Part shown: in pieces, positions 1 to 64,000 of the stretch
Position numbering within the stretch: the stretch's first letter is position 1
How the letters are laid out: the number at the start of each line of letters is the position of its first letter
Virus record (IMG/VR): IMGVR_UViG_3300032236_001859
Location: 1 to 64,000 of that record
Reading direction: 5' to 3' (one strand)
Length of the DNA stretch: 64,000 nt
Notes under the pieces: generated by a model
Told to the model about the DNA's origin: nothing
Databases searched by the model: none
What the model saw: only the letters and a program-made list of their open reading frames with translations
Made by a program: the position numbers and the translations under genes

Positions 1-180
1 CAGTCTGGTGGTCTTGCTGCCCATGGCTTTGACTGCAGCGGGGACATCAATGATGGCCTTGACGGCGTTACCAACGGCACGTGAGCTGCGCTCAGAGTTG
101 CGGTCGTAGTGACGCACGATCTCGGGGAGGCGTGCGAGGATGATCTCCTCGACGATTTCGGTGTGATTGCTAATTGGCAT
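1..180 (-). CDS. hypothetical protein, runs off the window edge (MPISNHTEIVEEIILARLPEIVRHYD...)
   Basis: Hand-translated, not in ORF track; ATG at 180 preceded by AAAGGA; no stop before position 1. Confidence 0.6.
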   Translation of the reverse strand, partial: MPISNHTEIVEEIILARLPEIVRHYDRNSERSSRAVGNAVKAIIDVPAAVKAMGSKTTRL

Positions 181-219
181 GTTGAATCCTTTCGATTCAA
201 TGGGGTGGGTTTTGCGGGG

Positions 220-762
220 TCAGAACATCTTGGCGATGTCGAGCTTGGTGAGGGTGACCCACTTGTTTCCGTCGAGCTGGCTGAGGTCGACCTCGGGGAA
301 CTGCTTGAGGTTGTACTTCGTCTTGATGGTGTTGCAGCGATCCGCGGCATTACGCGCACGTCGGGCAGATGCCTTCCAGGCCTGACGAGGGGGCTTCGTG
401 GAATAGCGACCCCGGTAGGCCAGGATGAGCTCGGGATGGGCTTCGTAGAGCGCAGTGGAGTTGTGGCAGACATGGCGACGTGCAGCACCGATGACATTGA
501 AAGACAGGATGTATGGGGTGGCCTCGACCAGGACTTCGCGTGGTCGCGTGAGGCCATGGTAGACATTGGCATCCATGCCTTCTGCGAAGGCGATCTCGGC
601 GACCAGGACTCCCACCGTGGAGTTGATGTGGTGCGGATTCGCGATCAGGAAGCGTTCAACGGCGATACAGGCCGCGGAGAAGTCGAGAGCGGGTTTCGGA
701 AGCACATCTGTGCTCGCGAACAAAGGAGGCAGAGTGGCGGAAGTGGACTTTTGCTTGGACAT
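220..762 (-). CDS. hypothetical protein (180 aa)
   Basis: Protein-like ORF fitting minus-strand gene tiling; no motif recognised. Confidence 0.7.
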   Translation of the reverse strand: MSKQKSTSATLPPLFASTDVLPKPALDFSAACIAVERFLIANPHHINSTVGVLVAEIAFAEGMDANVYHGLTRPREVLVEATPYILSFNVIGAARRHVCHNSTALYEAHPELILAYRGRYSTKPPRQAWKASARRARNAADRCNTIKTKYNLKQFPEVDLSQLDGNKWVTLTKLDIAKMF

Positions 763-846
763 GATTCCCCCGATTCGGCTAGATGAGCCGAGTGGTTATG
801 GGGTTTCCTCAACACGGTGCGGCCCCTCTCGGGGCGATTTTGGATT

Positions 847-1530
847 TTATGCTGCGACGATCTCGGCCTCGAGCCGAGTAATCAGGGGCAGAAGGCGCCT
901 GGTGATGTGGTCGACCACGGTGAAGTAATCAGGGGTATCCACGGGGAACTCTTTGGCGGCTTGTTGCTCGCATTGGGCGCGCATGAGTTTCAACCTGGGC
1001 AGGATAGCTTCGTCGATTTTGGCCAGGGAATCCTGTATTTTAGGTGAACTATGCGAGATGCCTGGTATGCAACCTCGCGACTTAGGTTGTTCCTGCAGTG
1101 CGTTATCACTCTTAACATGGGTCTCCCTGGACTCATATACGGAATGAAGAGATGCCTGAATTAACTTAGCAGCTGCCATAAGCGCTGTGGATGACGTGTG
1201 CTTGCACAACCCGTTGTCAATACAGAATTTCAGCGTCCCTTCTGCGCTTTTGAATATACTCGAGTCTACGCTTCTGAGAACGTCTACCAGACCGGGGATG
1301 CCAAGTGGGCAGAACGAACCACCCTTCCCTGTAAGTCTGTCCCAGATGACACTTGCCTTGTGCGACTCTATCATTTTCACCAAATCCTCCGCCCATCCAT
1401 TATCAATCGCCAGCTGTCTAACAGTTATTATTCTGGGTGCGCTCGAACATGCGATCTTGTCAGCGTTTTCAGCCATTAGCCATCTCAAGTCGTCTGTGGA
1501 AAATGTAGTCGGCATAACATCCCTTCCCAA
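847..1530 (-). CDS. hypothetical protein (~222-227 aa), lower GC
   Basis: ORF track; start may be ATG at 1515 after GGAAGGG. Confidence 0.7.
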   Translation of the reverse strand: MGRDVMPTTFSTDDLRWLMAENADKIACSSAPRIITVRQLAIDNGWAEDLVKMIESHKASVIWDRLTGKGGSFCPLGIPGLVDVLRSVDSSIFKSAEGTLKFCIDNGLCKHTSSTALMAAAKLIQASLHSVYESRETHVKSDNALQEQPKSRGCIPGISHSSPKIQDSLAKIDEAILPRLKLMRAQCEQQAAKEFPVDTPDYFTVVDHITRRLLPLITRLEAEIVAA

Positions 1531-1535
1531 AGAAT

Positions 1536-1573
1536 GAACCCCTGCGGGATCACCGCAGGGGTTCTGGTTTTTC
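1536..1573. terminator. intrinsic terminator-like hairpin, possibly bidirectional
   Basis: Perfect 12-bp stem GAACCCCTGCGG/CCGCAGGGGTTC, 5-nt loop; T-rich run on plus side, ATTCTTT on minus side. Confidence 0.7.
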
Positions 1574-1727
1574 TTTATCTATGGGTCCACGTGGGCTTGT
1601 GCCCACAGCCCTCTATTTACGCTTGGCATCCCACGGGGGTCCCATGCGTAAGATCGAACAGAGTGAGAAGTCCAGAGCGCTATTCTTAGTGCTCATCATC
1701 GTTGTCATCGCTGGGCTCGCCGCGTTA

Positions 1728-2228
1728 TCACACTTCCTGTAGGGTGTGACCATCCCTGGCGTACAGGAACTCGCGAAGGCTGACCACGCGCTCCCCTGAT
1801 GCCAGCAGTTTGTTGGCCAAGCGAACCGGGGTGTACTGGTGTGCCTTGATGCCACGCACAGGGGGATAATCGCCTTCTTGGAGCCCAGCAATGGTGAGCT
1901 CGGAGCAGAACCACTTATCAGCGGTCTGCCGCCCCCAGGGCAACACGATGGCAAAGGCGACGCCCAGCCAGTCGTATTCGGCGCCCACCTGGGTGTCACA
2001 GAACGCGCGCACCTTGGCTTCGTCACCACCACGGACCCCAATGCAGTCCCACTCATTGGGATTCCAGCCCTGGGGATCCAAGAGGTATCTGGCTCGATAA
2101 GCCGAGGAGACCCCGAATCGGTTGCCGTCTGAGAACAAGAGCTCGCAGTGGCTATAGGGGCCACGGCTGAAACAGCGGATGAGGCGATCCTCTATGGAGT
2201 GGCCTCCCTTGTAGAATAACGCGTACAT
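1728..2228 (-). CDS. permuted papain-like (NlpC/P60, YiiX-type) amidase
   Basis: N-terminal YSHCEL (His), YDWLG, C-terminal KWFCSEL (Cys), closing YTP: circularly permuted catalytic order. Confidence 0.85.
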   Translation of the reverse strand: MYALFYKGGHSIEDRLIRCFSRGPYSHCELLFSDGNRFGVSSAYRARYLLDPQGWNPNEWDCIGVRGGDEAKVRAFCDTQVGAEYDWLGVAFAIVLPWGRQTADKWFCSELTIAGLQEGDYPPVRGIKAHQYTPVRLANKLLASGERVVSLREFLYARDGHTLQEV

Positions 2229-2238
2229 GACATCCCTT

Positions 2239-2727
2239 TCAAGGCCCGCGAGGTGCCTTCACTGCGCGCACCACCACGGCCTCACGCGGGGCGGGATGGA
2301 TGCGCTGGGCCCATGTCTTGACGTCGTCGAGATAATCGTGGCCCCTGCCGAGAAGTGCACCGCGGACCCCCACATTGTAGGCGCGGACACAGGCATCCCA
2401 AGAGCCCAGGCGGACGTAGAGATCCTGCATGCGCCGGATGAAGATGCCCTCGGCGAAGGCGGTATCCTTGGCGAGGTCAGCGAAGACATCGCCGGCTCCC
2501 GCGGTTTCCTGGAAGACCGCGGGGGTCATCTGGAATGGGCCACGTTCCCCGGCACGCCCTCGCTTGCGATTGATGTAGACGATTTCACCGGTGGGGGCAT
2601 AGAAAGAGGAGGTCTCGACACCGAGGACCCCGTGGAGAACCCACTGGGGGACCTCGGGTAGTGTCGCGGAGACCGCGGAGAACACGGGTGACAGTGCCAA
2701 TAACGCAATCAAGACTACGAGTCTCAT
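2239..2727 (-). CDS. lytic transglycosylase (SLT/lysozyme-like), probable endolysin with N-terminal signal peptide
   Basis: Catalytic GVETS, GPFQM and AYNVG motifs; hydrophobic leader MRLVVLIALLALSPVFSAVSA. Confidence 0.88.
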   Translation of the reverse strand: MRLVVLIALLALSPVFSAVSATLPEVPQWVLHGVLGVETSSFYAPTGEIVYINRKRGRAGERGPFQMTPAVFQETAGAGDVFADLAKDTAFAEGIFIRRMQDLYVRLGSWDACVRAYNVGVRGALLGRGHDYLDDVKTWAQRIHPAPREAVVVRAVKAPRGP

Positions 2728-3068
2728 GGGGGCTCCTGGGGTAGTCGTGGTTGTGGGAACTCGATCTCGACTTCAAGATCAGAGTGGTCAACTGGGCAAT
2801 CGGGGTCCTCGGAGACCGCGATGCGGGCATCCAAGGATGCCGGGTATGCCTTGTGAAGGAAGCGAATGGCCAGTGCGGCGTTCTCAGCGGTGAAGCCAAG
2901 GAACTCGGCTTCGTAACCAAAGTCAGTGATCTCGGATTCCAGTAGAGCTCTCTGAATCCCGGCATCGGGGATACCGGTGATCCAATGCACCCTACGGAGG
3001 TGAACGAGTGCCAGGGCCTCGAGACGGCTCGGCAACACGGACATTATGGTGTGGAGGGGTCGGAGCAT
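2724..3068 (-). CDS. hypothetical protein (114 aa)
   Basis: ORF track; stop overlaps the transglycosylase ATG (ATGA). Confidence 0.7.
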   Translation of the reverse strand: MLRPLHTIMSVLPSRLEALALVHLRRVHWITGIPDAGIQRALLESEITDFGYEAEFLGFTAENAALAIRFLHKAYPASLDARIAVSEDPDCPVDHSDLEVEIEFPQPRLPQEPP

Positions 3069-3082
3069 GGTTGCCCCAGGGA

Positions 3083-3472
3083 TCAGATCTTGACCTGACG
3101 ACCCACGGTTTCCAGGCGCTCACGAAGAGCGTTGATGGTCCGCGCTCTCTCAGAGATGTCACGCTTGGCCTGATGAGACAGCTTCCCTGACTTCTTGGAT
3201 TTCGCAGAGATGCCATCTAAGATGACAACGATGCCATCGGCGGCTTCACGTAAGGCATCGATGAAGGAACCCGCGTCGACCTGGATCGCGGGGTTGCCCC
3301 CTACGGTCGGCAGTTTGAGGACGAGCTCCTTTCGCCATGGGCGTGCTGGGATCTTGTAGATCCCCTTGCGGATCACCTTGCAACCATGGGCACCCTTGCG
3401 GGCACCTGGCTTCAGTCCAACTAATGGCTCGACAGATGACGCTTCGACTTTAACGGGCTTGCGGGCTGACAT
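3083..3472 (-). CDS. hypothetical basic protein (129 aa)
   Basis: GAGGAG RBS before ATG; first gene downstream of the conserved motif at 3506. Confidence 0.75.
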   Translation of the reverse strand: MSARKPVKVEASSVEPLVGLKPGARKGAHGCKVIRKGIYKIPARPWRKELVLKLPTVGGNPAIQVDAGSFIDALREAADGIVVILDGISAKSKKSGKLSHQAKRDISERARTINALRERLETVGRQVKI

Positions 3473-3505
3473 GTGATCTCCTCGTCGGCGAGATGATCGC
3501 TACCC

Positions 3506-3521
3506 TTTACTCGTAGTCAAG
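3506..3521 (-). promoter_or_regulatory. conserved promoter/operator motif, copy 1
   Basis: Plus strand TTTACTC-GT-AGTCAAG; minus strand contains TTGACT (-35-like). Confidence 0.7.
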
Positions 3522-4149
3522 GCCGTAGGGGTGTCGTCGCTGTTTTAGCCGCTGCCATGGCATCGCGGAGTTCGGCTTGGCTCCACATCGCTGCTTTACT
3601 CTCACCCTTGTATGCCAATGCCATCTTGGACTTCAAGAGTAGATCGTTTAGCGATTCTCCATCTTTGTCATAGAAGACAACCAGAGCACGACCATACTTA
3701 TCCAGTGACTTCGACTCGCAGATCACGGCGCGTTTCAACCAGGCCTCGACGACATCCCTTACCGCGAGACCAACTGCCTTCTGGGGTCCGGTGACCTCAG
3801 GGGTGTCGAGGCCATCGAGGCGGTAACACACCTTACGTGAGATCTGGAATCCGAGGTCGAGATTAACCCAACCCGAATCACCGTCATGGACGTCGATTAT
3901 GGAAAGCACGGGATATACGAAGGGTTTCATACCTTGAGAGTATCGCGGTTTCTGGGCGGCGTCCACATACAGGGGGCACTGGGGTACCGTGGGTTCTTCA
4001 GCTGCAATTCTCTCACGTGCAGGCCAGCTCCGCTGATAGGGGTCGAGGCAGAAGACGAGGAACAAGATGAACACGATTCCGAGCAAGAAAACCAAAGCGA
4101 AGATCCGCAGGATGCCTCCTGAGAAGAGACCAGCGAAATAGTGCATCAT
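3517..4149 (-). CDS. thermonuclease (SNase family) with N-terminal transmembrane segment
   Basis: VHDGDS, RLDGLDTPE, DKYGRAL, LNDLLLKSKMALAY motifs; hydrophobic ILRIFALVFLLGIVFILFLVF. Confidence 0.88.
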   Translation of the reverse strand: MMHYFAGLFSGGILRIFALVFLLGIVFILFLVFCLDPYQRSWPARERIAAEEPTVPQCPLYVDAAQKPRYSQGMKPFVYPVLSIIDVHDGDSGWVNLDLGFQISRKVCYRLDGLDTPEVTGPQKAVGLAVRDVVEAWLKRAVICESKSLDKYGRALVVFYDKDGESLNDLLLKSKMALAYKGESKAAMWSQAELRDAMAAAKTATTPLRP

Positions 4150-4721
4150 CGTTGGACTCCCCTGGCGACCTGGTATTGATAGGTGTGCCTGGGCAGTAGT
4201 TCGGAACCCGCCTTAACCGAGGCTGCAATGATTTCATCCTGAGTAGCCCGTGTGGACAACGCGAGATCTCGGAATGCCATGAGGGTGGCTCCCTTACGCA
4301 GCGTGTCATCCCCGAGCATGCCGACGTAGTCACCGAAGACTGCGGCCAACGCATTGATGACCCCCTGACGTGGTGCCGCCCACTCGAACGTAGGGAATGC
4401 AGCTGCGATGGGGCCGTCTGAATCAAACCTGACATACGTGAAGCCCATGTACCATGCTTTATGGAGAATAAAATCGAATGCCGTACTAAAGCCGAAGCCA
4501 CGGATATTTGGGATCTCGTTCTCGGGTCCAAACGCGCAGTAGATCCAGTATCCCCCATTGGTGTCCTCCAACATGAGGATGGGATCATCGGGATCCCTGA
4601 GCCCATCATGAATGGATTCCAGGATGTCATGATCGAGGTGGGTGAGGTGTGCTGTTGAAAGCACGGCGACCTTCATGGTCTCCGGGAATAGTGAAGGTGT
4701 TATCGATCCTACAGCGTCCAT
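4146..4721 (-). CDS. hypothetical protein with DUF5983-like domain
   Basis: LSTAHL and VRFDSDGP...FPTFEW motifs; GGAG RBS before ATG 4721. Confidence 0.65.
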   Translation of the reverse strand: MDAVGSITPSLFPETMKVAVLSTAHLTHLDHDILESIHDGLRDPDDPILMLEDTNGGYWIYCAFGPENEIPNIRGFGFSTAFDFILHKAWYMGFTYVRFDSDGPIAAAFPTFEWAAPRQGVINALAAVFGDYVGMLGDDTLRKGATLMAFRDLALSTRATQDEIIAASVKAGSELLPRHTYQYQVARGVQR

Positions 4722-4732
4722 AGTGATTCTCC

Positions 4733-4769
4733 AAAAAGAACGAGGCCACGACATCGCTGCCGTGGCCTC
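4733..4769 (-). terminator. intrinsic terminator
   Basis: Minus strand GAGGCCACGGCA-GCGA-TGTCGTGGCCTC (12 bp, one G-U, GNRA loop) followed by GTTCTTTTT. Confidence 0.8.
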
Positions 4770-4791
4770 TTGGGTTCATAAAATCAGTGGT

Positions 4792-5646
4792 CTACTTGCG
4801 ACCGTGGCCTTTGCCATGCTTGGGTGCTGGCTTCTCGACCTCAACAGCCTTGGGGGCTTCCACTACGGGGGTGTCATCGTGGACCACGATGACGGGATCC
4901 GCTTTGTCTCCAGCGTCGAGACTGTCGGGTTCCTCAGTGCTCGCCGCAGTGGTCACAGGAGTCTCATCCGCAGGGGCAGCGACATGTGCGGAATCCAGGG
5001 TGTTACCGAGGACATCATTGAAACCACCTTGGCGCGCCAAGACAATCTCCGGGGCCGCTGAGGCAACCGCACCGGCTTGATCCAGGATCGCACGCTCAGC
5101 GGTGAGATCACGGGTGATCGCGGCCTCAGCGGTGAACACGGGTTTGTCACCCATGGTCTTCGCATAACGCCGGGCCAGCTTGTCACGGTTGCTTTGCCAC
5201 CGCTTGACCTGGTCGCCATTGATACGGGAATCCAAGAGAGCCTGGTACCAATCGACGTCACCGGATTCCTCGAGGAGGTTGATGTCATCCATGGGTTTTC
5301 CATCGTACATCGCCTTGAGAAGGGCCTGCACGAGTTCGCCGGCTTCAGTGGCGATGCCAACAATGGCGTGGAAGACTTGGGGATCCACGGGGAATGGCTT
5401 GGGAGCCGGGAAAGCCCCGGCGACCATGGTAACCGGGAACGGCTTACCATATACCGCAGTTTTCTTGACGTGGTCGAGGACCTGGGATGCCCGAAGGAAA
5501 TCCTCAAGAGATTTCTTGAGAACCCCGCGATGCAGGCGATCCTCGATGTCGATTGCGGAGTCAGGGCATGCCGTTGACAACGCGGCTTCAGAATAGGCCT
5601 CAGGAGTCGTGATGACGACTTGGCCGTTGAGTGGATGCTTGGTCAT
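4792..5646 (-). CDS. mazG: MazG-like nucleotide pyrophosphohydrolase with long charged C-terminal tail
   Basis: GIATEAGEL...LLEESGDVDWY...NRDKLARRY (ExxE...ExxD metal-binding pattern). Confidence 0.85.
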   Translation of the reverse strand: MTKHPLNGQVVITTPEAYSEAALSTACPDSAIDIEDRLHRGVLKKSLEDFLRASQVLDHVKKTAVYGKPFPVTMVAGAFPAPKPFPVDPQVFHAIVGIATEAGELVQALLKAMYDGKPMDDINLLEESGDVDWYQALLDSRINGDQVKRWQSNRDKLARRYAKTMGDKPVFTAEAAITRDLTAERAILDQAGAVASAAPEIVLARQGGFNDVLGNTLDSAHVAAPADETPVTTAASTEEPDSLDAGDKADPVIVVHDDTPVVEAPKAVEVEKPAPKHGKGHGRK

Positions 5647-5987
5647 GCTACGACCTCCAACTTGGGTTTACCGGGGTTGGTTTCGGGGCCACAGCACTCA
5701 CATGGACCCTTGCAGCCCTGAGAGCACTTCGCGGTGTGGTAGTCAGCGTTGAGACGCGCAATGGCGATCTTGCTCCAGGTGTTCGTGATCAGGTAAGTGA
5801 TGAGCACTGAACCCGAGGTAACCACCAGGATGGGGTCAGTGAGGACCCCCTTGGCGAACCAGACCACGGCGAGGAAGCCGAGGACGAGTAAGAACCGTGA
5901 GGACGTCATCAACGTGGAGTCCTTCACAATTGGTTTCGTGGCATCGACGACTTGAGATCGCGAGATCTCGAATCCGAGGATATTCAT
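5643..5987 (-). CDS. putative holin (2 transmembrane helices, Cys-rich C-tail)
   Basis: SSRFLLVLGFLAVVWFA and ILVVTSGSVLITYLI; adjacent to spanin-like locus; holin role is inferred. Confidence 0.6.
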   Translation of the reverse strand: MNILGFEISRSQVVDATKPIVKDSTLMTSSRFLLVLGFLAVVWFAKGVLTDPILVVTSGSVLITYLITNTWSKIAIARLNADYHTAKCSQGCKGPCECCGPETNPGKPKLEVVA

Positions 5988-6448
5988 AGCGGCCCTTTCT
6001 TAGAACCTGGCTTGAACGGAGAGCCCAGCAACGATACCAGGCTGACGAGAACTATCACCGCCGTAAGGAAGAGTGTACCAGCAGCCCAAGCCGAAGCAGT
6101 CCAGGGGTTCCGGAAAGTAATCCCGGGGCGCATACACGCTGGCGCCGACGCCGAAGCGGTCATTGGTGAGCACGAGGTCTGGAGATAGTGTGCCGAAGAA
6201 GAAGCGGACAGGGCTGGCGCGGAGGCCGACTTCGAGCTTTTGATCGGCAAGGGACATTCCAGCGATAGCACCGAAGTCCCAGGCGTATTCGCCGAGGTAA
6301 GTGTCGGGCCGGTAGCTGACCTTGAAGGGGAAGTTGGGATCGTTGGCTTGTTTGGGGTCCTCGTAGAGCACGCCACGGTTATCAGTGACAAACATACCAA
6401 GGACATCACCAGTAGACTTTTCACGGAGGAAAAGAGTTCCCGTACCAT
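5984..6448 (-). CDS. overprinted lipoprotein with C-terminal transmembrane helix (unimolecular/o-spanin-like, 154 aa)
   Basis: +1 frame within 6000..6599; leader MVRELFSSVKSLLVMSLVCLSLITVA|C; C-terminal TLFLTAVIVLVSLVSLLG then KPGSKK; stop in ATGA overlap with holin start; host-frame T3 spikes under both hydrophobic segments. Confidence 0.6.
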   Translation of the reverse strand: MVRELFSSVKSLLVMSLVCLSLITVACSTRTPNKPTIPTSPSRSATGPTLTSANTPGTSVLSLECPLPIKSSKSASAPALSASSSAHYLQTSCSPMTASASAPACMRPGITFRNPWTASAWAAGTLFLTAVIVLVSLVSLLGSPFKPGSKKGPL

Positions 6449-6599
6449 CGGTGTCTTTCTTCCAGTTCCAGTGCATTGATGTCGCATCATACTTGATTAC
6501 ATCCTTCCCTGCTATCGAGCTCCCGGGTTGCGTGGTCAGCGATGAATAAATCACCCAGCCCACGAATGCAATGATCGCAAAACCGAAGATCTGGTTCAT
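6000..6599 (-). CDS. N-terminally membrane-anchored protein with beta-strand C-terminal half ending in Phe (i-spanin-like or OMP-like, 199 aa)
   Basis: GAGGG RBS; IFGFAIIAFVGWVIY anchor; alternating strands; C-terminus AGLSVQARF resembles a beta-barrel signal. Confidence 0.75.
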   Translation of the reverse strand: MNQIFGFAIIAFVGWVIYSSLTTQPGSSIAGKDVIKYDATSMHWNWKKDTDGTGTLFLREKSTGDVLGMFVTDNRGVLYEDPKQANDPNFPFKVSYRPDTYLGEYAWDFGAIAGMSLADQKLEVGLRASPVRFFFGTLSPDLVLTNDRFGVGASVYAPRDYFPEPLDCFGLGCWYTLPYGGDSSRQPGIVAGLSVQARF

Positions 6600-6704
6600 A
6601 GTGTTCACCCTCTTCCGGTCGCGCGTATCCAAGGCTTGGCTAACCCAGAAGTCACGCTATGGTGAGCGCGAATGCTATGAGGTCTGCCTCAAAAGGAAAG
6701 CCGC

Positions 6705-7184
6705 ATGGAAACCACGACGACGCGACAACGCTCCGTGCTGATGCTTGATTATGATGTCAATGGAGTCGGCGCATTGAGCCGGTCTTCGCAGACCCCGTGC
6801 AGCACTCCGGCTTCAGATCCATTCAGCCTCCTCGATCGCGTGAAATCTGCAAAACAAGATGAAGACATCGTTATACACGTCCATGGGTTCACGGGTTCAA
6901 TCGCTGTTGCACATCTCATGACATTGTGGCGTGAATGCTCGAATCGCGGTGCCCATCTCAGAGTTGTCTTACTAAACCACCAATCACTCCAGATCCTCAA
7001 AGTCCTCGGCCTCGGAGAAATCCTTGATGCCAGGTTGTGCCCAAAGAATGCCAGCAATAGGGTGTCCTGGGATCCCCCCAGTGAGCGCACCCTCAGACGG
7101 AACGCATTGGATACCCGCAACTGTGAATCCTGCTCGAATGCCAGACCATCGAAACCATTAGAGATGCTCTGCGGCGTCGAATAG
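6705..7184 (+). CDS. STAS-domain protein (anti-sigma-factor antagonist-like)
   Basis: IVIHVHGFTGSIAVAHLMTLWRECSNRGAHLRVVLLNHQSLQILKVLGLGEIL matches STAS core; AAGGA RBS; stop abuts convergent gene. Confidence 0.7.
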   Translation: METTTTRQRSVLMLDYDVNGVGALSRSSQTPCSTPASDPFSLLDRVKSAKQDEDIVIHVHGFTGSIAVAHLMTLWRECSNRGAHLRVVLLNHQSLQILKVLGLGEILDARLCPKNASNRVSWDPPSERTLRRNALDTRNCESCSNARPSKPLEMLCGVE

Positions 7185-7679
7185 TTATTTCGGGTTTGAA
7201 TCCCGACCAGCTTGTTCCCAACCCCGATCCCAGCCTTCGTGAAGCAGAGTACCCGTGGGATGCGGGTTCCCTGATCGCGGTCTCCCGGCTTCACGAGCCT
7301 TGGCTCCCCTGACCCCTGAATCCCTGATGACCTCCCAGGATATCCTGGAAGGCTTGCCAACATCCAGCCTGGGGTTCAGTGCCATCTCGATTGCAGCCTT
7401 GGCGTCATCTACGAGATCCCCAGTGGCCCCATTGCGGTCCATCCAGGCCACGAGGGCCTGAAGGGCGCGAAGCATGACGGCCTCGGAGCCATCACGGATG
7501 CAAATAGCATCGGGCTCAAAGGTGTCCATCCAGCTCTCCGGGGTCGTATAGGCCTCGACGAGGTGGAGGGCGTGATCGAAGTCTTCCTGGGGATCCACGA
7601 CGACACCGTAGTATCGACCATCGATTCCCCTGGCGACGACACGCCAAGCATTGGTTACGGGGTACTTTGGGGTCTCCAT
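7185..7679 (-). CDS. hypothetical protein with C-terminal Rmf/CrpP-like motif
   Basis: GAKAREAGRPRSGNPHPTGTLLHEGWDRGWEQA. Confidence 0.6.
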   Translation of the reverse strand: METPKYPVTNAWRVVARGIDGRYYGVVVDPQEDFDHALHLVEAYTTPESWMDTFEPDAICIRDGSEAVMLRALQALVAWMDRNGATGDLVDDAKAAIEMALNPRLDVGKPSRISWEVIRDSGVRGAKAREAGRPRSGNPHPTGTLLHEGWDRGWEQAGRDSNPK

Positions 7680-7682
7680 GTC

Positions 7683-9158
7683 TCAGGCCTGCGCCGGAGG
7701 TGTCACTGGGGCCTCAGCGGCGGCCTCTGGGGCCGCCACGGGCTCCTCGGCCTTCTTGGGTGCATTAGCGGCCTCAATGGTCACCAGGAACTCTCGTGTC
7801 TTCTCCAGGGCCTCATCGAGGAGGATATCGCCGACAAGGGGCTCCAATAGGGCTTGAAGCTGGGGTAGCGAGTTCTGGGCCTGACTGATCACGATGTTGC
7901 CCCAGTAGATGAGTTCGTGTTGCTCGGTGAGAGCAGCGGCCCCACCTGCGGCCTTGATGTCGGCGAGGACTTCGTCGATGACGGGGATGATTTCCCCAGC
8001 CATCTCGGATTCTGCGACAGGGATGGCCTCAGTCGTAATGGTGTGAACAACCTTCAGGGAGTTCACGGCACGGCGAGCCTCGTCTTCATCGAGTTGCATG
8101 TGGATCCAGGCGACAAGTTCAGCCATAGCGTTCTGCAGGCTTCCCTTGCGGTCCAGCATAGCCTTGAACTCAGGACTGGCCTCAGCGGCCTTGTTGACCT
8201 TGGCGTCGAGACGAGGTGATTTCAGGCAGGCGAGTTGGAGGGTGTTGTGGAGTCTCTCATTGTACTCGGCATGTGCAGCGGCCTCACGGATCTCGTCTTC
8301 CGATGGCAACTTGACCTCGGCGTAGAGCTTCGTGGCCAGTGCTGCGGCGATATCGAAAGTGATCCCACTCTTGATGCGGTCGAGAAGCCAGGCATCGAAT
8401 GATGGCTTGGGTTCCTCGACCTCCGACATCGCCAGGGCGTAGTCGGTCTGGAAGTTGGCTTTGTCCAGCGAGGCACACCGCTTCTTGGCTTCCGCCTCGA
8501 TTTCGGCTTCCTTCTTCTGCATGGCCTCATGCACCATGGATTTCACGGTATCGGCGTCATAGGCCCGTGTGGGGTCCAAGGTGAATGAGGGATCCCGCTT
8601 CCAGTTTGGACCCGGCTTCCAGGTGAGGTCTTCGATGAAGGCCTCCCGGATCCCGGCGAGCATCTTGCGCTCCTTGTCAGTCAACGAGACCTTGTCGTTT
8701 TCACCGACCTCGTCCACAGGGGAATCATGGACTTCAATCTTGAAGGGTGACTCGACTGCGATGGCACCCCCACCAGTTGAAGCCGCCACGGGAACGAACA
8801 AGAAGACATGCTTCCAGATCAGCTTGGCTGTTGGCAGCATGTAGAACTCGGTTCCAGTATCCCACCCAATGGGCTGATACGGGGAGTCCCCGTACTTCAC
8901 GAAGACAACCTTGTTCTGGATGATCGCCCCGGTCTGGCACCAGAACGTGCCGGCGCGGAGACGGGAGATCAAGATGCGCCCCTGCATACCGTGGCGAATG
9001 ATGCGAGTCAGGAACCGATAGAGATGAACCCGATTCAACTTGCCCTCAGCGATTTCCTCGGGCGTCTTGGTATCTGGCTTCAGGGCGTCGAAGACTTGCT
9101 TGCGCAGGGCTTCCTCGCGTGCCATGGATTCATCTTGGTTGACCTGGATCTCGCCCAT
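7683..9158 (-). CDS. hypothetical protein (491 aa), helical and acidic
   Basis: Long ORF, GAGGAG RBS, GC3-rich codons. Confidence 0.8.
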   Translation of the reverse strand: MGEIQVNQDESMAREEALRKQVFDALKPDTKTPEEIAEGKLNRVHLYRFLTRIIRHGMQGRILISRLRAGTFWCQTGAIIQNKVVFVKYGDSPYQPIGWDTGTEFYMLPTAKLIWKHVFLFVPVAASTGGGAIAVESPFKIEVHDSPVDEVGENDKVSLTDKERKMLAGIREAFIEDLTWKPGPNWKRDPSFTLDPTRAYDADTVKSMVHEAMQKKEAEIEAEAKKRCASLDKANFQTDYALAMSEVEEPKPSFDAWLLDRIKSGITFDIAAALATKLYAEVKLPSEDEIREAAAHAEYNERLHNTLQLACLKSPRLDAKVNKAAEASPEFKAMLDRKGSLQNAMAELVAWIHMQLDEDEARRAVNSLKVVHTITTEAIPVAESEMAGEIIPVIDEVLADIKAAGGAAALTEQHELIYWGNIVISQAQNSLPQLQALLEPLVGDILLDEALEKTREFLVTIEAANAPKKAEEPVAAPEAAAEAPVTPPAQA

Positions 9159-9198
9159 ATCTCGCTCCTCTGGTGGTGAGCGCCCAGTTTGATTCTGG

Positions 9199-9213
9199 TT
9201 TTCCCTGAGTCAA
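9199..9213 (-). promoter_or_regulatory. variant of the conserved motif
   Basis: TTTTCCC-T-GAGTCAA in intergenic gap; minus strand TTGACT-N16-CAAACT. Confidence 0.45.
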
Positions 9214-9220
9214 CCCCGCC

Positions 9221-9865
9221 CTAATCCAGGCGATGTAGCAGCCATGTCTTCAGCATCGCCCACTTCATCTTGAGGCGAGACTTCAACCCTGGCTTGGCTG
9301 GGTTCTCATTTGGTGCGAGCTGGACAACTGCACCGGCAGCCTTGCTGGGCACCGATTTGGCAGCGGAGGCCTGGAGATGCTTATCCGTGATGGGCATCCT
9401 GGCGAGATCTCGCTTGGCCTGCGCGTTCCACATCTCGGACTGAATCGCGTTACGGAAATCATCACTGGTCTGCTCGGCTTCGAGGTGGATACCTTGCTTG
9501 GCGAACTGCTCGATGGCACGTGCCTTGGCGACATCGTCGAGTTCCTGCAAGGTGTCCTGGGCCTCTTCTGCATACTCCTCAAATGGTACCATGGGGCCGT
9601 TCTGCCCAAAGCACCGAGAGTATATCGCGATCATGCGATCCTCTCCACTGAGCACGTCTTCACTGGGAAGATTTAGATCTTCCTGGGTCCACATCTGTCG
9701 GGGTGGCGGCGCCCATATCTTGAACCCCCAGTGGCACAGGAGCTCACCGGTTTCCTGGCGCACCACGGCTTCGGCTTGGTCGCGTGCAGCGCCTTGATCC
9801 ACGGAATCCGTGTACACTGGGATGTAGATGACAACTTCGGTCAGAAACCTCTTGCGCGAGGTCAT
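9221..9865 (-). CDS. hypothetical protein
   Basis: ORF track 9221..9889; start moved to ATG 9865 (ATGA overlap). Confidence 0.75.
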   Translation of the reverse strand: MTSRKRFLTEVVIYIPVYTDSVDQGAARDQAEAVVRQETGELLCHWGFKIWAPPPRQMWTQEDLNLPSEDVLSGEDRMIAIYSRCFGQNGPMVPFEEYAEEAQDTLQELDDVAKARAIEQFAKQGIHLEAEQTSDDFRNAIQSEMWNAQAKRDLARMPITDKHLQASAAKSVPSKAAGAVVQLAPNENPAKPGLKSRLKMKWAMLKTWLLHRLD

Positions 9866-10605
9866 CGGTTCTTTTTGTGTGGCCACCATCTTACCTCCAG
9901 ATCTTTATCATAGGTTGATTTTCTTACGATTCTTCCATCCCCGGGAGCATCGGGAGAAATATCCTTAGGGAACCGAGATCGCAGCGTGGGCTGCGCCTCA
10001 AACGACATATTGAGGTCTGAACAGTAGCCGCACAACACGGCGCCATTACTACTCCGTGACCCAATACCCGACGTAATCGTCTTTCCGCAACACGCACACT
10101 CCCCAGTTACGAAGAGCTGCCCGCATGGATCTCGCTGCAGCTGTATCTCCTCTAGGAGCTTCTTTTCACGAAGGATTTCGGCCATTGCAGACTTGACCAT
10201 AGAGAACTCTGCGGCTGTCATCTTGGCAGAACCAAGGAACCACCTGCCTCGAGGGGACTCCTCTGCCTCTTTTTTGAGGACCTCCGCTAGTTGTTTAGCG
10301 TTGGCCTCTTCCAGTCGTTTGAAGTAGTGATCCTCCTCTTCCCTTTGTTTATCGCGGTGAGCCTTCTCTATCCGCTTAGCGCGGTTGGCTTCCTCTACTG
10401 CACGCCCAACCTGTTTTGGGGGTTCCATCGCTGGAGCATACTCAGGGTACCCATTCGAGATTCGATGCAGCCAGGCATCGATACTGACAGCCTCGGAGCC
10501 ATCAACACGTCGAACCGACTCTATGTTTACAGTCGGTTTATTGGCTGCCTTGATGTCAGTGAATGCACGCTCGACGAAGTCATCCTCAAATCTTTTTTCG
10601 GTCAT
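9862..10605 (-). CDS. hypothetical protein with C-terminal Zn-finger-like motif
   Basis: CACCG...LCGYC; coiled-coil-like middle. Confidence 0.7.
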   Translation of the reverse strand: MTEKRFEDDFVERAFTDIKAANKPTVNIESVRRVDGSEAVSIDAWLHRISNGYPEYAPAMEPPKQVGRAVEEANRAKRIEKAHRDKQREEEDHYFKRLEEANAKQLAEVLKKEAEESPRGRWFLGSAKMTAAEFSMVKSAMAEILREKKLLEEIQLQRDPCGQLFVTGECACCGKTITSGIGSRSSNGAVLCGYCSDLNMSFEAQPTLRSRFPKDISPDAPGDGRIVRKSTYDKDLEVRWWPHKKNR

Positions 10606-10840
10606 TGGGGACCTCCACTCGCGTTATCGTGATCCCCCACTTGGCCTGAAACGCGGCCTCGTCGCGGACCTGTTGATCCAGGTTCGCCAGGGTCTTCTTT
10701 TCGGCATCAATCCTGGCGAGCACTCTTGCACGCCGAATCGTGACGTCGTTGTCTGATAACCCCAGGTAGGTCCTGGGGCTTAGATTGCAGTTGTTTGCCC
10801 AGATAGTCGACATAGGCACTACACATATTTTTGCAGACAT
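10586..10840 (-). CDS. hypothetical protein (84 aa)
   Basis: GGAG upstream of ATG; overlaps the upstream ORF by 134 bp. Confidence 0.6.
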   Translation of the reverse strand: MSAKICVVPMSTIWANNCNLSPRTYLGLSDNDVTIRRARVLARIDAEKKTLANLDQQVRDEAAFQAKWGITITRVEVPNDRKKI

Positions 10841-11309
10841 CTCTGATCTCCTTTAGATCGAGGCGTTCCTCCCATGTGGCATGCCTGACCCAGGAACGCC
10901 ACGTCGACCACGGTGTGGTGTGGATGGGTGCCGCGAAGGCCGGATTGCCTCTGATGTTCTTGTGGAACTTGATGACAACGTGGCGCCCCGTGGTGACGAC
11001 CTCGAGGACAAAGCGTCGACTCGGCCCCTTGGTGAAGATATCCCCGGGTTGAGGGAACACATTGGGATCCCTGATCGCGGGATCCTGGGCACCAGGCTTG
11101 AACAAGGGGTACTGGGGATCGCTGACCAGAGTCCAGTTCTGGACTTCATCCCAGAGCCGATGCCGGACCTTGAGATCCCTGTTATCCCTGACCTGGGCCT
11201 TCTTACCCGTGATGGACACCACGGTGTACTCTGTACCCCTCGAGGACTTCCAGACCTGACCGTGATGAAAACTACTGACGCGCTCGTCAGGTATCCCCGT
11301 GATCAGCAT
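10707..11309 (-). CDS. hypothetical protein
   Basis: Start moved to ATG 11309, overlapping the upstream stop. Confidence 0.65.
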   Translation of the reverse strand: MLITGIPDERVSSFHHGQVWKSSRGTEYTVVSITGKKAQVRDNRDLKVRHRLWDEVQNWTLVSDPQYPLFKPGAQDPAIRDPNVFPQPGDIFTKGPSRRFVLEVVTTGRHVVIKFHKNIRGNPAFAAPIHTTPWSTWRSWVRHATWEERLDLKEIRDVCKNMCSAYVDYLGKQLQSKPQDLPGVIRQRRHDSACKSARQD

Positions 11310-11593
11310 GGCTTTCTCCCAGGACCCACGAAGAAATGATGGATACTCGACCACTTCATGACCACGCAGGGGTTCCCACGGTAGACCCCCTTGTAGTAAC
11401 TCACTGCCCAATCATCGCTCAGGCAGAGCCCGTATTTGCGGCCATACTTGTTGGCCTCCATCCACGCCTTGAGATCCTCTTTGTCCGCGTACTTCACGAA
11501 GGTGCGGTAGGTGATCTCCCTGGAGCCGTCATCGAAGGCGGCGACGTGGCGACCACAGGCCCCCACGCAGGTTCCGACTAAGCGGTATCTCAT
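11303..11593 (-). CDS. hypothetical phage protein
   Basis: ATGA overlap with tmk stop; DWAVSYYKG...WSSIHHFF. Confidence 0.7.
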   Translation of the reverse strand: MRYRLVGTCVGACGRHVAAFDDGSREITYRTFVKYADKEDLKAWMEANKYGRKYGLCLSDDWAVSYYKGVYRGNPCVVMKWSSIHHFFVGPGRKPC

Positions 11594-12297
11594 CGGGTTT
11601 CCTCGATTTCTTCCAACCATGGGAGTTCAGCGAAGATGGCTTCGACGACCTGCCGAGGGCTCATGTCCCCGACATCCAGGGATGATTTCTTAAACGGGTG
11701 ATCACTGATATGGGGGACTAAGGCTTCGGCGTGTTCATACCCGGTATCGACCCGAGAACGAAATCCGTCATCAGCGGATTCAAACCGATCCTTTCCACGA
11801 TCACCGACTAGGCGGGCACGGCGGATCTCAGGGGATGCCTTCAAGAACACATAGTGGATCACCTGGTCAACTGGGATGTACTTCTCAAGCAACCACTCCG
11901 TGGTTGATCTCACGAGTTCCAGGGGAACCCCGTTGCCATAACACTGATAGGCCACCGTGCTTGGCCACAGGCGATCCACGATGACGGTGTAACCGAGATC
12001 GAGAAACTTTCGGATCTCAGCCATGAGTTCTGAACGCGCGGCTAGGAACCCGAAGAACAGGGTGGCGACCTCTGCCTTCTGTTTAGAATCCAGCAACAGC
12101 TTTCGGAGTTCCTCACCAAGTGGGGTGGATCCAGGATCCCGGAGAACCTTGACCTTATCCATCACAGTGACCTGCCAGGGCGTAACGGATTGTTCGAGGA
12201 CACACTTCGGGGTCACCAAGTATTCAGCCAGGTTCTTACAGGCCAGGCTTTTCCCCACGCCGTCTGGGCCACATATCACTATTAGTTTTGAAGTCAT
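11590..12297 (-). CDS. tmk: thymidylate (dTMP) kinase
   Basis: P-loop GPDGVGKS, RDPGST, FLAARSEL, VIVDRLWPSTVAYQ. Confidence 0.93.
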   Translation of the reverse strand: MTSKLIVICGPDGVGKSLACKNLAEYLVTPKCVLEQSVTPWQVTVMDKVKVLRDPGSTPLGEELRKLLLDSKQKAEVATLFFGFLAARSELMAEIRKFLDLGYTVIVDRLWPSTVAYQCYGNGVPLELVRSTTEWLLEKYIPVDQVIHYVFLKASPEIRRARLVGDRGKDRFESADDGFRSRVDTGYEHAEALVPHISDHPFKKSSLDVGDMSPRQVVEAIFAELPWLEEIEETR

Positions 12298-12989
12298 ATC
12301 TTCTTCTTTCTGGTTGATATTACTGGGTAAAACAGTTCGGGTGGTCTTACACCCTTACTGTATCGTTTCTGTAGCGCTTGCCTCGATACACCGAGGTACA
12401 ATGCAACTTGCCAAAGGAAAGTTTCCCTTCCTTCATAGATAACTCTAATGCAGTTAGTGCGGTTCCTGGCCTGGTCTCGCAAGGGTATCCAACAACAGTT
12501 TTCAGGGGAATACCCCTTCAGATTATCTATTCTTTCCAGCGACAACCCTGGCTTCCACGTAGGCCCCATGTCAGCCTCAAACATTGCGAAGTCGTCCCAA
12601 CGTGGGCATATCGTAATACCCCTACTAAGGTAGTCCTTGTCCATGGCACAACGATGCCGCATCGCTCTCCATTTCTTGTAGAGTGGAGTCCCGTGCCGCC
12701 CGTGAGATAGCTTAAAGTTCCTGGCCCTTTCTATGGATTTTTCTCTACCCACACACCCGCACGAAACATAGTAGCCTTGGCGCAAGTCCTTGCCACGCGC
12801 AGAGAACTCCTTCCCGCATGCGCCACACTTGCAATGCCAGCGGCGATCCCCTCCCTTACAAAGCTCCCCCTTGGAGATCACTGTTACGTGTGCGATGGTC
12901 TTTCCGACCATATCGATGGATTTACGGTTGCTCATGCTTAGATGGTGCTGATGGGTACAAATAAGCAACTGTCTGAAGAGTGCGGCCAT
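12294..12989 (-). CDS. free-standing HNH homing endonuclease (start uncertain, possibly 12935)
   Basis: WHCKCGACG, VSCGC, WRAMRHRC, RGITICPRW, SLERIDNLKGYSPENCCW, QARNR; lower GC than neighbours. Confidence 0.88.
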   Translation of the reverse strand: MAALFRQLLICTHQHHLSMSNRKSIDMVGKTIAHVTVISKGELCKGGDRRWHCKCGACGKEFSARGKDLRQGYYVSCGCVGREKSIERARNFKLSHGRHGTPLYKKWRAMRHRCAMDKDYLSRGITICPRWDDFAMFEADMGPTWKPGLSLERIDNLKGYSPENCCWIPLRDQARNRTNCIRVIYEGRETFLWQVALYLGVSRQALQKRYSKGVRPPELFYPVISTRKKKI

Positions 12990-12998
12990 CTGCTACGA

Positions 12999-13382
12999 TC
13001 ATTGAATAAAACCTCCATGAATGAGGGGTTTGGAATACGGGCGAATCGCGAGCACTGGGGTCTTCACTCCCACGATGTGCATGCGTAGAGCGAGGTGCCG
13101 CGCACTAAACGTGACAACACCTCCGTTGTGCCGATAGCACGTCGGGCGCTTGTATCGCGTGAAACTGATGAAGACACCACCCTCGGTACGCTCGATGGCG
13201 TAATGGGTGAGGTGGTGGTCATGCCGGGGGCCCAGGGCACGCTGGATGCGTTCCGTGGTCGGGGAGATCTCGGCACCCTCGATCCAGGCCTTGGCGGCCT
13301 CATGGATCAAGTAATCGTTGATGTCACCTGTGGCCACACAGCACGCCCCGGTGTCTTCAGCGCGGATAACAACTGAGTTCAT
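12999..13382 (-). CDS. hypothetical protein
   Basis: GGAGG RBS before ATG 13382. Confidence 0.7.
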   Translation of the reverse strand: MNSVVIRAEDTGACCVATGDINDYLIHEAAKAWIEGAEISPTTERIQRALGPRHDHHLTHYAIERTEGGVFISFTRYKRPTCYRHNGGVVTFSARHLALRMHIVGVKTPVLAIRPYSKPLIHGGFIQ

Positions 13383-13458
13383 ATTTCCTCCATGAACAAA
13401 AAGAAACGTCGGCGTGCAGAGCACACCGACGTCATGGGACACCTAATGAAAGATGGCC

Positions 13459-13800
13459 TCAAAACTTTGTGGTCGCCGGAGCACCGACCTGAGGGGGTTC
13501 CTCCTCGACTTTGTCCTTGACATCGGAATCCGAACCTGCCTCAGGCACCTTAATGCCGGCGGCAGCAAAGGAAGTCGACAGGGCATCCACCAGGGGTTCT
13601 TCCTTGGTGAACGTGGCGCCATGCTTGATGTGGAGAACAACTTGCTTGCCACCATCGAGGGTGAGCAGCAGGGTGTTGGCGTTGATGAACGAGAAGCGAC
13701 CCTGCAACAATGCGGTGCGCGCGGATTCCGTGCAGACCTCGATGTTGTTGGGGGTGCGGCCACCGGGGTTCAGTGTACCGGTACGCAAGAAGTTTACCAT
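13459..13800 (-). CDS. hypothetical protein
   Basis: GGAG RBS before ATG 13800; downstream of motif copy 2. Confidence 0.7.
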   Translation of the reverse strand: MVNFLRTGTLNPGGRTPNNIEVCTESARTALLQGRFSFINANTLLLTLDGGKQVVLHIKHGATFTKEEPLVDALSTSFAAAGIKVPEAGSDSDVKDKVEEEPPQVGAPATTKF

Positions 13801-13857
13801 GTGGACTCCAGAGTGTTGTGCTGACTTGCAGCGGGTGATGACAGGATTCTGTAGCGG

Positions 13858-13873
13858 TTTACTCTCAGTCAAG
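13858..13873 (-). promoter_or_regulatory. conserved promoter/operator motif, copy 2
   Basis: TTTACTC-TC-AGTCAAG. Confidence 0.7.
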
Positions 13874-13889
13874 TCCCCACGTGGGGACT
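13872..13889. repeat. perfect 18-bp palindrome AGTCCCCACGTGGGGACT
   Basis: Self-complementary; directly abuts motif copy 2 and the ruvA stop. Confidence 0.8.
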
Positions 13890-14461
13890 CACTTCCTCGC
13901 CTTGCCGATTAAGTTCTGTGCGATGACTTGAGCAGTGAGATCTGGAGCCGCGGTGACCGCATCCCGGATCTCAGCGATGTCGAAACGTGCGCCGAGACCA
14001 AGGTTTGATATAACCGCGAATACCGCGGATACCTTGGTGTCGTACCCAAGGGTGTCCTTGGATTGGAACCGAGACTGTAGGGTGTCCACGAGTTTCTTGG
14101 CACCCGTGGGGCCGAATCCCTTGGCCAGCTTCGATAGCTTGGCGACATCCCCCTTGGCCACGGCATCAATGATCACCGCGGGGTCCACCGCAGTGGCCAA
14201 GCGATGCGCGGTGCGTGCACCGATGCCATCGACCTCCATGAGTTCAATGGCGAGTCGGCGGGACTCGGGTCGATTGAACCCGAAGAGAACCTGGCCCTGG
14301 TCAGTGATGTGATGGTAGACCCAATACTCGTAACTCTTGCCTTCGTTGGCAATGAAGTCCTGAATGGGGCGCACCACGGAGTACCCTACCCCACTGTCAG
14401 TGCGCAGGATGATTTCCGTGGCAGAGGCGATGAGGCAGAAGCCATTGATGTATGCGATCAT
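13889..14461 (-). CDS. ruvA: Holliday junction branch-migration protein RuvA
   Basis: MIAYING...GVGYSV (OB fold), LFGF, VDGIGARTA and KGFGPTGAKKL (two HhH motifs), domain III-like C-terminus. Confidence 0.92.
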   Translation of the reverse strand: MIAYINGFCLIASATEIILRTDSGVGYSVVRPIQDFIANEGKSYEYWVYHHITDQGQVLFGFNRPESRRLAIELMEVDGIGARTAHRLATAVDPAVIIDAVAKGDVAKLSKLAKGFGPTGAKKLVDTLQSRFQSKDTLGYDTKVSAVFAVISNLGLGARFDIAEIRDAVTAAPDLTAQVIAQNLIGKARK

Positions 14462-14465
14462 GTTT

Positions 14466-14999
14466 TCACCAGGGTTTGTTGAGATGGTTGGCGTTGGCGG
14501 GCCGGCTGACGAGCTCGCCCTTCAGGAAGTCGGATCCATTGGAACCCATATTGTTGCAGGGCACCTCGAGAAAGTCCTCGAGGTTCTTGTCGATGAGATT
14601 GAATGCTCTACGCGCATACCGGAGAGCACCGCGTGACGACACCGAGTTGCACTGGAATATCGGGCAGGTTACCCCCTCGCATCTCGCGGCCTGCATGAAC
14701 CCTGCATCTGAGTATGAACTGTAATCCGTGGTCTGATATTCACGCACACCTAAATAGATCGTGGCATTCCAGTGCTTCCCTCCGAAATCAGAAGGCTTCT
14801 CACCGGTGATTGCTGCGAGATCGCAGACCTCAATTGCGGCCAGGATTGCCTCGTGGTGGATACCACCTACCCTCCCGATGAAGTAGAACTCGGATCCCGA
14901 ATCAGATGACACCAATTCTACCTTGCATGGTTTCGTGGGCAGCGGGCCGAGTTCCTCGATGAGGTTGGTGTACCGGATATCAGGCAGAGTTGCTGGCAT
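14466..14999 (-). CDS. hypothetical protein (177 aa)
   Basis: ORF with GGGAG RBS; possible paralog of 15027..15737. Confidence 0.7.
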   Translation of the reverse strand: MPATLPDIRYTNLIEELGPLPTKPCKVELVSSDSGSEFYFIGRVGGIHHEAILAAIEVCDLAAITGEKPSDFGGKHWNATIYLGVREYQTTDYSSYSDAGFMQAARCEGVTCPIFQCNSVSSRGALRYARRAFNLIDKNLEDFLEVPCNNMGSNGSDFLKGELVSRPANANHLNKPW

Positions 15000-15026
15000 T
15001 GCAGGCTCCCTGTGTCGCTGTCTGTT

Positions 15027-15737
15027 TCATTTGGACCTCGCTATCTTGGTTTTTAACGCAGCCAGACTGATGTCTTCTTGCTGATGTTTCCACTTGGAAG
15101 GTTTTTTTAGAAAACTCCTAGCCTGCAGTAATGCCTTGTCGGAGTGCACGTAAGCAACACTGCGCATCATCTCCCAACCATCAACACCTCGGATGTCATT
15201 GACTGCCTGCATGAACTCGTCGGGGAGATCCTCGATAATCGGTAGGACCTTTAAGGCAGTGTGAAAGCCGCTGAAGTGTGAAGTCGAGAGAACCTGGAAT
15301 ACTGGACATGTCCTGCACTCGTCATCCCCCATCATGACATGTAGCCGCGATGCCCCATCGAGTTCATCCTGTTCATACCAGTGTTTCATTATGTCTGCAT
15401 CCTGGAACTTCTCAGCGATGAGGTGAATCGTTGTCAGATATGGGTAGTCGGAAAACATTGCATCGTAATCCACTTCCTTATCACTGTTGCGGAAACGTGT
15501 GCGCTCATCCTCTGGGATCACTTGTAGTTCTGTCTCAATGACAACGTGGATATCACTCAACGAGATGCAAAGCGGGGTCATGGTATTTTTACGCAAAAAA
15601 CCAGCGCCATGAAACCCTGGATAGATTGTTTCAACTTTACGCCACTCGCGTTTCTTCCGATCAACGCGATCATCTGGAAATGGATTGACTAGGTACTCAT
15701 AACGTGGGTGGTACCTCGGGGACTCATCGCAAATCAT
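15027..15737 (-). CDS. hypothetical protein (236 aa), lower GC
   Basis: ORF with AGGAG RBS. Confidence 0.75.
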   Translation of the reverse strand: MICDESPRYHPRYEYLVNPFPDDRVDRKKREWRKVETIYPGFHGAGFLRKNTMTPLCISLSDIHVVIETELQVIPEDERTRFRNSDKEVDYDAMFSDYPYLTTIHLIAEKFQDADIMKHWYEQDELDGASRLHVMMGDDECRTCPVFQVLSTSHFSGFHTALKVLPIIEDLPDEFMQAVNDIRGVDGWEMMRSVAYVHSDKALLQARSFLKKPSKWKHQQEDISLAALKTKIARSK

Positions 15738-15749
15738 ACCGGGCTCCTT

Positions 15750-16460
15750 TTACTCAGTGGGAGTCGGGCTCCCACCATTGGTTTCTTGGTTGGTGCACCC
15801 ACGGAGGAACTCCTCCGCGGTGTCCGGTGCTTTGAACACCTGAGATGACTTGATGTTCTGCAGGATGTCCAGGGAGTACCCGTTAATCGTGGCACTCACG
15901 GGCTGTCCGTCATCCCCGGGATCCAGCACCAATTGGAGGAGGTGTTGGATTGGGAATCTCACTCCGGGGTGCTGACGATACAGGAACTGAATCACGACAT
16001 TTCGCATGAGCCCCTGCAGTGTCGCAAGTGTACCCGCAGTGATCGCGTGCATGGCAACTGGACCCCCCTCATCTGCCACAGCCGCTGCTAACAGCATGGC
16101 TCCGAATCGGGGGTCTTCTTTGGAGTAATCCACGAAGATTTTCAACATGAACTGTTGGTCCTGTACCGAGGCGTGGTCAATCCCTGGCATCACGGAATCC
16201 GCGGCATCCATCATCTTGGCGAGTTCCTCGATCTGAGCCGCGTGGATATCACATTTTTTCACGTTATCGGTGTCCAGGAATCGCTGCACCACGCGTCTGT
16301 CCACTTCCTGATACGTGGTTTCATCGGTGCCATGCTTCTTCAGGGCTGTGAACATGTAACACACCGCTGAAATCGAGGCGAGCTCACGTCTGGCCTGGGC
16401 GTCGAGCTCAATTGGACCAACAGGGAACAAGCGTTGGAGATCACTGATGCTTGGTATCAT
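15750..16460 (-). CDS. hypothetical protein (236 aa)
   Basis: ATGA overlap with upstream gene. Confidence 0.75.
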   Translation of the reverse strand: MIPSISDLQRLFPVGPIELDAQARRELASISAVCYMFTALKKHGTDETTYQEVDRRVVQRFLDTDNVKKCDIHAAQIEELAKMMDAADSVMPGIDHASVQDQQFMLKIFVDYSKEDPRFGAMLLAAAVADEGGPVAMHAITAGTLATLQGLMRNVVIQFLYRQHPGVRFPIQHLLQLVLDPGDDGQPVSATINGYSLDILQNIKSSQVFKAPDTAEEFLRGCTNQETNGGSPTPTE

Positions 16461-17755
16461 AAAACCCCTTTCTTGGATTCCTGGTAGGCTTTTACCGCAC
16501 GAATGATCTCGTGGGCAGCACTGGTTGAGTCGGGTTCATGTGCCGACGCATTCATGATCACGGCGAGCAGGCTGAGCACGGGATCCTTGAGCATGGGGTG
16601 CTCCTTGATCCCCGGGGCTCCAGTCCCCATGGCCTGTGCGGCGTGGGTCTGGATGCGCGCGGCCATGTAATCCCGGAGACGGATGGGTTCCTGGGATCTC
16701 CCGTTATCCCTGAAGACCACGGGATCCCCTGATGTTGTCACAACGACGACATCCTTTTCACGCCGCAGGGCATCGGCGATGCGCTCCACGGTATCCGCAC
16801 GGAGTACCTTGAGGGCTTCAACCAGGGGTGGGATGAGTTCAGTGTTCTCGTTGGACTCCCCTGCGAACTCCGCGGCTTCCACCCATCTCCGCGAGGTCTT
16901 CGTGAACCAACCCCCCTTGGCGAGATGTGCGGCGTGTTGCTCAGGGGTCCACGATCTCGGCTGATCGGGTTCCTGAAGGATCTCCAGGCGCTCCCAGAGG
17001 AAGTAGAGGCCGAGGTCGTAGTAAATGTTATCAATGGCCTCCCCACCGAGGTGTTGTCCCAGGTTGTACCTCCAGGTCTCCAGAACACTGTCTGGATTGG
17101 CGCAGTGGGGCACCCACCACGTCCACATCGCGATCCCTAGGAGTTCGAGGTACTCCCCAACGAAGGCTGCCCAGGGAGTCGCGTAATCGTGCTCGCGCTG
17201 CCCGAGCTCACCGAATACCGAGTTGGCACTCGCTGAATCCGTGAGCACACTGGTCTCCCAGAATCCCGCTGACCAATCCGAGAGTAGCCACAACATGGAG
17301 TCATCCTGACTCGCGGATTCCCAATTGAGCTCCCAGTGGTCTCCCTTGGATCCCCCGCGCTTCGACGACCAGTGTCGGCTAAAGCGATCAAATCGCTTGT
17401 CATAGTTATCAAGGATGTCAGACTCCCCGAGGTCCTCGGTGATCCGCTCTCGGGCATCATTGAGGAGATCCCAGAAGGCTTCCTTGTACCTCCCCGCACA
17501 TGCCTTTTCGACATCTGGGTACTTCCGTGGGCTCAGGTGTGCCTTGATCCCGTAGACCCGGGTTCGGCGTGCGCTGACCTCGACGAGATCGCTGACACAG
17601 GCGTCCACGAACTGAGCGGTTTCCTTGGTGAGGTTGCCATCACCATCGTGGCCGAACCCCAAGGACTTCAAGAAGTCCTCAGTGATCAGTGCTTTGGGAT
17701 CCTGGGGAAGCCATGGCTTCAAGGAATCCCATTGTGAGATTTCCAGTGCATTCAT
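16457..17755 (-). CDS. hypothetical protein (432 aa)
   Basis: Long ORF, ATGA overlaps at both ends. Confidence 0.8.
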   Translation of the reverse strand: MNALEISQWDSLKPWLPQDPKALITEDFLKSLGFGHDGDGNLTKETAQFVDACVSDLVEVSARRTRVYGIKAHLSPRKYPDVEKACAGRYKEAFWDLLNDARERITEDLGESDILDNYDKRFDRFSRHWSSKRGGSKGDHWELNWESASQDDSMLWLLSDWSAGFWETSVLTDSASANSVFGELGQREHDYATPWAAFVGEYLELLGIAMWTWWVPHCANPDSVLETWRYNLGQHLGGEAIDNIYYDLGLYFLWERLEILQEPDQPRSWTPEQHAAHLAKGGWFTKTSRRWVEAAEFAGESNENTELIPPLVEALKVLRADTVERIADALRREKDVVVVTTSGDPVVFRDNGRSQEPIRLRDYMAARIQTHAAQAMGTGAPGIKEHPMLKDPVLSLLAVIMNASAHEPDSTSAAHEIIRAVKAYQESKKGVL

Positions 17756-18270
17756 CGCATTTCTCCTCTGAGGTTGTAGTCGGAACGACCAATGTAGGCG
17801 ACGCCACCGTCTGCGTTCTCGAAGACCCAGAAGAGATGGTTTAGCCCCATGACGATACCGAGCCGGGATTCATAGAAGACATCGGGGAGGCATCGGATAT
17901 TGCAGACCGCAATTCTGGTTTCGGGGAGACCGCCGGGGCCATGACGAAGACGGATGACCTTGGCATCCCCGGTCTCAAAGCCGACATACTCGATGCCAGC
18001 TTTGTTGGTCTCAATGAACTTATCAGCGCTGCGCATCTTCCGGCGAAGGTGCTTCAACGTGATGTCTGTCCAGATCACAGGGTTGTTTTGGCAGTCCAAG
18101 AGAGTGGCCCATAGGTGCCACAACCGGCATGGGATGTCTATAACAACCTCACGTACAGCCGGTCTTTGTAACAAGGTGACGACACCGTCACTGTTCCCGA
18201 ACATTGTGGGGAACCCGGGGATGTCGGGGAGATCTGTTTCAGTGTTGCGAATCCAATCGGGAAGACTCAT
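17752..18270 (-). CDS. hypothetical protein (172 aa)
   Basis: ATGA overlaps. Confidence 0.75.
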   Translation of the reverse strand: MSLPDWIRNTETDLPDIPGFPTMFGNSDGVVTLLQRPAVREVVIDIPCRLWHLWATLLDCQNNPVIWTDITLKHLRRKMRSADKFIETNKAGIEYVGFETGDAKVIRLRHGPGGLPETRIAVCNIRCLPDVFYESRLGIVMGLNHLFWVFENADGGVAYIGRSDYNLRGEMR

Positions 18271-18650
18271 CTTGCCCCCTTATAGGTGAAGTAGACTTTG
18301 TTTTTGTGAACACTGCGTTTGACATCGGGGTGGTCACGGAGGAACTTGTCGATGGCACCCCACCCACACTTGAGATGTAGGCTTTGCAGGTACCCCACGG
18401 ATACTGGGCGCTTGGCCAATTTGACCTCCTCGAATGCACGCTGGAGATCGAACAGGAAAACCTCGGCACGCCGGCGCCGGTACTCTTGTTCACGTGACTG
18501 GAATGAATCGAAGACTTGCATGGCGACTCTTGCTCCGCTTTCCGGGGTGTCATCTTTGATCCCCAAGTTCTGTTTGACCAAATCGATGGTTTCCTCGAGT
18601 TCACGTCGTGTGATCTCTGGGGCGCCGGAGGCTTGTTGTGGATCATCCAT
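18267..18650 (-). CDS. hypothetical protein (127 aa)
   Basis: Tiling and overlaps with neighbours. Confidence 0.7.
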   Translation of the reverse strand: MDDPQQASGAPEITRRELEETIDLVKQNLGIKDDTPESGARVAMQVFDSFQSREQEYRRRRAEVFLFDLQRAFEEVKLAKRPVSVGYLQSLHLKCGWGAIDKFLRDHPDVKRSVHKNKVYFTYKGAR

Positions 18651-19884
18651 TCTTGTACCCCAATGAGAGTAGGGATATCACGGTGTCCTGAACATGAAAT
18701 GGAACATGCTTCCAGCGCGCGTGCTCTTCGTGCGCAAAGCAATGCGATGCCATGTTTAGCGTGATCTCGACATCTGCTGCCTTGCCGTCATCGCGAATCA
18801 GGTATCCAACGAGTTCACCTGGATTCATGGGTTCCCCGAAGTCATACGACGCCGGGGTTCGTAGGAGGTAGACATTCCGATCGTAATCCGATACCAGGAG
18901 GGTGGCATTTACGGGTTCGAGATCCAGGATCAACGCCTTCTCGAGGTCCTCTCGCGAAGGCTGCCGTTGGGCGTCACCTTTGTCGTCGATCTCGATTTTG
19001 TCGTCGAGTTGCTCGGGGAGGTCATCAGAGAACCGTGTGGATCCAATGAGTAACCGCATGGGCTTCTCAGGGATCCCTGCCCACTCCGATAACGTGCTCA
19101 GGTGGTCCTCGACGAGTTCATCCCAGATCTTGTCCTTGGCCTTGGATTCGGCCTCAGAGAACGCGAGATCATCTAGGATGGGGTAGTTATCCAGGGCGTG
19201 AGATATCTTCAACAGGGTATTCGCACAGTTGAACACTCTGACCTCACCTCCATAAAGATTGGCGATGCAGACACAGACGCCATCATCGAGGTTAGTGAAG
19301 ATGTCGTTGCCTTGGGTACGGAGTTCTTCAAGCGTTTTCACCACGGCGTCGTAGTTGACGCGACCCCCAAGGGATCCCCGCTCCCGGACGAGATCGGGGC
19401 GAAACCGGATCCAGAACCCCGTGTTCTGGATATCCTCGAGTGTATGCCTGAACTCGTGATCCATATTGGTGGGGCCCTGGACCTCATCGCGGTGATCCAG
19501 CGCAACCCTCATCGCGGCGAGATCGCCAATCTTGGTGAGGAACCCGGGGTCGATCTCCGCGAATCCAGGTGGGCATTCGCGGGGGACATAAATAAACTTA
19601 CCCTTCTTGGTGTCGCCGTACTTGGGTGCTGTGGGATCCGGCCAGCCATCAAAGGGTTCGAGACCCTCGGAGATGGCTTCAAGGCTCTCTCGCCAAGCCA
19701 TATCCCGGGCGACCGAGGGTTTGAACTTACCTTCACAGCACGGGCACCCCATGCCCCGGATGAGTTGATCATAGGAATGCCAGGGGAGATCTGAATGTGA
19801 GAAGTGGAGACCCCCAGTGCTATCCCAGGGTTCCCCACACCGGCAGATAATGTCGGCCATATGTGATCCGATCTGTCTCGACAT
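18643..19884 (-). CDS. hypothetical protein with N-terminal Cys cluster (413 aa)
   Basis: CRCGEPWD...GCPCCEG. Confidence 0.8.
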   Translation of the reverse strand: MSRQIGSHMADIICRCGEPWDSTGGLHFSHSDLPWHSYDQLIRGMGCPCCEGKFKPSVARDMAWRESLEAISEGLEPFDGWPDPTAPKYGDTKKGKFIYVPRECPPGFAEIDPGFLTKIGDLAAMRVALDHRDEVQGPTNMDHEFRHTLEDIQNTGFWIRFRPDLVRERGSLGGRVNYDAVVKTLEELRTQGNDIFTNLDDGVCVCIANLYGGEVRVFNCANTLLKISHALDNYPILDDLAFSEAESKAKDKIWDELVEDHLSTLSEWAGIPEKPMRLLIGSTRFSDDLPEQLDDKIEIDDKGDAQRQPSREDLEKALILDLEPVNATLLVSDYDRNVYLLRTPASYDFGEPMNPGELVGYLIRDDGKAADVEITLNMASHCFAHEEHARWKHVPFHVQDTVISLLSLGYKNG

Positions 19885-19893
19885 GGAGACTAT

Positions 19894-20040
19894 TCATTTT
19901 TTGGATTGGAATGTCCTGATGGCATCCAGGGGCCACTTCAGGGCATGGACAACACGCTCCCCGGAGCCCATGGTGTCCGATGCTTTGGTGTAAGCGACGC
20001 CTACGCCGATGAGATAGACAACGATGAGAATATCAATCAT
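19894..20040 (-). CDS. small membrane protein (48 aa, MIDILIVVYLIGVGVAYTKASD...)
   Basis: Hand-translated, below ORF-track cutoff; fills the gap exactly; GAGGA upstream; hydrophobic N-terminus. Confidence 0.65.
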   Translation of the reverse strand: MIDILIVVYLIGVGVAYTKASDTMGSGERVVHALKWPLDAIRTFQSKK

Positions 20041-20695
20041 GCGTTTCCTCGTCACGTAAAACGGGTTCTAGGAGATCATGGATCAGGGCATCCAACTGGG
20101 AGCTCACGTAACCATGGATCACTTTGACGTAACCATGAACGATCTTCTTGGCCCCGAAGTGGTCGACACCGTAGAGATGGATGTCAAACTTACGTTCGGC
20201 ATGGAAGTTCTGGTCACGTAACCAGGACTCCAAGCTGTCGAGATCAATGGGCGGTATTTTGGAATTACGGAGAAACTCGAGGATCGGAATGTTATCCCGC
20301 GTTTCTCGTGAGGGGGGCCCAATGATAACCCCATACCGCTTATAGTGCTCCGCAATGTTCTCCAGTGTGATCTCGACGACATGCTCCCATCCCTTCTTGG
20401 GGTCTCGTGGGCGGTGGTCATCGTAGACCTGCCAGGCCTCGATGCGGACATCGGTATCCCCTATGTCAGGGGTTCTGGGAAGAGAGAACACACGAGTGGT
20501 TGTCTTCTTGCCCATTATTCTGGAAGTCACGATGTCATGCCTCAAAAATGCAGGTAAGTCATGCGCACACACGGGTGGGAGCAGTGCGGCTGCCCGGATA
20601 AGACGTTGGTCGAGTGACTTCGCTGGCAGCTTGTCAAATGAATCAATGACCACCGCGTACTGCGTCGGAGGTCCTTGTGGGTTGTCATCGCACAT
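20033..20695 (-). CDS. hypothetical protein (220 aa)
   Basis: GGAG RBS; tiling. Confidence 0.75.
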   Translation of the reverse strand: MCDDNPQGPPTQYAVVIDSFDKLPAKSLDQRLIRAAALLPPVCAHDLPAFLRHDIVTSRIMGKKTTTRVFSLPRTPDIGDTDVRIEAWQVYDDHRPRDPKKGWEHVVEITLENIAEHYKRYGVIIGPPSRETRDNIPILEFLRNSKIPPIDLDSLESWLRDQNFHAERKFDIHLYGVDHFGAKKIVHGYVKVIHGYVSSQLDALIHDLLEPVLRDEETHD

Positions 20696-20697
20696 GG

Positions 20698-21156
20698 TTA
20701 GGACTCCACTTCAGTGCAGGGTGAACACGAGGTGACCTCACCTTGGTCCACACAGATGTAATAGGTTCCATGTTTCTTGCTCTGTAGGTAGAACTCATTG
20801 CCTACCCCAGTTGTGGGGCCATCAACGGCTGACCACTTGGTTTTACTCGACGCCCCCGATGCCGCGCATGCCGCGGCAACCGCTTTGTCGAAGTCAGATA
20901 CCTCGCGGGGCTCACGGGTGACCTCATGCCACTCCTTGTTCACGAATGCGTAGCATACCGCGTACTCGGAGCTCGGGCACTTCGTATTGGCCTTGTGCCG
21001 GCCGTGCTTTCCAGCGGTACCCAGGGAACCCACTCCAATGGGGGCCATCCCCCAGACCGTGGATCCCTCTGGAATCTTTGTGGTGTGAATCCTCGGCAGC
21101 GTGCCGGGTTCGGCGCCCAGAGGTGGGCGCCTGGGATCAGTGTGTTTGTCAGTCAT
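20698..21156 (-). CDS. hypothetical protein
   Basis: Start moved to ATG 21156 with GGGAG RBS. Confidence 0.7.
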   Translation of the reverse strand: MTDKHTDPRRPPLGAEPGTLPRIHTTKIPEGSTVWGMAPIGVGSLGTAGKHGRHKANTKCPSSEYAVCYAFVNKEWHEVTREPREVSDFDKAVAAACAASGASSKTKWSAVDGPTTGVGNEFYLQSKKHGTYYICVDQGEVTSCSPCTEVES

Positions 21157-21490
21157 CTTGAACTCCCTGTTCTGCGATGGCTTTGTCGTCGAATACGTGA
21201 TCTGCCTCGGCTTCAGCCAGGATGTCATCCTGGCACCCCGAGCACAACGTCTGCCCCTTTTCATCTGGGATGAACTCGCACCCACAGGACTGGCATTCAG
21301 TTCTGACATCTCGCCATGCACAGGGGCAACCCCGCTCATGGCAACGCACGCCTTGGATGCTGACGAGTTGGCAGCTATCGCAGCTCAGGCTGGGATCCTC
21401 TTTGTCCTTCATGGCGATCTGGGCACCACGTATGGTGAGGAACTCCTGCCTGATCAGGTTGCCTCCCTCGATATATCTCGTGATAATCAT
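21149..21490 (-). CDS. Cys-rich putative Zn-binding protein
   Basis: CDSC...CHERGCP, CQSC...CSGC; GAGGA RBS before ATG 21490. Confidence 0.7.
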   Translation of the reverse strand: MIITRYIEGGNLIRQEFLTIRGAQIAMKDKEDPSLSCDSCQLVSIQGVRCHERGCPCAWRDVRTECQSCGCEFIPDEKGQTLCSGCQDDILAEAEADHVFDDKAIAEQGVQDD

Positions 21491-21497
21491 AGAATCC

Positions 21498-23204
21498 TCA
21501 CACAAATGGTTTGACTTCTGGTGCACAGAAAACGGCTTCTGGCACCCATGCAGACAACTTGAGACCCGCGAGGGTCCGAGTCCGCGATAACGCGACATAG
21601 GCGAGGCCATGCCGGGAATCCCCGGGCATATAGGTAATCGACTTCATGTCGACCCAGGCCTTGTCCACGGTGGCCCCCTGACACCGGTGGATCGTCATCG
21701 CCCAGCCCAGGGACAACGGGAACCCCCTGAGGTTGAATTTGGGTTGCCCCAGGGGATCCCTGACCTCCTGGGTCACCGCGGTGACCTCAACGGTTGCACC
21801 CGTGCGATCCATGGTGACCAGGATCGATACCGGGGACTGCGCAGGCTTCGAGCCGACCTCAAATGGGTTGTGCTCAGGGGTGTCATCGATTCGGGCTCCC
21901 CCGGCGACCTTGGCCTCCACGATGAGCCCGGCGTCGCCGTTGACCCAGCGTTGTTCGCCTTCCTCGGAGTAGTCATTCATGGTGAAGACTACCCGGGCGC
22001 CGACACGGAAGACATCGTTGTGCGCCAGACGACCACTCGAGATCTCCCGGGCGATGTCGGACTCCTTGATGGCGTACTTCTCCTTGATGTGGTCAGGGCG
22101 GGTATCCAGGTACTTGGTGTGCAACCTGAACAAGCGATGGCCATCGGGGTTATTGGAGACCCGCTGGAGATTGTAGTTGTCCGCGGTGGCATTGGTGGCG
22201 TAGAGCCGAATGAACTCGTCATCCTGTGGCGGTGTATCGACGACGCAGGACCTGAACACCTCGGCGACGCTTTCATCGACCTCACCCCTGCGCACCTTGT
22301 TGAGGGCTTCGAGGTACACGACTTCGTTCTGACGATGGCATTCCGTGAGTTTGATGACATCGGCCTGAGTGATCAACTTGGTGGACATCGCCCAGGTATC
22401 CTTCACCGGCGATGCCTGCCCCCAGTCGCCAACTAGGACAAGGGACTTCCCATACTTCTGGGCCACCGTGTAGAGATAATTGGCCATGCAGGCCCCGATC
22501 ATGGAGGCCTCATCAATGATGATTACCTTGGGGGTCCCCCGCATCAGCTTCTCGAGACGAATGGCATCCCTGGTCTTATTGAGTTCGCGGTCGTAGGAGA
22601 ACATGGCATCCACGGTACAGCCGCCCACATTGATGGCAGCCTTCCCCGTGGTCGCACAGATCGCGGATGGGGTCTTCTTGAGGACCTCGCGGATCACCGT
22701 TGATTTCCCGGTACCCGCGTATCCCGTGAGGATGGTGACCGTGGCTCGGGTCGATGTCAACTTGTTGAGGGCAGCCTTCTGATCCGGGCTCCAGGGAACC
22801 TCGGGCTCCTCGGGTTCGGCTTCCTCGTCCTCGAAGGCGTCACCTGCTCGGTTGTCACCCATTGAGGGTTCCGCTGGCTTCGGTGCGGGATCCCAGAACG
22901 GGGAGTCACCTGGTGGCAACACTGCCAATGTCTTCTTAAAGGCTTGCTCTGGGGCAGGCGCGGGGGGTGCCGGCCATGGGTTACTTGGTGGGAGATCCGC
23001 ATGACTACCCCCGAGTTCCACGACGACATCGGCCTCATCGACGGCTACTTCGACCTCATTCTTGATAATTGCGGTGATGGCCTCCTGGGACAGGAAGACC
23101 TGGTTGAACTGCCTGACCACCTTGAGGCGGCGGGCGTCATCATGGAGTCCGGGGAGGTCAAGTAGAACTCCTTTCCCGGGGACCCTTATGACTCGTGTGG
23201 GCAT
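21498..23204 (-). CDS. Pif1/RecD-like SF1B helicase
   Basis: GYAGTGKS, IIDEASMIG, VGDWGQ, RQ, FPLSLGWAMTIHRCQGATVD, YVALSR. Confidence 0.92.
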   Translation of the reverse strand: MPTRVIRVPGKGVLLDLPGLHDDARRLKVVRQFNQVFLSQEAITAIIKNEVEVAVDEADVVVELGGSHADLPPSNPWPAPPAPAPEQAFKKTLAVLPPGDSPFWDPAPKPAEPSMGDNRAGDAFEDEEAEPEEPEVPWSPDQKAALNKLTSTRATVTILTGYAGTGKSTVIREVLKKTPSAICATTGKAAINVGGCTVDAMFSYDRELNKTRDAIRLEKLMRGTPKVIIIDEASMIGACMANYLYTVAQKYGKSLVLVGDWGQASPVKDTWAMSTKLITQADVIKLTECHRQNEVVYLEALNKVRRGEVDESVAEVFRSCVVDTPPQDDEFIRLYATNATADNYNLQRVSNNPDGHRLFRLHTKYLDTRPDHIKEKYAIKESDIAREISSGRLAHNDVFRVGARVVFTMNDYSEEGEQRWVNGDAGLIVEAKVAGGARIDDTPEHNPFEVGSKPAQSPVSILVTMDRTGATVEVTAVTQEVRDPLGQPKFNLRGFPLSLGWAMTIHRCQGATVDKAWVDMKSITYMPGDSRHGLAYVALSRTRTLAGLKLSAWVPEAVFCAPEVKPFV

Positions 23205-23214
23205 GACTTCTCCT

Positions 23215-23249
23215 AAAAAGGAGCCCCCACGTGGTAACCACGTGGGGGC
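23215..23249 (-). terminator. intrinsic terminator
   Basis: Perfect 12-bp stem GCCCCCACGTGG/CCACGTGGGGGC, 3-nt loop, then TCCTTTTT on the minus strand. Confidence 0.8.
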
Positions 23250-23273
23250 CGGTTTCTCATGAGTAAACGTGGG

Positions 23274-23576
23274 TTACACCGACTGCACTTTTTGACTCTT
23301 CTTTTCCGTTTTGGCTTTCACCGGGATGGTTAGATCTGGTCGAGTGCATGGTGTGAGCCCAGCTGATAACAATTGCTTTTCCAGGCGAGATGCCTCAGCC
23401 TGGGTTGCGACTACGGCCCGTCGTGCGATTTGCTCGTTGCGTCCTGATGTCCGGACATCTTCTTGAGCTCTGTGCAGGGCCTCGCGTAATTTGCAGAGTT
23501 CGCGCTCTAACTTCTCGATCTCAGCTTTATGCTCGGCTTTGAGAAGCGCGATCTTACGGTCTTGTGCGGTTATCAT
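23274..23576 (-). CDS. coiled-coil hypothetical protein
   Basis: GGAG RBS before ATG 23576; heptad-like sequence. Confidence 0.7.
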   Translation of the reverse strand: MITAQDRKIALLKAEHKAEIEKLERELCKLREALHRAQEDVRTSGRNEQIARRAVVATQAEASRLEKQLLSAGLTPCTRPDLTIPVKAKTEKKSQKVQSV

Positions 23577-23607
23577 ACTGGCTCCAAGGGCGTAGCCTAT
23601 ACCCAAG

Positions 23608-23623
23608 TTTACTCAGCGTCAAG
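23608..23623 (-). promoter_or_regulatory. conserved promoter/operator motif, copy 3
   Basis: TTTACTC-AG-CGTCAAG; minus strand TTGACG-N17-TAGGCT is sigma70-like. Confidence 0.75.
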
Positions 23624-25699
23624 TCACCCGAGGTCCACGCTGAGCTCAGTGGTGAGCCTGGGGCCACTTGAATGCGTAATCGTTATCTTACGCGACTTGG
23701 AGTCAATGCACACCGAAGCAATGCTCTCGCGATCTCTCCGCGAACCCTCGAGTCCGCAGAGTCGCAGGATCTCATGGTATGGCCTCGAGATCTCGGCAAC
23801 ATTGGCAATGCTGGCACGGAACTTCGCAAAGTCCTCCTCAATGGCCTTGGCGGTTTCACCGTCGTCCTCCCCGGAACTCTGGACAATGTGAGTTAATGTG
23901 CATTCAACACTGGAAGTCAACGCGATGACATCATCGAGTTTCCCAAGCCACACGGTATCGCTCACACTCCGGTCATCCCCGTAGTACAAGCTGAACGCGG
24001 GAAGACTAAAGGTCTCCTGACGCACCGCCTTTGACCGGACCTCTGCGAAATCGCTGAAGAGCATCGGGGTGTTTCCGGCATCGCGTAGGGCCTCCAGGCC
24101 GTCATCAAAGTTTTCGTAGACATCAAAGAACAGGATTTCACCCTTGACGCCGTCATCGAGACGAATGAAGGTGTTGGCCCGCATGTGGGAGGTATGTGAA
24201 CCCCAGGGATGCGTGGCGATGTCGGATAGCTTGAGGGGGACATCAATTACCATCAAGGCTGCCTGGGCACGCACTGCATCTACACCATTGAGTGATTTTA
24301 CGGAAACACAGACCCCACTGGGAACCCATGACCCGCTAATCACATCACACCCCGTTGCCGCCCCTGATTCAGGTTTCCATGATGGTACCGACGCTGGGAA
24401 ATTAAATCTCGCCGAGGTGTCCGAGGTATCATCAAGACAGGAATCATCCATGCCAACGATGAGGACCTGGCTATCCAATGTCTTCAAGACAATCATGGAT
24501 GCCAGCTCGGCTACACGTGCGTTGCGGGGTAACAATGTTTTCGTGAGATAAGTGTTATCATAATCACTGGGTACCGGCCAGCTCACCTGTGGAGCCCCGA
24601 TGTAGTGCCGGTAAAAAGCGCGATACACGAGTTCTGGGAACTCCTGGTTCGCGTAGCAACCCGTGTAACAGACATCAGAGACTCGAAGTTTGCCATCCTG
24701 GTAGCACTTCGCTTTCTCCATAAATGACTTCTGCGTATTCCGGATACCAGCCTCGAATTGATTCTGGTATAGGCCCCAAATGAACTCTACTGTCTTTGGA
24801 TCCAGAATCAGTGAGTTGCGATCTGGTAGCTTGGGGGTCACTGGGGCGTTGCCGTGATCGATGGCAATACACCAGTGCATCGTGGAACGCATCTCTGGGG
24901 TAGCGTTAAATTCGATGTCGTCAAACTTGAAGTGCTTGCGAAACTCCTGTGATCGCACATCGACCTGGATACGCTGGCCATGCCAGATGACCCCAAGGAC
25001 ACCCTCTGCACCACTCCACCCTGGGTGGGTGTCCTCCCAGACCTCGTACCCCCGATGCTTGTAATGATTACCCTCGGCGTCGAGCACTCGGCGAAACCTA
25101 TCACGAAAACTGATAACCTTGGCGGGCTCCCCCTGCCCGGGCTGCTTCATGAAGACATCAAGGGAGGCATGATAGAATGCAGTTGCCTCGACAACACGGA
25201 TGACTTCGGATTCCGAGGGGATCCCAATCATCTGGATCTCGGTGCCCTCACACCCCCAATTTGGATCGATCTTTTCGAGGAGGGAATCTCGATACTCGGC
25301 ATCCTTGAAGAACTTCTTGCCCTCGATCTCGAGGATCCCGAATTGCGACGAAATGATGAGGCGATTCGAGAACGCAAGGGCGGCACAGAGCCCCATGCCC
25401 GCGGGATCCTGTTCGCGTTCCACACTGGAGTCCCACCCGGAAACCGCGATGCTCAGGGCGGCACCGACATCTGTGATCCCCTTGCCGTAGTCGCGCACCG
25501 TCAGAGTGGTGAGGCCCTCTCGTGTGGACTCCACGGTGACATCAACACGTGGGCGTACCCCAGTGGTCTCAATAGGCAAACTGGCGCGATAGGCGTTCTG
25601 GAGAACCTCGGTAACCGCGGAACCGAAGTTGCTGAAATATCGTGCAGCCTTGGAGAAAAAGTTCGAGGAGACATGAATCGGAGTCTGAGTCATTGTCAT
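23624..25699 (-). CDS. GHKL (HATPase_c) ATPase-domain protein, MORC/rIIA-like N-terminus
   Basis: EVLQNAYRA (N box), VRDYGKG (G1), DPAGMGLCA (G2). Confidence 0.8.
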   Translation of the reverse strand: MTMTQTPIHVSSNFFSKAARYFSNFGSAVTEVLQNAYRASLPIETTGVRPRVDVTVESTREGLTTLTVRDYGKGITDVGAALSIAVSGWDSSVEREQDPAGMGLCAALAFSNRLIISSQFGILEIEGKKFFKDAEYRDSLLEKIDPNWGCEGTEIQMIGIPSESEVIRVVEATAFYHASLDVFMKQPGQGEPAKVISFRDRFRRVLDAEGNHYKHRGYEVWEDTHPGWSGAEGVLGVIWHGQRIQVDVRSQEFRKHFKFDDIEFNATPEMRSTMHWCIAIDHGNAPVTPKLPDRNSLILDPKTVEFIWGLYQNQFEAGIRNTQKSFMEKAKCYQDGKLRVSDVCYTGCYANQEFPELVYRAFYRHYIGAPQVSWPVPSDYDNTYLTKTLLPRNARVAELASMIVLKTLDSQVLIVGMDDSCLDDTSDTSARFNFPASVPSWKPESGAATGCDVISGSWVPSGVCVSVKSLNGVDAVRAQAALMVIDVPLKLSDIATHPWGSHTSHMRANTFIRLDDGVKGEILFFDVYENFDDGLEALRDAGNTPMLFSDFAEVRSKAVRQETFSLPAFSLYYGDDRSVSDTVWLGKLDDVIALTSSVECTLTHIVQSSGEDDGETAKAIEEDFAKFRASIANVAEISRPYHEILRLCGLEGSRRDRESIASVCIDSKSRKITITHSSGPRLTTELSVDLG

Positions 25700-26304
25700 T
25701 TCATGAAATCCTTATGACTAAGGTTTTTGGGTACCGGGAGGTCGTAGACACGCGCTACAGCCTTCACGGCGACCACGGGATCATAGATGCCTTCACATGC
25801 GGCCTGGATGCCCACCAGGGCCTGGCAGCCTGAATCAATGAAGTTCAGCCACTTGGCATTACCACAGCCCAAGGCGTAATCGGCGACGTATCTCGCGGAT
25901 TCCGAGAGTGCGTCGAACTTGGGGTCGAGTTCGACTTCTGTACCCACCGCATTCTTTGGCTTAATCGCGGAGATCCGACGGAGCAGCGGTCTCATCTCGT
26001 ATTCCCCGATCTCAGTCCACTTCCCGATGTCCTTGAGACACCAGGTGACCTCCTCGGAGTCGATGAGGAATTGTTTCTCGGGGTCAAACCATTCAACCCA
26101 GTGGGGGGCATCCTCGTTACCCTGGGTGGCCTCTTCCAGGCAGGCCACAAAGGTACCGGGATCCGGTAGTTCCACCTTGGTGTCCACCAAGGCTTCGAGA
26201 CGGGCAATAAAACCTGAGACGTCGCTGATCTCACCTTGGATACCAACAAATTCGCGGAGATCACGGATAACCCCGCGCAGGGTTTCTTTTTCTTCGGGGG
26301 TCAT
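25696..26304 (-). CDS. hypothetical protein (202 aa)
   Basis: ATGA overlaps. Confidence 0.75.
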   Translation of the reverse strand: MTPEEKETLRGVIRDLREFVGIQGEISDVSGFIARLEALVDTKVELPDPGTFVACLEEATQGNEDAPHWVEWFDPEKQFLIDSEEVTWCLKDIGKWTEIGEYEMRPLLRRISAIKPKNAVGTEVELDPKFDALSESARYVADYALGCGNAKWLNFIDSGCQALVGIQAACEGIYDPVVAVKAVARVYDLPVPKNLSHKDFMK

Positions 26305-26489
26305 GGAGTCCTCTTCTCCACGGTACCATCGAGGTAGCCGTGGTGCCAGGTAATGAACTCGGACTCGAGGCCCTGACGCTCAATGAAGAGCGCCAGGGCC
26401 TCGATGAGCCCAGTTTTCGTGATGCCCTCCACGGTGTCCTCAACCGCGGAGAGGTGGTCTAGGATACCTGAGGTGGCGCCATCGCTCAC
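26301..26489 (-). CDS. hypothetical protein (62 aa)
   Basis: Overlaps both neighbours by 4 bp. Confidence 0.7.
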   Translation of the reverse strand: MSDGATSGILDHLSAVEDTVEGITKTGLIEALALFIERQGLESEFITWHHGYLDGTVEKRTP

Positions 26490-28486
26490 GACTCCCTCCA
26501 GGTCACCGCGGCGAAGTGGAGGGAGTCGACGTGATGGATCTCGTATTTGCCATCATACGAGTTCAGTTGACCGCCGGCGTCCTCATGGGCGACCTCAAAA
26601 CACCAGTCCAACCAATCCTGGTACTGGTTCTTCTTGAGATCCTCCTTGGGATTCCATTTCTTGGCATGGACTTCATCTTTATCGCCGAGTAAACCACGTG
26701 TCTTTAACCAGCAGGTTTTACCGTAATCAGAGTACCCATTGTTCACGGAATGGGCGGCGACCTCGGTTACCGCCTTGTCCGCTGGGCACTCCTGTGTCGA
26801 CGGCAAGGCAAGCATGGTGTACTTCTCGGGACCACAGCTGAAGGATACCGAGGGGAGAGGATTACCCTCAGTGCCGTCTTCTGACATCTGGCGATGGAAC
26901 CCATCGTTGTCGAGCTCGAAGCCATAACACTTCTTGATATCGAAGCGCATGGCAAGCGCGGGCTCAAAGGCTTGCTGTAACACTGGGTTACTGGCCTTGG
27001 GGAGTTCGTTGGCAATGAACTCCTTGAGCTCCGTGGTATCCCCAGAGAAGTCGTCGTATTCTTTACGCAGGACCTCACAGACCGTGGAGTATGGCAGGAA
27101 ATTGCCATCACGATCACAGAGCAAGTGCATGTGCTCAGGGGGGACGATGAATTGCGACTCCTTAACGGTATCGAGATCCCGGACACTGAACCCTAGCTCA
27201 CCAAATGAACCAATGGTGATATATGGTTTCGCATTGCGGTGGCTGTTGGTACTGCTGAGAATATGCGGCCACCCCACCTTAGACATCCGATAGTATTCCA
27301 TACGCTGGGCTTCACCACCGGAGACTAGGATGCTACCAGGACCCCAGATCTGAAGCAGTTCACGCACGAAATGCACCGCATTTTTATCGGGGTGCTTTCC
27401 AGTTACCAACCCCCACGCATTGGTTTCCAGGTATGTACGGAGGTCACCTGGGCGTGCCAGCTTTTCGTCAAACGTACCCCACCTGATCAGGAGATCAACG
27501 AATGGTGGACACGTGAACTCGTTATTACCCCAGTGGGCGAGCAAGGGGAACATGCTACCCTTGCATGTAACCCGAATCGGCAGCGTTTTCTGAATCGACT
27601 CGATCAGAGACAGAAATTTGGAGTCTTGGATCTCATACCCTTCGATTTCACGGAGCTCGCTGGATTTTCCAGCGTACTCAGACATGGTGCGGATAATCAA
27701 TTTCTTGATAGCCTCTATGGCTTCATCCCACTTCAGTCTTCCCGTGTCCTCCTTCTTGTACTGGAGGTTGGCAATGATGCCCTCTATCACCGCCTTCTTG
27801 GGTCTGCTGTAATCAACCTTGTCGGCGTACTTGATATAGTTCTCGATTTCAGAGTAGACGCGCCGAGTATCAACCCCGCCCATGCCCCCTGGGGGTACCA
27901 CGAAGAGATCGGCGTGGGCACAGAACAAATCGAAGGAGCCCAACATCGCCTTGGTCAAGAAAACGGCGAGATGGTCGGTATCCCCGATCTCCCACTTAAA
28001 GGCTTTGCGCTCGCAATACTGCTCCCAACGCGATCTCCCCAGCTGCCCCAGCTTATATGCCAAATAGGGGTTCATCGCGAAAGTAACCCATGGGGGTTGC
28101 CCCTGCATGGCCAGCATGGTAGACGTCGCCGAATGCGTGATGCCGCCTACACCTGCGGCTGCCTTGGAGAACTCGAGATCCGAGAACTTGTGAACCAAGG
28201 ATTGAGAGACCTCACGATAGAACAACCGATTACACCGGATCCCGGGGTTCTGTTTGGGAGTCGGCGAGATCTCCCCCTCAACCCATGCGGGGACCTCGAT
28301 GGGGAGCGCGTACAGGGATAACGGAATGTTGATGGTGCGGGGTTCTCCATCATCGCTGGGGAACCCTGCGGGGGCCGAGATGATCGCGAAATCATCCCAT
28401 GAAAAAGCCGCACGGTTTCGTGCGGCTTCGGCTTGGAGATTGGCGAAGCGGGTGCACCCGACTTCGAGGACATTGATAGGATCCAT
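26486..28486 (-). CDS. hypothetical protein (666 aa)
   Basis: Long ORF, AAAGGT RBS; no motif recognised. Confidence 0.85.
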   Translation of the reverse strand: MDPINVLEVGCTRFANLQAEAARNRAAFSWDDFAIISAPAGFPSDDGEPRTINIPLSLYALPIEVPAWVEGEISPTPKQNPGIRCNRLFYREVSQSLVHKFSDLEFSKAAAGVGGITHSATSTMLAMQGQPPWVTFAMNPYLAYKLGQLGRSRWEQYCERKAFKWEIGDTDHLAVFLTKAMLGSFDLFCAHADLFVVPPGGMGGVDTRRVYSEIENYIKYADKVDYSRPKKAVIEGIIANLQYKKEDTGRLKWDEAIEAIKKLIIRTMSEYAGKSSELREIEGYEIQDSKFLSLIESIQKTLPIRVTCKGSMFPLLAHWGNNEFTCPPFVDLLIRWGTFDEKLARPGDLRTYLETNAWGLVTGKHPDKNAVHFVRELLQIWGPGSILVSGGEAQRMEYYRMSKVGWPHILSSTNSHRNAKPYITIGSFGELGFSVRDLDTVKESQFIVPPEHMHLLCDRDGNFLPYSTVCEVLRKEYDDFSGDTTELKEFIANELPKASNPVLQQAFEPALAMRFDIKKCYGFELDNDGFHRQMSEDGTEGNPLPSVSFSCGPEKYTMLALPSTQECPADKAVTEVAAHSVNNGYSDYGKTCWLKTRGLLGDKDEVHAKKWNPKEDLKKNQYQDWLDWCFEVAHEDAGGQLNSYDGKYEIHHVDSLHFAAVTWRES

Positions 28487-28496
28487 GAATTACCTT

Positions 28497-29330
28497 TCAG
28501 AACGGAGGAGAGTTGTCGTCGATGCGGGACCAGAAATCATTGAACACTCGGGGTGCAGCGCCATCACGGTGCCGTGTCTTAATCACGGATTCCACAAATC
28601 TGCGGTAGACCTCGTCCGAGATCTGGATACCTTTGACCTGGGTGAGCACCCTGAACAAGAGACCAGTGGTGTTCAGACAATCACAGAGACAGTAATCGAT
28701 GACATCATCGGTGCGACCGGCCTTGATGAGGTCGGCGACCTGGGAGCCATCACAATCAAGTTTTCCTGGTAACCCGACGAGGCGAGACCAGAAGTTGAGG
28801 TCACCTCCAGAACGTGATTTCCCGGAAAGGAAGACACTGAGGTCCAAGTGATGCTCATTGGAGCTATACGAACTCCGGGGGTCATCCCAGGGCTTCAATG
28901 CAAGGCCACGAAACCACCAGGGCACCGGTATATTGTGCTTGAGGGCCTGGGCCTCCATCAAGGGGAGGTCGAAGTTGTGGCCACCAAAGGTGACCAGGGT
29001 ACGACATCCCAGGGAGTTCACGGCACCGACAACTGAAGCCCAGAAGGCCTCAGTAAAGGAGCGAGCGAAGACATTGGCAATGGTTTGAACCCCAAGCAAA
29101 CGGAGGTCCTCGGAGATCGCGAGCATGCAGGCGACCACTGGGGTCTGGAGTCTGGCGGGATAGAAACAGTTTTCGGTCTCCTTGCAGATCTTGTCTTCCA
29201 CCCTGGCCAAGCAGGCCTCGTAGTTCTCGGCTACCAGTCCACCGGTCTTGGCATCCCTGGTGTAGCCATGGTTGGTTTGGTAAACGATGTTGTCGTGTCT
29301 GACACTTTCGATATCAAGTACCAGGTACAT
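28497..29330 (-). CDS. PolB-type 3'-5' exonuclease-like protein
   Basis: ExoI LDIES, ExoII TFGGHNFDLP, ExoIII YCLCDC; GGAG RBS before ATG 29330. Confidence 0.88.
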   Translation of the reverse strand: MYLVLDIESVRHDNIVYQTNHGYTRDAKTGGLVAENYEACLARVEDKICKETENCFYPARLQTPVVACMLAISEDLRLLGVQTIANVFARSFTEAFWASVVGAVNSLGCRTLVTFGGHNFDLPLMEAQALKHNIPVPWWFRGLALKPWDDPRSSYSSNEHHLDLSVFLSGKSRSGGDLNFWSRLVGLPGKLDCDGSQVADLIKAGRTDDVIDYCLCDCLNTTGLLFRVLTQVKGIQISDEVYRRFVESVIKTRHRDGAAPRVFNDFWSRIDDNSPPF

Positions 29331-29949
29331 CGGTGGGCTCCGCGTAAACATTGTAGAGGTGGACAACGCCGCCGTCATGGACGACATGCGGGGACATCTG
29401 TAGGTTCGCCCAGCGCTCCGATTTCTCGGCCTCCTCCTTGTCCTTGTAGGGGCGAGAAGAGATCACACCGTCGACGCAGATGACCACTGCGGTGCGTGGC
29501 AATGGGGCATTGGGATCATAACCCGAGATGTCGGGGGTGGCATCGGAGCGCCCCGTGGGGGCGACGACATCGTCTTCCTGAGCGATACCCTCACGGAGCC
29601 GTCTGGACTCAATCTGAGCCAGCGCGGCTGTCTTGATCTCACCAAGAGTGATGTCACACCCCCGCTTGACGACCCCGAATCCTCCGAGATGGAGGAGCTT
29701 GGCGATCACTGGGGTCACCGCATCGGATACCGGATGTCCTCCATTGGGGTCTGCGGGGGCCACTGCGTAGATCATACCATCGAAGATCGGGACGGGGTCC
29801 ACGGAGGATGAGACCACAGTGGCGATCTGGTTGGTGCGCAGGCAGTGTGCCAGGAACTTCTCGGCACCCCCGGGGGAGATGACCACGTAGGCATTGGACA
29901 TCTCGATCCAGTTGAAGTAGAACTTCCTGAACTCGTCGAACACGCTCAT
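29314..29949 (-). CDS. hypothetical protein (211 aa)
   Basis: ATGA overlap with ruvB stop. Confidence 0.75.
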   Translation of the reverse strand: MSVFDEFRKFYFNWIEMSNAYVVISPGGAEKFLAHCLRTNQIATVVSSSVDPVPIFDGMIYAVAPADPNGGHPVSDAVTPVIAKLLHLGGFGVVKRGCDITLGEIKTAALAQIESRRLREGIAQEDDVVAPTGRSDATPDISGYDPNAPLPRTAVVICVDGVISSRPYKDKEEAEKSERWANLQMSPHVVHDGGVVHLYNVYAEPTDVPGT

Positions 29950-30914
29950 TGCTTTCCAATCTTGCCGAGGATCTCGGCACCTCCAGTGGTGAGCTTGCGG
30001 CCTTGGCGGCCGCGTTCAATGAAACCCTGCTGGAGTAACCAGGGCTCATAGGTGTCTTCAATGGTGCGCTCTTCTTCGTCGAGAGCCGCGGATAAGGTCT
30101 TCAACCCCGTGATCCCATTGGTGGCCAGGATCTCGAGGATCCTGACTTCCATCTTGCCGAGACCATGAGTGTAGCCGAGGCGATCCAGGGTGCGCTGTAC
30201 GGTACCCGTGGTGATCCCCCCGGTCTCCGAGATCGAGGATCCAAAGTAGGTATCGAAGACGGCCTCGATGAGGCGCCCCGCGAATCTACCGGTGCCATGA
30301 CATGGCTTCACGAGGAGCCCGATGGCAGCGGGATCCCAGGAGATCTCCTTGATGTCCTCGGACTCCCCATGATAGGCATCAACGGTCCACTTGAGGACCT
30401 CAAGCATGGAGACGTCATCGTAGAGCTCGAGACGGATGTGATGCTTGAAGCGATCACGCATGGGCTCCGGGATCAAGCCCTCACGAGTCGTCGCCCCTGC
30501 CACAGTATAATCGGCGACGTCGAGGGTGATCATGGGTTGGTTCTCACCCATGGATACTGTGACCTTCTGGTCTTCCATGACATGGTAGAGATACTCGGAG
30601 ACCTCGCCAGGCAGTGCATGGATTTCATCCAGGAACAGCAGACCCCCTGGGGGAATCGTGGTCAACGTGGGCAGTATATCCGTGGGCTTCTCGACTGCGG
30701 TGCAGTTGAGAACTGTAACACTCTCAGGCCTCAGCCCGAGTTCATGGGGGACCACGTGAGCCGCCAGGGTGGTCTTACCCACGCCCGGTGGGCCCACGAT
30801 GAGGAAATGTGCGAATCTCTTCGATCTGCGTTTCGCGGCGCGGACGGCAACAGCGAGTTGCTCGACGGCATCAGTTTGGCCGTGGAACGCTTGGAAACTG
30901 TTCGGACGGGGCAT
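29946..30914 (-). CDS. ruvB: Holliday junction branch-migration ATPase RuvB
   Basis: FHGQ, GPPGVGKTT, LFLDEIH, YHVMED, GATTREG, MRDRF, YEPWLLQQGFIERGRQGR (winged-helix domain). Confidence 0.95.
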   Translation of the reverse strand: MPRPNSFQAFHGQTDAVEQLAVAVRAAKRRSKRFAHFLIVGPPGVGKTTLAAHVVPHELGLRPESVTVLNCTAVEKPTDILPTLTTIPPGGLLFLDEIHALPGEVSEYLYHVMEDQKVTVSMGENQPMITLDVADYTVAGATTREGLIPEPMRDRFKHHIRLELYDDVSMLEVLKWTVDAYHGESEDIKEISWDPAAIGLLVKPCHGTGRFAGRLIEAVFDTYFGSSISETGGITTGTVQRTLDRLGYTHGLGKMEVRILEILATNGITGLKTLSAALDEEERTIEDTYEPWLLQQGFIERGRQGRKLTTGGAEILGKIGKQ

Positions 30915-31422
30915 AACGTGCCTCCAATAAGGTTAGTATAATTATTTCTTCATCCCCCCTTCTCTGCGAGTAATCGCACTTAAAACAGGATGGCTTGTCA
31001 TCCTGTATAACTGCCTGTCTCGTAAGAGCATCTGACATTGGCTTGAGGCCACCCACGTAATTCCCGTAATCCATCTCTCTGGAGTTACCGGTGTAGACGC
31101 GCTCAACGGACCAATGCGACCACGGCAGCATGAGGCCACGCAATGGTGCGATGAAGGGTACTATCCCGGAATACCACTTGTTGCGGTATGTAGAGTAGAT
31201 TCTCCAGTGTGCGTACTGTGACTTATTCTGGCTCTCGACACGGATCGGAACACGTATCACAAACGGGAGCACTGGCTCCACTATTTGCTGTGGGATCTGA
31301 TTGGGCGATTTGGTCGGGGCGACTGCGGACTTCTTCCGCGAGCACGACTTTACATGTGCCTTGATCGTGGTGAGATCACCGCTGATCGTTTCCCCGCACC
31401 CCGGGCATCTCGTGCTTGTCAT
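30871..31422 (-). CDS. RusA-like Holliday junction resolvase with N-terminal Zn-finger-like motif
   Basis: REMDYGNYVGGLKPMSDALTRQAVIQDD resembles RusA D-x-D-N...K...DAL...DD with the second Asp replaced by Gly; N-terminal CPGC...HVKSC. Confidence 0.65.
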   Translation of the reverse strand: MTSTRCPGCGETISGDLTTIKAHVKSCSRKKSAVAPTKSPNQIPQQIVEPVLPFVIRVPIRVESQNKSQYAHWRIYSTYRNKWYSGIVPFIAPLRGLMLPWSHWSVERVYTGNSREMDYGNYVGGLKPMSDALTRQAVIQDDKPSCFKCDYSQRRGDEEIIILTLLEARYAPSEQFPSVPRPN

Positions 31423-31870
31423 AAAACGACCTCACGGAGGCATGAAACCTGGCCAGGTTGAAAACCGTGAGCACGAAGGGCTGCCCGCCAGGATCCTTGA
31501 CTTCCTTCAAAGATGTTGTGTTGAGAAACCGTAATCCATGCGGGGTAGTCAACACCATGGTGACGCCGTCAAAAACAGAAACACTGTCTGCGGCGATGTT
31601 CTCAGCGGAGTGCTTGGCGACCTCGGAAATAAACGCCATTCTGGCGGCTTCGGGAATACCAGATCTCGACAAAAAAGCGGAGACTACCGAAATAGTCACC
31701 GCTTCGACTTGACCAAGACTGGGGTTCAGCATCCCGATCAGAGATAGCGTGGAACGTATGTAGCCAACACCGTGGGCGTCGATCCCAAAAGATGACGCCA
31801 CGGCTTCGATGACGTCAGACTCAGATCGAACGCGTGAGTTTGATATCTCTCTCGTAGGCGACGACGACAT
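31376..31870 (-). CDS. hypothetical protein, start uncertain
   Basis: Protein-like region 31376-31820; no clear RBS/start next to the upstream stop. Confidence 0.55.
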   Translation of the reverse strand: MSSSPTREISNSRVRSESDVIEAVASSFGIDAHGVGYIRSTLSLIGMLNPSLGQVEAVTISVVSAFLSRSGIPEAARMAFISEVAKHSAENIAADSVSVFDGVTMVLTTPHGLRFLNTTSLKEVKDPGGQPFVLTVFNLARFHASVRSFYDKHEMPGVRGNDQR

Positions 31871-32144
31871 CGACACCATCCTTGTCCTTGACCTTGATTG
31901 GGTAGGTATGACCGTTGTCCATCCCATAATTGGTGATGCCCAGTTCCGCCTTCTTCTCTTCGACATCATTGCGGAAGCCGGGGGAGGACAGATAGGTGAT
32001 CACCCCAGAGATTTCCTTGGGGTCGTTAATAGCCACCCGAGCGATGATGTGCGTTTTGTCCAAACCCTTGGTAGAGGTGAACTCGGCGCCATCACTGGTG
32101 TGAAATGTGACCGGGTACTTTTTGATTCCGAACGCTTGAATCAC
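31821..32144 (-). CDS. hypothetical protein (107 aa)
   Basis: GTG start with AAGGAG RBS. Confidence 0.75.
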   Translation of the reverse strand: MIQAFGIKKYPVTFHTSDGAEFTSTKGLDKTHIIARVAINDPKEISGVITYLSSPGFRNDVEEKKAELGITNYGMDNGHTYPIKVKDKDGVDVVVAYERDIKLTRSI

Positions 32145-32169
32145 GATAGGCTCCTTGCTGGGGTTGACC

Positions 32170-32199
32170 TATAGTGAATCCCGTCGGTGTGGAGTCAAG
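32170..32199 (-). promoter_or_regulatory. possible sigma70-like promoter
   Basis: TTGACT-N16-CACTAT in an intergenic gap; shares AGTCAAGTCCCC with the 13.87-kb site. Confidence 0.4.
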
Positions 32200-32210
32200 T
32201 CCCCGTGGGT

Positions 32211-32855
32211 TCAGGCGTCGTGCATGAACCCAGCGTTATCAAGGACCTCGGCAACGAATCGTGCGGCATAGCAGTCGTCCAAAGCGGTGTGTCGCGCCCA
32301 GGTTTCACCGGTGATGCCTTGGTAGTTGAGCTCCTCACAGGCCGCGCCCAACTTGGCCATACCCTTGCCGACCTGGGTGACCAACTTCACCTTCTTGAGC
32401 CATCGCGTGAATGCAACACAGGGATCCCGCCACTCGGGGAGACAGGCGTCGTGGATCTCAGGGATGAGATCTTTGCACCATGACTTGTCAAACCCCTTGT
32501 TATATGCGATACCCGTGAAGCCCTGTCGACCCGCAAGCCACGCCTTGATGTCAGCGCGGACTTCCTGAAGGCTCACCAGGGGTGACACCACGTTCTCGAT
32601 GTCGGCTGGGGTCGGGACTCGACCCCCGAAGTCACCCCAGAGTTCTGGGCGGTACCCATTGATTGCAGCGGCATCCGGCGAGATCTTCTTGCCGGGCTCG
32701 GGTAAGATGTAACTCTGAAAGGAGTCAGTGATCTTGTAATCGTGGTCGACGAGGAGCACCGCGATCTCGATGAGGGCATCATCGACCCGGCTGAAACCAC
32801 CGGTTTCTATATCCACGATGGCTGCCTTGGCGCCTGGTTGTAGTAAGCGAATCAT
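32211..32855 (-). CDS. DEDDh (DnaQ-like) 3'-5' exonuclease
   Basis: VDIETGG, AYNKGFD, RHTALDD. Confidence 0.9.
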   Translation of the reverse strand: MIRLLQPGAKAAIVDIETGGFSRVDDALIEIAVLLVDHDYKITDSFQSYILPEPGKKISPDAAAINGYRPELWGDFGGRVPTPADIENVVSPLVSLQEVRADIKAWLAGRQGFTGIAYNKGFDKSWCKDLIPEIHDACLPEWRDPCVAFTRWLKKVKLVTQVGKGMAKLGAACEELNYQGITGETWARHTALDDCYAARFVAEVLDNAGFMHDA

Positions 32856-33499
32856 ACGTCTTCCTCTCCTACGATGATGTGATCCTTGGGTTCATTGAGA
32901 TGCCAGCCCCCACAGTCTTCACCAGAGGGGCCGCGGCGATGTATCGTGCCCACGCTGTTGCCATCACTAAGTGAGATCTCGCGATCTACCATTGGCGACC
33001 GGATAACAGCGATGATGCTCTCAGCCTTGGCGGTGACACGCAACGCGGAATCCCGGAGGTGGTCATCCAGTAACTCGGCCGAGCACAGGTTGAACTCGAC
33101 TTCTGATTTGATGATCCTGTCTGCACCCACTTGGCGCATGACCACGAATACCTTACCAGAGGCTACCCGTAGGACTTCAGTGATCAGCGGGGTCTCGAAC
33201 TCAGCCGACCAGACGACATCGAGGTCTTTGGGATGCCAAGTCGTCTGATTACGCAGTGCTGAATAGTCAGACTGCATCTGAGTCCACCATGGCGTCAAAT
33301 TGTTGTCCATTGTCATCGCAAACTCAAGACTGAGCTGCGCAGGGCGAGACAAGCTGGGGAATACCTCGGGAAGAAAAAACGGAGAATCAACCGTACACTT
33401 GGCGAGTACCCTGGCGATGTCGTTGTGGTCACCCTCGATGTCGAGGGGGTCATTCCCCTTCCGACGAAGTTCGTTGTTCTGGAGGAATAGTTTGCCCAT
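32852..33499 (-). CDS. hypothetical protein (215 aa)
   Basis: GAGGA RBS; ATGA overlap. Confidence 0.75.
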   Translation of the reverse strand: MGKLFLQNNELRRKGNDPLDIEGDHNDIARVLAKCTVDSPFFLPEVFPSLSRPAQLSLEFAMTMDNNLTPWWTQMQSDYSALRNQTTWHPKDLDVVWSAEFETPLITEVLRVASGKVFVVMRQVGADRIIKSEVEFNLCSAELLDDHLRDSALRVTAKAESIIAVIRSPMVDREISLSDGNSVGTIHRRGPSGEDCGGWHLNEPKDHIIVGEEDV

Positions 33500-33857
33500 A
33501 AAGTGATAATCCTCTGGGGTCCTCGAGACTCGAGGACACCGGTAAAGTTTGAGAGTCCGCGGTGAGGGATCCCTTGGATCCGATTATCAGGAGGTCTTCG
33601 TGTTCAATGGGGACCAGGTGTCCTCTGACAACACGAACCACGTTTTCCCCTCTGAGGTGAGATGCCAGGGCACGATGACCATCGGGATCATCTGTGAAGT
33701 CATAGCACCGGGCACCCCGTGGGGAGGTCGTAAACGCGAATAGCCGGGGTGGGGTCTCCACCGGTGGTAACTCGACACGTGCCCCCCTGGAGCCGAACTC
33801 CATTGAGCGTGGGGCACGCTGAAGCCTGAGATGATCAAACCCGAACAACCTGGCCAT
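33450..33857 (-). CDS. hypothetical protein
   Basis: ORF track 33450..33866; AAGGA spacing favours ATG 33857. Confidence 0.55.
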   Translation of the reverse strand: MARLFGFDHLRLQRAPRSMEFGSRGARVELPPVETPPRLFAFTTSPRGARCYDFTDDPDGHRALASHLRGENVVRVVRGHLVPIEHEDLLIIGSKGSLTADSQTLPVSSSLEDPRGLSLYGQTIPPEQRTSSEGE

Positions 33858-33874
33858 CACGGACATCCTTGCGG

Positions 33875-34633
33875 TTACACCGCGTATTGCTTGGTCTCGG
33901 CATCACTGACATGGGTGGCCCCGAAAACGGGAGCGGAGAGCCCCAAGTTCGGAGGAGCCATCACAACGATTCCACGGGATGTCTTGAGATTGAGGGGTAA
34001 CGCGAAATGGACATCAACAGCGGTATTGGGCTGTATAAACGGATCCGCGATCTTGAGGGTAACCCAGTCAAGCCGCCACACGGTTTCACCGGGAACAAAG
34101 ATGTCATCCGATGCCCCGGGATCCGTCTTGAATCGATACGAAGCAACGAAGTCACGGAACTTCGAGGAATACGCATGAGGGATCCCCAGGATCTGGTGCG
34201 AGATCTCTGAGCGGGAAAATAGGGTGCCCCCGTGAATAACGGCAATGGGCTTCATGCCCCGATGTGACTTAATGGGAACCTCGAGTTTGCCTGCGGACAG
34301 GAAGACATCGAAGAGTCTCCGGGGGTTCCCGTTGTAGAGATTCCGGATGAACCCATAGGGGAGGCCAAGGAAGAACCAGGAGAACTCGGGGTCGAGGCCT
34401 GATGGTGTCGTGAACCCAGGATCCCCGCCTTGGATCTCCAGTGTGGTATGGTGCACGGGGACCCCCTCGGGGTCCTCGTGATGCTTGAGCAACTTGCCCA
34501 GGGACTCCGCGGACTCCTTGGGGTCGACATGGAATCCGATCGCACTGGGGTCAACCACAGTCGCCGGAATCCCCGCATCTTTCATCTTCTTCACGTAGCC
34601 GTCGAGTCGGCTACCTTCGTTGACGCCAGACAT
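33875..34633 (-). CDS. hypothetical protein (252 aa)
   Basis: GAGG RBS; tiling. Confidence 0.75.
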   Translation of the reverse strand: MSGVNEGSRLDGYVKKMKDAGIPATVVDPSAIGFHVDPKESAESLGKLLKHHEDPEGVPVHHTTLEIQGGDPGFTTPSGLDPEFSWFFLGLPYGFIRNLYNGNPRRLFDVFLSAGKLEVPIKSHRGMKPIAVIHGGTLFSRSEISHQILGIPHAYSSKFRDFVASYRFKTDPGASDDIFVPGETVWRLDWVTLKIADPFIQPNTAVDVHFALPLNLKTSRGIVVMAPPNLGLSAPVFGATHVSDAETKQYAV

Positions 34634-35367
34634 TCGTGCCTCGCTTTACTGCATGCGTTGCAATCCCAATCGAAGTCATGTTCGCAAATGGGATCAACTG
34701 GGGTTGGTGTAATCGTGAACCTGAGACGCCTACGCAGGATCTCTTTGTTTCTCTTTTGCATCCACGGCGGCACCCCCCACTCCACGAAATTGAGCATGGC
34801 GCCGTCGGCATCGGGGACAAGGTATCCCCATAGCCAGAGCCATGTGAGTACCCAGGGTTCATGGGGGTAGGCGAGACGCCTCGAGCACCCCATCTGGTAG
34901 GCCAAGAAAGCCAACCAGGACTCGGGTACCTTCTTGCTTAGGACGTGGCCGGCGGGGTGGCCGCCCATGGCGAGGAGATCAAGTTTGATCCCCCTCTCAT
35001 TGTTACGCCACGCACAAGAGGTCAGCCCCTGGATCTCCAGGGGCACCCACTCGGATCTCACAGGCTGCGTGTAAAGCAGCAGGGGACCCTTGTCGAGCTC
35101 ATCGCGCCTCGCCGCGATCTGCATGGCCAGGATGTCAGCGAATGCCAGGGTAACCTCGGTGCCCTCGTATTGCAGGAACGTGAATACGAGGGACTCAAAT
35201 GGCATGTCGCCATCGGTTACCGAGTTGAGCTCATGCGCAAACCTCTTGGCGAGGTCGGATGTTATGGTTTCCCCGACGTAGAGTCGGAGGACGCAGAGAA
35301 TCCAGTCCCGTGTCGAAAACACGGGGTCGAGTTTCCTCGATGGCGGTTTCCCTACACCATCGCTCAT
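34591..35367 (-). CDS. hypothetical protein (258 aa), C-terminal Cys cluster
   Basis: ATGA overlap; CEH...CNAC...HEC. Confidence 0.75.
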   Translation of the reverse strand: MSDGVGKPPSRKLDPVFSTRDWILCVLRLYVGETITSDLAKRFAHELNSVTDGDMPFESLVFTFLQYEGTEVTLAFADILAMQIAARRDELDKGPLLLYTQPVRSEWVPLEIQGLTSCAWRNNERGIKLDLLAMGGHPAGHVLSKKVPESWLAFLAYQMGCSRRLAYPHEPWVLTWLWLWGYLVPDADGAMLNFVEWGVPPWMQKRNKEILRRRLRFTITPTPVDPICEHDFDWDCNACSKARHECLASTKVADSTAT

Positions 35368-36371
35368 TTGAACTTACCGCGCTTCTTCTTGGCAGCCTTG
35401 GCAGCCGCGGTGGGTTCCGCGAACTCCTTGGCACCATCACTGAGCATGCAGGACTTCAACAATGGCTTGATCTGCTCGATATACTTCTCGGTGTCCTCGC
35501 AGCACGCCTTGAGTTCCTCACAAGCCGCCGCCCAGTTCTTGGCGGCCACCGGGGAATCGAAACCCACCTTGGGGACCTCCTTGAGGGCAACCGCGGCATC
35601 GGCGACAGCGGCGACCACGGAGGTCAGCGCCTTGGAGAGCCGTTTGACTCCTGGCAGCGGTGACTTCGAGTAATCGGGGGCCTTGGGGGCCGCACCGACT
35701 CCAGGCTTACCATCCCGTTTGGGGGCCTCGCCTGCCTTGGATTCCGGGATCTCAACGAAGTTGCCGTCACCATCAGTGTAGCCATTCGCCTTGGCGGCTT
35801 CAGCCTTGGACTGCGGGGCCAGGGCCTCATCGGCCTTGTTCTTGGCATCCTTACCCGTGAGTTCCTTGACCTTGGTGCCGAGATCCCGGGTGGTCATGAC
35901 ATCCTTGGTCGCGGGATCCACGAGATCCAGGAACACTTTCTCACGGATGTCAGGGCTCAGGGGCAACAGGAGGCGGGCGTGTTCAACACTGTAACCCCGT
36001 GCGGAGAGATCCTTGATCTGGGCCTCACTGAGTTCTTTGAAGACGTGACGGCAGTGGTACAGGCTGCTGCGGGCACTTAGCGAGCACCCCCGGGCCTTGA
36101 GCTGCTCACTGAGCTCATCAATGCTGTGGGTGCCATAGCGGCCAGAGTTCTTTTTCTCGGCCTCGATGAGGAAGTCGTCGACAAGACGCCCCATCGACCA
36201 CATGGCATGGATGGCCCCGGCTTGACCTTGCCGGAAGGTCTGGACGAGATCGGTGACAAGTTTGGTGAACGCGGAGTTCGCTGAACTCGCGGAGACCGCA
36301 GTAGGGGCACCTTTGATGGCTTCCTTGGCGCGGTCAATCATGGATTGCTTGGGTGGAACTTTACTGCTCAT
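35364..36371 (-). CDS. DUF1016_N (YhcG-N)/ParB-HTH-like DNA-binding protein with charged tail
   Basis: MWSMGRLV...YGTHSIDELSEQL...SLYHCRHVF and SVEHARLLL...MTTRDL patterns. Confidence 0.6.
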   Translation of the reverse strand: MSSKVPPKQSMIDRAKEAIKGAPTAVSASSANSAFTKLVTDLVQTFRQGQAGAIHAMWSMGRLVDDFLIEAEKKNSGRYGTHSIDELSEQLKARGCSLSARSSLYHCRHVFKELSEAQIKDLSARGYSVEHARLLLPLSPDIREKVFLDLVDPATKDVMTTRDLGTKVKELTGKDAKNKADEALAPQSKAEAAKANGYTDGDGNFVEIPESKAGEAPKRDGKPGVGAAPKAPDYSKSPLPGVKRLSKALTSVVAAVADAAVALKEVPKVGFDSPVAAKNWAAACEELKACCEDTEKYIEQIKPLLKSCMLSDGAKEFAEPTAAAKAAKKKRGKFK

Positions 36372-36843
36372 TGGGATCCCTCACTGTGGACAAGAAGTCC
36401 TTCATGGTTGCGATCGAGACGATCTGGTTGAACACGGAGACATGGATATGCGTAACCGCGGAGAGGTCTTTCGAGGTCGCCACAAACAAAGTGCTGGGCA
36501 TGCCATGTACCTTGAAGATCATGGCGAACTCATCCTCGGCTGGAAACAGATCGCGCTGCTCCCGGTAGGCGGCGAGCAGCGCGGATTTCGTGGGGGCATC
36601 GAATGCCATGGCGAGATCAAAGTTGAAGACCCGAGTAGCCGTCACCGAGAAGGGTAGGATGCCCTGCTGGTTAAACCAATCGAATCCCCAACCGGCTTCC
36701 CCGTAGTCACGTCTCGCCTGGATAACTGCTTCCTTGGTCCACCCCAGTCCCCTTAGGAACTTGTCGAGGGTGGACCGCTGGAAGTCAGCGATCTTTTCTT
36801 CATCGGACTTGGCACCGAAGGTGACCGGGAAGTCATCGCTCAT
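36361..36843 (-). CDS. hypothetical protein (160 aa) coupled to recA
   Basis: ATGA overlap with recA stop. Confidence 0.75.
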   Translation of the reverse strand: MSDDFPVTFGAKSDEEKIADFQRSTLDKFLRGLGWTKEAVIQARRDYGEAGWGFDWFNQQGILPFSVTATRVFNFDLAMAFDAPTKSALLAAYREQRDLFPAEDEFAMIFKVHGMPSTLFVATSKDLSAVTHIHVSVFNQIVSIATMKDFLSTVRDPNEQ

Positions 36844-38330
36844 TTCTTACCCTTGGGGGCTGGTTTCTCAGGAAGACTCCAGTCGATGTCGGCTTCCTGA
36901 ACCGTGGGGTACTTGTTGATGCACAGGTAGTTCTGGACAGCCTTCCGGTGCTTGGGTGAGGCTTCAATTCGTTTGCCGAAATCGTGGAGACTCATGACCC
37001 CACGTTTGTCCTTATCGGATTCCTCGAGTTCTTCCGCGGTGCAGAGCTCTTCACATTTCACATACCCAGCTCTGACCTGGGTGAAATACACGGCTTCATC
37101 GAGAACACCGACTTCGTACTTGGACCCCTTCTCGGTGTCGCGGCCATACTTGCAGGTCCACAACATTTCACCGAGAGCACCTTCCCAGTCATAGACCATG
37201 ACCTGTTTCGTACTCCCGTCGGGGAGTCTGGGGAACTGCCAGAGCACATCAACTTTAATCTTGAGCTTGTCGGGGCCCAGAGATGAACAGTTCGAGGTGA
37301 ACACCACAGTTGTTCGGGTAACCGGAGGCCCCTGGAACGGTGCCGCGGGATGAAACGCGAGTTCATCATGGGCATGCTTTTCGAGGCGGAGCCCAAGGGA
37401 GGCCGCGAACTTAGCGAAGTCACCACCGGCTTCCTTGTGTTTATCGGCAAACTTCGCAGAGAAGGAGCCGTCAGAGATTACTGTGCTGAGATGTTGCACG
37501 TAACCCGCGGACATACAGGTACCGCGCATCGAGATCCCACGGAGGAAGCCCCCGATCATATTGGCACGTGTGGCACCCCCATAACCACGCTCCTGGGCAT
37601 GCCCCTCTTTCTCGAGCTCCGCCATGCCGGCCTCGGAGTCCTTACCAGTCAGAGAGTCAACTGCACAGTAGATGGGTACCCGCTTACCCTTGTCCTTGAG
37701 CTCGGGATGGTCGATGACCATCTTTCGAGCCCACTCCAGGGTCTCCACCAAAGCGGTCTGCCAGCCCTCGATAGATGTCACCGGGGTATAGATCAAACGG
37801 CTTCGCCCTGTTTGAATCATGGGGTCAGGATTAACACGTAACAGGATCTCCCGGTCAGGGTGATCCATGTCATCAGGCATCCCGGTTTCGGGGTCACGTG
37901 GTATCGAACTGTTATAGCTGCAGAAGTTACCCTGACTATCCGTATAGGGGTCTTCAGGGCTCAAGAACCGCCACCACGTCATGGCCTCGAACATCGTGTA
38001 CGAAGACTTCTCTTCGGCATCGATGTAGCGTGCGCACCCATTGGCCATCGCATACCACACGCAAACCATGATCTGGAATGTCGACTTCATGGACTTCGGC
38101 ATTCCACTAACCGCGTACCACCTCTGCAGAGGTAACACGCTGGTGTTGCCAGCGAGGTACTGCATGGCCAGCGCAGGGATCTCGATTCCATAGGTGTGCT
38201 GGGCGTGGTCGCCGAGGAGATACCCCTTGTTTGAAGTAGCGCGATCCTTGGCGGAACCCAAAAGGCTCTGAACCAAAGAATGCACCACGGTTTCTTGATT
38301 GGAAACGACTTCTTCTTTTTTCTTTGCCAT
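36840..38330 (-). CDS. recA: RecA/UvsX-like recombinase
   Basis: Walker A GMPKSMKST, YIDAEE, Walker B AVDSL, GGDFAKFAASLGLRL; position between SSB-like gene and exonucleases. Confidence 0.8.
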   Translation of the reverse strand: MAKKKEEVVSNQETVVHSLVQSLLGSAKDRATSNKGYLLGDHAQHTYGIEIPALAMQYLAGNTSVLPLQRWYAVSGMPKSMKSTFQIMVCVWYAMANGCARYIDAEEKSSYTMFEAMTWWRFLSPEDPYTDSQGNFCSYNSSIPRDPETGMPDDMDHPDREILLRVNPDPMIQTGRSRLIYTPVTSIEGWQTALVETLEWARKMVIDHPELKDKGKRVPIYCAVDSLTGKDSEAGMAELEKEGHAQERGYGGATRANMIGGFLRGISMRGTCMSAGYVQHLSTVISDGSFSAKFADKHKEAGGDFAKFAASLGLRLEKHAHDELAFHPAAPFQGPPVTRTTVVFTSNCSSLGPDKLKIKVDVLWQFPRLPDGSTKQVMVYDWEGALGEMLWTCKYGRDTEKGSKYEVGVLDEAVYFTQVRAGYVKCEELCTAEELEESDKDKRGVMSLHDFGKRIEASPKHRKAVQNYLCINKYPTVQEADIDWSLPEKPAPKGKK

Positions 38331-38347
38331 CGATAGTCTCCAGGTTG

Positions 38348-38380
38348 GAGACAGGGAGGGGATGACCCCCTCCCTGTCTC
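38348..38380. other. perfect 14-bp hairpin without U-tract between the SSB-like gene and recA
   Basis: GAGACAGGGAGGGG-ATGAC-CCCCTCCCTGTCTC. Confidence 0.75.
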
Positions 38381-38401
38381 GGTTTCAGGTGGTTATGTGA
38401 T

Positions 38402-39928
38402 TCAGGCCTTCGGGGGCTGCTGCTGGAGTGTCGCGCTGAACTGGTTAGCCAGGGCGTTGGCACTCGGAGGAATCACACTGGCTGCTGGAACCGTGGGGGC
38501 CGGAGCCGCTGGGGCCGCTGGAGCCGGGGCTGCTGGGGCCTGAGGAGCCGGCCACGGGTTCGCAGGGGCTGCAGGAGACGCTGGAGCCTGGGGAGCTGGC
38601 CAGGGGTTCGCTGGAACCGCTGGGGCTGCAGGAGCCGCTGGGTTACCCCATGGCGCCTGAGGAGCCGGGGCCATGGGGGCCTGGGGCGCCGCTGGGGCTG
38701 GCCAGGGGTTCGCTGGAGCCGCGGGGGCTGCAGGAGCCGCTGAACCAGGCCAGGCGCCCGCAGGGGCTGCGGGAGCCGCTGGGGCCTGGTTGTGCCAGGG
38801 ACTCGCGGGTTGCGCCGGAGCTGGTGCTGCGGGAATCGCCTGATTACCCCAGGGTGAAGCCGGCGCAGGGGCCATGGGATACCCTGGAGGTGGTTGCTGT
38901 GCCGGTGGATACCCTGGGGCCTGTGGGTACCCCGCTGGGGCCTGGGGAGGATATCCCATTGGGGCCTGGGGTGCCATCTGCGGCATCGGGATGCCCAGAC
39001 GCGCCATGTCGTCTCCGAAGGCTTCGGCGACGAGCACGGGTCCAAACGCGGCGACCATCTTCTTGATGTGGTCATCACGGGTGAACCGCAGGAAGCAGTC
39101 TTCCCAGGGATGCCAGGCCTGGCGGCAGAAATCATCGGGGATCGGTGATGGCGTATAGTTGAGGAATGCAGGGGTGATGCCACCGGGGAAGAAGAGCTGT
39201 GGCATCCCAGGGAACTGCATGATGTTCCCGTTGAAGTCACAGAGCCCGCACTGCATCGAGGCCTGCTCCTGACCTGGCAAAGTCTTCGGAGGCAGACCCC
39301 AGAACTTGACATAGCAGCCACCAGAGGGGCTGAAGATGTCGATACCAGCCAGGTACGCTGCCTTCGCGATCTTATCGAAGGCGGTGAACGCGGATTGCTT
39401 GAGGATTACAGCCGTGTTGGCCTGCATCTGGGCAAGCGCGGCATTGTTGGCCATGATGACGACGCCCTGGGCGAAGTGCATGCTGCCCGGGTTATCCAGT
39501 GCACCGGGGCGATCCCCTTGCCGTTTGGCCAGCGCGGCCTGGAGAATAGGCACGAGCATTGGGTTCAGCTGGTTCTTCTTGAGACGACCTTTGAGCTGGA
39601 TGAAGAGACCGGACCAGGGCAGGTTGGGTTCATCGGTGATGAGATCGACACGCCCATCCATGCCCAGGGGGCGGACGAGGCCGGTGAACAGTGTTCCAGT
39701 ACCCGCGGCAACAGCAACACGTTCAAACCAGAAGTTCGAGTAATCGATGCCTTGGGCGTCGACGACCCGTGCCATGGGATACGGGGTGCCATCAGGGGCG
39801 ATCTCGGGCAGGAATCTCACGATGGAGACACCATTGGTCTTCGGTGTGAAGGCTTGAAGCGTGCCAGGCTTGAAGCAGTGTTGATAAAAGTCGCCTCTTT
39901 CAGACGAATTGTAGGACGGAGCGCGCAT
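38402..39928 (-). CDS. single-stranded DNA-binding-like protein with long Pro/Ala-rich tail
   Basis: N-terminal IVRFLPE motif as in gp32-type SSBs; lies between Pol and RecA; SSB role is inferred. Confidence 0.6.
   Translation of the reverse strand: MRAPSYNSSERGDFYQHCFKPGTLQAFTPKTNGVSIVRFLPEIAPDGTPYPMARVVDAQGIDYSNFWFERVAVAAGTGTLFTGLVRPLGMDGRVDLITDEPNLPWSGLFIQLKGRLKKNQLNPMLVPILQAALAKRQGDRPGALDNPGSMHFAQGVVIMANNAALAQMQANTAVILKQSAFTAFDKIAKAAYLAGIDIFSPSGGCYVKFWGLPPKTLPGQEQASMQCGLCDFNGNIMQFPGMPQLFFPGGITPAFLNYTPSPIPDDFCRQAWHPWEDCFLRFTRDDHIKKMVAAFGPVLVAEAFGDDMARLGIPMPQMAPQAPMGYPPQAPAGYPQAPGYPPAQQPPPGYPMAPAPASPWGNQAIPAAPAPAQPASPWHNQAPAAPAAPAGAWPGSAAPAAPAAPANPWPAPAAPQAPMAPAPQAPWGNPAAPAAPAVPANPWPAPQAPASPAAPANPWPAPQAPAAPAPAAPAAPAPTVPAASVIPPSANALANQFSATLQQQPPKA
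38420..38990 (-). repeat. coding low-complexity repeats: 7x PAxPW-like and 4x GYP
   Basis: PASPWGN, PASPWHN, PAGAWPG, PANPWPA (x3), PQAPWGN; repeated GGGGCTG/GGAGCC units in DNA. Confidence 0.85.
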
Positions 39929-39962
39929 GTTTTTCCTTTGTTGTCGGGGTTGATTTGACGCT

Positions 39963-39992
39963 TCCCCTGCCGAATTGCGCTACGGCAGGGGA
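39963..39992. other. 10-bp hairpin in the 5' leader of the SSB-like gene
   Basis: TCCCCTGCCG/CGGCAGGGGA, no U-tract; just downstream of motif copy 4. Confidence 0.65.
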
Positions 39993-40011
39993 CCTCCAGA
40001 ACGTAACTGGG

Positions 40012-40027
40012 TTTACTCACAGTCAAG
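40012..40027 (-). promoter_or_regulatory. conserved promoter/operator motif, copy 4
   Basis: TTTACTC-AC-AGTCAAG; minus strand TTGACT-N15-TACGTT. Confidence 0.7.
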
Positions 40028-43000
40028 CCGCACCGAGCAGCGAGACGACTTCAGCCTTGGGGAGTTTGACCCCCCAACGCGTGAAGATTTCAATGTCGAC
40101 TCCGAGGTTCTTATCTGTCCCCGGAATCTTACATGCAGTACCCATGCAGAACTTGATGACCTTCACCATCTGGGGTACTGATGGGATTGGAACCTGGAAC
40201 AAGAAGGCATCATGGATTGGCAAGATGATGCTGAACCCAAGGGCCTTCCCGATATCCGTTCTATACCGGAATCGGTATAGGTTGATTCCTGCCAGACTGA
40301 GGAGAAAGGCCACAGATCCCTGAATGGGACTATTCGAGGCCTGGCGACGCGCCGCGGCCTGCTGTGACTTCGAGAGCTGACGCACACCAGTGAAGTACCG
40401 GCGACGACGGGCGCAGTCTTCTACCCATCCGTTCTCGATCGCTGAATCCATGTTCGCCTGCATCCAGGCCCACGCCACGGAGAACCGTTTTGCGAACCCG
40501 TTGATAAGCCCCTGTGTTTCATCTTGTGTAATAGAAACACCTGCCTTACCGATCTCACGTGTTAAAGCACGTGCTCCTCTTCCGTATAAGATTCCAAAAT
40601 TCACTGTTTTGCTTGCATCTCGAAAATCCTTATAGGATTTCTTGAACTTGTCACACCACTTGTCATACGGGCACCCCTTGGTGACCACACCACCATCTAA
40701 TACAGTAATCGCAGCCTCCATCTCAGCGAGCAGGGGTAGCTTGAAAGCCACACATGCCATTTCTGAGTGGAGGTCACGCCCCTGCTGCACAATCGCGGTG
40801 AGCACGGGATCCCCGGAGGCATACGCTAACTGGGCGAGCTCCGCGGTCTGAAAGTCGGCCTCGATGAGGACATAACCTTCAGGGGCTATAAGACAGGACT
40901 TATAGCTCGGGATATTGAGACGCTTGTCAGGCGGGATCCAGGAACCATCAGTAGGCTTCTTGTCGTCATCCGTCCTACGTTTATATTCCTTGACATCGCA
41001 GCCAAAGAAGTAATCCACGAACACCGCGAAGGCTTCAGACTCCTGACGTTTCGGAGATGTCTGGAGGTTCGGCTTCGATGACCGGTATCGATGGGTTTCC
41101 GAGGTCTGCCAAAGATGGGTTCTTACACGCCCATCCCGGTAGATGTTGTTATGGATCCCTTTGCCATCACAGGGTACCCCGAACTCATTGAGCTCCACGG
41201 CGTGGAGATAGTCCCGCAAGAACTTCCCAAGGATGAGAACCTGCTGGAGATATTTAATCTCGTCGCAGGGGTACTTGAGAGCCAGGAGGTCCAGGGATTC
41301 CGACTTCGTTGATGGCGTATGCCTATCCGCGACGCCGGCGAGCATGATCTCTTCCCAATCCCGTGGATACTTATCTGTATTCGAGATCGGGGTCATCCCA
41401 TGGAGAACCCTGGCACCCGGGGGGACCACGTGTGGCTTCTTGTCCCTGAAAACGCAGTCGCTGAACAAGAGCATGAGGACCTGATCCTTAGACCCCGGAT
41501 TAAACGAGGGCCAGTTCAGGAGTTCTCGGAGCTTGGCAAGGATGGCATCATAGACGGGTTGGTAGATCCCTCTGAGCTCAGTGCGCTGGACCTCATCGAC
41601 AAGGATACCCTGTCGTTCGACATCGAGGAGATGAAGTGAGGTCGGCGCCGTAATGTTCTTGTAGATCTCGAACAAGTGAGCGTTCTCTGGTTTCGCGAAC
41701 AAGTCGAGGAGGCAGTGTAGGGCCTCCCAGGTCACCGCGACGTCATCCATGCTATATGGAATCAGGATTTCATCGGGGATGTTGCGGTAACCAAAGTCGA
41801 GGTTGGACTCCCTGCCATTCTCAGTCAACCAGTCCTCCAGTGGCTTCCAGTAGTTCCCGAACTGGGGGGCAAACTTGCGAGTCAGGACTTCCAGGCCTTG
41901 GTCATCATCCCCGAAGAGGAGATGGTGCATCAGCATGGTATCGTAACCTGTCTCGAGTTTGTCGTCGACGTTGATCTCCATCTCGGAGAGCCGCTGGATA
42001 TCAACGCGGAGGTGGTGACCAGCAAGACGCACCTTGGGGTGCTCGAACAGGGCACGCATGGAATCCACGGCCTTCGCGATCTCGGCATCTGTCATGAAGG
42101 CGTGGCCCTGGCAACCATAGAAGCCGAAGTAAGCGGCTTCACCTCGATTCCAGGCGATCTGGACACTGAGCGTGTAGACCTCCTCCTCCCGGGCTACATC
42201 GTTTCCGAACTCGGTATCGAAAACGACGACTTCGACTTCACCGGATTCCACCTTGGCGATGACCTCTTTGCAGGTCGCCTCGATTTCCCACGGTGATGTG
42301 CAGACCCTGTACTTGGAGCGATCGACCTGGACCTGACTGACCCCGTTAAAGATCAGGAAGTCACGCGCACGCTCCAGGTAACTCCGGAAGACATCCAGTG
42401 AGGCATGCCCATAGGCGAACTGGTTGTGGCTGGGAACCACGAGAACCGTGGTACCATGCCAGTCGTGGAACTGGCCCTCATAGTTGTCCATCTTGGCATT
42501 TCTACCAAACAACCCCTTGAGAGCCTCTGATCCACTCGCAATGATCAACCTGGGGTTGAGCCCCAGGATGTCAGCCCTGAACAAGGCCGCATTCGACTTC
42601 TTGTGGGCCTCGCGATACGAGGTCATGCCTTCGCCCAGTGGGAACCGAATCGATGCGGTCAGGAAGATGTCCTTGAGGTTGAGACCTGAACCCGCGATCT
42701 CGTTTCTCAACCAGAGCCCGACGTCATCGCTGAGGTGGCTCTGGATGCTGAGATCCTCCCGGGTCGCCGGAGGTGTGATGTAAACAATGGGGACCCCCTT
42801 TCGCCACTCGTAAACCGGGGGGTTGTCGAGGATGCACCCAGGGAGATGTACGGGTTGCCCTGGGAACTTTACCTCGGGCAGCGTGATGATGCTGTTGCAG
42901 ATGTACTGGGCGGCCTGCTCCTCGGAGAGCTCGGGGCGAATCGCCCGTACTGCGATGAGGTGCATGGGATCCAGATCGATGACATCGGCGACAGCGGAGC

Positions 43001-43100
43001 GTGCAGTGGCCGCTTTGTGCGTGGCCACGATCTCGGAGACCATCCCCTCTAACCGGAGCTGCATGCCTTCTTCTGAATACGTGTTATCCAAGGTGTGCAC
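40023..43100 (-). CDS. polA: family A DNA polymerase with N-terminal UDG-like and 3'-5' exonuclease domains
   Basis: Exo FDTEF; RYRSSKPNLQ; motif A EADFQTAE; motif B RDASKTVNFGILYG; NSPIQGS; motif C PIHDAF; UDG-like NPRLIIASGSEAL. Confidence 0.95.
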   Translation of the reverse strand: MHTLDNTYSEEGMQLRLEGMVSEIVATHKAATARSAVADVIDLDPMHLIAVRAIRPELSEEQAAQYICNSIITLPEVKFPGQPVHLPGCILDNPPVYEWRKGVPIVYITPPATREDLSIQSHLSDDVGLWLRNEIAGSGLNLKDIFLTASIRFPLGEGMTSYREAHKKSNAALFRADILGLNPRLIIASGSEALKGLFGRNAKMDNYEGQFHDWHGTTVLVVPSHNQFAYGHASLDVFRSYLERARDFLIFNGVSQVQVDRSKYRVCTSPWEIEATCKEVIAKVESGEVEVVVFDTEFGNDVAREEEVYTLSVQIAWNRGEAAYFGFYGCQGHAFMTDAEIAKAVDSMRALFEHPKVRLAGHHLRVDIQRLSEMEINVDDKLETGYDTMLMHHLLFGDDDQGLEVLTRKFAPQFGNYWKPLEDWLTENGRESNLDFGYRNIPDEILIPYSMDDVAVTWEALHCLLDLFAKPENAHLFEIYKNITAPTSLHLLDVERQGILVDEVQRTELRGIYQPVYDAILAKLRELLNWPSFNPGSKDQVLMLLFSDCVFRDKKPHVVPPGARVLHGMTPISNTDKYPRDWEEIMLAGVADRHTPSTKSESLDLLALKYPCDEIKYLQQVLILGKFLRDYLHAVELNEFGVPCDGKGIHNNIYRDGRVRTHLWQTSETHRYRSSKPNLQTSPKRQESEAFAVFVDYFFGCDVKEYKRRTDDDKKPTDGSWIPPDKRLNIPSYKSCLIAPEGYVLIEADFQTAELAQLAYASGDPVLTAIVQQGRDLHSEMACVAFKLPLLAEMEAAITVLDGGVVTKGCPYDKWCDKFKKSYKDFRDASKTVNFGILYGRGARALTREIGKAGVSITQDETQGLINGFAKRFSVAWAWMQANMDSAIENGWVEDCARRRRYFTGVRQLSKSQQAAARRQASNSPIQGSVAFLLSLAGINLYRFRYRTDIGKALGFSIILPIHDAFLFQVPIPSVPQMVKVIKFCMGTACKIPGTDKNLGVDIEIFTRWGVKLPKAEVVSLLGAA

Positions 43101-44295
43101 TCCTATGGGATGCCGGCAGGGCTTGCAGGAGACCCCGCATCACAGCCCAACCGAGGTCAGCGGGATCAGGAACCTTTAATCGCTTCGACTTCTCCATTTT
43201 GGGGATCAAACCATCTTGCTCAGCCTTGCGTTGCTTCATCGCCGCATTCGCAGCTGCCATGACATCAGGGGGATACCTGAGCAGCATGGCAGGGATTCGG
43301 AGCCCCGCGCGATCCAAGCGATCCTTGAGCTCCTGCGCAAAGATACGCCCGTTGTCATTGGGGTCATACCGAACTCCTATCTTCCGACGTGTCGTGGGAT
43401 CCGGGATCATGGTCTCGGGATCCAAGGCGATGACTGCTGTCTTGAAATCCCTGACGATGAGGCTTACCCGCCTGGGGTCGAGCTCCTTGCCAAAGATCGC
43501 GGTGGCCGAGGGGCCACTGGCAATCGAGGCCGGGATGCCTTCAGTGAGCACGACGACATCACCACATTGGCGTGGCAAGTTATCCCAGTTGTAGAACACC
43601 TTCTTGAACCCCGTGGGGAAGTACCACCGCTGAGTAGCCTGGGGATCCAGTGATCTCCCCTGCCAGGACACCCACTTCCCGTCTTGTTTGATGGGAAAGA
43701 TGATTCGGTTGTACGCCGCGGGGTACCTGGGATCCGGTGTAGCACAGTAGCCTACCTTGAAGTAGTCACTGATTACATCGGGATCGAAGCCATATTTTCT
43801 AACCACGAACTCACGTGCGGGGTGCCCACTGGGGAGATCCCGTAGGAACAGGACTCCAGTGGGAAGATCCTGGGTAGCCGAGACCTCTGGGCCCCCTGGC
43901 TTAGATGCCTGGGAACTCATTATGCGTGCCACCGAAAACCCGACGAGATCGGGATTCTTTTTCAGGTAGTCCTCTATGGCCGCAAAGGCGGGGTGCTTGT
44001 GAAACTTGCAGCCCTCGTTGTGACACTTGTAGAGATGCCTGAGAATCGTTGGAGCAATGTTGCGATCCAATGGGGTCAGGAGTCGATGCCCGATTTCGAG
44101 TCGGGATGTGGTGTCCCCGCATACCGGGCAACACACGTAATACTGCTCACCCCCATATTCAATTCTTGGGACCCGCGGTGTTTTCGTGGTATCCCATGAC
44201 CATCTCGCATTTTCACCCCGGGACGTCACCCTGACCCTCCCAAAGATGGAGGTCAGGGCATCGAAGAGCGCCGGGTTTAATACCGTACGTGCCAT
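43084..44295 (-). CDS. dnaG: DNA primase (Zn finger + TOPRIM)
   Basis: CCPVCGD...CHNEGC; RIIFPI...SWQGR; VVLTEG; IALDPE. Confidence 0.8.
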   Translation of the reverse strand: MARTVLNPALFDALTSIFGRVRVTSRGENARWSWDTTKTPRVPRIEYGGEQYYVCCPVCGDTTSRLEIGHRLLTPLDRNIAPTILRHLYKCHNEGCKFHKHPAFAAIEDYLKKNPDLVGFSVARIMSSQASKPGGPEVSATQDLPTGVLFLRDLPSGHPAREFVVRKYGFDPDVISDYFKVGYCATPDPRYPAAYNRIIFPIKQDGKWVSWQGRSLDPQATQRWYFPTGFKKVFYNWDNLPRQCGDVVVLTEGIPASIASGPSATAIFGKELDPRRVSLIVRDFKTAVIALDPETMIPDPTTRRKIGVRYDPNDNGRIFAQELKDRLDRAGLRIPAMLLRYPPDVMAAANAAMKQRKAEQDGLIPKMEKSKRLKVPDPADLGWAVMRGLLQALPASHRSAHLG

Positions 44296-44303
44296 ATCTC
44301 CTC

Positions 44304-45770
44304 CTATTCTTTGGGGACAGAGTGTTTATTGGTGCTCACCGTATTGCATGCAATTCTTCCATTGGAAACCGAGTAATCCTTGGCTTCCTCGAAAGAGGCG
44401 AACTCACCGGTGTGGCGTAAGACCACGCGGTCGTTACCACGAAGGGGTCTATCATTTCGCGCCTTGGGTACCCCCAGGATCTGGCGCCCCGTTCTGGAAT
44501 CACGGGGACCAATGGTGACAAAGTACCTGAGGGGAACCTGGAAATTGGTGCGTGAATCTGCACCACAATACTGATCGAAATCGAAGAACGCACCTTTCTT
44601 CGCGGCATCGCCAGACATCTGATGCGACAGCACAATGCAGATGTTATACTTTTGGGCGAGCTCGGCTGCCCAGGCGGCCACGAATGAAGTGGGTCCACGG
44701 AGATCGTCGGTCTCCCACTTGTTGCCTCTGAACTTCCGGGCCTTCGCCATTTCACCCATGGCGCCTGCCCAGTCAAAATATGCGATACGGAAACGACCAT
44801 CACCACTGGTCGCCGCGATCTCAATAGCGGTTTCAACACTGGTGAGATCGCCGTCATGCGCATTGACGAGATCCACGAACTTCACGTTGTCCTGCAGTTT
44901 CTGCAGGCGATCCATAGTGATGTCCCTATCAAGGTTCATCGCGATCGCCGCCTTGACGACGTCATCACCGTGGTCAAGCAAAGTATTCGTGGATAACCCG
45001 GTCGCACATGCCAACACGTTCCTGCGGTAATCGGCATCCATGCCTTGTTCCGCAATCGCCATAATAGCGGGTTTCCCCATCATGGCCTGGGCGATAACGA
45101 TCTGGTTACCCAGGGTGGTCTTGCCACCACCACCTGGGGCGACGAGCCCCATGGCAGCACTCTGGACCAGCCCACGCCCACCACCAACCCGGACGTCAAG
45201 GAAATCGACACCGGAGAGAACACGAGGAACCTGCTCAACTTTCTCAAATGGGTTGAACGCGGTGCTCGGGGCACTGAAGGCGCGTGAACGCTCCATGTCG
45301 AGGGCAGTGGACCTCTTCGAGAGTTCACTCAGGAAGTTGTCACTGTTCTGGTTTCGCTGGGCTTCCTCGATCAGCGCCTTGGCCTGGGCATCAAACCGAC
45401 ACGTTCTAATCATGTGGTCGTATAACGCCTTGGCCAACTTGGCGCTGCTATCTGTAACAGTAGGCATGAACACATGAACAAAGTTCTCGGTGTCGTTCTG
45501 GAAAGCCGCGGCCTCTGGCGAATATGGATTCAAGAATCGCTGCGCCAAAGCAAAGATTTCTGCCTTAAATGCGGGCTGATCCGGGGGTACCTTATATCGC
45601 TCGAAATAAGCCTGGATCGTGGAGAACGCCGCAGAACACCAGTACGAGCACCCAATGGGCTCCGATGTAAACCATTCGGATTGTAGGTTTGCCGAGGCAT
45701 CCTTACAAAACCTGGGGTTGTATAACATGTGCCCGATGACGATGTAGTAATGCTGAGGTGTGAAGTTCAT
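44304..45770 (-). CDS. dnaB: DnaB-like replicative helicase (SF4)
   Basis: APGGGGKTT, IAEQ, AYFDWA, VLSHQM, PKARND. Confidence 0.85.
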   Translation of the reverse strand: MNFTPQHYYIVIGHMLYNPRFCKDASANLQSEWFTSEPIGCSYWCSAAFSTIQAYFERYKVPPDQPAFKAEIFALAQRFLNPYSPEAAAFQNDTENFVHVFMPTVTDSSAKLAKALYDHMIRTCRFDAQAKALIEEAQRNQNSDNFLSELSKRSTALDMERSRAFSAPSTAFNPFEKVEQVPRVLSGVDFLDVRVGGGRGLVQSAAMGLVAPGGGGKTTLGNQIVIAQAMMGKPAIMAIAEQGMDADYRRNVLACATGLSTNTLLDHGDDVVKAAIAMNLDRDITMDRLQKLQDNVKFVDLVNAHDGDLTSVETAIEIAATSGDGRFRIAYFDWAGAMGEMAKARKFRGNKWETDDLRGPTSFVAAWAAELAQKYNICIVLSHQMSGDAAKKGAFFDFDQYCGADSRTNFQVPLRYFVTIGPRDSRTGRQILGVPKARNDRPLRGNDRVVLRHTGEFASFEEAKDYSVSNGRIACNTVSTNKHSVPKE

Positions 45771-46360
45771 TTGAACACCTCACCTAGCTCTACAAAGAGC
45801 TTCTGAGCGGTGGATGAGGCAAGGAACTCGCGTCGAGCCTCCTCACGGCACGCCTCGGCGATGCCTGGTAGGTGATAATGCGTGGACATGACAAACCTCA
45901 TCAGGGGTGTGAACTCAAACCAAACTGTCCGCAGGATACCCTCGGGGGAGCCAATGCTGACATACCTTTTCCAGCGGTCAAGCTGTAATTGGTAACGATG
46001 TAGGTCAATATCGGCTGTACTAATCAAGACATCCCGTGCCCCTGTGGTCACGGTTTCAGATGCCAAGCCCTGAGGGTATAATTGGGCACCTGTCTTGAGG
46101 AGATACCCGATCTGGGTGTTCACGAAGACCCCAGGGGATTCCCCGAGACGCCTCGCGATCTCCGCTGCCTTGATGAAATACCTGCGTTGCTGCTTCGAGC
46201 ACCCCGTGGATTCGGGGACCACTGCTCTCCTGGCTTCAACGAAGGCGCGCTCGATGGCAGTGGCACCCCGATCGATTTCAGGGCTTACCTGGGGTTCCGA
46301 GGCAGGCTCAAAACCAGTCTCGACGCTGGAGACTTTCTTTCTCTTGTAGCCAGTTTTCAT
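45767..46360 (-). CDS. hypothetical protein between the two helicases (197 aa)
   Basis: ATGA overlaps at both ends. Confidence 0.75.
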   Translation of the reverse strand: MKTGYKRKKVSSVETGFEPASEPQVSPEIDRGATAIERAFVEARRAVVPESTGCSKQQRRYFIKAAEIARRLGESPGVFVNTQIGYLLKTGAQLYPQGLASETVTTGARDVLISTADIDLHRYQLQLDRWKRYVSIGSPEGILRTVWFEFTPLMRFVMSTHYHLPGIAEACREEARREFLASSTAQKLFVELGEVFK

Positions 46361-47811
46361 GAGCCCACCTCGTAGATCCAGCCATTCCGCTTGTAGACCT
46401 TGAAGCGATTCGCTGACCGCGCCTTCATATCCGTGCTGAAGACATCGTTGAAATCGATGAGGAGTCCATACTCCTTTTTGCCATCGTGGCCCTTACGACT
46501 CAGACGCCCGGGGACCTGACCACTCGCGATCTCAGTTGAGGTGCCCTCGGCGCGGACGAGGACATCGAGGCCCAAGAAGTTGACCCCCTTGGACCACTTA
46601 TACGTCGCGATGACTTTGCGGAGGGTTCCCGCTGAGAACTCTTTCTTCATCCGAGCACAGTCGTCTTTGGATGGCGCCGACTGCGTGCTCTGCATGGACC
46701 CCACTCGACGCAGCTGAGCCTCCTTGTCGTCGTCGAGTTCACCGGTGACGACAACAAACTCTGGGAGGACCTGCTGAAGCAGGAAGGCGTGTTCAGTTTT
46801 CTCCACCATGATCAGGATCTGGGGATCCGGGGCTTCAGTGATCTCAGCACGCCTCACCGCATGCGCAATCAAATCATTGCGCGCCTTATTACGCCAGACC
46901 GCGACACGATCCTTGGCGACCTTGTTGGTCATCCCGGTGACATCGGGTCCAATCTTACTCTCGTAGACCCGATACCTGAGTTGGCAGATGTTCCCGGACT
47001 CCACGGCCTCCTGATAGGGGACATGGTGGATCACGGGTCCAAACAAGGCCTCCATGAACCCATCGGCACCATCACTGCGTCCCTTGGGGGTAGCCGTGAA
47101 TGCCTGGAACTTGGCGCGGGGGAACCGGTTGAACATGTCGATGAAGTTCGGGGTAAGCACGGCATGACATTCATCGGTCATCAGCAAGTTGATATTGGGG
47201 TCCAACTTTAACAACGAGTGTGTAACCGCTACGGTTACCCTGCGCTGCTTGTGCTTACCGCCACCCACGATGCCCACTGAATACCCGAGATCGGGTACCA
47301 AGGCCTCATATATTTCTTTGGCGACATCCGTACTCGGAACAGTGATCCCAATCAGGGAATTGGGATATGCCCGCACTATCATGCGCATGATAAAGCTCTT
47401 GCCCCATCCGGTTGGACAACTAATTACGCCACAACGATTTGCGAGGAGCTTGCAGACCACCTCGGCCTGGGATCCCCGCCAAGAGATCCCCTGAAGTCTG
47501 GTGAGTTCTGGATCCGGGAGCCCGCACGGGGTAAAATCCCTGACCTCGACTTCATGGCCCTGCTTGGTGAGTTCAGCATGGATCCGGTACCCGTAACCCG
47601 AGTAGGTCACGAATACCGGGGCTCCATCGGGTTGGGTGTCATACCAGAACAAGGTGTGGTTTTCAGATAGCCTGACTTGCTTCCACCCCGTTTCCGCAGT
47701 GGGCTGTAACTGAATCATTCGGGTGACAACACAAGCCTGCTCGAACTGTTTTCCAAGAGGCGCCGGGCTCAGGGAGACCATGCGCCCCAGATATGTCAGC
47801 ACTGCTTTCAT
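46357..47811 (-). CDS. SF2 DExH helicase (UvsW-like)
   Basis: CPTGWGKS, TDECH, FTATP, QVPGRLSR. Confidence 0.9.
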   Translation of the reverse strand: MKAVLTYLGRMVSLSPAPLGKQFEQACVVTRMIQLQPTAETGWKQVRLSENHTLFWYDTQPDGAPVFVTYSGYGYRIHAELTKQGHEVEVRDFTPCGLPDPELTRLQGISWRGSQAEVVCKLLANRCGVISCPTGWGKSFIMRMIVRAYPNSLIGITVPSTDVAKEIYEALVPDLGYSVGIVGGGKHKQRRVTVAVTHSLLKLDPNINLLMTDECHAVLTPNFIDMFNRFPRAKFQAFTATPKGRSDGADGFMEALFGPVIHHVPYQEAVESGNICQLRYRVYESKIGPDVTGMTNKVAKDRVAVWRNKARNDLIAHAVRRAEITEAPDPQILIMVEKTEHAFLLQQVLPEFVVVTGELDDDKEAQLRRVGSMQSTQSAPSKDDCARMKKEFSAGTLRKVIATYKWSKGVNFLGLDVLVRAEGTSTEIASGQVPGRLSRKGHDGKKEYGLLIDFNDVFSTDMKARSANRFKVYKRNGWIYEVGS

Positions 47812-47835
47812 CGCGACTCCTCGCCGCGATGGACC

Positions 47836-50244
47836 TCAGGAGGCCAACGCGGCATTGTTTCCAATGGTTACGGTTTGATCAAAGAATCCCATGAGAGAGG
47901 CCTCATGGGTGACCACGATGACCTGTCGATGACTCGCCGCTGAAACCTTCTTGAGCTCGAGCAGCACGGTTTGCAGATTGTGGATATTGGTTTTGTCGAG
48001 GTAGCTGCTGGGTTCGTCGAGAACGATGAGCCCCGCATTCCTGGCAAAGGTATCCGACATCGCAACCCGGAAGCTCGAGGATCCCACGATTTGTTCGCCA
48101 CCACTGAGACGGGCGGCGTCCATTTCGGCTTCGGCACCGTTTTCATCTGGCTTCAGAGCACGGAACTCCATGTTCTCATTGATCCAGAGGCGGAATGGGG
48201 CATTCCACTTATCGAGATACCACCCCAACTGGTTATTGATGATCGCGGCATACTCCCGCATGGCCACTGCTGGCAAATTGGTGGGATGCAGGATATCACG
48301 GACCTTGTTGACAGTTTCCACCCAGGCTTGATCCCGGGCTTCACGACGCGCGGTCTCCGCGAGACGGTTGGCCTCGCTTTGACGCATGGTCACCGAGGCA
48401 ACATTGGCGGCATGGGTGGCCTCGATCTGGGCCTGCGACTTCCGGAGCTCGGCGAGTCGTCTGGTATCCGCTACAGCGGCATCGACTTCCTGGGGGCTCG
48501 GGGCATCGAGCTGCCTTCCCAAGGCGATCACCGCGGATTCCGCGGAGGCCACCTCGTTATCAGCTGAAGTCAACTTGACCACGGCGGCATCCCGGGTGCG
48601 CTGGAGTCCCACATGGGCATCCAGGGCAGCCCTGATCTGGGCGAGTTCACGATCAATGGTTTCGATCTCACCTGGAGCCGGTGTGGCCACCCCACCCAGG
48701 GATTCCAGGAGTTGCTTACTGGACTGGAGTCCGGCGAGGGCCTGCTGGCGCTGGTATGCCGCATTCCGCTTCGCCGTGAGATCCGCAGATGCCGCATTTG
48801 CCTTCGCCGTCGCCGCCTTGAGATGGTTACTAAAGAACTCGGCGGCCTGGACTGCGATCGCATGAACTCTCGCAGCGGCGGTCTGCACGTCACCCATGCA
48901 CCGGTTGATCTCTTCTCCCTTGGCGAACTCGAGTTCGGATCGGCGCTTCTCCCGCTGTATGGTGAGTTCAGTGATCGAGGCACGAATCGCGGCGATGTGC
49001 GCGGGGCCCCCTTTGACCTCCTGTTTGCAGGTCGGACAGAACCCGGTCTCGAAACCCTGGATATCACCGGTGCGCCGGTTGATCTCCGCTGACCACGCGA
49101 CGAGATCGGCATCGGTGAGAACATTCCGGGCCTTGGCTTCGTCGAGGGCTCGTGTCGCGGCTTCCTGGGCTGCCTTGGCTTCGATCTCCGCTGGGATCAA
49201 GGCACGGTTGCCCCGTGCCGCGTTCTCCGCAGTGGCGAGTTCAGCGGCCGCCGTGGCCGCAGCGGCCTCCGCGGCCTGGCCTTCCTCTGCGGTGACCTCA
49301 GGGTTCATGAGCAGAGTGGCTTGATAAGACGCCACTGCAGCAGCCGCGTTCTGGCGTTGGTTGACCTGGGAAAGCGCGACTTCGATCTGAGCCCGACGAT
49401 TCCGCATCGAGTCCGCTTTTTCAGTGAGCCCCTGGACAACCCTGGCCTCCAGGGCTGCTGTCGCCGTGGCGAGCTCGGAACGCGCCGTGGCCTGGGCCTG
49501 GAGTGCGGTTTGATGCCGATCCGTGGCCTGCGCCAAAGCGGCGCCATGGCGTTGCGCGGCATCTGCACGTCTCAGGACATCCTCAGCTGGTAACAGGGCC
49601 TCAATGGCTGCCTTGCCGGCTGCACAGGCCTCCTGGGAGACCAAGACCTCCGCTCTTGCCGCGGTGAGCAACTGAGCGGAATCCTTGAGGGCCTGGGAGA
49701 GCCCTGGGGTCAACGTGTACTTCGCGGCTTCCTCGCCGAGATAGCGATGGGCATCGGCGACACCCTGGAGACCGAAGACGCGTTGGAACTCCTTGAGGCG
49801 ATCCCCGGGGCGCTGGAATAGCACGGCGTTGATGGCCCCCTGGGGGACCAAGACTGCATCGAGGAGAACCTTGGCAGTGGATCCCGTGAGTGCGTTGAGC
49901 GTGCTCTGGACCTCAGCAGCCTTGATGATCTTCTGCTCACCCCCCGTGTTGTCCTTCCAGGACATCTCGACCTTCGCCGAGGTAATCCACCGCTTCAGGT
50001 AGTAATCGGTATCCCCGAAACGGATGGTACCCTCAACCCAGCCGGTCTTTGCACCCCAGCGGAGATTGTCTTCCTTCTTGCCGGGGTTGTTGGATTCCCC
50101 GGTGAGCAGGAATCGGATGGCGTCAAGGAAGTTGGACTTCCCGCGACCATTGGATCCAATGATTCCATTGAGGCCGGCGCCGAGTTCAACGGTGACATCC
50201 TCGTGCTGGCAGTAATTTCGCAGTGTTACAGTTTTTATGAACAC
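47836..50244 (-). CDS. sbcC: SbcC/Rad50-like SMC ATPase
   Basis: GTG start with AAAGGAG; GSNGRGKS, Q-loop VPQG, Zn hook CPTCKQ, signature LSGGE, LDEPS, VVTH. Confidence 0.93.
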   Translation of the reverse strand: MFIKTVTLRNYCQHEDVTVELGAGLNGIIGSNGRGKSNFLDAIRFLLTGESNNPGKKEDNLRWGAKTGWVEGTIRFGDTDYYLKRWITSAKVEMSWKDNTGGEQKIIKAAEVQSTLNALTGSTAKVLLDAVLVPQGAINAVLFQRPGDRLKEFQRVFGLQGVADAHRYLGEEAAKYTLTPGLSQALKDSAQLLTAARAEVLVSQEACAAGKAAIEALLPAEDVLRRADAAQRHGAALAQATDRHQTALQAQATARSELATATAALEARVVQGLTEKADSMRNRRAQIEVALSQVNQRQNAAAAVASYQATLLMNPEVTAEEGQAAEAAAATAAAELATAENAARGNRALIPAEIEAKAAQEAATRALDEAKARNVLTDADLVAWSAEINRRTGDIQGFETGFCPTCKQEVKGGPAHIAAIRASITELTIQREKRRSELEFAKGEEINRCMGDVQTAAARVHAIAVQAAEFFSNHLKAATAKANAASADLTAKRNAAYQRQQALAGLQSSKQLLESLGGVATPAPGEIETIDRELAQIRAALDAHVGLQRTRDAAVVKLTSADNEVASAESAVIALGRQLDAPSPQEVDAAVADTRRLAELRKSQAQIEATHAANVASVTMRQSEANRLAETARREARDQAWVETVNKVRDILHPTNLPAVAMREYAAIINNQLGWYLDKWNAPFRLWINENMEFRALKPDENGAEAEMDAARLSGGEQIVGSSSFRVAMSDTFARNAGLIVLDEPSSYLDKTNIHNLQTVLLELKKVSAASHRQVIVVTHEASLMGFFDQTVTIGNNAALAS

Positions 50245-50269
50245 GTGGACTCCTTTGCTGTGATTGTGA

Positions 50270-50524
50270 TTACCATTCAATGGCAGCGCATAATGCGGCG
50301 AAGCCATGCTCGGGACGTACCCCCGAGAGCTCCTCGACATCTGCGAAGATCCGACGGGCGAGGTCTTTGTTGACCTGGCTGCCCTTGTCACCAGAGATCG
50401 CCCAGTGATCGTCGAGGCCGACAATGGCGACCTTCGGGATCGACTTGTCCTCATAGCCATTGATGAAGACGTAGATCTTCTGGGACTTCGGGGATCTCCA
50501 CTTATTCAGGCGTAGGCGTGACAT
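50270..50524 (-). CDS. hypothetical protein (84 aa)
   Basis: GGAGAG RBS; tiling. Confidence 0.7.
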   Translation of the reverse strand: MSRLRLNKWRSPKSQKIYVFINGYEDKSIPKVAIVGLDDHWAISGDKGSQVNKDLARRIFADVEELSGVRPEHGFAALCAAIEW

Positions 50525-51023
50525 CGCTGTCTCTCCGGAACTTTTCCTGGGCGAGGCCTAATCCGATGCGAGTCGTGTAATCCGGGGAATTGATATCCGT
50601 CCATACCAACATGCGGGCCACCCCGTTTTGTTGTTCAATGAATACTGGGGCTCCATTGTCGACTTCACGGGTCCCATACCCCTTGAACCCAACCTCGATG
50701 CCAAGTGGGGTGATTTCCACACGCCCCTGGAGGGTGGCCTGCTCACCCCCAGACGACCGCAGCGAGAATGGTATCGGGCATTGGTCCCCGGCGTGCTCCC
50801 GAAGCCGGTTGAATGCCCGCCGTACTGTCATCGTGACCACCAAGAGTTCCTCGAGCATGGTATCGAAGTGATCCAGGGCTTCCTCTGGGACCGTGCCGTG
50901 GTCGGTCTCCGAGTTCGAGATGTGATCCTCGAGGAGATCACTGACCAAGCGGGCCTCGGTGCCCTCGGGGCGTGCGAACTCCTGCCATAGGGCATCAAAG
51001 ATTTCCAGTGGTGTCTTTCCCAT
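50502..51023 (-). CDS. hypothetical protein
   Basis: AGGAG RBS before ATG 51023. Confidence 0.7.
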   Translation of the reverse strand: MGKTPLEIFDALWQEFARPEGTEARLVSDLLEDHISNSETDHGTVPEEALDHFDTMLEELLVVTMTVRRAFNRLREHAGDQCPIPFSLRSSGGEQATLQGRVEITPLGIEVGFKGYGTREVDNGAPVFIEQQNGVARMLVWTDINSPDYTTRIGLGLAQEKFRRDSDVTPTPE

Positions 51024-51555
51024 CTTCGTTCTCCTTTTTCCTGAGTTGTTTAATGTGCGGTGACCAGATGCCATCCGATGACGACATCGGGGGTGTGCCG
51101 TCGAGGCGGAGTTGCTCGGCGAGGCATGCGGCGTGTTCACGCGAACTCGCATTGACCACGTACGTCTGGGTATCCACCTTGTGGAATACAACCTCGAAAT
51201 CAGCGGTTTCTCCTGGCTTGAGTAGACGAGGTGGCAACATGGCCTCCCAGCCTATCGGCGTCACCTGCGTGGGCCGAGGTTTCGCCTTGGGATCAATGGG
51301 GCCGCCATAGCGCCATTCACCGTGATCAATCTCGATGTCCTGAGCCTTGGTCATCGCGGCGAGCTCTGAATCGGCTTCAACGAGCACGTTGGCGTGGGCT
51401 ACTGATGGCATCGTGAATCTTACACTATAGCCACGCAAAAAGCACGTGCGGATATATTGGGTACAAAGATCCTGCGCTGTCCTAATACTCTCAGGATTAT
51501 TGAGGATGTCGAGAAAGGCCTGGTTGTAGTTCTCTGGTGTCTTACCGTCGGGCAT
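50995..51555 (-). CDS. hypothetical protein with two V-x-A-x-S-x-x-x-A (DpnD/PcfM-like) modules
   Basis: NVLVEADSELAAMTKA and TYVVNASSREHAACLA; GGAGG RBS. Confidence 0.7.
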   Translation of the reverse strand: MPDGKTPENYNQAFLDILNNPESIRTAQDLCTQYIRTCFLRGYSVRFTMPSVAHANVLVEADSELAAMTKAQDIEIDHGEWRYGGPIDPKAKPRPTQVTPIGWEAMLPPRLLKPGETADFEVVFHKVDTQTYVVNASSREHAACLAEQLRLDGTPPMSSSDGIWSPHIKQLRKKENEDGKDTTGNL

Positions 51556-51910
51556 ATGGCCTCCGTACTGGGTTCACAGACCGCTTTCGCCACATGAGTC
51601 GACCCGGGGCCTCGTATTCAAACTTGGACTGGGCTTCGTGGCGTGATCCCGCCCTGGTGAACATCTGGAATGTGTTGTCCCCCTCGAAACCATTGGTGGC
51701 ACACCAGAGATCATTGGGGCCTCCCCAGTAGGCACCCCCGCGATCGTAGCCCTCACGAAGGGGTAACTTGAAGCAATACGCGGGCTCCTTGAAGCACTCG
51801 ACTTGGGTGATGTCGAGGCCCTCGCTGAATATCGATTTGCGTGGCCATGGTGCCCTGCCCATGGGGGCCCCGTTGGAACAATCAACCCTGGGCAATTTAG
51901 GTGCGGGCAT
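51542..51910 (-). CDS. hypothetical phage protein
   Basis: GAPMGR...GYDRGGAYWG; start moved to ATG 51910. Confidence 0.7.
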   Translation of the reverse strand: MPAPKLPRVDCSNGAPMGRAPWPRKSIFSEGLDITQVECFKEPAYCFKLPLREGYDRGGAYWGGPNDLWCATNGFEGDNTFQMFTRAGSRHEAQSKFEYEAPGRLMWRKRSVNPVRRPYARR

Positions 51911-52160
51911 TGATGTCTTCCTCTCTGATGGCACTCCACCACCCCGTGTAAGTACGACCCTGGGGAGACTCGTACACGAGCTCTCCGGCAACATACCCCT
52001 CACGCATGCACTGCTCGCCGCGGTCACGGGCGGCCTCATGCAGCGCGCTGCTGACCGCTGGGCTTTTTGTATTCGTGAACCACTCATATGAGAACCCGTG
52101 GACTCCCTTGCAGGTGCTGGGCTTCACGCGTGGTGGTAGCACTGGTTTCTTAGCTGGCAT
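51897..52160 (-). CDS. hypothetical protein (87 aa)
   Basis: GAGGAGG RBS. Confidence 0.7.
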   Translation of the reverse strand: MPAKKPVLPPRVKPSTCKGVHGFSYEWFTNTKSPAVSSALHEAARDRGEQCMREGYVAGELVYESPQGRTYTGWWSAIREEDINART

Positions 52161-52177
52161 AGCCGGCCTCCTCTTGG

Positions 52178-52387
52178 TTACATGATTTGTTCGGTTTCAG
52201 CGTCGACCCGCTTCATACCCTTGGTGCATGGGAAAGTGATATGAGCACGTTTCTGCCCACGTTTCTTGGGCCAGCGGACCCCGATGCAGCGACCACCGCA
52301 ACCATCGAGGCGGCAGAGGCGAGATGACCCCGTGGTTTCCCCACGTTCGGTGCCATCCCGGTTTAAGACGTATTTTGGGATACTCAT
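52178..52387 (-). CDS. small Cys-containing hypothetical protein
   Basis: CRLDGCGG...FPCTKGM; ATGA overlap. Confidence 0.65.
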   Translation of the reverse strand: MSIPKYVLNRDGTERGETTGSSRLCRLDGCGGRCIGVRWPKKRGQKRAHITFPCTKGMKRVDAETEQIM

Positions 52388-52575
52388 GGGGTTTCCCTTT
52401 GCTTGCATTCTTCGATGCGCGCGGCGTCGAAGCCTCGTGCTATGGCGACGCCCTCGGCGATACCACAGTCGACTTCGTGGTTGTTCTTATGCTCTGAATA
52501 AATGATGTTGGCGAGCTGGCGATCCGTGGCCTGTTCGCAGAACCGGCGGAAATCAGCGTTGTCGTACTGAGTCAT
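52384..52575 (-). CDS. hypothetical protein (63 aa)
   Basis: Tiling, ATGA overlap. Confidence 0.65.
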   Translation of the reverse strand: MTQYDNADFRRFCEQATDRQLANIIYSEHKNNHEVDCGIAEGVAIARGFDAARIEECKQRETP

Positions 52576-52578
52576 GTG

Positions 52579-52887
52579 CTACCCATCCTTGAGTCGACGA
52601 AGCAGGTCTGTCCACTTCTTGGCGGATCTCCGTCTGAGTTTCTTTCCATCCTTGAGACCAAGAAAACTGACGGCATCACAGGTACCGCATGCGGAGCCTC
52701 CCCGTTTAGCAACCCACATCGACACCATGAACCCGAGTTGCGCGGCCTGAGCCTCAGCCCAGTGTTGATTCACTTCATTCTTGGAATCCATGTCGTCGAT
52801 ATACCACCTGACAGCGTCAGAAACGATTACTCCCATGGCTGCTGGTGAGAGCAAGGTGTAGGGCCAATTGCTGTTCACGTTTTTCAT
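52579..52887 (-). CDS. hypothetical protein, paralog of 54053..54394
   Basis: IVSDAVRWY / WVAKR / RS..KW...LR. Confidence 0.75.
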   Translation of the reverse strand: MKNVNSNWPYTLLSPAAMGVIVSDAVRWYIDDMDSKNEVNQHWAEAQAAQLGFMVSMWVAKRGGSACGTCDAVSFLGLKDGKKLRRRSAKKWTDLLRRLKDG

Positions 52888-53303
52888 ACCACCAGCTTCC
52901 CTCCGAGGAACACCCCGGCAACGATGAGTTCGTTACCAGCACAGGCCACCTTGGCTTGCGCGAGTTCCACGGCCTCAGCCAAAGATCTCGCCTTGAAGTC
53001 ATCTGCGTATTGCTGGTTGTTGTCGGCATAGATGCCTACAACGGTGTAGACCTGCTTGGCCTTCTTGGCACGGGTCGACAGGATTTTCTCGAAGTCGACA
53101 AAGGATGACACGGCCTCGCAGACATCGGACCCCGAGGGGAACTCGCCGTCGAGATAGAGGAGATCGGCATCGACGGCATCAGCACCAAAATCGAGGTGGC
53201 CGTCTGAATACATGTAGATCACCAAGAACTCCACGAACTCCCGGAGTTTCTCCGGGGACATCGCGGCGAGGTTCCGGCGAAGATGAGCAACTGTTATAGG
53301 CAT
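52884..53303 (-). CDS. hypothetical protein
   Basis: AAGGGA RBS before ATG 53303. Confidence 0.7.
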   Translation of the reverse strand: MPITVAHLRRNLAAMSPEKLREFVEFLVIYMYSDGHLDFGADAVDADLLYLDGEFPSGSDVCEAVSSFVDFEKILSTRAKKAKQVYTVVGIYADNNQQYADDFKARSLAEAVELAQAKVACAGNELIVAGVFLGGKLVV

Positions 53304-53313
53304 GTTGTCCCTT

Positions 53314-53547
53314 TCAGAGACAGGCTCTCTTGGCGAGAGCGTGTGAGATATTACCATCCTTTTGCATGGCGTCGACGAAGAAGCACCAAGCCGAACGGAT
53401 CGTGGCGTTGTAGGCGTTCTGGCCTTGATTACCCTTGCGCTGGAACTCTGGGTTTGACTGCCAGAAGATACGGCGGAGCTCGGCCTGAGTCGTGATATTG
53501 TACTCGCGCTCAGACTTATGCAGGAACAGGTTCCGGTGCTTGGTCAT
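53314..53547 (-). CDS. hypothetical protein (77 aa)
   Basis: ATGA overlap. Confidence 0.7.
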   Translation of the reverse strand: MTKHRNLFLHKSEREYNITTQAELRRIFWQSNPEFQRKGNQGQNAYNATIRSAWCFFVDAMQKDGNISHALAKRACL

Positions 53548-54056
53548 GACTCCACCTCATCCCAGGCGGCATCCACGGCATCTTCAATACTGGTGTGAAC
53601 ACATTCGATGGTGCGGTCGCCGTCTTCACGATCATCGGGACCCGTGATATACCAGCGTGGGGTCCCCTGGCCGCCCTGCATAGGGCAGGGGTGCACCGAA
53701 TACCCCTGGGGTAAGGCGAGCCCGTGTTCAGGAGCGTTGACATACCATGTCGCCGTACCATCGGCGTGCATGACCGCCCTGGACTCAATCTTTCCGGGAC
53801 TCGAGTTGTCGGCGACGATTCGCCATCCGTTACACTTGTCATAGATCAACTCGATGATGGCACGAAACGAGACGTCATCAGTGCTGCGCTCATACGTGGG
53901 TGTATCGGGGTCCCACCGCGTGGTCAGGAACTTGGCGTGCTTGCGCAAAGGGGTGAACGCCCACATCGCCCCGGTCCTCGGGTTCGCCACGATGATGGAG
54001 GTTCGGTGGGTGTGTGTGGCATCGAGTGCCTTGAACAAATCGGGTTCATTACTCAT
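53544..54056 (-). CDS. hypothetical protein
   Basis: GAGGAG RBS, ATGA overlap. Confidence 0.7.
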   Translation of the reverse strand: MSNEPDLFKALDATHTHRTSIIVANPRTGAMWAFTPLRKHAKFLTTRWDPDTPTYERSTDDVSFRAIIELIYDKCNGWRIVADNSSPGKIESRAVMHADGTATWYVNAPEHGLALPQGYSVHPCPMQGGQGTPRWYITGPDDREDGDRTIECVHTSIEDAVDAAWDEVES

Positions 54057-54394
54057 TTGGGACTCCTCTTGTATTTGCTGATGAGGAAACGGAGATTGGA
54101 CTCCCATTGGGCAAAACTGCGCTGGGGGTATTGCTGATCCAAGACCAATACCTGATTGACATCGTCTGGATTAACCCCGGTGTGGCAGCGCTGGGCTACC
54201 CAGGCTGCGATGAGTTGTGAGGTCAAGCGAACCTGGGCTTGCGCCGCGGCGCGCTGAAAACTATCCCCACACAACTGGTGGGAATACCAGCCCACGCAGT
54301 CAGAGACTATCTTCGCCATCATGGGAACAGAAATCGATTTGTAGTGATGGCAGCCAAGACGCTCAAGCGATTCAGAGTTGGGTTTACGCGCCAT
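54053..54394 (-). CDS. hypothetical protein, paralog of 52579..52887
   Basis: IVSDCVGWY / WVAQR / RS..QW...LR; GAGG RBS. Confidence 0.75.
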   Translation of the reverse strand: MARKPNSESLERLGCHHYKSISVPMMAKIVSDCVGWYSHQLCGDSFQRAAAQAQVRLTSQLIAAWVAQRCHTGVNPDDVNQVLVLDQQYPQRSFAQWESNLRFLISKYKRSPK

Positions 54395-55517
54395 CAGCGC
54401 ACCCCTCAGACTCGTATTGGCTAAAGCGATCACCTTCGGGGAGGTAGAACTGCCCATCGGTGGCACGGACAGCCTTCGTGAGACGCTCGACGTGCTGGGT
54501 TTCGAGGAGAAGACCCAGCAGCTTGATGAGCGCCCTGTACTGGGGCTCCGAGATGCCGTTATCAGTGGTCAACAGAGAATTGGTCAGAGAGGCCGCGGCA
54601 TCCGCGGCACGATTGGCCACAGTGTTGAGATTGACTTCCATACATGACTTCTTTCTGAGGCATGCCTCTCCGGCTTCCTTGAGGGCGGCACGGTACCATG
54701 TCGTCGCGGCTTCCTGGATCTCCCGCATCTTCGTGATGACGTCATCGTCGTGCTGACGACCATGGTGGTCTGACTTCTCATTCATGCAGATGACCACCCG
54801 TATGGTATCATCGGTGTTGATGAAGAGCCCCATGCGGGAGTAACCACCATCGTTGAGGTAGATGAGATCCTGGGATCCCACGATGTCCTCGAATCGAAGC
54901 GGGTACTCTTTCCAACCCTGAACCTGTTTACCCGTAATCGAGATATCGAGCTCGGCGAACTTGGTGGCCAAGAGGACATCTCCGATGAAGTCAGGGGGTT
55001 CAGTGTTGTCGAAATCGGGGTGTTCCCTGATCTCGGCTTGCTGCTTGTAGAACTCATCACTGGCCATGTACCCCCGGTGGGCATTGTCATGTGCCTCCAG
55101 CCGGCGATCGAGTTCAGTACGGAGTTCCCACCACTTCAGGGCTCCTGGGGTCTCCGTCATCGCGATGAATCGCGTGATGACCCCCTTCATCTTCTCCGCA
55201 ATCAATGATTTCCAACAGGGGCCGTAGATTTCTCCGGCGTCCCCCACTGATGCCTGAATGCTCACGCACACCTCCTCGCGCCACATCGACGTGGGGTCGA
55301 CGTAGACGTCATCGACCCCCCTGAGCATGAGGTCCGCGGGGAGAGCCTTGCCGGCGATACCAAGCAACATCTCGGAGAGGAGATCAGAGACGACATCGAA
55401 GTCGATCCGGCGGGGTCGGCAGCCGACATCGTCTTTGTCGTATGACAGCGGTGCTGGGCCAAGCACGAAACTAGCGCTCAGCTTGATGCTAGTTTCTTCG
55501 ATTTTGATGGGTGACAT
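54384..55517 (-). CDS. hypothetical protein (377 aa)
   Basis: Long ORF with AGGA RBS. Confidence 0.8.
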   Translation of the reverse strand: MSPIKIEETSIKLSASFVLGPAPLSYDKDDVGCRPRRIDFDVVSDLLSEMLLGIAGKALPADLMLRGVDDVYVDPTSMWREEVCVSIQASVGDAGEIYGPCWKSLIAEKMKGVITRFIAMTETPGALKWWELRTELDRRLEAHDNAHRGYMASDEFYKQQAEIREHPDFDNTEPPDFIGDVLLATKFAELDISITGKQVQGWKEYPLRFEDIVGSQDLIYLNDGGYSRMGLFINTDDTIRVVICMNEKSDHHGRQHDDDVITKMREIQEAATTWYRAALKEAGEACLRKKSCMEVNLNTVANRAADAAASLTNSLLTTDNGISEPQYRALIKLLGLLLETQHVERLTKAVRATDGQFYLPEGDRFSQYESEGCADGA

Positions 55518-55857
55518 GTTCTTTCCTAACTGTGTTTATAGTTCGGTTTCCATGGTTCCAGTTCAACGTGGCGATGTCGAGGACCGCGGTGCTATTGGAA
55601 TCGCAGCGCTCATAGCACTGGGCCAGGAACCCTCCGAAAGTCCGGGCCAGGCGGCCTCCACGGACGCGCTGCCAGATCCCGGATTCAATGAGAGCTTCTT
55701 CCGTGAACCCTCGATTGAGGAGTTCGGAGACATCGGGACCACTGTGATCAAAGTCGACACCTGCGCGGACGAGACCCCAAATCGTGGGGCGTATGGGGAG
55801 GGGAACCCTATTGGGCTTCCCGGATACAACTGCAACAACAGGAGCTGAGACTTCCAT
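55489..55857 (-). CDS. hypothetical protein (122 aa)
   Basis: GAGGAG RBS. Confidence 0.7.
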   Translation of the reverse strand: MEVSAPVVAVVSGKPNRVPLPIRPTIWGLVRAGVDFDHSGPDVSELLNRGFTEEALIESGIWQRVRGGRLARTFGGFLAQCYERCDSNSTAVLDIATLNWNHGNRTINTVRKEHVTHQNRRN

Positions 55858-55866
55858 GTGATCTCC

Positions 55867-56337
55867 TCAATAGTAGGGACAGATGAACTCGATTTCTCGT
55901 GGGGTCACCAGATTGACATCTACGGCTAGGGGCCACTCCACCCAGGCCTTGATGAGCCAGGAGTTACATGTCAGGTAACCCCTCCAGTCAACTCGCTTCA
56001 ACTTGAGACGGTACTGGGAACGCCCAAACGGACCCGCCTGTGGGGTCTGAGTATATGTCGAGAGATATCGGGCGACCACCGCTGGTGTTGGTTTCACGAA
56101 GCGGGTCCACTCGAATCGCTCGGGGACCTCGACATCCCAGATAAACCCCGTGAGAGTGGCGACAACACGTGGGATATTGCCATCCCGACGTTCGACATAA
56201 TCGGGGTGGGCTTTCTTCCAGAGGGCGACATCCATCTGGGCTTTGGGGAGCGAGTGCCGCGGGGGTCTCATGCGAAGAACCCGCTGACCCTCGGTGATAA
56301 CACAGCAAAACGATGGCGCAGGTGTGCAGAGTTTCAT
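55867..56337 (-). CDS. hypothetical protein (156 aa)
   Basis: AGGAG RBS. Confidence 0.7.
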   Translation of the reverse strand: MKLCTPAPSFCCVITEGQRVLRMRPPRHSLPKAQMDVALWKKAHPDYVERRDGNIPRVVATLTGFIWDVEVPERFEWTRFVKPTPAVVARYLSTYTQTPQAGPFGRSQYRLKLKRVDWRGYLTCNSWLIKAWVEWPLAVDVNLVTPREIEFICPYY

Positions 56338-56636
56338 GGGATCTCCTGGGGCCTACTGTAGGGCTTCTTGACTTCATCTGGGCATTTCCCGCATTGCAGG
56401 CAACACCCCGTGGTGAGTGAGCGGAGATGACAGTGCGAACAGACCCCGTGATCACTGACACGTTTTAGGGCCTCCTTGGGCTTCACCCCGGGGCGAAGCT
56501 GGTAGACCCACTTGAGTGGGTCGAAGACAAAGAACTCGGCGAGAGCAGCGGCGCGTAGCTTCTTGAGAACCGCAGAAGACGGCTTCCCTGTACGCGAGTG
56601 CTTCAAGGCCTCGGCGTAGCAAAGCGGCAGTCTCAT
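56334..56636 (-). CDS. basic Zn-finger protein, tandem paralog A
   Basis: GKPS...LR...EFF...DHGVCSHC...CLQCG..PD.VK.PY. Confidence 0.8.
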   Translation of the reverse strand: MRLPLCYAEALKHSRTGKPSSAVLKKLRAAALAEFFVFDPLKWVYQLRPGVKPKEALKRVSDHGVCSHCHLRSLTTGCCLQCGKCPDEVKKPYSRPQEIP

Positions 56637-56980
56637 TTCTTCGCCTTCGCCTTTGGTTTGTATGGGGACTTAACCTTGTCGGGGTCGGCACCACACATAC
56701 AGCATGTCCCCGCTGTGATGGCCCGGTGCAGGCAGGCAGGGCAGACCCCGTGATCCGGCCAGTACCGCAGGGCTTCACTGGGGTCGACACCATCACGAAG
56801 TCGGAAAACCATGGCGCCAACGCTGTGGCCGAAAACAACAGATTCTTTGGCGTATTCAAAGAACTCGGAGAAGACCGCACGACGCAGTCTCCGGATCGCA
56901 TGACCCGAGGGTTTGCCACGCTTGGAGCGTCTCAGCGCGATGAGGTAACAAGGTGTACCATCGGGAAAACGTGTTTTCAT
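56633..56980 (-). CDS. basic Zn-finger protein, tandem paralog B
   Basis: GKPS...LR...EFF...DHGVCPAC...CCMCG..PD.VK.PY; AAGGAGG RBS before ATG 56980. Confidence 0.8.
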   Translation of the reverse strand: MKTRFPDGTPCYLIALRRSKRGKPSGHAIRRLRRAVFSEFFEYAKESVVFGHSVGAMVFRLRDGVDPSEALRYWPDHGVCPACLHRAITAGTCCMCGADPDKVKSPYKPKAKAKK

Positions 56981-56990
56981 AGAGCCTCCT

Positions 56991-57269
56991 TTAACGAAGG
57001 GATAATGATTGTGGCCCCGGGCGGACCCCCGCGGGTTTCCCGCGACTCCGGAGTTCCCGGACGCCCTCGGCGAACTCAGGGGTGTTCCGGGGATCCTTAC
57101 AGCCCCGGTAGAGTGCCGCGCGGCCCCCGGGTGGGTAGAATCCAACATCGGGGTACTGACGGGTATCCGGGGTGGCCCGAATGATCTTGTTGTTGTGGCG
57201 ATACACCCGGGTGCCATCGGGCTCAACCCCGACCAAGACCTTGGTGCTGTTGCGATGAAAGGGTCTCAT
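56991..57269 (-). CDS. hypothetical protein
   Basis: AAGGAG RBS and ATGA overlap at 57269. Confidence 0.65.
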   Translation of the reverse strand: MRPFHRNSTKVLVGVEPDGTRVYRHNNKIIRATPDTRQYPDVGFYPPGGRAALYRGCKDPRNTPEFAEGVRELRSRGKPAGVRPGPQSLSLR

Positions 57270-57601
57270 TTTGTTGCTCCTTTGAGCATGGCGTAGAACT
57301 GCCGAATCTTCAGGGCCCCCGTTGGCGACATGCGACCATCTGGTTTCACCTCGTAGAGGAGCCCGTAACCCTTGGAGTACCCCACTAGAACAGAATAAGG
57401 CTCTCCATCCCTGAAACCGGGGGACCTCACAGTGGCCGTTGGTTTTCGGTAGATGAAGAGGACGCCCTCGGGATCCCGCCACAGCGCGAAGGATCTCAGG
57501 GTATCGCCGGCATGCGCCATGTTCTGCCGACTGAAAAAGCGACCCCCAGCGGCGATGTTGGCGGCGCGGACCTCACTTACTGTTTTGAACACGGCCCCCA
57601 T
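57266..57601 (-). CDS. hypothetical phage protein (111 aa)
   Basis: VRAANIAAGGRFFSR; stop/start abut neighbours. Confidence 0.7.
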   Translation of the reverse strand: MGAVFKTVSEVRAANIAAGGRFFSRQNMAHAGDTLRSFALWRDPEGVLFIYRKPTATVRSPGFRDGEPYSVLVGYSKGYGLLYEVKPDGRMSPTGALKIRQFYAMLKGATK

Positions 57602-58071
57602 TACGCACCCCCTTTCGGTAAAGGTTTCTGGACAGCCCCCTCAGGCATGTAACCGTACCGCGCCGCCTTCTCCTGACCCCAGGGATCCAGGGAATCCCAG
57701 ACCTTGAGGCGTTTCTTCAGAGAGGTCCGCAGCACGGGGTGATCCGCCCAACGCTTGGTATCCGCAAGCCAGGAGATCATCTTCTGGCGATGACTCTCCG
57801 CTTTGGTGAACCGGGTGTGGCGCTCGATGTCCGCTGGGGTCAGGAGATCCAGGGCCTCCATGCACTTGAAAAGTTCGGGGATCCAGTCCTCGCAGCCATC
57901 ACAGTACACCCACACCGATAGTGCGCGGACGTTGGTGTAGACCCGGCCGGACTTCGAGAGCGCGACTACAACATCGCCGACACGGGCGATGCGGGCCTGG
58001 ATCGGGGTGCGCGGGAACCTGAAGAACTGAGTCTTCTTGATGGCTTCAACAGGTGAACTGATTTTTCCCAT
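57601..58071 (-). CDS. hypothetical protein (156 aa)
   Basis: AAGGA RBS; CxxC. Confidence 0.7.
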   Translation of the reverse strand: MGKISSPVEAIKKTQFFRFPRTPIQARIARVGDVVVALSKSGRVYTNVRALSVWVYCDGCEDWIPELFKCMEALDLLTPADIERHTRFTKAESHRQKMISWLADTKRWADHPVLRTSLKKRLKVWDSLDPWGQEKAARYGYMPEGAVQKPLPKGGA

Positions 58072-58118
58072 GACGTTAATCCTTCTGGGTTAAGTAGGTT
58101 TATTTGGACTATAAACTA

Positions 58119-58152
58119 GATGAGGTGAATACCACGCGGTATCCACCTCATC
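58119..58152 (-). terminator. terminator-like hairpin after the ankyrin gene
   Basis: 15-bp stem whose single mismatch is a G-U pair on the minus strand; AT-rich TAGTTTATAG follows. Confidence 0.65.
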
Positions 58153-58173
58153 GGAGCCCCTGAAAACGGGAAA

Positions 58174-58863
58174 TCACTTTTTCTGAGACGCCTTCTTGTA
58201 CTTCTCCGTGAAGGCCTCTGACTTCAACTCGGTGCCTGTCTTGGCGCCTTTGCTGCGCAGGAACTTGACGATGCCAGAGGGATCCGTGTCGTCTTCCTTG
58301 CAGCACTTATGGAAGTTACTCTCACCCCGCATCGCGAAGTCGAGTGCGGTGGCCCCTACGCGATCCACCTGATTGATGACTGCACCTTTCTCGACCATGT
58401 GCTTGATCATGTCGAGTTGGTAGGGGCGACCAGCGGCCTGCATGAAAGGGGTGACCCCAAATGAGTCCGCTGTCTTCCAGCCCACGGGGTCTATGGCCTC
58501 GCACGCCTTGAAGACGGACACGTGTGCGTACTGGGCTACATGCAGCCACCCATTACAAGCCCACTTCCCCGCATATCTGGGATCCGGAGTCGGCACGCTC
58601 TCCCGGACATCCAAAATGGGCACCGTCGCCGAGAGCGCCTTGGGGTCCGTGGCCAAGAGATCCAGTAAGGCTTGGGCGTCTCGGTTGTAGATACACAGCA
58701 TCGCTGGGGAAACATCCACCCAGGTTCGTGGGCGTTCCGCGAAATACTGCTCGCGAGTTTTTGATGGGCGATAGACATCCTGGGGCTTCCATTCATAGGA
58801 GTAGGTCGCCGCGTTGACCCCTAGCCCGAGGAGGGCGAGGAAAACAAGAATTGATTTAATCAT
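58174..58863 (-). CDS. secreted ankyrin-repeat protein
   Basis: Signal peptide MIKSILVFLALLGLGVNA; DSFGVTPFMQAA...MVEKGAVINQVDRVGATALDFA; IVKFLRSKGA. Confidence 0.85.
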   Translation of the reverse strand: MIKSILVFLALLGLGVNAATYSYEWKPQDVYRPSKTREQYFAERPRTWVDVSPAMLCIYNRDAQALLDLLATDPKALSATVPILDVRESVPTPDPRYAGKWACNGWLHVAQYAHVSVFKACEAIDPVGWKTADSFGVTPFMQAAGRPYQLDMIKHMVEKGAVINQVDRVGATALDFAMRGESNFHKCCKEDDTDPSGIVKFLRSKGAKTGTELKSEAFTEKYKKASQKK

Positions 58864-58891
58864 GGCTGATCCTTTCAGGATTCAGGGTTTA

Positions 58892-59767
58892 TTAGGACGG
58901 GGTTTCTTCATAAGGCAAGGCATCGGCGCCACCATGGCCATTCTTGCACGTGAAGCCCGAGGGAGTCCAGAACTGGGGTTCCCGACACTGGCAACACAGG
59001 GCAAGACGGATTTGAGAACGGTCACTTACTGGAATCGCGTATCCATAGTCATCGAGAACCTCTGCCTTCGCGGAAACACGAGAGCGTTCGTCTTGATCAC
59101 AATGAAAGAATCTCATCGCGGGGGCAGCACCATGTGCAACCGCATAACAAAGTCTTCCAAGCATGGGACTGGGTCTCACCGCGTAGACCCGGGACAACAA
59201 GGGCACCCCGTAGATCTCACCAACACTGGGGGGTGCCACGGGGGTGCAGACGCGTTGGGCACCCCTGGTGACGACGACACCCCATTCGATGTGGCTGGCA
59301 AGACTACGGAGCAGGGAGTTCACGGCTTCAGTAAGTGAGACAGCGGCGCCACCAAATAATGCGTGGCTCCGCGACATCGGATCGTTTACCTTGTTGTCCA
59401 CCGTGAGCTGCCATTGATTACCTCGGGTGTCATAGGTGATCTCGACACGGCAGTCACCTTCGATGCCTGAGACCGCCTCCATGATCCGGTCGATCTCGGA
59501 GTCACCATAGGGCACCCCCAAAACAGGGGCCTGGGACCTCGCCATTTTCGATTCTAGCTCGTTTGAGGCCTCGGAGAGGGAATCCCCCCACTTCAGGAAA
59601 TCGACGTCGGGGACGCCTAGGATCGCGGCGGCGAGGGCTTCGAGGGTGATCAGGGAGTCGACTTGCAGCCGCGCCGGAGCTGCGGCGAGATCGAGGACAC
59701 TCCGGGGGAGATGAAACGTGGTCCCATTGGGGAGTCTGAAGTAAGCGAAACGAGAGTCTTCGTTCAT
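58892..59767 (-). CDS. hypothetical protein with C-terminal Zn-ribbon-like motif
   Basis: CCQCREPQ...TCKNGH; ATGA overlap. Confidence 0.75.
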   Translation of the reverse strand: MNEDSRFAYFRLPNGTTFHLPRSVLDLAAAPARLQVDSLITLEALAAAILGVPDVDFLKWGDSLSEASNELESKMARSQAPVLGVPYGDSEIDRIMEAVSGIEGDCRVEITYDTRGNQWQLTVDNKVNDPMSRSHALFGGAAVSLTEAVNSLLRSLASHIEWGVVVTRGAQRVCTPVAPPSVGEIYGVPLLSRVYAVRPSPMLGRLCYAVAHGAAPAMRFFHCDQDERSRVSAKAEVLDDYGYAIPVSDRSQIRLALCCQCREPQFWTPSGFTCKNGHGGADALPYEETPS

Positions 59768-60084
59768 CGGGGGACCTCGGCTTCACAGCGTACGGGGGTG
59801 GATGCACTGGGGGAGACCTGAACAAACCCGTATTGGAAGGCTCGCAACCATTCCTGGCCGGTCTTGGTGTCCCGTAGGAGATACACTGGGTTGGGGTAAC
59901 TGAAGCCTGATGGGGTCACCTGTGTTTCTACGAAACGAGTGTACTCCACGGGAACCGGGGCCTCTTTAGATTTTGGTTTTGATGACGCTGCCCCGTGTAT
60001 CGCCGTGATAAGCAGCACACCAAGAACAGCGGCAATCGCAATTAAGATCAAGATCTCGATAAGGGTGAATGCGGATGATTTCAT
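59764..60084 (-). CDS. prepilin-type N-terminal cleavage/methylation domain protein
   Basis: MKSSA|FTLIEILILIAIAAVLGVLL with conserved F1 and E5; AGGAGG RBS; ATGA overlap with sbcD stop. Confidence 0.8.
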   Translation of the reverse strand: MKSSAFTLIEILILIAIAAVLGVLLITAIHGAASSKPKSKEAPVPVEYTRFVETQVTPSGFSYPNPVYLLRDTKTGQEWLRAFQYGFVQVSPSASTPVRCEAEVPR

Positions 60085-61211
60085 TGGACCTCCTGGAGGA
60101 AGCGTTGGCGTGCGGATTCAATCTTGGCGACGATGCCTTCCTTGCCTTGGGTGCCATCGAGGAGATCGAGGGCGAGACCATGGGCGCGGGGGTCATCTTC
60201 GGGCTTCAAGAATCCAGACACGAAGGTGGTGATCTCGGGGACGCCTTCGGCGGCCACACTGGGATCAAAGGTGATCGCGGCCTTCTGGGATCCCGTGAAC
60301 TTGGGGACCACGAAGACATCTGACTTCGCGGCCTTGATGGTGTCCGCGAGGATCTCCGGCGCCGAGACAATTGAGTTGTCATAGGTGACGTAGATGACAC
60401 CAGGCAGCTTGGTCTCTTCTTGGTTGGCATCGGCGTGGGCAATGAACTCCCGAATCGAGGTCATCAGACCTTCGATGTTATCTGCGGTCACCGCGAACTG
60501 GCAGATCGAACGGGAGCGAATCGGGGCGCGTTCAAAGACGCCACCGGGATGCCGGAGCAACACAGACTTGGGATGCCTGGCCTCATTGATAGACCTCGTG
60601 GTCATCGCACCGGTGTAACCAGCCCAGCGAGTCCCGGATCGTGGACCTCCCCAGGGCTCATGAATATCGGACATCACGATGTCGCCGGCTAACTCGGGTA
60701 CCCAGTCGAGATCCAGGCTCCAACAACCCTCGATATCCAGGTACTGCTTACACGCCTGGTGCATGACGATGACATCGCTGGGGACCCCATTGGAACCCAC
60801 CTCGGCGAGCTTGGCGGCGAGGTCATCTCGTGAGGTGTAATCGAAGGCGCGTACTGCGGTACCCGCGATCTCTCTGAGATGACCATCACCGATCCAGTGG
60901 GCATCACCGGAGACCGCTTGGCCCCAGGACAACACCCGCTTGTCATGATTACCCTGGATGAAGGAGACAGAGGTGCCCTGTTCACTGGCACGCTCCACGA
61001 AGTCTCTGAACTTGTAGACCAAGGCGGGATGAGGATCCGGAGAATCAAAGATATCACCGGGTAGTATGAGGTCCCGGATATCCCGAGACTTGCATACCTT
61101 TAGGATCTCGGAGAGTCCGAGATCACTGTCACCTGTGATCTCTCTTCGAGACTCCCAGATCGTGAACGAGAGGTGTAAATCGCCAATAAAAGCGATGGTA
61201 GAAGGCTTCAT
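60081..61211 (-). CDS. sbcD: SbcD/Mre11-like metallophosphoesterase nuclease
   Basis: GDLHL, PGDIFD, QGNHD, MHQ, SDIH, YTGA; AAGGAG RBS. Confidence 0.9.
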   Translation of the reverse strand: MKPSTIAFIGDLHLSFTIWESRREITGDSDLGLSEILKVCKSRDIRDLILPGDIFDSPDPHPALVYKFRDFVERASEQGTSVSFIQGNHDKRVLSWGQAVSGDAHWIGDGHLREIAGTAVRAFDYTSRDDLAAKLAEVGSNGVPSDVIVMHQACKQYLDIEGCWSLDLDWVPELAGDIVMSDIHEPWGGPRSGTRWAGYTGAMTTRSINEARHPKSVLLRHPGGVFERAPIRSRSICQFAVTADNIEGLMTSIREFIAHADANQEETKLPGVIYVTYDNSIVSAPEILADTIKAAKSDVFVVPKFTGSQKAAITFDPSVAAEGVPEITTFVSGFLKPEDDPRAHGLALDLLDGTQGKEGIVAKIESARQRFLQEVQ

Positions 61212-61243
61212 TATGGAACTCCTTGTCTAGTAGATGGTTAAAC

Positions 61244-61486
61244 TGAAAAGCATCACATATGGTCCTTTAATATATCTAACTTCCAACAGCCAACAGCCCA
61301 CCAACCGTGGCGCCGACACCACCGGAGGTGGCGATGGTGACGACCAAGATCAGTGAAATTCACACGTCGAGGATTTCGACATCACGGCCTCCACCGGTGG
61401 TGGCGCCACGCGCAGCGGGCGCGGATGTCTGGCTGTTGGCTATCTGGAGGTTAGATATATTAAAGGACCGTATGTGATGCTTTTCA
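61244..61486. repeat. 243-bp compound inverted repeat
   Basis: Outer arms ~55 bp (TGAAAAGCATCACATA[T/C]GGTCCTTTAATATATCTAAC...AGCCAACAGCC) with few differences; inner degenerate arms CGTGGCGCC..ACCACCGG; two small hairpins in the centre. Confidence 0.9.
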
Positions 61487-61510
61487 AGTCTTGAGAACAT
61501 TTTGTTCACC

Positions 61511-62422
61511 TTAGTGAACAACTGGGGCCTCAGGAGATTTGACCCCTCCGGTGTCTAAGATTTCAACACTTTGGGATTTCTTCTCCTTCATCGAGAGCGC
61601 GTAGAACTGCTTCCCTAGATGTACTTTTTTAGGGATTACTGGGAGAGCGGCGTGGTGCATGAAGTCACTGATTACCTTCACCGGGGACATCACATGCTCC
61701 CTCCACTCCGTTAGCATCTCGGCATCCTTACAGGGGGTATCGAAGATAAAGCCGTAGTTCCCGATTGGAGTCGGGACTACCCCGGACTCCGAACACATCA
61801 CTGGGATCGACTTGTATCTACCCCCTCCAGAATCAGAGAAGATACCACGGTACCTGAACCCAAGGTTGGTGAGTTCATCGTAGGTCACAGGAGCCGAGTA
61901 GCCCTCCTCCAATTGGGTGATCTCCAGTGACCACACCAAAGGGGTGAGGCTACGGACATAGCGCGCCCGGAATGCCTCCCAGGCCTTATCGGCATCCCTG
62001 GAGTCAAACTCGCGCAATGGAAACGTGCTGGACTCCCGGTAGATCCACCGCGGAGGCGCCGGGGTCTTGGTGAGGGTGTCACGGATGACGAGTTCCCTTT
62101 TGAGCCAGCACGACGGACACAGGGGGTGGCGACAGTACCCTTCGGTGTCGGCATCATGGATGATGTGGATACCTCTACAATGCTTTTTGGTGACGTCGCC
62201 GAAGGCACGGGCATTGAAGGCTTGCTGCATGGCGCAGAACCCGCGTAGGAACTCACGGGTGAGGTTTTCGTGGTGGTTACCAATCATGTCCACGGCGAGG
62301 TCATAATAAACCCCTAGAGGATCCTCTAGGGGTAGACAGTCATTCTCGGGGTTGTTCTTCTCGGAGCTCCGCTCACCCTTTTGGTGCTTGCGGGCCCCCC
62401 AGGTTGGTGGTGGCGGTTTCAT
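61511..62422 (-). CDS. Rep_1 (rolling-circle initiator)-like protein, apparently lacking HUH histidines; start uncertain (62422 or 62551)
   Basis: YCRHPLCPSCWLKR resembles the Rep_1 Zn motif; WEAF...SLEIT followed by GFRYRGIF where H-x-H is expected. Confidence 0.5.
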   Translation of the reverse strand: MKPPPPTWGARKHQKGERSSEKNNPENDCLPLEDPLGVYYDLAVDMIGNHHENLTREFLRGFCAMQQAFNARAFGDVTKKHCRGIHIIHDADTEGYCRHPLCPSCWLKRELVIRDTLTKTPAPPRWIYRESSTFPLREFDSRDADKAWEAFRARYVRSLTPLVWSLEITQLEEGYSAPVTYDELTNLGFRYRGIFSDSGGGRYKSIPVMCSESGVVPTPIGNYGFIFDTPCKDAEMLTEWREHVMSPVKVISDFMHHAALPVIPKKVHLGKQFYALSMKEKKSQSVEILDTGGVKSPEAPVVH

Positions 62423-62631
62423 CGAGCCGTCCTTTGGGGTCCAGGCGACAGACCATGTTTGGGGTCCGGATGCGATCCGTGGACGCCACAGTGGGATCTG
62501 AGAGCGGGGACCGATATCTCGGGGTGGGATAGGCGCGGTGGAGTACCGCACGAGGACTCTGTGATAAGTACATGGAAACAGTCTACAGCGTTGAGACTTT
62601 TGGGCCAGCTATGAAGTTTTCGTAGCACTGC

Positions 62632-63126
62632 CTATGCGGAGATGAAAAGGCCTGTGCGACGATGAAAAGTACCCCCTTTGGCTAGATGAGCCTTAATGCT
62701 GCGGCGAGTCATCGTCTCCTGTGCAAGAGACCACAGACCTCTATCTGGGTGGTAAACAAAGGCAACGCCTGCTTGGATATCCCTCCAGATCTCCTCGACA
62801 TCTGTGACGAGAATGTTGACCTCTGGTCTGGGGAGATCAGGGCGTGGAATCGCAGTGGGTTCGTTGATCCCATTTTTGCGATCGACAAGATGACCATTGG
62901 CATGCAGGCCTTCGGCGATTTCGCGTGCGCGCTCTTCGAGGACCTCGATGGCCACAGCGGTGAATGCAATTCGGAGCCCTGCGGCATTGGCGAGCTCCCC
63001 CAGCTTCTTGATGTAGGCCTCAAATGAGAAGCGTAATGCGTCGACGTCACAGCGGCGGTCGAGTTCGGCACGCAAGAGGTCCCCTGGGTACTTGGCGAGT
63101 TCATGCGGAATTGGTCTGTCAGACAT
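62632..63126 (-). CDS. hypothetical protein (164 aa)
   Basis: AAAGGAG RBS; AT-rich upstream. Confidence 0.75.
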   Translation of the reverse strand: MSDRPIPHELAKYPGDLLRAELDRRCDVDALRFSFEAYIKKLGELANAAGLRIAFTAVAIEVLEERAREIAEGLHANGHLVDRKNGINEPTAIPRPDLPRPEVNILVTDVEEIWRDIQAGVAFVYHPDRGLWSLAQETMTRRSIKAHLAKGGTFHRRTGLFISA

Positions 63127-63206
63127 GTGAGTCTCCTTTGAATAGAGTTTATAGAAAATCTGGGGTTGACTCGCCTAGTACGGCATAGGTGGGTCAACGG
63201 GGGCCA

Positions 63207-63341
63207 CTAACCCCTCCAGATGTGGCCACGGAAGCCAGTAAATGCCCAGCCGATGAATACCACGGCCAGGAAAATAAGGGCTAACTTGATTAGGATCTGT
63301 GCGAGTGCGACGAGCACGAGCACTTTGATGATAGTCGCCAT
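63207..63341 (-). CDS. small membrane protein (44 aa)
   Basis: MATIIKVLVLVALAQILIKLALIFLAVVFIGWAF; AAGGA upstream. Confidence 0.65.
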   Translation of the reverse strand: MATIIKVLVLVALAQILIKLALIFLAVVFIGWAFTGFRGHIWRG

Positions 63342-63403
63342 ACGAGGTCCTTGCGGTGCAGGGCACCCAGGAGGTGAGGGCTCTGGCATCACTGCCATGC
63401 CGG

Positions 63404-63418
63404 ATTACCATGAGTCAA
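63404..63418 (-). promoter_or_regulatory. variant of the conserved motif at the strand-divergence point
   Basis: ATTACCA-T-GAGTCAA; minus strand TTGACT points into the leftward gene block. Confidence 0.35.
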
Positions 63419-63420
63419 CC

Positions 63421-64000
63421 ATGGTAGAACTTGCATCCAAGGAAAACGTGAGTCTCGGGGGCGACGCCGCCCTACCGAGTTACAACGATGCCCTCGGACG
63501 TCTTAGCAAGGCAAGGCAAGCCAATCCTAATATGCCCTTGTCGGCTGCCTTGCCTCTGATTTTCAAATTGAAAGGGAAACCATACTCGATAGCGAATACC
63601 CATTTCCTGTTCGAGCACGAGTATGCCACCCACAACATCCCCCGCCGGCAAATCGATAAGGCGGGGCGTCAGCTCTCGAAGTCGACGAACAAGGCCGCTG
63701 GTGGGATCATCCGTGCGGCGAGTCACCCCTATTACAACATGCTCTCGGTGACCCCGCTGTTCGAGCAGATCCGAAAGTTCTCCAACAACTATGTCCGCCC
63801 ATTCCTCAAAGAGTCCATTGTACGTGCACGTCTAATGGATGAGAGCAGGGACCAACAGGTCCTGCAGCGCACTCTCGGTAACGGTAGCAATCTGTTCTAC
63901 AATTACGCAACAAACTCAGCGGATCGTATCCGGGGCACGTCCTGCGATGAGGTCGCTGTGGATGAGCTCCAGGACTTTGACATCGATGTTTTGCCAGTTA
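63421..64000 (+). CDS. terminase large subunit (GpA-like ATPase domain), partial
   Basis: Hand-translated, open to window end: KAGRQLSKST (Walker A region), VTPLFEQIRKFS, ADRIRGTSCDEVAVDELQD (Walker B). Confidence 0.85.
   Translation, partial: MVELASKENVSLGGDAALPSYNDALGRLSKARQANPNMPLSAALPLIFKLKGKPYSIANTHFLFEHEYATHNIPRRQIDKAGRQLSKSTNKAAGGIIRAASHPYYNMLSVTPLFEQIRKFSNNYVRPFLKESIVRARLMDESRDQQVLQRTLGNGSNLFYNYATNSADRIRGTSCDEVAVDELQDFDIDVLPV

What the first reader, a model, noticed from the sequence alone, without database searches (positions are those of the whole stretch)
3506..40027. Recurring 16-bp pseudo-palindromic promoter/operator motif TTTACTC-NN-(A/C)GTCAAG
Seen: four copies (3506, 13858, 23608, 40012) share 13 invariant bases; all sit at gene boundaries in one orientation, with TTGAC on the coding strand upstream of a gene with an RBS. 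Chance expectation for 13 fixed bases is about 0.002 per 64 kb (both strands, equal base frequencies). Weaker variants lie at 9199, 32193 and 63404. The motif is a near-dyad (TT[T/G]ACTC-N-GAGT[A/C]AA) overlapping a -35-like hexamer, with inconsistent -10 spacing (15-17). Inference: a regulon for a dimeric regulator or non-standard sigma factor covering SSB/RecA and the operon containing the endolysin.
Basis: partly seen in the sequence, partly recalled or inferred. Interest (0 to 1): 0.62.

Follow-up and report, generated by a model that had tools for sequence, protein, structure and literature searches.

The report
Jumbo-phage promoter/operator motif, early-gene arc
The repeated 16-base motif is real: it is the core of about 14 conserved promoter/operator sites that head the non-structural operons of an uncultivated 216-kb phage that carries its own sigma factor and RNA polymerase. 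This is an ordinary kind of element in a poorly known phage group.

Summary
There are four exact copies in the window, with none expected by chance, and all lie on the coding (-) strand as CTTGAC-K-NN-GAGTAAA(CC).

The window is the first 64 kb of a 216,043-bp phage genome. Genome-wide, a 22-nt matrix finds 16 places, 14 of them intergenic. It is the only strong intergenic motif found de novo. Thirteen of the 14 intergenic sites lie in the non-structural arc (160 kb through the record ends to 63 kb). The structural arc holds only one weak, oppositely oriented match at its edge.

Two relatives at 75-85% DNA identity keep the sites they cover as conserved islands. Five relatives with 43-54% identical RNA polymerase lack the motif.

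The motif is a dyad, TTKACT-N3-AGTMAA, whose left half is a -35-like CTTGAC. An nAnnnT hexamer lies 15-17 nt downstream at 10 of 11 sites.

Best reading: these are sigma-70-family-type promoters fused to an operator for a dimeric regulator. Candidate readers lie outside the window: an 81-aa XRE protein, and the phage's own sigma factor with its RNA polymerase. It is not resolved whether the host or the phage polymerase reads the sites, or where transcription starts, because no RNA data exist.

The parts
3503..3524 (-). Motif site (GGCCTTGACTACGAGTAAAGGG). It has a -10-like GATCAT 16 nt after TTGACT, at 3498-3493. It heads the gene at 3083-3472.
   Evidence: Exact match. Matrix score 19.3 bits. 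It is the only site that also passes the generic sigma-70 scan. It is a conserved island against G001. Contigs from three metagenomes list no differences between 3470 and 3552.
9196..9217 (-). Motif site, a weaker variant (GGGGTTGACTCAGGGAAAACCA). CAAACT lies 16 nt after TTGACT. It heads the gene at 7683-9158.
   Evidence: 25.1 bits. Conserved in G001. nAnnnT test.
13855..13876 (-). Motif site (GGACTTGACTGAGAGTAAACCG). It is preceded by the hairpin GTCCCCACGTGGGGAC, and CAGAAT lies 15 nt after TTGACT. It heads the gene at 13459-13800.
   Evidence: Exact match. 30.2 bits. Conserved in G001.
23605..23626 (-). Motif site (TGACTTGACGCTGAGTAAACTT). GGTATAGGCT lies at the -10 position. It heads the gene at 23274-23576 and overlaps the stop of the GHKL-ATPase gene at 23624-25699.
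   Evidence: Exact match. 23.6 bits. Identical in G001. Pfam result for the upstream gene.
32161..32182 (-). Palindromic variant (GGGATTCACTATAGGTCAACCC) lying over the -10 position of the separate -35-like element at 32194-32200. It heads the gene at 31821-32144.
   Evidence: 19.9 bits. Conserved in G001 while the spacer between the two elements changes.
32194..32200 (-). Orphan -35-like ACTTGAC, 14 nt upstream of the palindrome at 32161-32182.
   Evidence: ACTTGAC occurs 11 times on the coding strand, 8 of them in or at the edge of intergenic DNA. Kept as CTTGACT in G001.
40009..40030 (-). Motif site (CGGCTTGACTGTGAGTAAACCC) overlapping the stop of DNA polymerase A (40023-43091). TACGTT lies 15 nt after TTGACT, and a strong 5'-UTR hairpin follows. 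It heads the gene at 38402-39928.
   Evidence: Exact match. 30.1 bits. Identical in G001. PolA identified by Pfam. Hairpin z = -2.9.
63401..63422 (-). Motif site, a weaker variant (ATGGTTGACTCATGGTAATCCG), in the divergent region between the + strand large terminase gene (63397-65265) and the - strand gene at 63207-63341.
   Evidence: 21.7 bits. Conserved in G001. Terminase homology to Arash gp1.

Best explanation
The motif is the core of a family of about 14 promoter/operator sites. They head the operons of the non-structural (early/middle: replication, recombination and many unknown genes) arc of a 216-kb phage.

Shown here:
- The element is real, intergenic and oriented with the genes.
- It is under purifying selection.
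- It is all but confined to one 120-kb arc. The structural-gene arc holds only one weak, oppositely oriented match at its edge.

Inferred mechanism:
- Each site is a sigma-70-family-type promoter. CTTGAC serves as the -35 element. A weak (c/t)AnnnT hexamer 15-17 nt downstream serves as the -10 element.
- The -35 element is the left half of a 15-19 bp dyad, TTKACT-N3-AGTMAA(CC). A dimeric helix-turn-helix regulator binds this dyad and switches the whole set of operons together.
- At most sites the dyad covers the -35 element. At three sites it sits where a -10 would lie downstream of a separate -35-like hexamer (CTTGAC at 32161 and 192875; a weaker GTGACC, read by eye, at 178420). That is the classic position for repression.
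- The best candidate regulator is the genome's only XRE/HTH_3 protein (81 aa, 177369-177614). Its own operon is headed by one of the sites.
- The polymerase is either the host holoenzyme or the phage's own one. The phage holoenzyme would be the beta-beta'N fusion at 145031-150886, beta'C at 140137-142041 and the sigma at 88546-89190. I lean slightly to the phage's own, because its relative Arash packages these proteins in virions.
For: - Occurrence: four exact copies against 0 expected, and a fifth exact copy at 182694.
- De novo discovery: the motif is the top intergenic motif, and after masking it no second strong motif appears.
- Placement: 16 places score at least 17 bits, and 14 are intergenic where 8.5% of the genome is intergenic (p about 1e-13). 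Shuffled genomes give 0.3 hits.
- Orientation: on the coding strand, CTTGAC is intergenic 12 times against 3 for the other strand, and GTAAACC 9 times against 1.
- Conservation: G001 (75-85% nt identity) keeps all 13 sites it covers as islands, while flanks and the central N positions change. G007 keeps 4 sites. Metagenome contigs list no difference between 3470 and 3552.
- -10-like element: nAnnnT lies 15-17 nt after TTGACN at 10 of 11 sites, against a 13-16% background. At 161564 the hexamer changes from GAGACT to TAGCCT in G001 but keeps the A and the T.
- Dyad symmetry: 0 of 5000 permutations reached the observed score.
- Distribution: only one weak, oppositely oriented match (66087, 17.2 bits, at a gene edge) lies in the 64-160 kb arc. 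That arc holds the capsid, portal, RNA polymerase and sigma genes.
- Candidate readers: the sigma-70 family status of 88546-89190 rests. The single HTH_3 protein rests. It is 91% conserved in G001 and absent from G002 and G006, which also lack the motif.
- Precedent: in restriction-modification controller systems a GACT-N3-AGTC operator half-box coincides with a -35 hexamer (PMC2175313).
- Arash virions contain beta, beta' and sigma (PMC10585845).
Against: - No transcription start site is known, and no RNA run holds this phage.
- The spacers of 15-16 nt are short for sigma-70. Only one site passes a generic sigma-70 scan, and such matches are not enriched in the window (9 found, 9.0 expected).
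- The nAnnnT signal coincides with AT-rich loops of hairpins that begin at the motif's end at 8 of 14 sites (by eye, from the folds). One of these hairpins is kept by a compensatory change. That fits a start site at the motif's end better than one downstream of the hexamer.
- By eye, the recognition helix of the phage sigma (AVSQR) differs from sigma-70's RERIRQ. It is conserved in G002 and G006, which lack the motif. This argues against that sigma reading TTGAC.
- The XRE protein is not specifically a controller-protein orthologue. Controller proteins are only weak hits (E 0.2-0.7).
- No binding was tested.
Confidence: 0.55

Rival explanations
1. The whole 20-bp block is a single-block promoter of the phage's own sigma-dependent RNA polymerase, with no separate regulator. 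Transcription would start at or a few bases after the motif's 3' end. GTAAACC would play the part of the -10-like GGTATAAG of phage Arash. The hairpin that follows would be the 5' stem-loop of the mRNA.
For: - The phage encodes a beta-beta'N fusion, beta'C and a sigma-70-family protein, homologous to the virion proteins of Arash (PMC10585845).
- Related phages each have their own recurring, gene-oriented intergenic motif without a -35 element. Arash has GGTATAAgtaa..TGTAA, 30 copies, 18-33 nt before start codons. G006 has GTTACTATAG.
- The motif is specific to one lineage, as promoters of phage polymerases usually are.
- Hairpins begin within 2 nt of the motif's end at 8 of 14 sites (by eye, from the folds; mean z -1.2). 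One is kept by a compensatory change.
Against: - The dyad symmetry is unexplained.
- A -35-like TTGAC only 5 nt from the putative -10 does not fit sigma-70-family geometry.
- Orphan CTTGAC elements are conserved 14-16 nt upstream of two palindromic sites.
- The sigma recognition helix is conserved in relatives that lack the motif.
- nAnnnT is enriched at the standard -10 distance.
Confidence: 0.25
2. The motif is only an operator for a dimeric phage repressor or activator and contributes nothing to polymerase recognition. The resemblance of its left half to a -35 hexamer is a coincidence.
For: There is strong dyad symmetry. The core resembles the GACT-N3-AGTC C-box. There is a single XRE protein whose operon starts at a site. 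Three sites lie over a -10 position rather than over a -35.
Against: The two halves are consistently different, and the difference is oriented with transcription: CTTGAC lies upstream and GTAAACC downstream at 10 of 14 sites. A homodimer site would not require that. nAnnnT lies at a fixed distance. CTTGAC also occurs alone at promoter-like positions.
Confidence: 0.1
3. The copies are junction repeats of mobile or recombining gene cassettes, like the promoter/stem-loop cassettes of T4-type phages, rather than elements selected for regulation.
For: G001 and the contigs of three metagenomes carry an extra 430-490 bp, one small ORF, immediately upstream of site 3506. In the contigs it is bounded by a repeated 17-22 nt that includes the CTTGACT half.
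Against: Only one of 14 sites shows such an indel. The other sites lie inside long collinear blocks. The position-specific conservation, the orientation and the fixed distance to start codons all point to regulatory function. Cassette shuffling at promoters would in any case be secondary to promoter function.
Confidence: 0.04

Closest known systems
C-boxes of restriction-modification controller (C) proteins, such as C.PvuII and C.AhdI
   Same: The dyad core is GACT/TACT-N3-AGTA/AGTC. On the + strand the four window copies read TACT-N3-AGTC, the same half-box pattern as native PvuII box 1. As there, one half-box coincides with a TTGAC-type -35 hexamer. The presumed binder would be a roughly 80-aa XRE-family dimer (PMC2175313).
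   Different: Each site has a single box, not two boxes 4 nt apart with a conserved GT. There are about 14 sites heading many operons instead of one autoregulated operon. No restriction-modification genes were seen. The candidate protein's recognition helix reads SDSY, not HRTY or DR(T/S)Y, and C proteins are only weak hits (E 0.2-0.7).
Bacterial sigma-70-type promoters, in particular the CTTGAC-N17-CTATAT consensus reported for rhizobia (recalled from memory, not checked here)
   Same: There is a CTTGAC -35 element and a downstream hexamer with A at position 2 and T at position 6.
   Different: The spacer is 15-17 nt, mostly 15-16. The -10 is weak. A block of 8 conserved bases (AGTAAACC) lies inside the spacer. 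Only one site passes a generic scan.
T4 middle promoters (a MotA box replacing the -35 element) and other phage promoter classes switched by a phage-encoded DNA-binding factor (from established knowledge)
   Same: A phage-specific conserved box centred near -30 is combined with a weak -10 element. It marks one temporal class of genes.
   Different: The box here is a dyad and keeps a canonical -35 sequence. No MotA or AsiA homologue was looked for or seen.
The recurring promoter-like motif of Salmonella phage Arash (GGTATAAgtaa..TGTAA), found here
   Same: The phage group is the same: a beta-beta'N fusion, beta'C and a sigma. The motif is gene-oriented and intergenic and occurs as tens of copies, almost all before the - strand genes rather than the + strand structural modules.
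   Different: The sequence and architecture differ. Arash has a -10-like core only, with no -35 element and no dyad. The G000 motif is absent from Arash.

Membership tests
sigma-70-family bipartite promoter | -35 hexamer close to TTGACA | tested here: met
   TTGAC is present at 10 of 14 intergenic sites. The rest have TTTAC, TTCAC or ATTAC. Two further orphan ACTTGAC elements exist.
sigma-70-family bipartite promoter | -10 hexamer (A at position 2, T at position 6) 16-18 nt downstream | tested here: inconclusive
   nAnnnT is present at 10 of 11 sites, but at 15-17 nt. Only one site passes the generic scan. The signal overlaps hairpin loops.
sigma-70-family bipartite promoter | Transcription start 6-8 nt downstream of the -10 hexamer | not testable with these tools
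   No RNA run holds the phage.
C-protein / C-box operator | GACT-N3-AGTC inverted repeat | tested here: met
   Every strong site has one perfect and one near-perfect half (GACT..AGTA or TACT..AGTC). The consensus comes from PMC2175313.
C-protein / C-box operator | Two boxes separated by a 4-nt spacer with a conserved GT | tested here: not met
   Each site has a single box. At 192875 a second degenerate box lies 6 nt away.
C-protein / C-box operator | A small XRE protein with recognition helix HRTY or DR(T/S)Y, encoded downstream of its own box next to restriction-modification genes | tested here: not met
   The 81-aa HTH_3 protein at 177369-177614 lies in an operon headed by site 178420. Its helix reads SDSY. 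C proteins score only E 0.2-0.7. No restriction-modification genes were noticed.
sigma-70 protein family (gene at 88546-89190) | Regions 2-4 alignable to solved sigma factors | tested here: met
   The profile of four phage homologues hits SigA, RpoS, RpoD and FliA, with E down to 4.5e-15 over regions 2 to 4. There are sub-threshold Pfam and NCBIfam hits to r3, r4, RpoS and FliA. It is 28% identical to Arash gp10.
Single-block promoter of a phage-encoded RNA polymerase | About 20 contiguous conserved bases, lineage-specific, with the start at the 3' end | tested here: inconclusive
   The block is contiguous and lineage-specific. The start is unknown. Hairpins at the motif's end are compatible with this kind of promoter.

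The most novel reading that the evidence does not exclude
The motif is the first promoter consensus for a so far unstudied class of phage transcription machinery. That machinery is a virion-delivered, bacterial-type RNA polymerase (a fused beta-beta'N plus beta'C) that uses its own sigma-70-family factor. Its early promoters have merged with a controller-protein-like dyad operator, so that one small XRE dimer times a 120-kb set of operons.
Probability: 0.2. Interest if true: 0.7.

Novelty: new member of a known kind. Interest (0 to 1): 0.42.

Why it matters
Recurring promoter/operator motifs at operon starts are routine in phages, so the element as such is ordinary. Its context gives it some value.

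The phage belongs to a group (Salmonella phage Arash, Vibrio phages D181, D148 and D69, and several 170-200 kb metagenomic genomes) that encodes both a bacterial-type multisubunit RNA polymerase and a sigma factor. A survey of 224 jumbo phages did not report this combination (PMC7824862). I found no promoter described for the group.

The motif gives a defined set of about 14 sites, and two candidate readers, on which the transcription strategy of this group could be tested directly. It also gives a way to delimit the early/middle operons of a genome in which most genes have no known family.

Tried and rejected
- GenBank phages hold no close relative. Megablast found nothing, and PolA is at most 24% identical.
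- My first pattern for relatives had one N too many and wrongly suggested that G001 lacks the motif. This was corrected.
- A scan of IMG/VR for ACTTGACNNNNAGTAAACC gave mostly single chance hits. Only two related contigs carried real copies.
- A metagenome scan for one exact 18-mer gave two unrelated chance hits.
- The protein downstream of site 40012 has only one relative besides its own entry in the 5.8-billion-protein set.
- PHROG and Pfam scans of 20 genes next to the sites gave nothing.
- De novo searches for an analogous motif in G002 gave only ribosome-binding-site, stop-codon and tRNA signals. A terminator-plus-TTAGCTA pattern in G006 has too few copies to count.
- No second strong motif, for example a late promoter, was found in G000.
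- ARAGORN found no tRNA genes.
- No RNA run exists, so starts could not be mapped.
Nothing can be concluded from that.
- Sigma-54, ECF and FliA promoter geometries, and an RNA-hairpin reading of the dyad itself, were considered by eye. They were dropped because the spacing or the key bases do not fit.

Full report
**1. The observation**

The pattern TTTACTCNNMGTCAAG has exactly four matches in the window, at 3506, 13858, 23608 and 40012. All are on the + strand. None appeared in 100 dinucleotide-preserving shuffles, and allowing two mismatches adds no further match.

The window is the first 64 kb of a 216,043-bp IMG/VR phage record with direct terminal repeats (G000). It has 57% G+C. My own ORF-based gene calls give 225 genes, 213 of them on the - strand. 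On the coding strand the motif therefore reads CTTGAC-K-NN-GAGTAAA, usually followed by CC. Each copy lies in or at the edge of an intergenic gap, upstream of a start codon with a Shine-Dalgarno sequence. A fifth exact copy lies at 182694.

**2. The full set of sites**

An expectation-maximisation search over 64 upstream regions of the whole genome returned this motif as the best one from many different seeds. After convergence it is a 22-nt matrix, GG(A/G)C-TTGAC-T-NNN-A-GTAAA-CC(C), with about 16 sites. With those sites masked, no second strong motif emerges.

Sixteen places score at least 17 bits. Fourteen are intergenic, although only 8.5% of the genome is intergenic (binomial p about 1e-13). 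Shuffled genomes give 0.3 such hits.

- In the window the sites are at 3503-3524, 9196-9217, 13855-13876, 23605-23626, 32161-32182, 40009-40030 and 63401-63422.
- Outside the window they are at about 161571, 178431, 182701, 192885, 197179, 199073 and 208265. There is also a weak, oppositely oriented match at a gene edge at 66087 and one copy inside a gene at 95979.
At 32193 there is only a -35-like ACTTGACT, and the whole-motif variant lies 14 nt further downstream.

**3. Orientation and symmetry**

The motif is a dyad, TTKACT-N3-AGTMAA, flanked by GG and CC. Its symmetry score is far above that of permuted columns: 0 of 5000 permutations reached it.

It is nevertheless not symmetric in use.

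- At 10 of 14 sites the half with G (CTTGAC) lies upstream and GTAAACC lies downstream with respect to the genes.
- On the coding strand CTTGAC is intergenic 12 times, against 3 on the other strand. For GTAAACC the counts are 9 and 1.
- At three sites (32161, 178420, 192875) the halves are swapped (TTYAC...GTCAACC).
- At two of these three, a separate and conserved CTTGAC lies 14-16 nt upstream. The dyad then sits where a -10 element would be.

**4. Conservation**

IMG/VR holds two close relatives. G001 is a 171.6-kb contig with 75-85% nucleotide identity. G007 is a 72.9-kb contig.

G001 keeps all 13 sites that fall in the region it covers. Where the flanks have diverged (3506, 161564, 199065, 208257) the motif stands out as an island. 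The changes inside it fall on the central N positions: TACG to TGAA at 3506, and GAGA to GACA at 182694. G007 keeps four sites.

Contigs from lake, soil and wetland metagenomes, about 90-94% identical, list no difference between 3470 and 3552. The coding flanks differ every 5-15 bases.

Five more distant relatives lack the motif. They were found through the RNA polymerase (43-54% amino-acid identity) and are complete or nearly complete genomes of 179-201 kb. Their counts do not exceed those of the reversed-pattern control. Phage Arash lacks it too. The motif is therefore specific to one genus-level lineage.

**5. What kind of phage this is**

Pfam finds RNA polymerase beta and beta' N-terminal domains in a single 1951-aa protein interrupted by an intein (145031-150886).

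Homology to Salmonella phage Arash identifies the following genes:

- the large terminase (63397-65265, + strand);
- a sigma-like protein (88546-89190);
- the major capsid protein (129154-130092);
- the beta' C-terminal part (140137-142041);
- the portal protein (158495-160375).

A profile built from the sigma-like protein and three phage homologues hits solved SigA, RpoS, RpoD and FliA structures. E-values go down to 4.5e-15, over regions 2 to 4.

In Arash, beta, beta' and the sigma factor are abundant in purified virions (PMC10585845). A comparative study of 224 jumbo phages found sigma factors only in phages without an RNA polymerase, and no sigma in those with one (PMC7824862). This group is therefore little known.

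The genes of the window itself are replication, recombination and nucleotide-metabolism genes:

- a staphylococcal-type nuclease;
- thymidylate kinase;
- RuvA-like and RuvB proteins;
- a superfamily-1 helicase;
- a GHKL ATPase;
- two exonucleases;
- DNA polymerase A;
- a SNF2-type helicase;
- an SbcC/SMC-like ATPase.

**6. Distribution**

Thirteen of the 14 intergenic sites lie in the arc that runs from 160 kb through the record ends to 63 kb. The 64-160 kb arc holds the structural genes, the polymerase and the sigma gene. It contains 21 of the 67 intergenic gaps of 30 nt or more, yet only the weak, oppositely oriented match at 66087. The motif thus marks one class of operons, the non-structural ones.

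**7. Promoter geometry**

At 10 of 11 gene-oriented sites a hexamer of the form nAnnnT lies 15-17 nt after TTGACN. Examples are CAGGAT, CAGAAT, TACGTT, CACAGT, CATCCT, GAGACT, TAGGCT, GATCAT, CAAACT and CATAAT. The background is 13% in random sequence and 16% after all other TTGAC in the genome (p about 1e-8).

At 161564 the hexamer differs at three positions in G001 but keeps the A and the T. In the three shortest cases the predicted start falls 2-3 nt before the Shine-Dalgarno sequence (reading).

This is the geometry of a sigma-70-family promoter with a strong -35 element, a short spacer and a weak -10 element.

Against it:

- Only one site passes a generic sigma-70 scan, and such matches are not enriched in the window (9 found, 9.0 expected).
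- Short hairpins begin within 2 nt of the motif's end at 8 of 14 sites (by eye, from the folds; mean z -1.2). Their AT-rich loops overlap the hexamers.
- At 182694 the stem CACAGG/CCTGTG becomes CGCAGG/CCTGCG in G007, a compensatory change. A hairpin that contains the -10 element is odd. It would fit better if transcription started at the motif's end.

**8. Who reads it**

Two candidate readers exist, both outside the window.

(a) An 81-aa XRE/HTH_3 protein.
- A Pfam scan of 148 small proteins found only one HTH_3 protein. It is encoded at 177369-177614 (E 1.2e-11).
- It is the second gene of the operon headed by site 178420.
- It is 91% conserved in G001 and has no homologue in G002 or G006, which lack the motif.
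- Proteins of this family usually bind dyads as dimers.
- The core of the motif matches the GACT-N3-AGTC C-box of restriction-modification controller proteins. In that system one half-box coincides with a -35 hexamer (PMC2175313).
- However, each site has a single box, the recognition helix differs, and controller proteins are only weak hits.

(b) The phage sigma with the phage polymerase.
- For it: relatives have their own recurring, gene-oriented motifs. Arash has GGTATAAgtaa..TGTAA, with 30 copies in the 134 kb examined, 18-33 nt before start codons, without a -35 element and with G where sigma-70 needs T. G006 has GTTACTATAG.
- Two G000 sites carry just such TATA cores at the -10 position: GGTATAGG at 23608 and CTATAGG at 32161.
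- Against it: by eye, the recognition helix of region 4.2 (AVSQR) differs from sigma-70's. It is conserved in G002 and G006, which share no motif with G000.

**9. Conclusion**

The element is a genuine, conserved cis-regulatory signal of transcription.

I commit to this reading: these are promoters of sigma-70-family type whose -35 element is built into an operator for a dimeric phage regulator. They head the early/middle operons (confidence 0.55).

The main rival is a single-block promoter of the phage's own polymerase, with the start at the motif's end (0.25). A pure operator (0.1) and cassette-junction repeats (0.04) are less likely. Chance is excluded.

The kind of element and the two kinds of reader it proposed are right. 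The genes it named as regulators have no DNA-binding domain. The SSB and RecA assignments are not borne out.

**10. Limits**

- Gene calls are my own heuristic.
- The close relatives are few (three lineages).
- No RNA data exist.
- No protein-DNA binding could be computed.

Noticed in passing
G000 145031-150886 (outside the window; L010:1031-6886, - strand): A 1951-aa fusion of RNA polymerase beta and the N-terminal part of beta', interrupted by an intein with a LAGLIDADG endonuclease (about residues 592-1008). The beta' C-terminal part is a separate gene at 140137-142041. A second LAGLIDADG-containing protein of 1136 aa lies at 179227-182637.
   Followed up: partly
G000 88546-89190 (outside the window; L007:4546-5190, - strand): A 214-aa sigma-70-family protein sits in the structural-gene arc. 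It is homologous to gp10 of Salmonella phage Arash, which is found in Arash virions. Having a sigma factor together with a multisubunit polymerase was not reported in a survey of 224 jumbo phages.
   Followed up: yes
window 19874-19891; also G000 82257-82274 and 177353-177370: A second palindrome, AGTCTC(G/C)A(C/T)GTCGAGAC(T/A), is intergenic and conserved in G001. It is preceded by an A run on the coding strand, so on the + strand it reads as a hairpin followed by a T run. One copy overlaps the stop codon of the XRE gene. It may be a terminator for antisense transcripts or a second operator.
   Followed up: partly
window 3522-3568 and the corresponding place in G001 (102142-102621): G001 carries an extra 430-490 bp (one small ORF) immediately upstream of motif site 3506, and so do contigs from three lake, soil and wetland metagenomes. 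In the contigs the insert is bounded by a repeated 17-22 nt that includes the CTTGACT half of the motif.
   Followed up: partly
window 39940-39995, 9180-9196 and 13838-13855; G000 182660-182690 and 178385-178420: Short hairpins begin within 2 nt of the motif's 3' end at 8 of 14 sites. At 182694 the stem is kept by a compensatory change in the related contig G007 (CACAGG/CCTGTG to CGCAGG/CCTGCG).
   Followed up: partly
window 63397-64000 (+ strand), continuing to 65265: The large terminase gene is one of the few + strand genes. Motif site 63401-63422 overlaps its first codons, so the site lies in a divergent control region.
   Followed up: no
G000 115240-117550 (outside the window): There are long tandem arrays of 9-nt and 18-nt units (GGTTCCAGT..., CATCATTCGGGGTCATCG...) in a stretch that my gene caller left uncalled. 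It is probably a repetitive, collagen- or Gly/Ser-rich coding region.
   Followed up: no
Salmonella phage Arash OQ632216.1 (L136, L182, L137): GGTATAAgtaa(g/a)(g/a)TGTAA recurs 30 times in the 134 kb examined. 29 copies are on the - strand. The single + strand copy lies just upstream of gp9 and the sigma gene gp10. The copies are almost all intergenic, 18-33 nt before start codons. The published description of Arash mentions no promoters.
   Followed up: partly
G006 = IMGVR_UViG_3300035698_013504 (L167-L176): The intergenic motif (c)GTTACTATAG(A) has about 9 gene-oriented copies. A region at 13.2-14.5 kb holds tandem 36-nt repeats containing GAACCA.
   Followed up: no
window 1536-1564, 4742-4769 and 13405-13433: Strong intrinsic-terminator-like hairpins with T runs lie on the coding strand in intergenic gaps that carry no motif copy. 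Terminator-like sites are enriched in 1-20 kb (25 found, 14.7 expected).
   Followed up: no

Follow-up and report, generated by a model that had tools for sequence, protein, structure and literature searches.

In an uncultured jumbo phage, a conserved gene (gene A) carries a second gene (gene B) overprinted in its +1 reading frame. B encodes a predicted lipoprotein with a C-terminal membrane helix, it is retained across very distant relatives, and it is coupled, or in five lineages fused in frame, to a small membrane protein (gene D) that is holin-like in size and topology. These genes were identified in a window of 64,000 nucleotides, positions 1 to 64,000 of the 216-kb record IMGVR_UViG_3300032236_001859. 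The locus combines the genetic layout of an overlapped o-spanin with the topology of a unimolecular spanin (u-spanin); nevertheless, a role in lysis is inferred and not shown. The sequence observations made in a preliminary description of this locus were all confirmed. In contrast, its interpretation, i.e., that two proteins could each bridge the inner and outer membranes next to a holin gene, was only partly supported, since dual coding and the topogenic signals of B hold but the holin identity of D and the envelope-spanning role of A do not have support or remain doubtful. The preliminary description also missed the most informative fact, which is that B is coupled to D or fused with it.

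The overprinted reading frame and its conservation

Gene A (6000..6599, minus strand, as are all the features of the module) encodes a protein of 199 residues and starts at the ATG at 6599, which follows an SD-like GAGGGTGA. The sequence upstream of this ATG is not conserved in a 94%-identical relative (locus L001), so the TTG at 6632 is not the start. Gene B (5984..6448) encodes 154 residues and extends 16 nt past the stop of A. Its start codon (6446..6448) is made from the conserved Asp51-Gly52 codons of A (gAT Ggt), and its position is conserved in other lineages; an SD-like GGAAGAAAG (6455..6463), formed by the W-K-K codons of A, lies 6 nt upstream, and equivalent purine-rich motifs are present upstream of the ATG of B in the related loci L005, L010, L013, L017 and L018. 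An alternative in-frame ATG located upstream (6488..6490) would give a precursor of 168 residues; however, it is less likely to be the start, because it is not the position conserved across lineages. The stop codon of B (TGA, 5984..5986) overlaps the ATG (5985..5987) of gene D (5643..5987), forming an ATGA (5984..5987) that is a signature of translational coupling.

In the window alone, the openness of the +1 frame is only marginally unusual (P = 0.043 by synonymous-codon shuffling and P = 0.025 by codon permutation), and in the high-GC relatives it is not significant. The window also holds many long alternative-frame ORFs, and B evolves faster than A, with 80% against 94% identity to L001; furthermore, parts of the similarity of B between lineages (SAS runs) are dictated by the conserved codons of A. 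From these observations it could be argued that B is not a functional gene, and that the open frame and its hydrophobic ends are by-products of G+C content and of the amino-acid and codon composition of A. This view is largely refuted by the relatives and is considered very unlikely; the second reading frame is under selection. Homologous +1 ORFs were found in L001, L004, L005, L007, L010, L013, L017, L018, L021 and L022, and B, with its ATG, lipobox Cys, polar linker, C-terminal helix and basic tail, occurs in 9 of 14 lineages whose A proteins are only about 30–44% identical to that of the window (branch lengths of 0.4–2.3 substitutions per site). The B-positive lineages lie on both sides of the tree of A, and the ATG and the lipobox Cys of B are located at homologous positions of the alignment of A; the helix and the basic tail are likewise positionally conserved, across saturated divergence. 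In the AT-rich loci L005 (40% GC) and L013 (42% GC), the open frames of 157 and 173 codons have P = 0.0006 and 0.0008 by synonymous shuffling, and 0 of 5000 by codon permutation. The idea that the hydrophobic +1 segments are forced by the conserved C-terminal motifs of A was rejected, given that lineages without B have ordinary, non-hydrophobic, stop-filled +1 frames despite having these motifs.

T is extremely enriched at the third codon positions of A under both hydrophobic segments of B. The counts of T at these positions given in the preliminary description were reproduced: 15/27 codons under the signal segment of B, 12/21 under its C-terminal helix, and 13/95 between them, whereas the background in 14 long genes of the window is 19.6%, and none of 7,543 windows of 21 codons in those genes reaches 12 T. 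Silent changes between the window and L001 are fewer in the overlapped part of A (21/137) than in seven neighbouring genes (451/1262; Fisher P = 5e-7); however, the first 50 codons of A, which are outside the overlap, also show a low silent rate (9/50), and the reduction may therefore be partly regional. Among 231 open frames of at least 100 codons in all six frames of the window, six satisfy the lipobox rule and five have a C-terminal hydrophobic helix, but only B has both; no other ORF in the window has a convincing lipoprotein signal.

B is absent from four of the 14 lineages, and a fifth (L011) keeps only the helix, as an N-terminal extension of D. A search for a separate lipoprotein gene in the flanks of the loci lacking B found nothing convincing, indicating that B is dispensable for A and D. 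Among the nine B-positive lineages, the ATGA overlap with D occurs in the window, L007 and L017, while L005 shows TAAcATG; in L010, L013, L018, L021 and L022, B runs in frame into D, which keeps its own strong SD. The relatives thus display several states, i.e., absent, helix only, fused and split. This ancient overprinted gene is missed by standard gene callers in every one of the contigs examined, and lysis and envelope genes of uncultured jumbo phages may be under-annotated for this reason.

Predicted properties of the three products

The predicted product of B begins with a signal peptide (6368..6448) that carries the lipobox ITVA|C. It satisfies a PROSITE-type lipoprotein rule, applied here as a regular expression only: there is no D/E/R/K in the six residues before ITVA|C, and the Cys is residue 27 (codon 6368..6370). 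Residue +2 is Ser, and the rule is also satisfied in the eight other B-positive lineages, none of which has Asp at +2. This Cys is the only residue invariant across all lineages in the alignment examined. The signal peptide is followed by a linker (6083..6367) of about 95 residues, rich in Ser/Thr/Pro/Ala and with three Cys residues, that is predicted to be disordered; polar low-complexity linkers of 95–110 residues are present in all B-positive lineages. Near the C-terminus there is a hydrophobic stretch of 19–21 residues followed by K/K/K; the predicted transmembrane helix (6020..6082; AGTLFLTAVIVLVSLVSLLGS) reaches a Kyte-Doolittle value of 2.48 over 19 residues, and the basic tail (5987..6019; PFKPGSKKGPL) fits the positive-inside rule, so it should be cytoplasmic. 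A helix followed by a basic stretch is found in every B-positive lineage. AlphaFold2 (AF2) predicted only two helices, at residues 3–28 and 115–142, with a pLDDT below 50 and no secondary structure for residues 33–103.

Gene A belongs to a phage family of about 90 clusters (90 representative homologues at E<1e-3). An AF2 model based on 64 sequences (pLDDT 90.8, pTM 0.73) shows an N-terminal hydrophobic helix at residues 2–21 (6537..6596) and an eight-stranded beta domain at residues 54–197 (6009..6440); apart from this helix and one of four residues, the model is entirely beta. No match was found in Pfam, PHROGs or NCBIfam, and a profile search of PDB sequences gave no hit even at E = 10. The preliminary description had proposed that A is a TM-anchored, OMP-like protein, but this is doubtful. 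The eight strands, the Gly-rich G-x-G-x-S/W-Y strand motifs and, in some members, a C-terminal ...GLSFSTRF resemble small outer-membrane beta-barrels (OmpX/Ail/Lom-type), and the best structural neighbours found with Foldseek in PDB and BFVD are small TM beta-barrels and phage proteins annotated as OMP beta-barrels; nevertheless, none of these matches was below E = 1e-3, their TM-scores were 0.2–0.3, and no OMP family of Pfam was matched. Only 23 of 64 family members end in an aromatic residue, the N-terminal region lacks the positively charged n-region of typical signal peptides, and the charge balance around the helix (K/R 0.59 before it against 1.64 after it) does not favour an N-in anchor. 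On topology alone a T4-type class III holin was also considered for A, with no evidence for or against it.

Gene D encodes a membrane protein of 114 residues (range 80–138) with two predicted TM helices, at residues 32–49 (5841..5894) and 53–71 (5775..5831), and a charged C-terminal tail. These are the only features on which its designation as a holin in the preliminary description rests, given that neither D nor the fused B-D forms matched any family above threshold in Pfam, PHROGs or NCBIfam, including those of holins; B likewise gave no hit in these databases.

Inferred role and comparison with spanins and holins

The explanation that we favour, with moderate confidence, is that A, B and D form a compact envelope module involved in the disruption of the host envelope at lysis. 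In this view, B is a prolipoprotein whose Cys, after cleavage by signal peptidase II, would be lipidated and, with no Asp at +2, sent to the inner leaflet of the outer membrane; the disordered linker would cross the periplasm and the C-terminal helix would sit in the inner membrane, so that B would physically tie the two membranes together. B, or the long B-D form, would be an outer-membrane tether or spanin-like element, and D the hole-forming or regulatory partner. The fusion is topologically coherent, since the helix of B would run out-to-in, the first helix of D in-to-out and the second out-to-in. [quoted passage not shown] The order of the genes, A with the overlapped B followed by a holin-like gene, mirrors that of phiKZ gp141/gp141.1 followed by the holin gp142 (PMC12894885).

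Regarding the u-spanins (Kongari et al. 2018), whose prototype is T1 gp11, B shares with this class a putative lipoprotein N-terminus and a C-terminal TMD in one polypeptide, and its size is similar to that of gp11 (154 versus 131 residues); moreover, unusual lipoboxes such as AWAC are tolerated in this class (PMC6139136). However, B has no sequence similarity to gp11, it is overprinted inside another gene instead of being free-standing, it is coupled or fused to a two-helix membrane protein, its periplasmic part is predicted to be disordered whereas that of gp11 is predicted as beta structure, and it has periplasmic Cys residues, while none of 58 u-spanins has one (PMC6139136). In addition, B is not next to an endolysin: no endolysin or other recognised lysis domain was found within about 7 kb in the window, which covers 64 kb of the 216-kb contig, or in the flanks of the related loci, and hence a lysis cassette is not demonstrated. 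Compared with the two-component spanins with embedded or overlapped genes (lambda Rz/Rz1, P2 LysB/LysC and phiKZ gp141/gp141.1), B lies in the +1 frame of a gene whose product has an N-terminal hydrophobic helix, starts inside that gene and, as in the overlapped type, ends beyond it; its linker is Pro/Ser/Thr-rich and unstructured like Rz1, and as in phiKZ a gene for a small membrane protein follows directly. On the other hand, B is two to three times longer than typical mature o-spanins and has a C-terminal helix, which o-spanins lack, so that it would not need A to reach the inner membrane. A does not have the coiled-coil or helical periplasmic domain of an i-spanin, and its orientation is uncertain.

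With respect to the class I and II holins and the dual-start holin/antiholin pairs (lambda S105/S107, phage 21 S68/S71), D is similar in size, in its two TM helices and in its charged tail, and the L011 form and the B-D fusions have three helices, N-out and C-in, like lambda S105. In the fused lineages one frame, with an internal SD and ATG for D, can yield a long and a short product, which raises the possibility that B is mainly part of a long isoform of D, an antiholin-type regulator of lysis timing that would restrain or localise D through an extra helix and a tether to the outer membrane, the split versions being secondary. The L011 form of D, with just the extra helix, agrees with this idea; nonetheless, we regard it as doubtful because the holin identity of D is itself unproven and four lineages maintain B as a separate protein with its own stop. 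Unlike in the dual-start holin/antiholin pairs, the extension here is of about 150 residues with a lipoprotein signal instead of a few residues. A search with the long B-D form found no such protein in a database of 5.8 billion proteins, although overlapping ORFs of this kind are rarely called.

Four genetic architectures of spanins are recognised, i.e., embedded, overlapped, separated and unimolecular; the origin of the u-spanins is unknown, and about 13% of the surveyed phages of Gram-negative hosts have no identifiable spanin (PMC6139136). A more speculative possibility, which we consider only tentatively, is that B-D is a merged holin-spanin device that arose when the 5' end of the holin gene extended upstream, in the +1 frame, across gene A. 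One reading frame would yield a holin-like inner-membrane protein (D) and a long form, or a coupled partner (B), carrying an extra helix, a disordered periplasm-spanning tether and an outer-membrane lipid anchor. If so, it would be the first natural intermediate showing how an overlapped o-spanin-type lipoprotein can acquire a C-terminal TMD and become a u-spanin, a route that Kongari et al. raised as speculation without an example, and it would also show that a disordered tether can substitute for the structured fusogenic domains of known spanins. The several states observed among the relatives offer a testable route for how such proteins arise by overprinting.

Genomic context of the module

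The module sits among genes of nucleotide metabolism and replication, including those for a MazG-like protein, SNase, thymidylate kinase, DNA polymerase and helicases, and an RNA polymerase in L007. This context, together with the lack of a nearby endolysin and the absence of a complete B in 5 of 14 lineages, as expected for an accessory function, would also fit an early module that modifies the envelope or excludes superinfecting phages, as T4 Imm/Sp and the outer-membrane lipoproteins Llp of T5 and Cor of phi80 do; in this case B would tether or block an envelope component instead of destroying the outer membrane at lysis. This alternative is possible but less likely, since exclusion lipoproteins are not known to have a C-terminal transmembrane helix, and the conservation of A and D across a very wide clade (37–66% GC, about 90 clusters) suggests a core function more than a moron; besides, T4 and jumbo phages also scatter lysis genes among early regions.

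Comparison of the region and of A with 50,697 phage records, using megablast and tblastn, found no match, and the DNA polymerase finds cultured phages at only about 23% identity, so no host could be inferred and an outer membrane is assumed. A word-indexed protein search with A found only the 94% relative; a scan of bacterial genomes with a narrower alignment of the family and three single-protein scans of viral contigs found no relative. Scans for promoters, terminators and tRNAs were uninformative, and a STAS-type identity suspected for the opposite-strand ORF 6705..7184 was not supported by Pfam. In all the related loci that extend far enough, D follows A; in L015, a gene of 381 residues is inserted between them.

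Reading frames of the locus and the conserved gene A

All genes in the window, which is the end of a 216-kb IMG/VR viral contig, run on the minus strand, and they include a phage replication module with a DNA polymerase, an SbcC-like nuclease and several helicases. The best match of the polymerase in a cultured phage is only about 23% identical, so this is an uncultured jumbo phage. The locus holds three reading frames, i.e., gene A (6000..6599, 199 aa), ORF B (5984..6448, 154 aa), which lies in the +1 frame of A and runs 16 nt past its stop, and gene D (5643..5987, 114 aa), whose ATG overlaps the TGA of B as ATGA. The start of A is the ATG at 6599; it is preceded by an SD-like motif, and the sequence upstream of it is not conserved in L001, the 94%-identical relative. 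The only sizeable opposite-strand ORF near the locus is 6705..7184 (+), without a Pfam match; an equivalent 144-aa gene is called on the opposite strand in L001 and in the related locus L002, so that A appears to start a transcription unit. The last 35 residues of the product of 7185..7679 (-) resemble ribosome modulation factor (Pfam RMF, E = 2e-5, just under the curated cutoff), and the same faint hit is recorded for the orthologue in L001; this could hint at a gammaproteobacterial host or at a phage translation modulator. On the other side, 3517..4149 (-) encodes a staphylococcal-nuclease-like protein (Pfam SNase, PHROG endonuclease), also conserved in L001, with a strongly hydrophobic N-terminal segment of about 35 residues; it is therefore a membrane-anchored or secreted phage nuclease.

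The observation made in the preliminary description was confirmed when its counts were repeated. The third codon positions of A are T in 15/27 codons under the signal segment of B, in 12/21 under its C-terminal helix, and in 13/95 between them, whereas the background in 14 long genes of the window is 19.6%, and none of 7,543 windows of 21 codons in those genes reaches 12 T. B fits a PROSITE-type lipoprotein rule (ITVA|C, Cys27, Ser at +2) and has a strongly hydrophobic stretch of 19-21 residues followed by a Lys-rich tail. Among 231 open frames of at least 100 codons in all six frames of the window, 6 pass the lipobox rule and 5 have a C-terminal helix, but only B has both; no other ORF in the 64 kb has a convincing lipoprotein signal. 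Nevertheless, the open frame itself is only marginally unusual in this 55% G+C gene (P = 0.043 by synonymous shuffling), and the window holds many long alternative-frame ORFs; therefore, the window alone could not settle the matter. One of these, a same-strand ORF of 282 codons (38473..39321, -), is nested in a gene for a 508-aa protein of unknown function (38402..39928, -), in a segment of unusually high G+C (0.62) and GC skew (+0.14), and may simply be a composition effect.

Gene A is a real, conserved gene. An exhaustive phmmer search found 90 representative clusters at E below 1e-3, almost all of 180-215 aa, and their alignment shows invariant Gly, Arg, Asp, Ser and Pro positions. AlphaFold2 on 64 sequences gave a model (pLDDT 90.8, pTM 0.73) with a helix at residues 2-21, two short strands and six long strands. 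No Pfam, PHROG, NCBIfam or PDB sequence match was found, and structure searches returned only sub-threshold resemblance to small beta-barrels, including designed and natural outer-membrane barrels and phage proteins annotated as OMP beta-barrels. The interpretation proposed in the preliminary description is only partly supported, and two findings caution against its view of A as a TM-anchored, OMP-like protein. One of these is that only 23 of 64 members end in an aromatic residue, and the second is that the segment before the N-terminal helix carries fewer K/R (0.59) than the 15 residues after it (1.64), so that neither a classical signal peptide nor an N-in anchor is clearly indicated.

Conservation of the +1 frame across divergent lineages

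The decisive result came from the DNA of 14 lineages of the A family, whose A proteins are about 30-44% identical to that of the window, with branch lengths of 0.4-2.3 substitutions per site, so that synonymous sites are saturated. In nine of them the +1 frame has the same set of features: a Met, a hydrophobic stretch and a lipobox Cys (ITVAC, VLISC, WMVSC or IALAC, TMASC, TIISC, VITGC, VLMAC, SGSSC, AMTAC) that is never followed by Asp; a polar low-complexity linker of 95-110 residues; a hydrophobic helix; and a basic stretch after the helix. Two of these loci have 40% and 42% G+C, and their open frames of 157 and 173 codons have P = 0.0006 and 0.0008, respectively, under a conservative synonymous-codon shuffle, and 0 of 5000 under codon permutation. 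The ATG of B is positionally conserved; in most lineages it is built from the conserved Asp-Gly codons of A (gAT Ggn), and it is preceded by an SD-like GGAAGA made from the Trp-Lys-Lys codons of A. The lipobox Cys lies over the conserved G-x-L-Y motif of A, and apart from one Ser it is the only invariant residue of the B alignment. Gene callers missed B in every contig examined.

The five other lineages carry the same A motifs; however, four of them have stop-filled or non-hydrophobic +1 frames, and the fifth (L011) keeps only the C-terminal helix. The features are therefore not a by-product of the protein sequence of A. In one lineage without B, L020, the N-terminal helix of A itself (gene at 3639..4214) contains a lipobox-like IIFLA|C with Cys at residue 16, which is probably coincidental but could mean that A is lipidated there. 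B-positive lineages fall on both sides of the tree of A, which requires at least four gains or losses, and an old origin with repeated loss is the simplest reading. Between the window and L001, silent changes in the overlapped part of A number 21/137, against 451/1262 in seven neighbouring genes (P = 5e-7) and 59/234 in the two adjacent genes (P = 0.027); since the non-overlapped first 50 codons of A are also low (9/50), this signal is only supportive. B itself is 80% identical between these two phages, against 94% for A, which fits a younger, loosely constrained overprinted frame. From these results, the dual coding is considered close to certain.

Relation of B to gene D

The link between B and D was not seen in the preliminary description. 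D follows A in every locus that extends far enough, although in L015, a lineage that lacks B, a 381-aa gene with DUF723 and treble-clef zinc-finger repeats (2150..3295) is inserted between them and looks like a mobile insertion of the homing-endonuclease type. D proteins have 80-138 aa, two TM helices, shared motifs (TSxRxLLVLxF...W..KG and YLICNT) and charged tails, and they match no known family. In four of the nine B-positive lineages B ends at the start of D, as ATGA in the window, L007 and L017, and as TAAcATG in L005; in the other five (L010, L013, L018, L021 and L022) B reads straight into D in frame, while D keeps a strong AGGAG SD and an ATG of its own. The fusion is topologically coherent, given that the helix of B would run out-to-in and be followed by a basic cytoplasmic loop, after which the first helix of D would run in-to-out and the second out-to-in. 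In L011 the lipoprotein part is destroyed by stops, but the helix remains as an N-terminal extension of D, giving a three-helix protein with N out and C in. B and D are thus one functional unit that exists in split, fused and truncated states.

Predicted topology and possible role of the module

What the sequence shows is that B has the topogenic signals of an outer-membrane lipoprotein at one end and those of an inner-membrane anchor with a positive-inside tail at the other; likewise, AlphaFold2 finds only these two helices, with a disordered middle (residues 33-103 below pLDDT 50). The rest is inferred, including any disruption of the outer membrane: in a diderm host, which is assumed here, the lipidated N-terminus of B would sit in the outer membrane and its C-terminal helix in the inner membrane, so that the protein would bridge the periplasm, a topology that is considered probable. 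The only known phage proteins with this topology are unimolecular spanins (u-spanins) such as T1 gp11, and the only known phage lipoprotein genes overprinted in the +1 frame of an upstream envelope gene are o-spanins (Rz1, LysC and phiKZ gp141.1; PMC6139136, PMC12894885). In phiKZ the overlapped spanin pair is followed directly by the holin gene, as A/B is followed by D here. We therefore favour a lysis-related module, in which D would be a holin-like partner and B, or B-D, an outer-membrane tether with spanin-like function.

This role is plausible but remains tentative and unproven, since no endolysin was found within about 7 kb of the locus or in the flanks of related loci, D has no holin homology, the linker is predicted to be disordered rather than structured, and B is dispensable in 5 of the 14 lineages. 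An early-expressed function in envelope modification or superinfection exclusion, or a role of the long form as a regulator of D, cannot be excluded. B does not belong to the T1 gp11 sequence family, nor does it fit the definition of an o-spanin, because it has a TMD, and A does not fit that of an i-spanin, because it has no helical or coiled-coil domain. Judged from its sequence, B does have the two structural traits of the u-spanin class, but it is not located in a recognizable lysis cassette. Literature searches found no description of a u-spanin-type gene nested in another gene or fused to a holin-like protein. Kongari et al. (PMC6139136) noted that a u-spanin could arise from an o-spanin that gains a C-terminal TMD, but that no example exists; the states observed in this family fit such a route.

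In the window the gene after D (4792..5646, -) encodes a MazG-like pyrophosphatase with a low-complexity Ala/Pro/Glu/Lys tail, and in the related locus L019 it encodes a 461-aa NUDIX protein with membrane segments (1178..2560); a nucleotide pyrophosphohydrolase downstream of the A-D pair may be a recurring feature. In the lineage of L013 and L014, a gene for a patatin-like phospholipase (Pfam E = 5e-27; 1392..2276 in L013 and 1335..2219 in L014) overlaps the end of D by 4 nt; a lipid-degrading enzyme directly coupled to the module would fit a role in envelope disruption.

What the first reader, a model, noticed from the sequence alone, without database searches (positions are those of the whole stretch)
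13889..31422. Phage-encoded RuvA + RuvB with a RusA-like resolvase in place of RuvC
Seen: full RuvA (13889..14461) and RuvB (29946..30914) with intact motifs, 15.5 kb apart rather than adjacent; the gene overlapping the ruvB start (30871..31422) has a RusA-like motif and a Zn-finger-like N-terminus; no RuvC was recognised. Established: bacterial ruvA and ruvB are usually adjacent and act with RuvC or RecU; in E. coli RusA suppresses ruv defects via RecG rather than RuvAB; phages commonly carry a resolvase but, to my knowledge, rarely the RuvAB motor. Inference: a self-contained viral resolvasome in which RusA may couple to RuvAB.
Basis: partly seen in the sequence, partly recalled or inferred. 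Interest (0 to 1): 0.78.

Follow-up and report, generated by a model that had tools for sequence, protein, structure and literature searches.

The report
Phage RuvA, RuvB and zinc-finger RusA module
An uncultured 216-kb soil or freshwater phage encodes its own Holliday-junction motor (RuvA and RuvB) next to an unusual zinc-finger RusA-type cutting enzyme, and relatives keep the same set, which suggests a viral junction-resolving machine built with a different nuclease from the bacterial one.

Summary
On the minus strand the window encodes a three-domain RuvA (13889-14461), a RuvB with all ATPase motifs (29946-30914), and a 183-aa protein overlapping the ruvB start by 44 nt (30871-31422). No family library recognises that protein. 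Its AlphaFold model matches E. coli RusA clearly (Z about 10, next fold 5.4) behind an N-terminal CxxC...HxxxC zinc finger.

The window is the first 64 kb of a complete 216,043-bp virus genome. That genome has no RuvC, RecU, Hjc, T7 endonuclease I or canonical RusA hit. It does hold a tandem endonuclease VII ORF at about 128 kb, which two relatives lack.

The RuvB belongs to a deep clade of about 40 protein clusters, separate from bacterial RuvB and found on contigs up to 215 kb. Within the clade the zinc-finger RusA form sits directly upstream of ruvB in 9 of 10 informative contigs. In two deep lineages the order is rusA-like, ruvB, ruvA without gaps. RusA relatives lacking the finger are never next to ruvB (0 of 54).

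The best reading is a conserved viral branch-migration and resolution module with RusA in RuvC's role. Physical coupling and nuclease activity are untested, and the RusA D72 equivalent is Gly. I rate it a new variant of a known kind.

The parts
13889..14461 (-). ruvA: 190-aa Holliday-junction-binding protein. Domain I is an OB barrel (res 4-62), domain II holds two helix-hairpin-helix motifs (65-133), a short linker follows, and domain III is a three-helix domain (142-189).
   Evidence: Pfam RuvA_N and HHH_5, and TIGR00084. phmmer matches M. tuberculosis and T. thermophilus RuvA over the full length. hhalign against bacterial RuvA gives probability 99.6 over columns 1-190. AlphaFold pLDDT 84, with the top 34 PDB hits all RuvA and core rmsd 1.6-2.0 A.
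29946..30914 (-). ruvB: 322-aa AAA+ branch-migration ATPase with a C-terminal winged helix. It lacks about 20 N-terminal residues of E. coli RuvB.
   Evidence: RuvB_N 6e-40, RuvB_C 5e-19, NF000868 244 bits. PDB 7pbl E 2.6e-48. The motifs are invariant across the clade. It is a member of a monophyletic phage clade.
30871..31422 (-). Zinc-finger RusA-like gene (183 aa), whose last 44 nt overlap the ruvB start.
   Evidence: No Pfam, PHROG or NCBIfam hit. 240 homologues found by phmmer. AlphaFold pLDDT 91. Foldseek and VIA-align put RusA on top.
31342..31422 (-). N-terminal zinc-finger module (res 1-27; C6, C9, H23, C27; a beta hairpin plus a helix).
   Evidence: Sequence. Model secondary structure E2-5, E12-15, H17-26. 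C6, C9 and C27 are present in 53-59 of 133 family members. Weak profile match to the ZNF512 C2HC finger.
31273..31341 (-). Basic, proline-rich linker (res 28-50) with low model confidence.
   Evidence: pLDDT 64-78 in this block. The linker is K/R/P-rich and of variable length in relatives.
30910..31272 (-). RusA-fold nuclease domain (res 51-171) with S64, N66, D118, N121, K127, D131, D141 and D142. G120 sits at the RusA D72 position.
   Evidence: VIA-align Z 10.2 to 1q8r over residues 51-169. Residue mapping. Column conservation.
30921..30925 (-). GGAGG ribosome-binding site for ruvB, inside the 3' end of the rusA-like gene and 6 nt before the ATG at 30914.
   Evidence: Read directly from the sequence.
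31376..31969 (-). Upstream ORF of unknown function (197 aa, possibly starting at residue 31) that overlaps the rusA-like start. An ORF of 137-162 aa sits at the same place in relatives (homology not tested).
   Evidence: ORF list. ORFs at the same position in L005, L007, L010 and the P0061 contig. Only a weak MerR-like lead from the Atlas.
29314..29949 (-). Downstream ORF of unknown function (211 aa) whose start overlaps the ruvB stop. It lies between ruvB and a PolB-exo2-like exonuclease in this lineage and others.
13405..13433 (-). Strong terminator-like hairpin (13-bp stem) downstream of ruvA and one further small ORF. It may end the transcription unit that holds ruvA.
   Evidence: This is a consensus scan only.
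23222..23250 (-). Strong terminator-like hairpin (13-bp stem) between the ruvB-containing gene block and the block that ends with ruvA.
   Evidence: This is a consensus scan only.

Best explanation
The three genes form a conserved module for processing Holliday junctions in a clade of uncultured phages of about 190-216 kb from soil and freshwater.

Proposed mechanism, by homology to the bacterial system: RuvA tetramers bind four-way DNA junctions and recruit RuvB hexamers through RuvA domain III. RuvB pumps DNA so that the junction migrates.

Instead of RuvC, the cutting enzyme is a RusA-fold nuclease with an N-terminal zinc finger. Its gene lies immediately upstream of ruvB, with the ruvB ribosome-binding site inside its 3' end, so the two are probably made together. 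The likely tasks are recombination-dependent replication, rescue of reversed forks, and removal of branches from replicated DNA before packaging.

Shown here: the identity and intactness of RuvA and RuvB, the RusA fold, the absence of RuvC, and the conserved gene linkage.

Inferred: that the RusA-like protein cuts junctions, that it works with RuvAB, and that the zinc finger mediates that link or extra DNA binding.
For: Identity:
- RuvA.
- RuvB.
- RusA fold: model pLDDT 91. Foldseek's top 7 PDB hits are all RusA (TM by target 0.62-0.68). VIA-align gives Z 10.2, 9.8 and 9.5 against 5.4 for the next fold. The Swiss-Prot AlphaFold top hits are RusA of Aquifex and E. coli.
- Active-site conservation across 133 homologues of 22-48% identity: D118 in 132, N121 in 132, K127 in 132, D131 in 133, D141 in 123, D142 in 133, S64 in 132, N66 in 131.

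Linkage:
- The rusA-like gene is directly upstream of ruvB in the window, G001, L005/L006, L007, L008, L010, L041, L054 and the P0061 contig. It is one gene away in L043 and about 10 kb away in L042.
- rusA-like, ruvB and ruvA are contiguous in L007 and L054.
- Forms without the zinc finger: 0 of 54 loci have ruvB downstream.
- The phage RuvB clade is monophyletic (SH-aLRT 98) and deep, so this is not a recent capture.

Other resolvases:
- No RuvC, RecU, Hjc, T7 endonuclease I, DUF3882, RuvX or Pox_A22 in the genome.
- The complete relative G023 lacks both RuvC and endonuclease VII.
Against: - G120 replaces RusA D72, one of the residues reported as critical for cleavage (PMC1636454). Only 1 of 50 zinc-finger forms keeps Asp there.
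- Pfam RusA does not recognise the protein.
- In E. coli, RusA acts independently of RuvAB and depends on RecG (PMC1636454), so coupling would be new behaviour.
- Gene adjacency does not prove physical interaction.
- ruvA is 15.5 kb away in this genome, with a terminator-like hairpin between the two gene blocks.
- This genome also has an endonuclease VII ORF that could do the cutting.
- No recombinase that would make junctions was recognised.
- No RNA data were available.
Confidence: 0.62

Rival explanations
1. RuvAB and the RusA-like nuclease are both functional but act independently. RuvAB drives branch migration or fork reversal during phage replication. The RusA-like enzyme is a stand-alone resolver, as in lambdoid phages. 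The adjacency then reflects only shared timing in a replication and recombination operon.
For: E. coli RusA needs no partner protein and does not act through RuvAB (PMC1636454). Short RusA-like relatives occur alone in many small phages. The whole window is a replication and recombination gene block. In L042 the rusA-like gene lies about 10 kb from ruvB.
Against: The zinc-finger form specifically tracks ruvB: 9 of 10 informative contigs against 0 of 54 for other forms. The overlap with ruvB is kept at 30-42% RusA-like identity. The three genes are contiguous in two deep lineages.
Confidence: 0.2
2. The RusA-like protein is not a nuclease. With Gly at the D72 position it binds junctions or RuvB as a structural or regulatory factor. 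Cutting is done by another enzyme: endonuclease VII in this genome, or an unrecognised or host nuclease elsewhere.
For: D72 is listed among the residues critical for RusA cleavage. 49 of 50 zinc-finger forms lack Asp there. A tandem endonuclease VII ORF exists at G000 128179-129018.
Against: All other active-site positions (D118, N121, K127, D131, D141, D142) are nearly invariant across very divergent sequences. That pattern is expected for a working metal site, not a decayed one. Endonuclease VII is absent from G001 and from the complete G023, and G023 also lacks RuvC.
Confidence: 0.12
3. RuvA and RuvB are recently captured host genes (auxiliary cargo or assembly contamination) with no dedicated phage role.
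For: Almost all RuvB matches in GenBank phage records are host DNA. L012 and L013 from IMG/VR nest inside bacterial RuvB.
Against: Window RuvB is only 35-40% identical to bacterial RuvB. It falls below both NCBIfam equivalog cut-offs. It belongs to a monophyletic clade of about 40 clusters on phage contigs up to 215 kb. The genome is a complete record with terminal repeats and phage-type replication genes around these genes.
Confidence: 0.03

Closest known systems
Bacterial RuvABC resolvasome (E. coli, T. thermophilus, S. thermophilus structures such as 1IXR and 7PBL)
   Same: RuvA has all three domains and RuvB has all AAA+ motifs and the winged helix, so the branch-migration half appears homologous and complete.
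   Different: There is no RuvC, and a RusA-fold protein occupies the linked position. RuvB is 35-40% identical to bacterial ones and lacks the N-terminal 20 residues. None of the clade's RuvB clusters carries a precomputed hit to Pfam PF17864, which nearly all the listed bacterial RuvBs carry. The RuvA linker is shorter, and only one acidic residue (D54) remains at the acidic pin. The gene order is rusA-like, ruvB, ruvA rather than ruvA, ruvB.
RusA of E. coli prophage DLP12 and phage 82 (PDB 1Q8R, 2H8C)
   Same: The fold is the same (Z about 10). The equivalents of D70, N73, K76, D80, D90 and D91 are conserved.
   Different: The phage protein adds an N-terminal zinc finger and a basic linker. 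The D72 equivalent is Gly, and the R69 equivalent is Met. Three residues are inserted between the N73 and K76 equivalents. Pfam RusA does not recognise it. It is genetically linked to ruvB, whereas E. coli RusA works with RecG and without RuvAB.
Jumbo phages with a lone resolvase (RuvC-like in most groups, RusA in phiKZ-like phages, endonuclease VII in T4-like phages)
   Same: These are large phages that encode their own junction-resolving enzyme, and RusA can displace RuvC in them (PMC7824862).
   Different: Those phages are reported to lack a RuvB-like ATPase. This clade carries both RuvA and RuvB.
Phage T4 UvsW helicase plus endonuclease VII (from my own knowledge)
   Same: It is a phage-encoded branch-migration activity plus a junction resolvase, used for recombination-dependent replication and for debranching before packaging.
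   Different: The protein families are unrelated (an SF2 helicase and an HNH-type nuclease), and the genes are not linked in that way.
RuvAB with RecU in Firmicutes (from my own knowledge)
   Same: It is a precedent for RuvAB working with a resolvase that is not RuvC.
   Different: RecU has a restriction-endonuclease-like fold and is cellular. No RecU is present here.

Membership tests
RuvA | N-terminal OB-fold domain I (Pfam RuvA_N) | tested here: met
   PF01330 scores 24.9 bits against a cut-off of 23.6. The model has a beta barrel at residues 4-62. The core superimposes on RuvA at 1.6-2.0 A.
RuvA | Two helix-hairpin-helix motifs in domain II | tested here: met
   HHH_5 scores 32.8 bits. GIGARTA and GFGPTGAKKL align with the E. 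coli motifs.
RuvA | C-terminal domain III that contacts RuvB | tested here: met
   hhalign covers columns 141-189 with the L-x-x-L-G motif (L154 and G155 invariant). The model has three helices at 142-189. Actual binding to RuvB was not tested.
RuvA | Acidic pin (E55, D56 in E. coli; from my own knowledge) | tested here: inconclusive
   The aligned residues are D54 and Q55, so one acidic residue is kept.
RuvA | NCBIfam equivalog score | tested here: not met
   TIGR00084 scores 81.3 bits against a cut-off of 85. The protein is a divergent member.
RuvA | Tetramer that binds Holliday junctions | not testable with these tools
   This needs biochemistry.
RuvB | AAA+ core with Walker A, Walker B, sensor 1, arginine finger and sensor 2 | tested here: met
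   K47/T48, D96/E97, T142/T143, R153/R155 and R210 are invariant in the clade alignment. RuvB_N scores 6e-40.
RuvB | C-terminal winged-helix domain | tested here: met
   PF05491 scores 5.3e-19 over residues 250-316.
RuvB | NCBIfam equivalog score | tested here: not met
   NF000868 scores 243.9 against 282, and TIGR00635 scores 217.1 against 299. The protein is a divergent, separate clade.
RuvB | Hexameric ATP-driven branch migration with RuvA | not testable with these tools
   This needs biochemistry.
RusA | RusA alpha/beta fold | tested here: met
   Foldseek's top 7 hits are RusA, E 9e-5, TM by target 0.62-0.68. VIA-align Z is 10.2 against 5.4 for the next fold.
RusA | Match to the Pfam RusA model PF05866 | tested here: not met
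   No hit even at E 10. No hit in the whole genome at E 1. Only 3 of 133 relatives match weakly. The family profile against PDB RusA gives E 0.039.
RusA | Catalytic residues D70, D72, K76 and D90/D91 (PMC1636454) | tested here: not met
   The D70, K76, D90 and D91 equivalents are present (D118, K127, D141, D142). The D72 equivalent is G120.
RusA | Homodimer that cleaves Holliday junctions with Mg2+ | not testable with these tools
   This needs biochemistry.
RuvABC resolvasome | A RuvC resolvase encoded in the genome | tested here: not met
   PF02075 gives no hit in G000, G001 or the complete G023. The control search rings in 8 bacteria.

The most novel reading that the evidence does not exclude
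The zinc-finger RusA is a dedicated third subunit of a viral resolvasome. It docks on the RuvA-RuvB-junction complex, perhaps through the zinc finger and basic linker. Its D72-less active site is competent only in that complex. Cleavage would then be coupled to branch migration, as with RuvC, but by an unrelated fold. That would be an independent evolutionary solution to coupling a resolvase to the RuvAB motor.
Probability: 0.3. Interest if true: 0.8.

Novelty: new variant of a known kind. Interest (0 to 1): 0.62.

Why it matters
RuvAB is regarded as a cellular motor. A survey of 224 jumbo phages reported resolvases but no RuvB-like partner (PMC7824862), and none of my six phrase queries for a phage or viral RuvA, RuvB or RuvAB found a paper.

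A whole clade of large environmental phages that keeps RuvA, RuvB and a specialised RusA together suggests that viruses can run a complete branch-migration and resolution system of their own. It also suggests that RuvC can be replaced in that system by an unrelated nuclease.

This gives a natural test case for an old question: how, and whether, a resolvase is physically coupled to the RuvAB motor. It also defines a large RusA-like subfamily, with and without a zinc finger, whose active site lacks a residue thought essential in E. coli RusA.

Tried and rejected
- Direct family searches of the RusA-like protein (Pfam, PHROGs, NCBIfam, even at E 10) gave nothing. Recognition needed an exhaustive phmmer search, an alignment, AlphaFold and fold searches.
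- PHROGs holds no RuvA or RuvB family that matches. RuvB hit only clamp-loader families.
- A megablast search of GenBank phages with the ruvB and rusA-like gene region found nothing.
- The tblastn hits to RuvB in 'phage' records look like host DNA or short unannotated contigs. The one record I inspected, 'Acinetobacter phage MD-2021a', is a bacterial contig with purL and tolQ.
- A possible natural fusion of RusA to RuvB (P0169, 447 aa) turned out to be a frameshifted RuvB joined to the downstream ORF.
- The 211-aa ORF after ruvB is not a second RuvA, and the Atlas gave no lead for it.
- The search for related loci could not use the RusA-like alignments. I replaced it with a back-translated motif scan.
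- The two 236-aa neighbouring ORFs (15027-15737 and 15750-16460) are not paralogues.
- No RNA sequencing run was listed, so co-transcription could not be checked and read laying was not used.
- The putative recombinase at 36840-38330 and the large ORFs at 23624-25699 and 26486-28486 have no PDB relative by sequence.
- The 'RuvB' annotated in Pseudomonas phage Callisto (PMC11079468) did not appear among matches at E 1e-10. I did not examine it further.

Full report
**Setting**

The window is the first 64 kb of a 216,043-bp IMG/VR virus record. CheckV rates it 100% complete. It has 123-bp terminal repeats, and 188 of 210 ORFs in my crude ORF call lie on the minus strand.

Nearly identical or related DNA occurs in soil, wetland, lake and sediment metagenomes. 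The phage is far from any isolate: its DNA polymerase is about 23% identical to the nearest GenBank phage, and megablast found nothing.

The window is a replication and recombination block. It holds:
- a family A polymerase (40023-43100);
- an SbcC-like protein (47836-50460);
- a DnaB-like helicase (44304-45770) and another helicase (46357-47811);
- a RecD/Dda-like helicase (21498-23204);
- a DnaQ-like exonuclease (32211-32855) and a PolB-exo2-like exonuclease (28497-29387).

RuvA (13889-14461, minus strand, 190 aa):
- It passes Pfam RuvA_N and HHH_5. It scores 81 bits on TIGR00084, just under the equivalog cut-off.
- The Pfam and TIGR models aligned only residues 1-139. phmmer aligned it end to end with M. 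tuberculosis and T. thermophilus RuvA.
- A profile of six phage-clade RuvAs aligned with a bacterial RuvA profile over columns 1-190 (probability 99.6, E 6.8e-24). This includes the domain III motif L-x-x-L-G.
- The AlphaFold model (pLDDT 84) shows an OB barrel, the helix-hairpin-helix domain, a short linker and a three-helix domain III.
- Its 34 best PDB matches are all RuvA. The core superimposes at 1.6-2.0 A.

RuvB (29946-30914, minus strand, 322 aa):
- It matches RuvB_N (6e-40) and RuvB_C (5e-19), and matches solved RuvBs over its whole length (7pbl, E 2.6e-48).
- The Walker A, Walker B, sensor 1, arginine finger and sensor 2 residues are invariant in the clade.
- It falls below both NCBIfam equivalog cut-offs, so it is a divergent RuvB.

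**The overlapping gene is a RusA-fold protein with a zinc finger**

- The 183-aa product of 30871-31422 hits nothing in Pfam, PHROGs or NCBIfam, even at E 10.
- An exhaustive phmmer search found 240 homologues.
- In an alignment of 133 of them, S64, N66, D118, N121, G125, K127, D131, D141, D142 and Q153 are invariant or nearly so.
- Only 3 of the 133 touch Pfam RusA. The family profile finds E. coli RusA as its best PDB match at a weak E of 0.039.
- The AlphaFold model is confident (pLDDT 91) and settles the fold.
  - Foldseek's seven best PDB hits are all RusA.
  - The best Swiss-Prot models are RusA of Aquifex and E. coli.
  - VIA-align gives Z 10.2, 9.8 and 9.5 for RusA against 5.4 for the next fold, covering residues 51-171.
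- Residues 1-27 form a hairpin plus helix carrying C6, C9, H23 and C27.
- About 50 of the 133 relatives have this CPxCG...(H/C)xxxC module, followed by a basic, proline-rich linker.

**Active site**

- The profile alignment maps D118 to RusA D70, G120 to D72, N121 to N73, K127 to K76 (with a three-residue insertion), D131 to D80, and D141/D142 to D90/D91.
- D70, D72, K76 and D90, with D91 in the cation site, are the residues reported as critical (PMC1636454).
- This is a subfamily trait. Asp occurs at that column in 1 of 50 zinc-finger forms and 24 of 83 other forms.
- Every other position is almost invariant among sequences of 22-48% identity. I take this as evidence for a working, modified metal site rather than a decayed one. 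That is an inference.

**Other resolvases**

- The whole genome has no match to RuvC, canonical RusA, RecU, T7 endonuclease I, Hjc, DUF3882, RuvX or Pox_A22. The control searches behaved as expected.
- It does have a 279-aa ORF at genome position 128179-129018, outside the window. That ORF carries two tandem endonuclease VII domains.
- That ORF is absent from the sister genome G001 and from the complete 191.5-kb relative G023. G023 also lacks RuvC.
- So endonuclease VII is sporadic, and the RusA-like gene is the conserved candidate.

**Comparative evidence for a module**

RuvB homologues:
- They fall into a graded series of about 38 clusters (39-91% identity, 308-338 aa). They lie on contigs of up to 203-215 kb.
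- Bacterial RuvBs follow at 35-40% identity.
- In a maximum-likelihood tree of 87 sequences, the 41 phage-clade rows form one group (SH-aLRT 98), apart from the bacterial RuvBs.

Position of the rusA-like gene within the clade:

| Contig | Arrangement | Similarity to the window |
|---|---|---|
| G001 | directly upstream of ruvB | RuvB 93% |
| L005/L006 | directly upstream, 17-nt overlap | RusA-like 50% |
| L007 | directly upstream, 20-nt overlap | RusA-like 42% |
| L010 | directly upstream, 44-nt overlap | RusA-like 30% |
| L008, L041 | directly upstream of a truncated ruvB | RusA-like 38% and 33% |
| P0061 contig | directly upstream | RusA-like 31% |
| L054 (G023) | directly upstream | RusA-like 41% |
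| L043 | one gene away | RuvB 44% |
| L042 | about 10 kb away | RuvB 40% |

- In L007 and L054 the next gene after ruvB is ruvA (31% and 28% identical to the window RuvA). There the three genes are contiguous.
- The 15.5-kb separation in this genome is also seen in G001. It is one arrangement among several and may be a rearrangement.

RusA-like forms without the finger:
- A motif scan of IMG/VR found 64 RusA-like loci. The 62 whose match excludes the zinc-finger region sit mostly on 4-70-kb contigs.
- None of the 54 with at least 1.2 kb downstream has ruvB.
- The contrast is 9 of 10 against 0 of 54 (Fisher 4e-10). It is not phylogenetically independent.

Signals around the overlap:
- A GGAGG lies 6 nt before the ruvB ATG, inside the rusA-like coding region. 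This fits coupled translation.
- ruvB is in the +1 frame relative to the rusA-like gene in all four lineages I checked.

**How unusual is it**

- Among 50,697 GenBank phage records, RuvB matched 34, all below 40% identity. The matches are mostly short unannotated contigs or prophage-derived records, and the one I inspected is bacterial DNA.
- PHROGs has no RuvA or RuvB family that matches.
- Iyer et al. [quoted passage not shown]
- A 2026 review mentions only resolvases in general. Phrase searches for phage RuvA, RuvB or RuvAB found no paper.
- IMG/VR does hold other viral RuvB-like lineages, including complete genomes of 393, 231, 175 and 97 kb. Those lack RuvA_N and the RusA-like family.
- So a viral RuvB-like gene alone is not unique. 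The RuvA, RuvB and zinc-finger RusA set is confined to this clade in my searches.

**Interpretation**

The best-supported reading is a conserved viral branch-migration and resolution module in which a zinc-finger RusA takes RuvC's place (confidence about 0.6).

The main rival is that the nuclease and the motor work independently and share only an operon (about 0.2). A non-catalytic RusA-like protein is less likely (about 0.12). Recent host capture is effectively excluded.

What remains unknown:
- whether the RusA-like protein cuts junctions;
- whether it touches RuvA or RuvB;
- what the zinc finger does;
- which recombinase makes the junctions. No RecA was found, and only a weak UvsX-like N-terminal hit was seen on 36840-38330.

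No RNA data were available.

Noticed in passing
outside the window: G000 128179-129018 (minus strand); locus L002:1486-2325: A 279-aa ORF with an HTH-like N-terminus and two tandem endonuclease VII (HNH-type) domains in one chain, possibly a pseudo-dimer. It is absent from sister genome G001 and from the complete relative G023, so it is probably a sporadic or mobile nuclease.
   Followed up: partly
IMG/VR loci L011, L015-L025, L028, L040: Other viral lineages carry RuvB-like AAA+ genes without a detectable RuvA_N or the RusA-like family. They include complete genomes of 393, 231, 175 and 97 kb. Two (L012, L013) nest inside bacterial RuvB and are probably host DNA.
   Followed up: partly
metagenome contig carrying P0173 (214,858 bp; no DNA available): Upstream of ruvB lie a 174-aa gene and then a separate 90-aa Lar_restr_allev zinc-ribbon gene. 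The zinc finger may be encoded as a separate gene in that lineage.
   Followed up: no
window 30871-30914: The RusA-like protein ends in PRPN and RuvB begins MPRPN. The two tetrapeptides are encoded by different DNA within and beside the 44-nt overlap. ruvB is in the +1 frame relative to the rusA-like gene in all four lineages checked.
   Followed up: no
window 21498-28486: Between ruvA and ruvB lie a RecD/Dda-like SF1 helicase (21498-23204), a 691-aa protein with a weak GHKL ATPase signature (23624-25699) and a 666-aa protein with no match at all (26486-28486). Neither large protein has a PDB relative by sequence.
   Followed up: partly
window 36840-38330: A 496-aa ORF has only a weak UvsX-like N-terminal PHROG hit (E 6e-6). 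No RecA-family hit was found in the genome apart from the DnaB-like helicase, so the recombinase that would feed RuvAB is unidentified.
   Followed up: partly
whole genome G000: The genome has 123-bp terminal repeats, and 188 of 210 ORFs in my crude call are on the minus strand. No tRNA gene lies in the window.
   Followed up: no
literature: Pseudomonas jumbo phage Callisto ORF113: ORF113 is annotated as RuvB next to DNA polymerase III in PMC11079468. No Pseudomonas phage matched the window RuvB at E 1e-10, so it may be a clamp-loader-type AAA+ protein rather than a RuvB.
   Followed up: no
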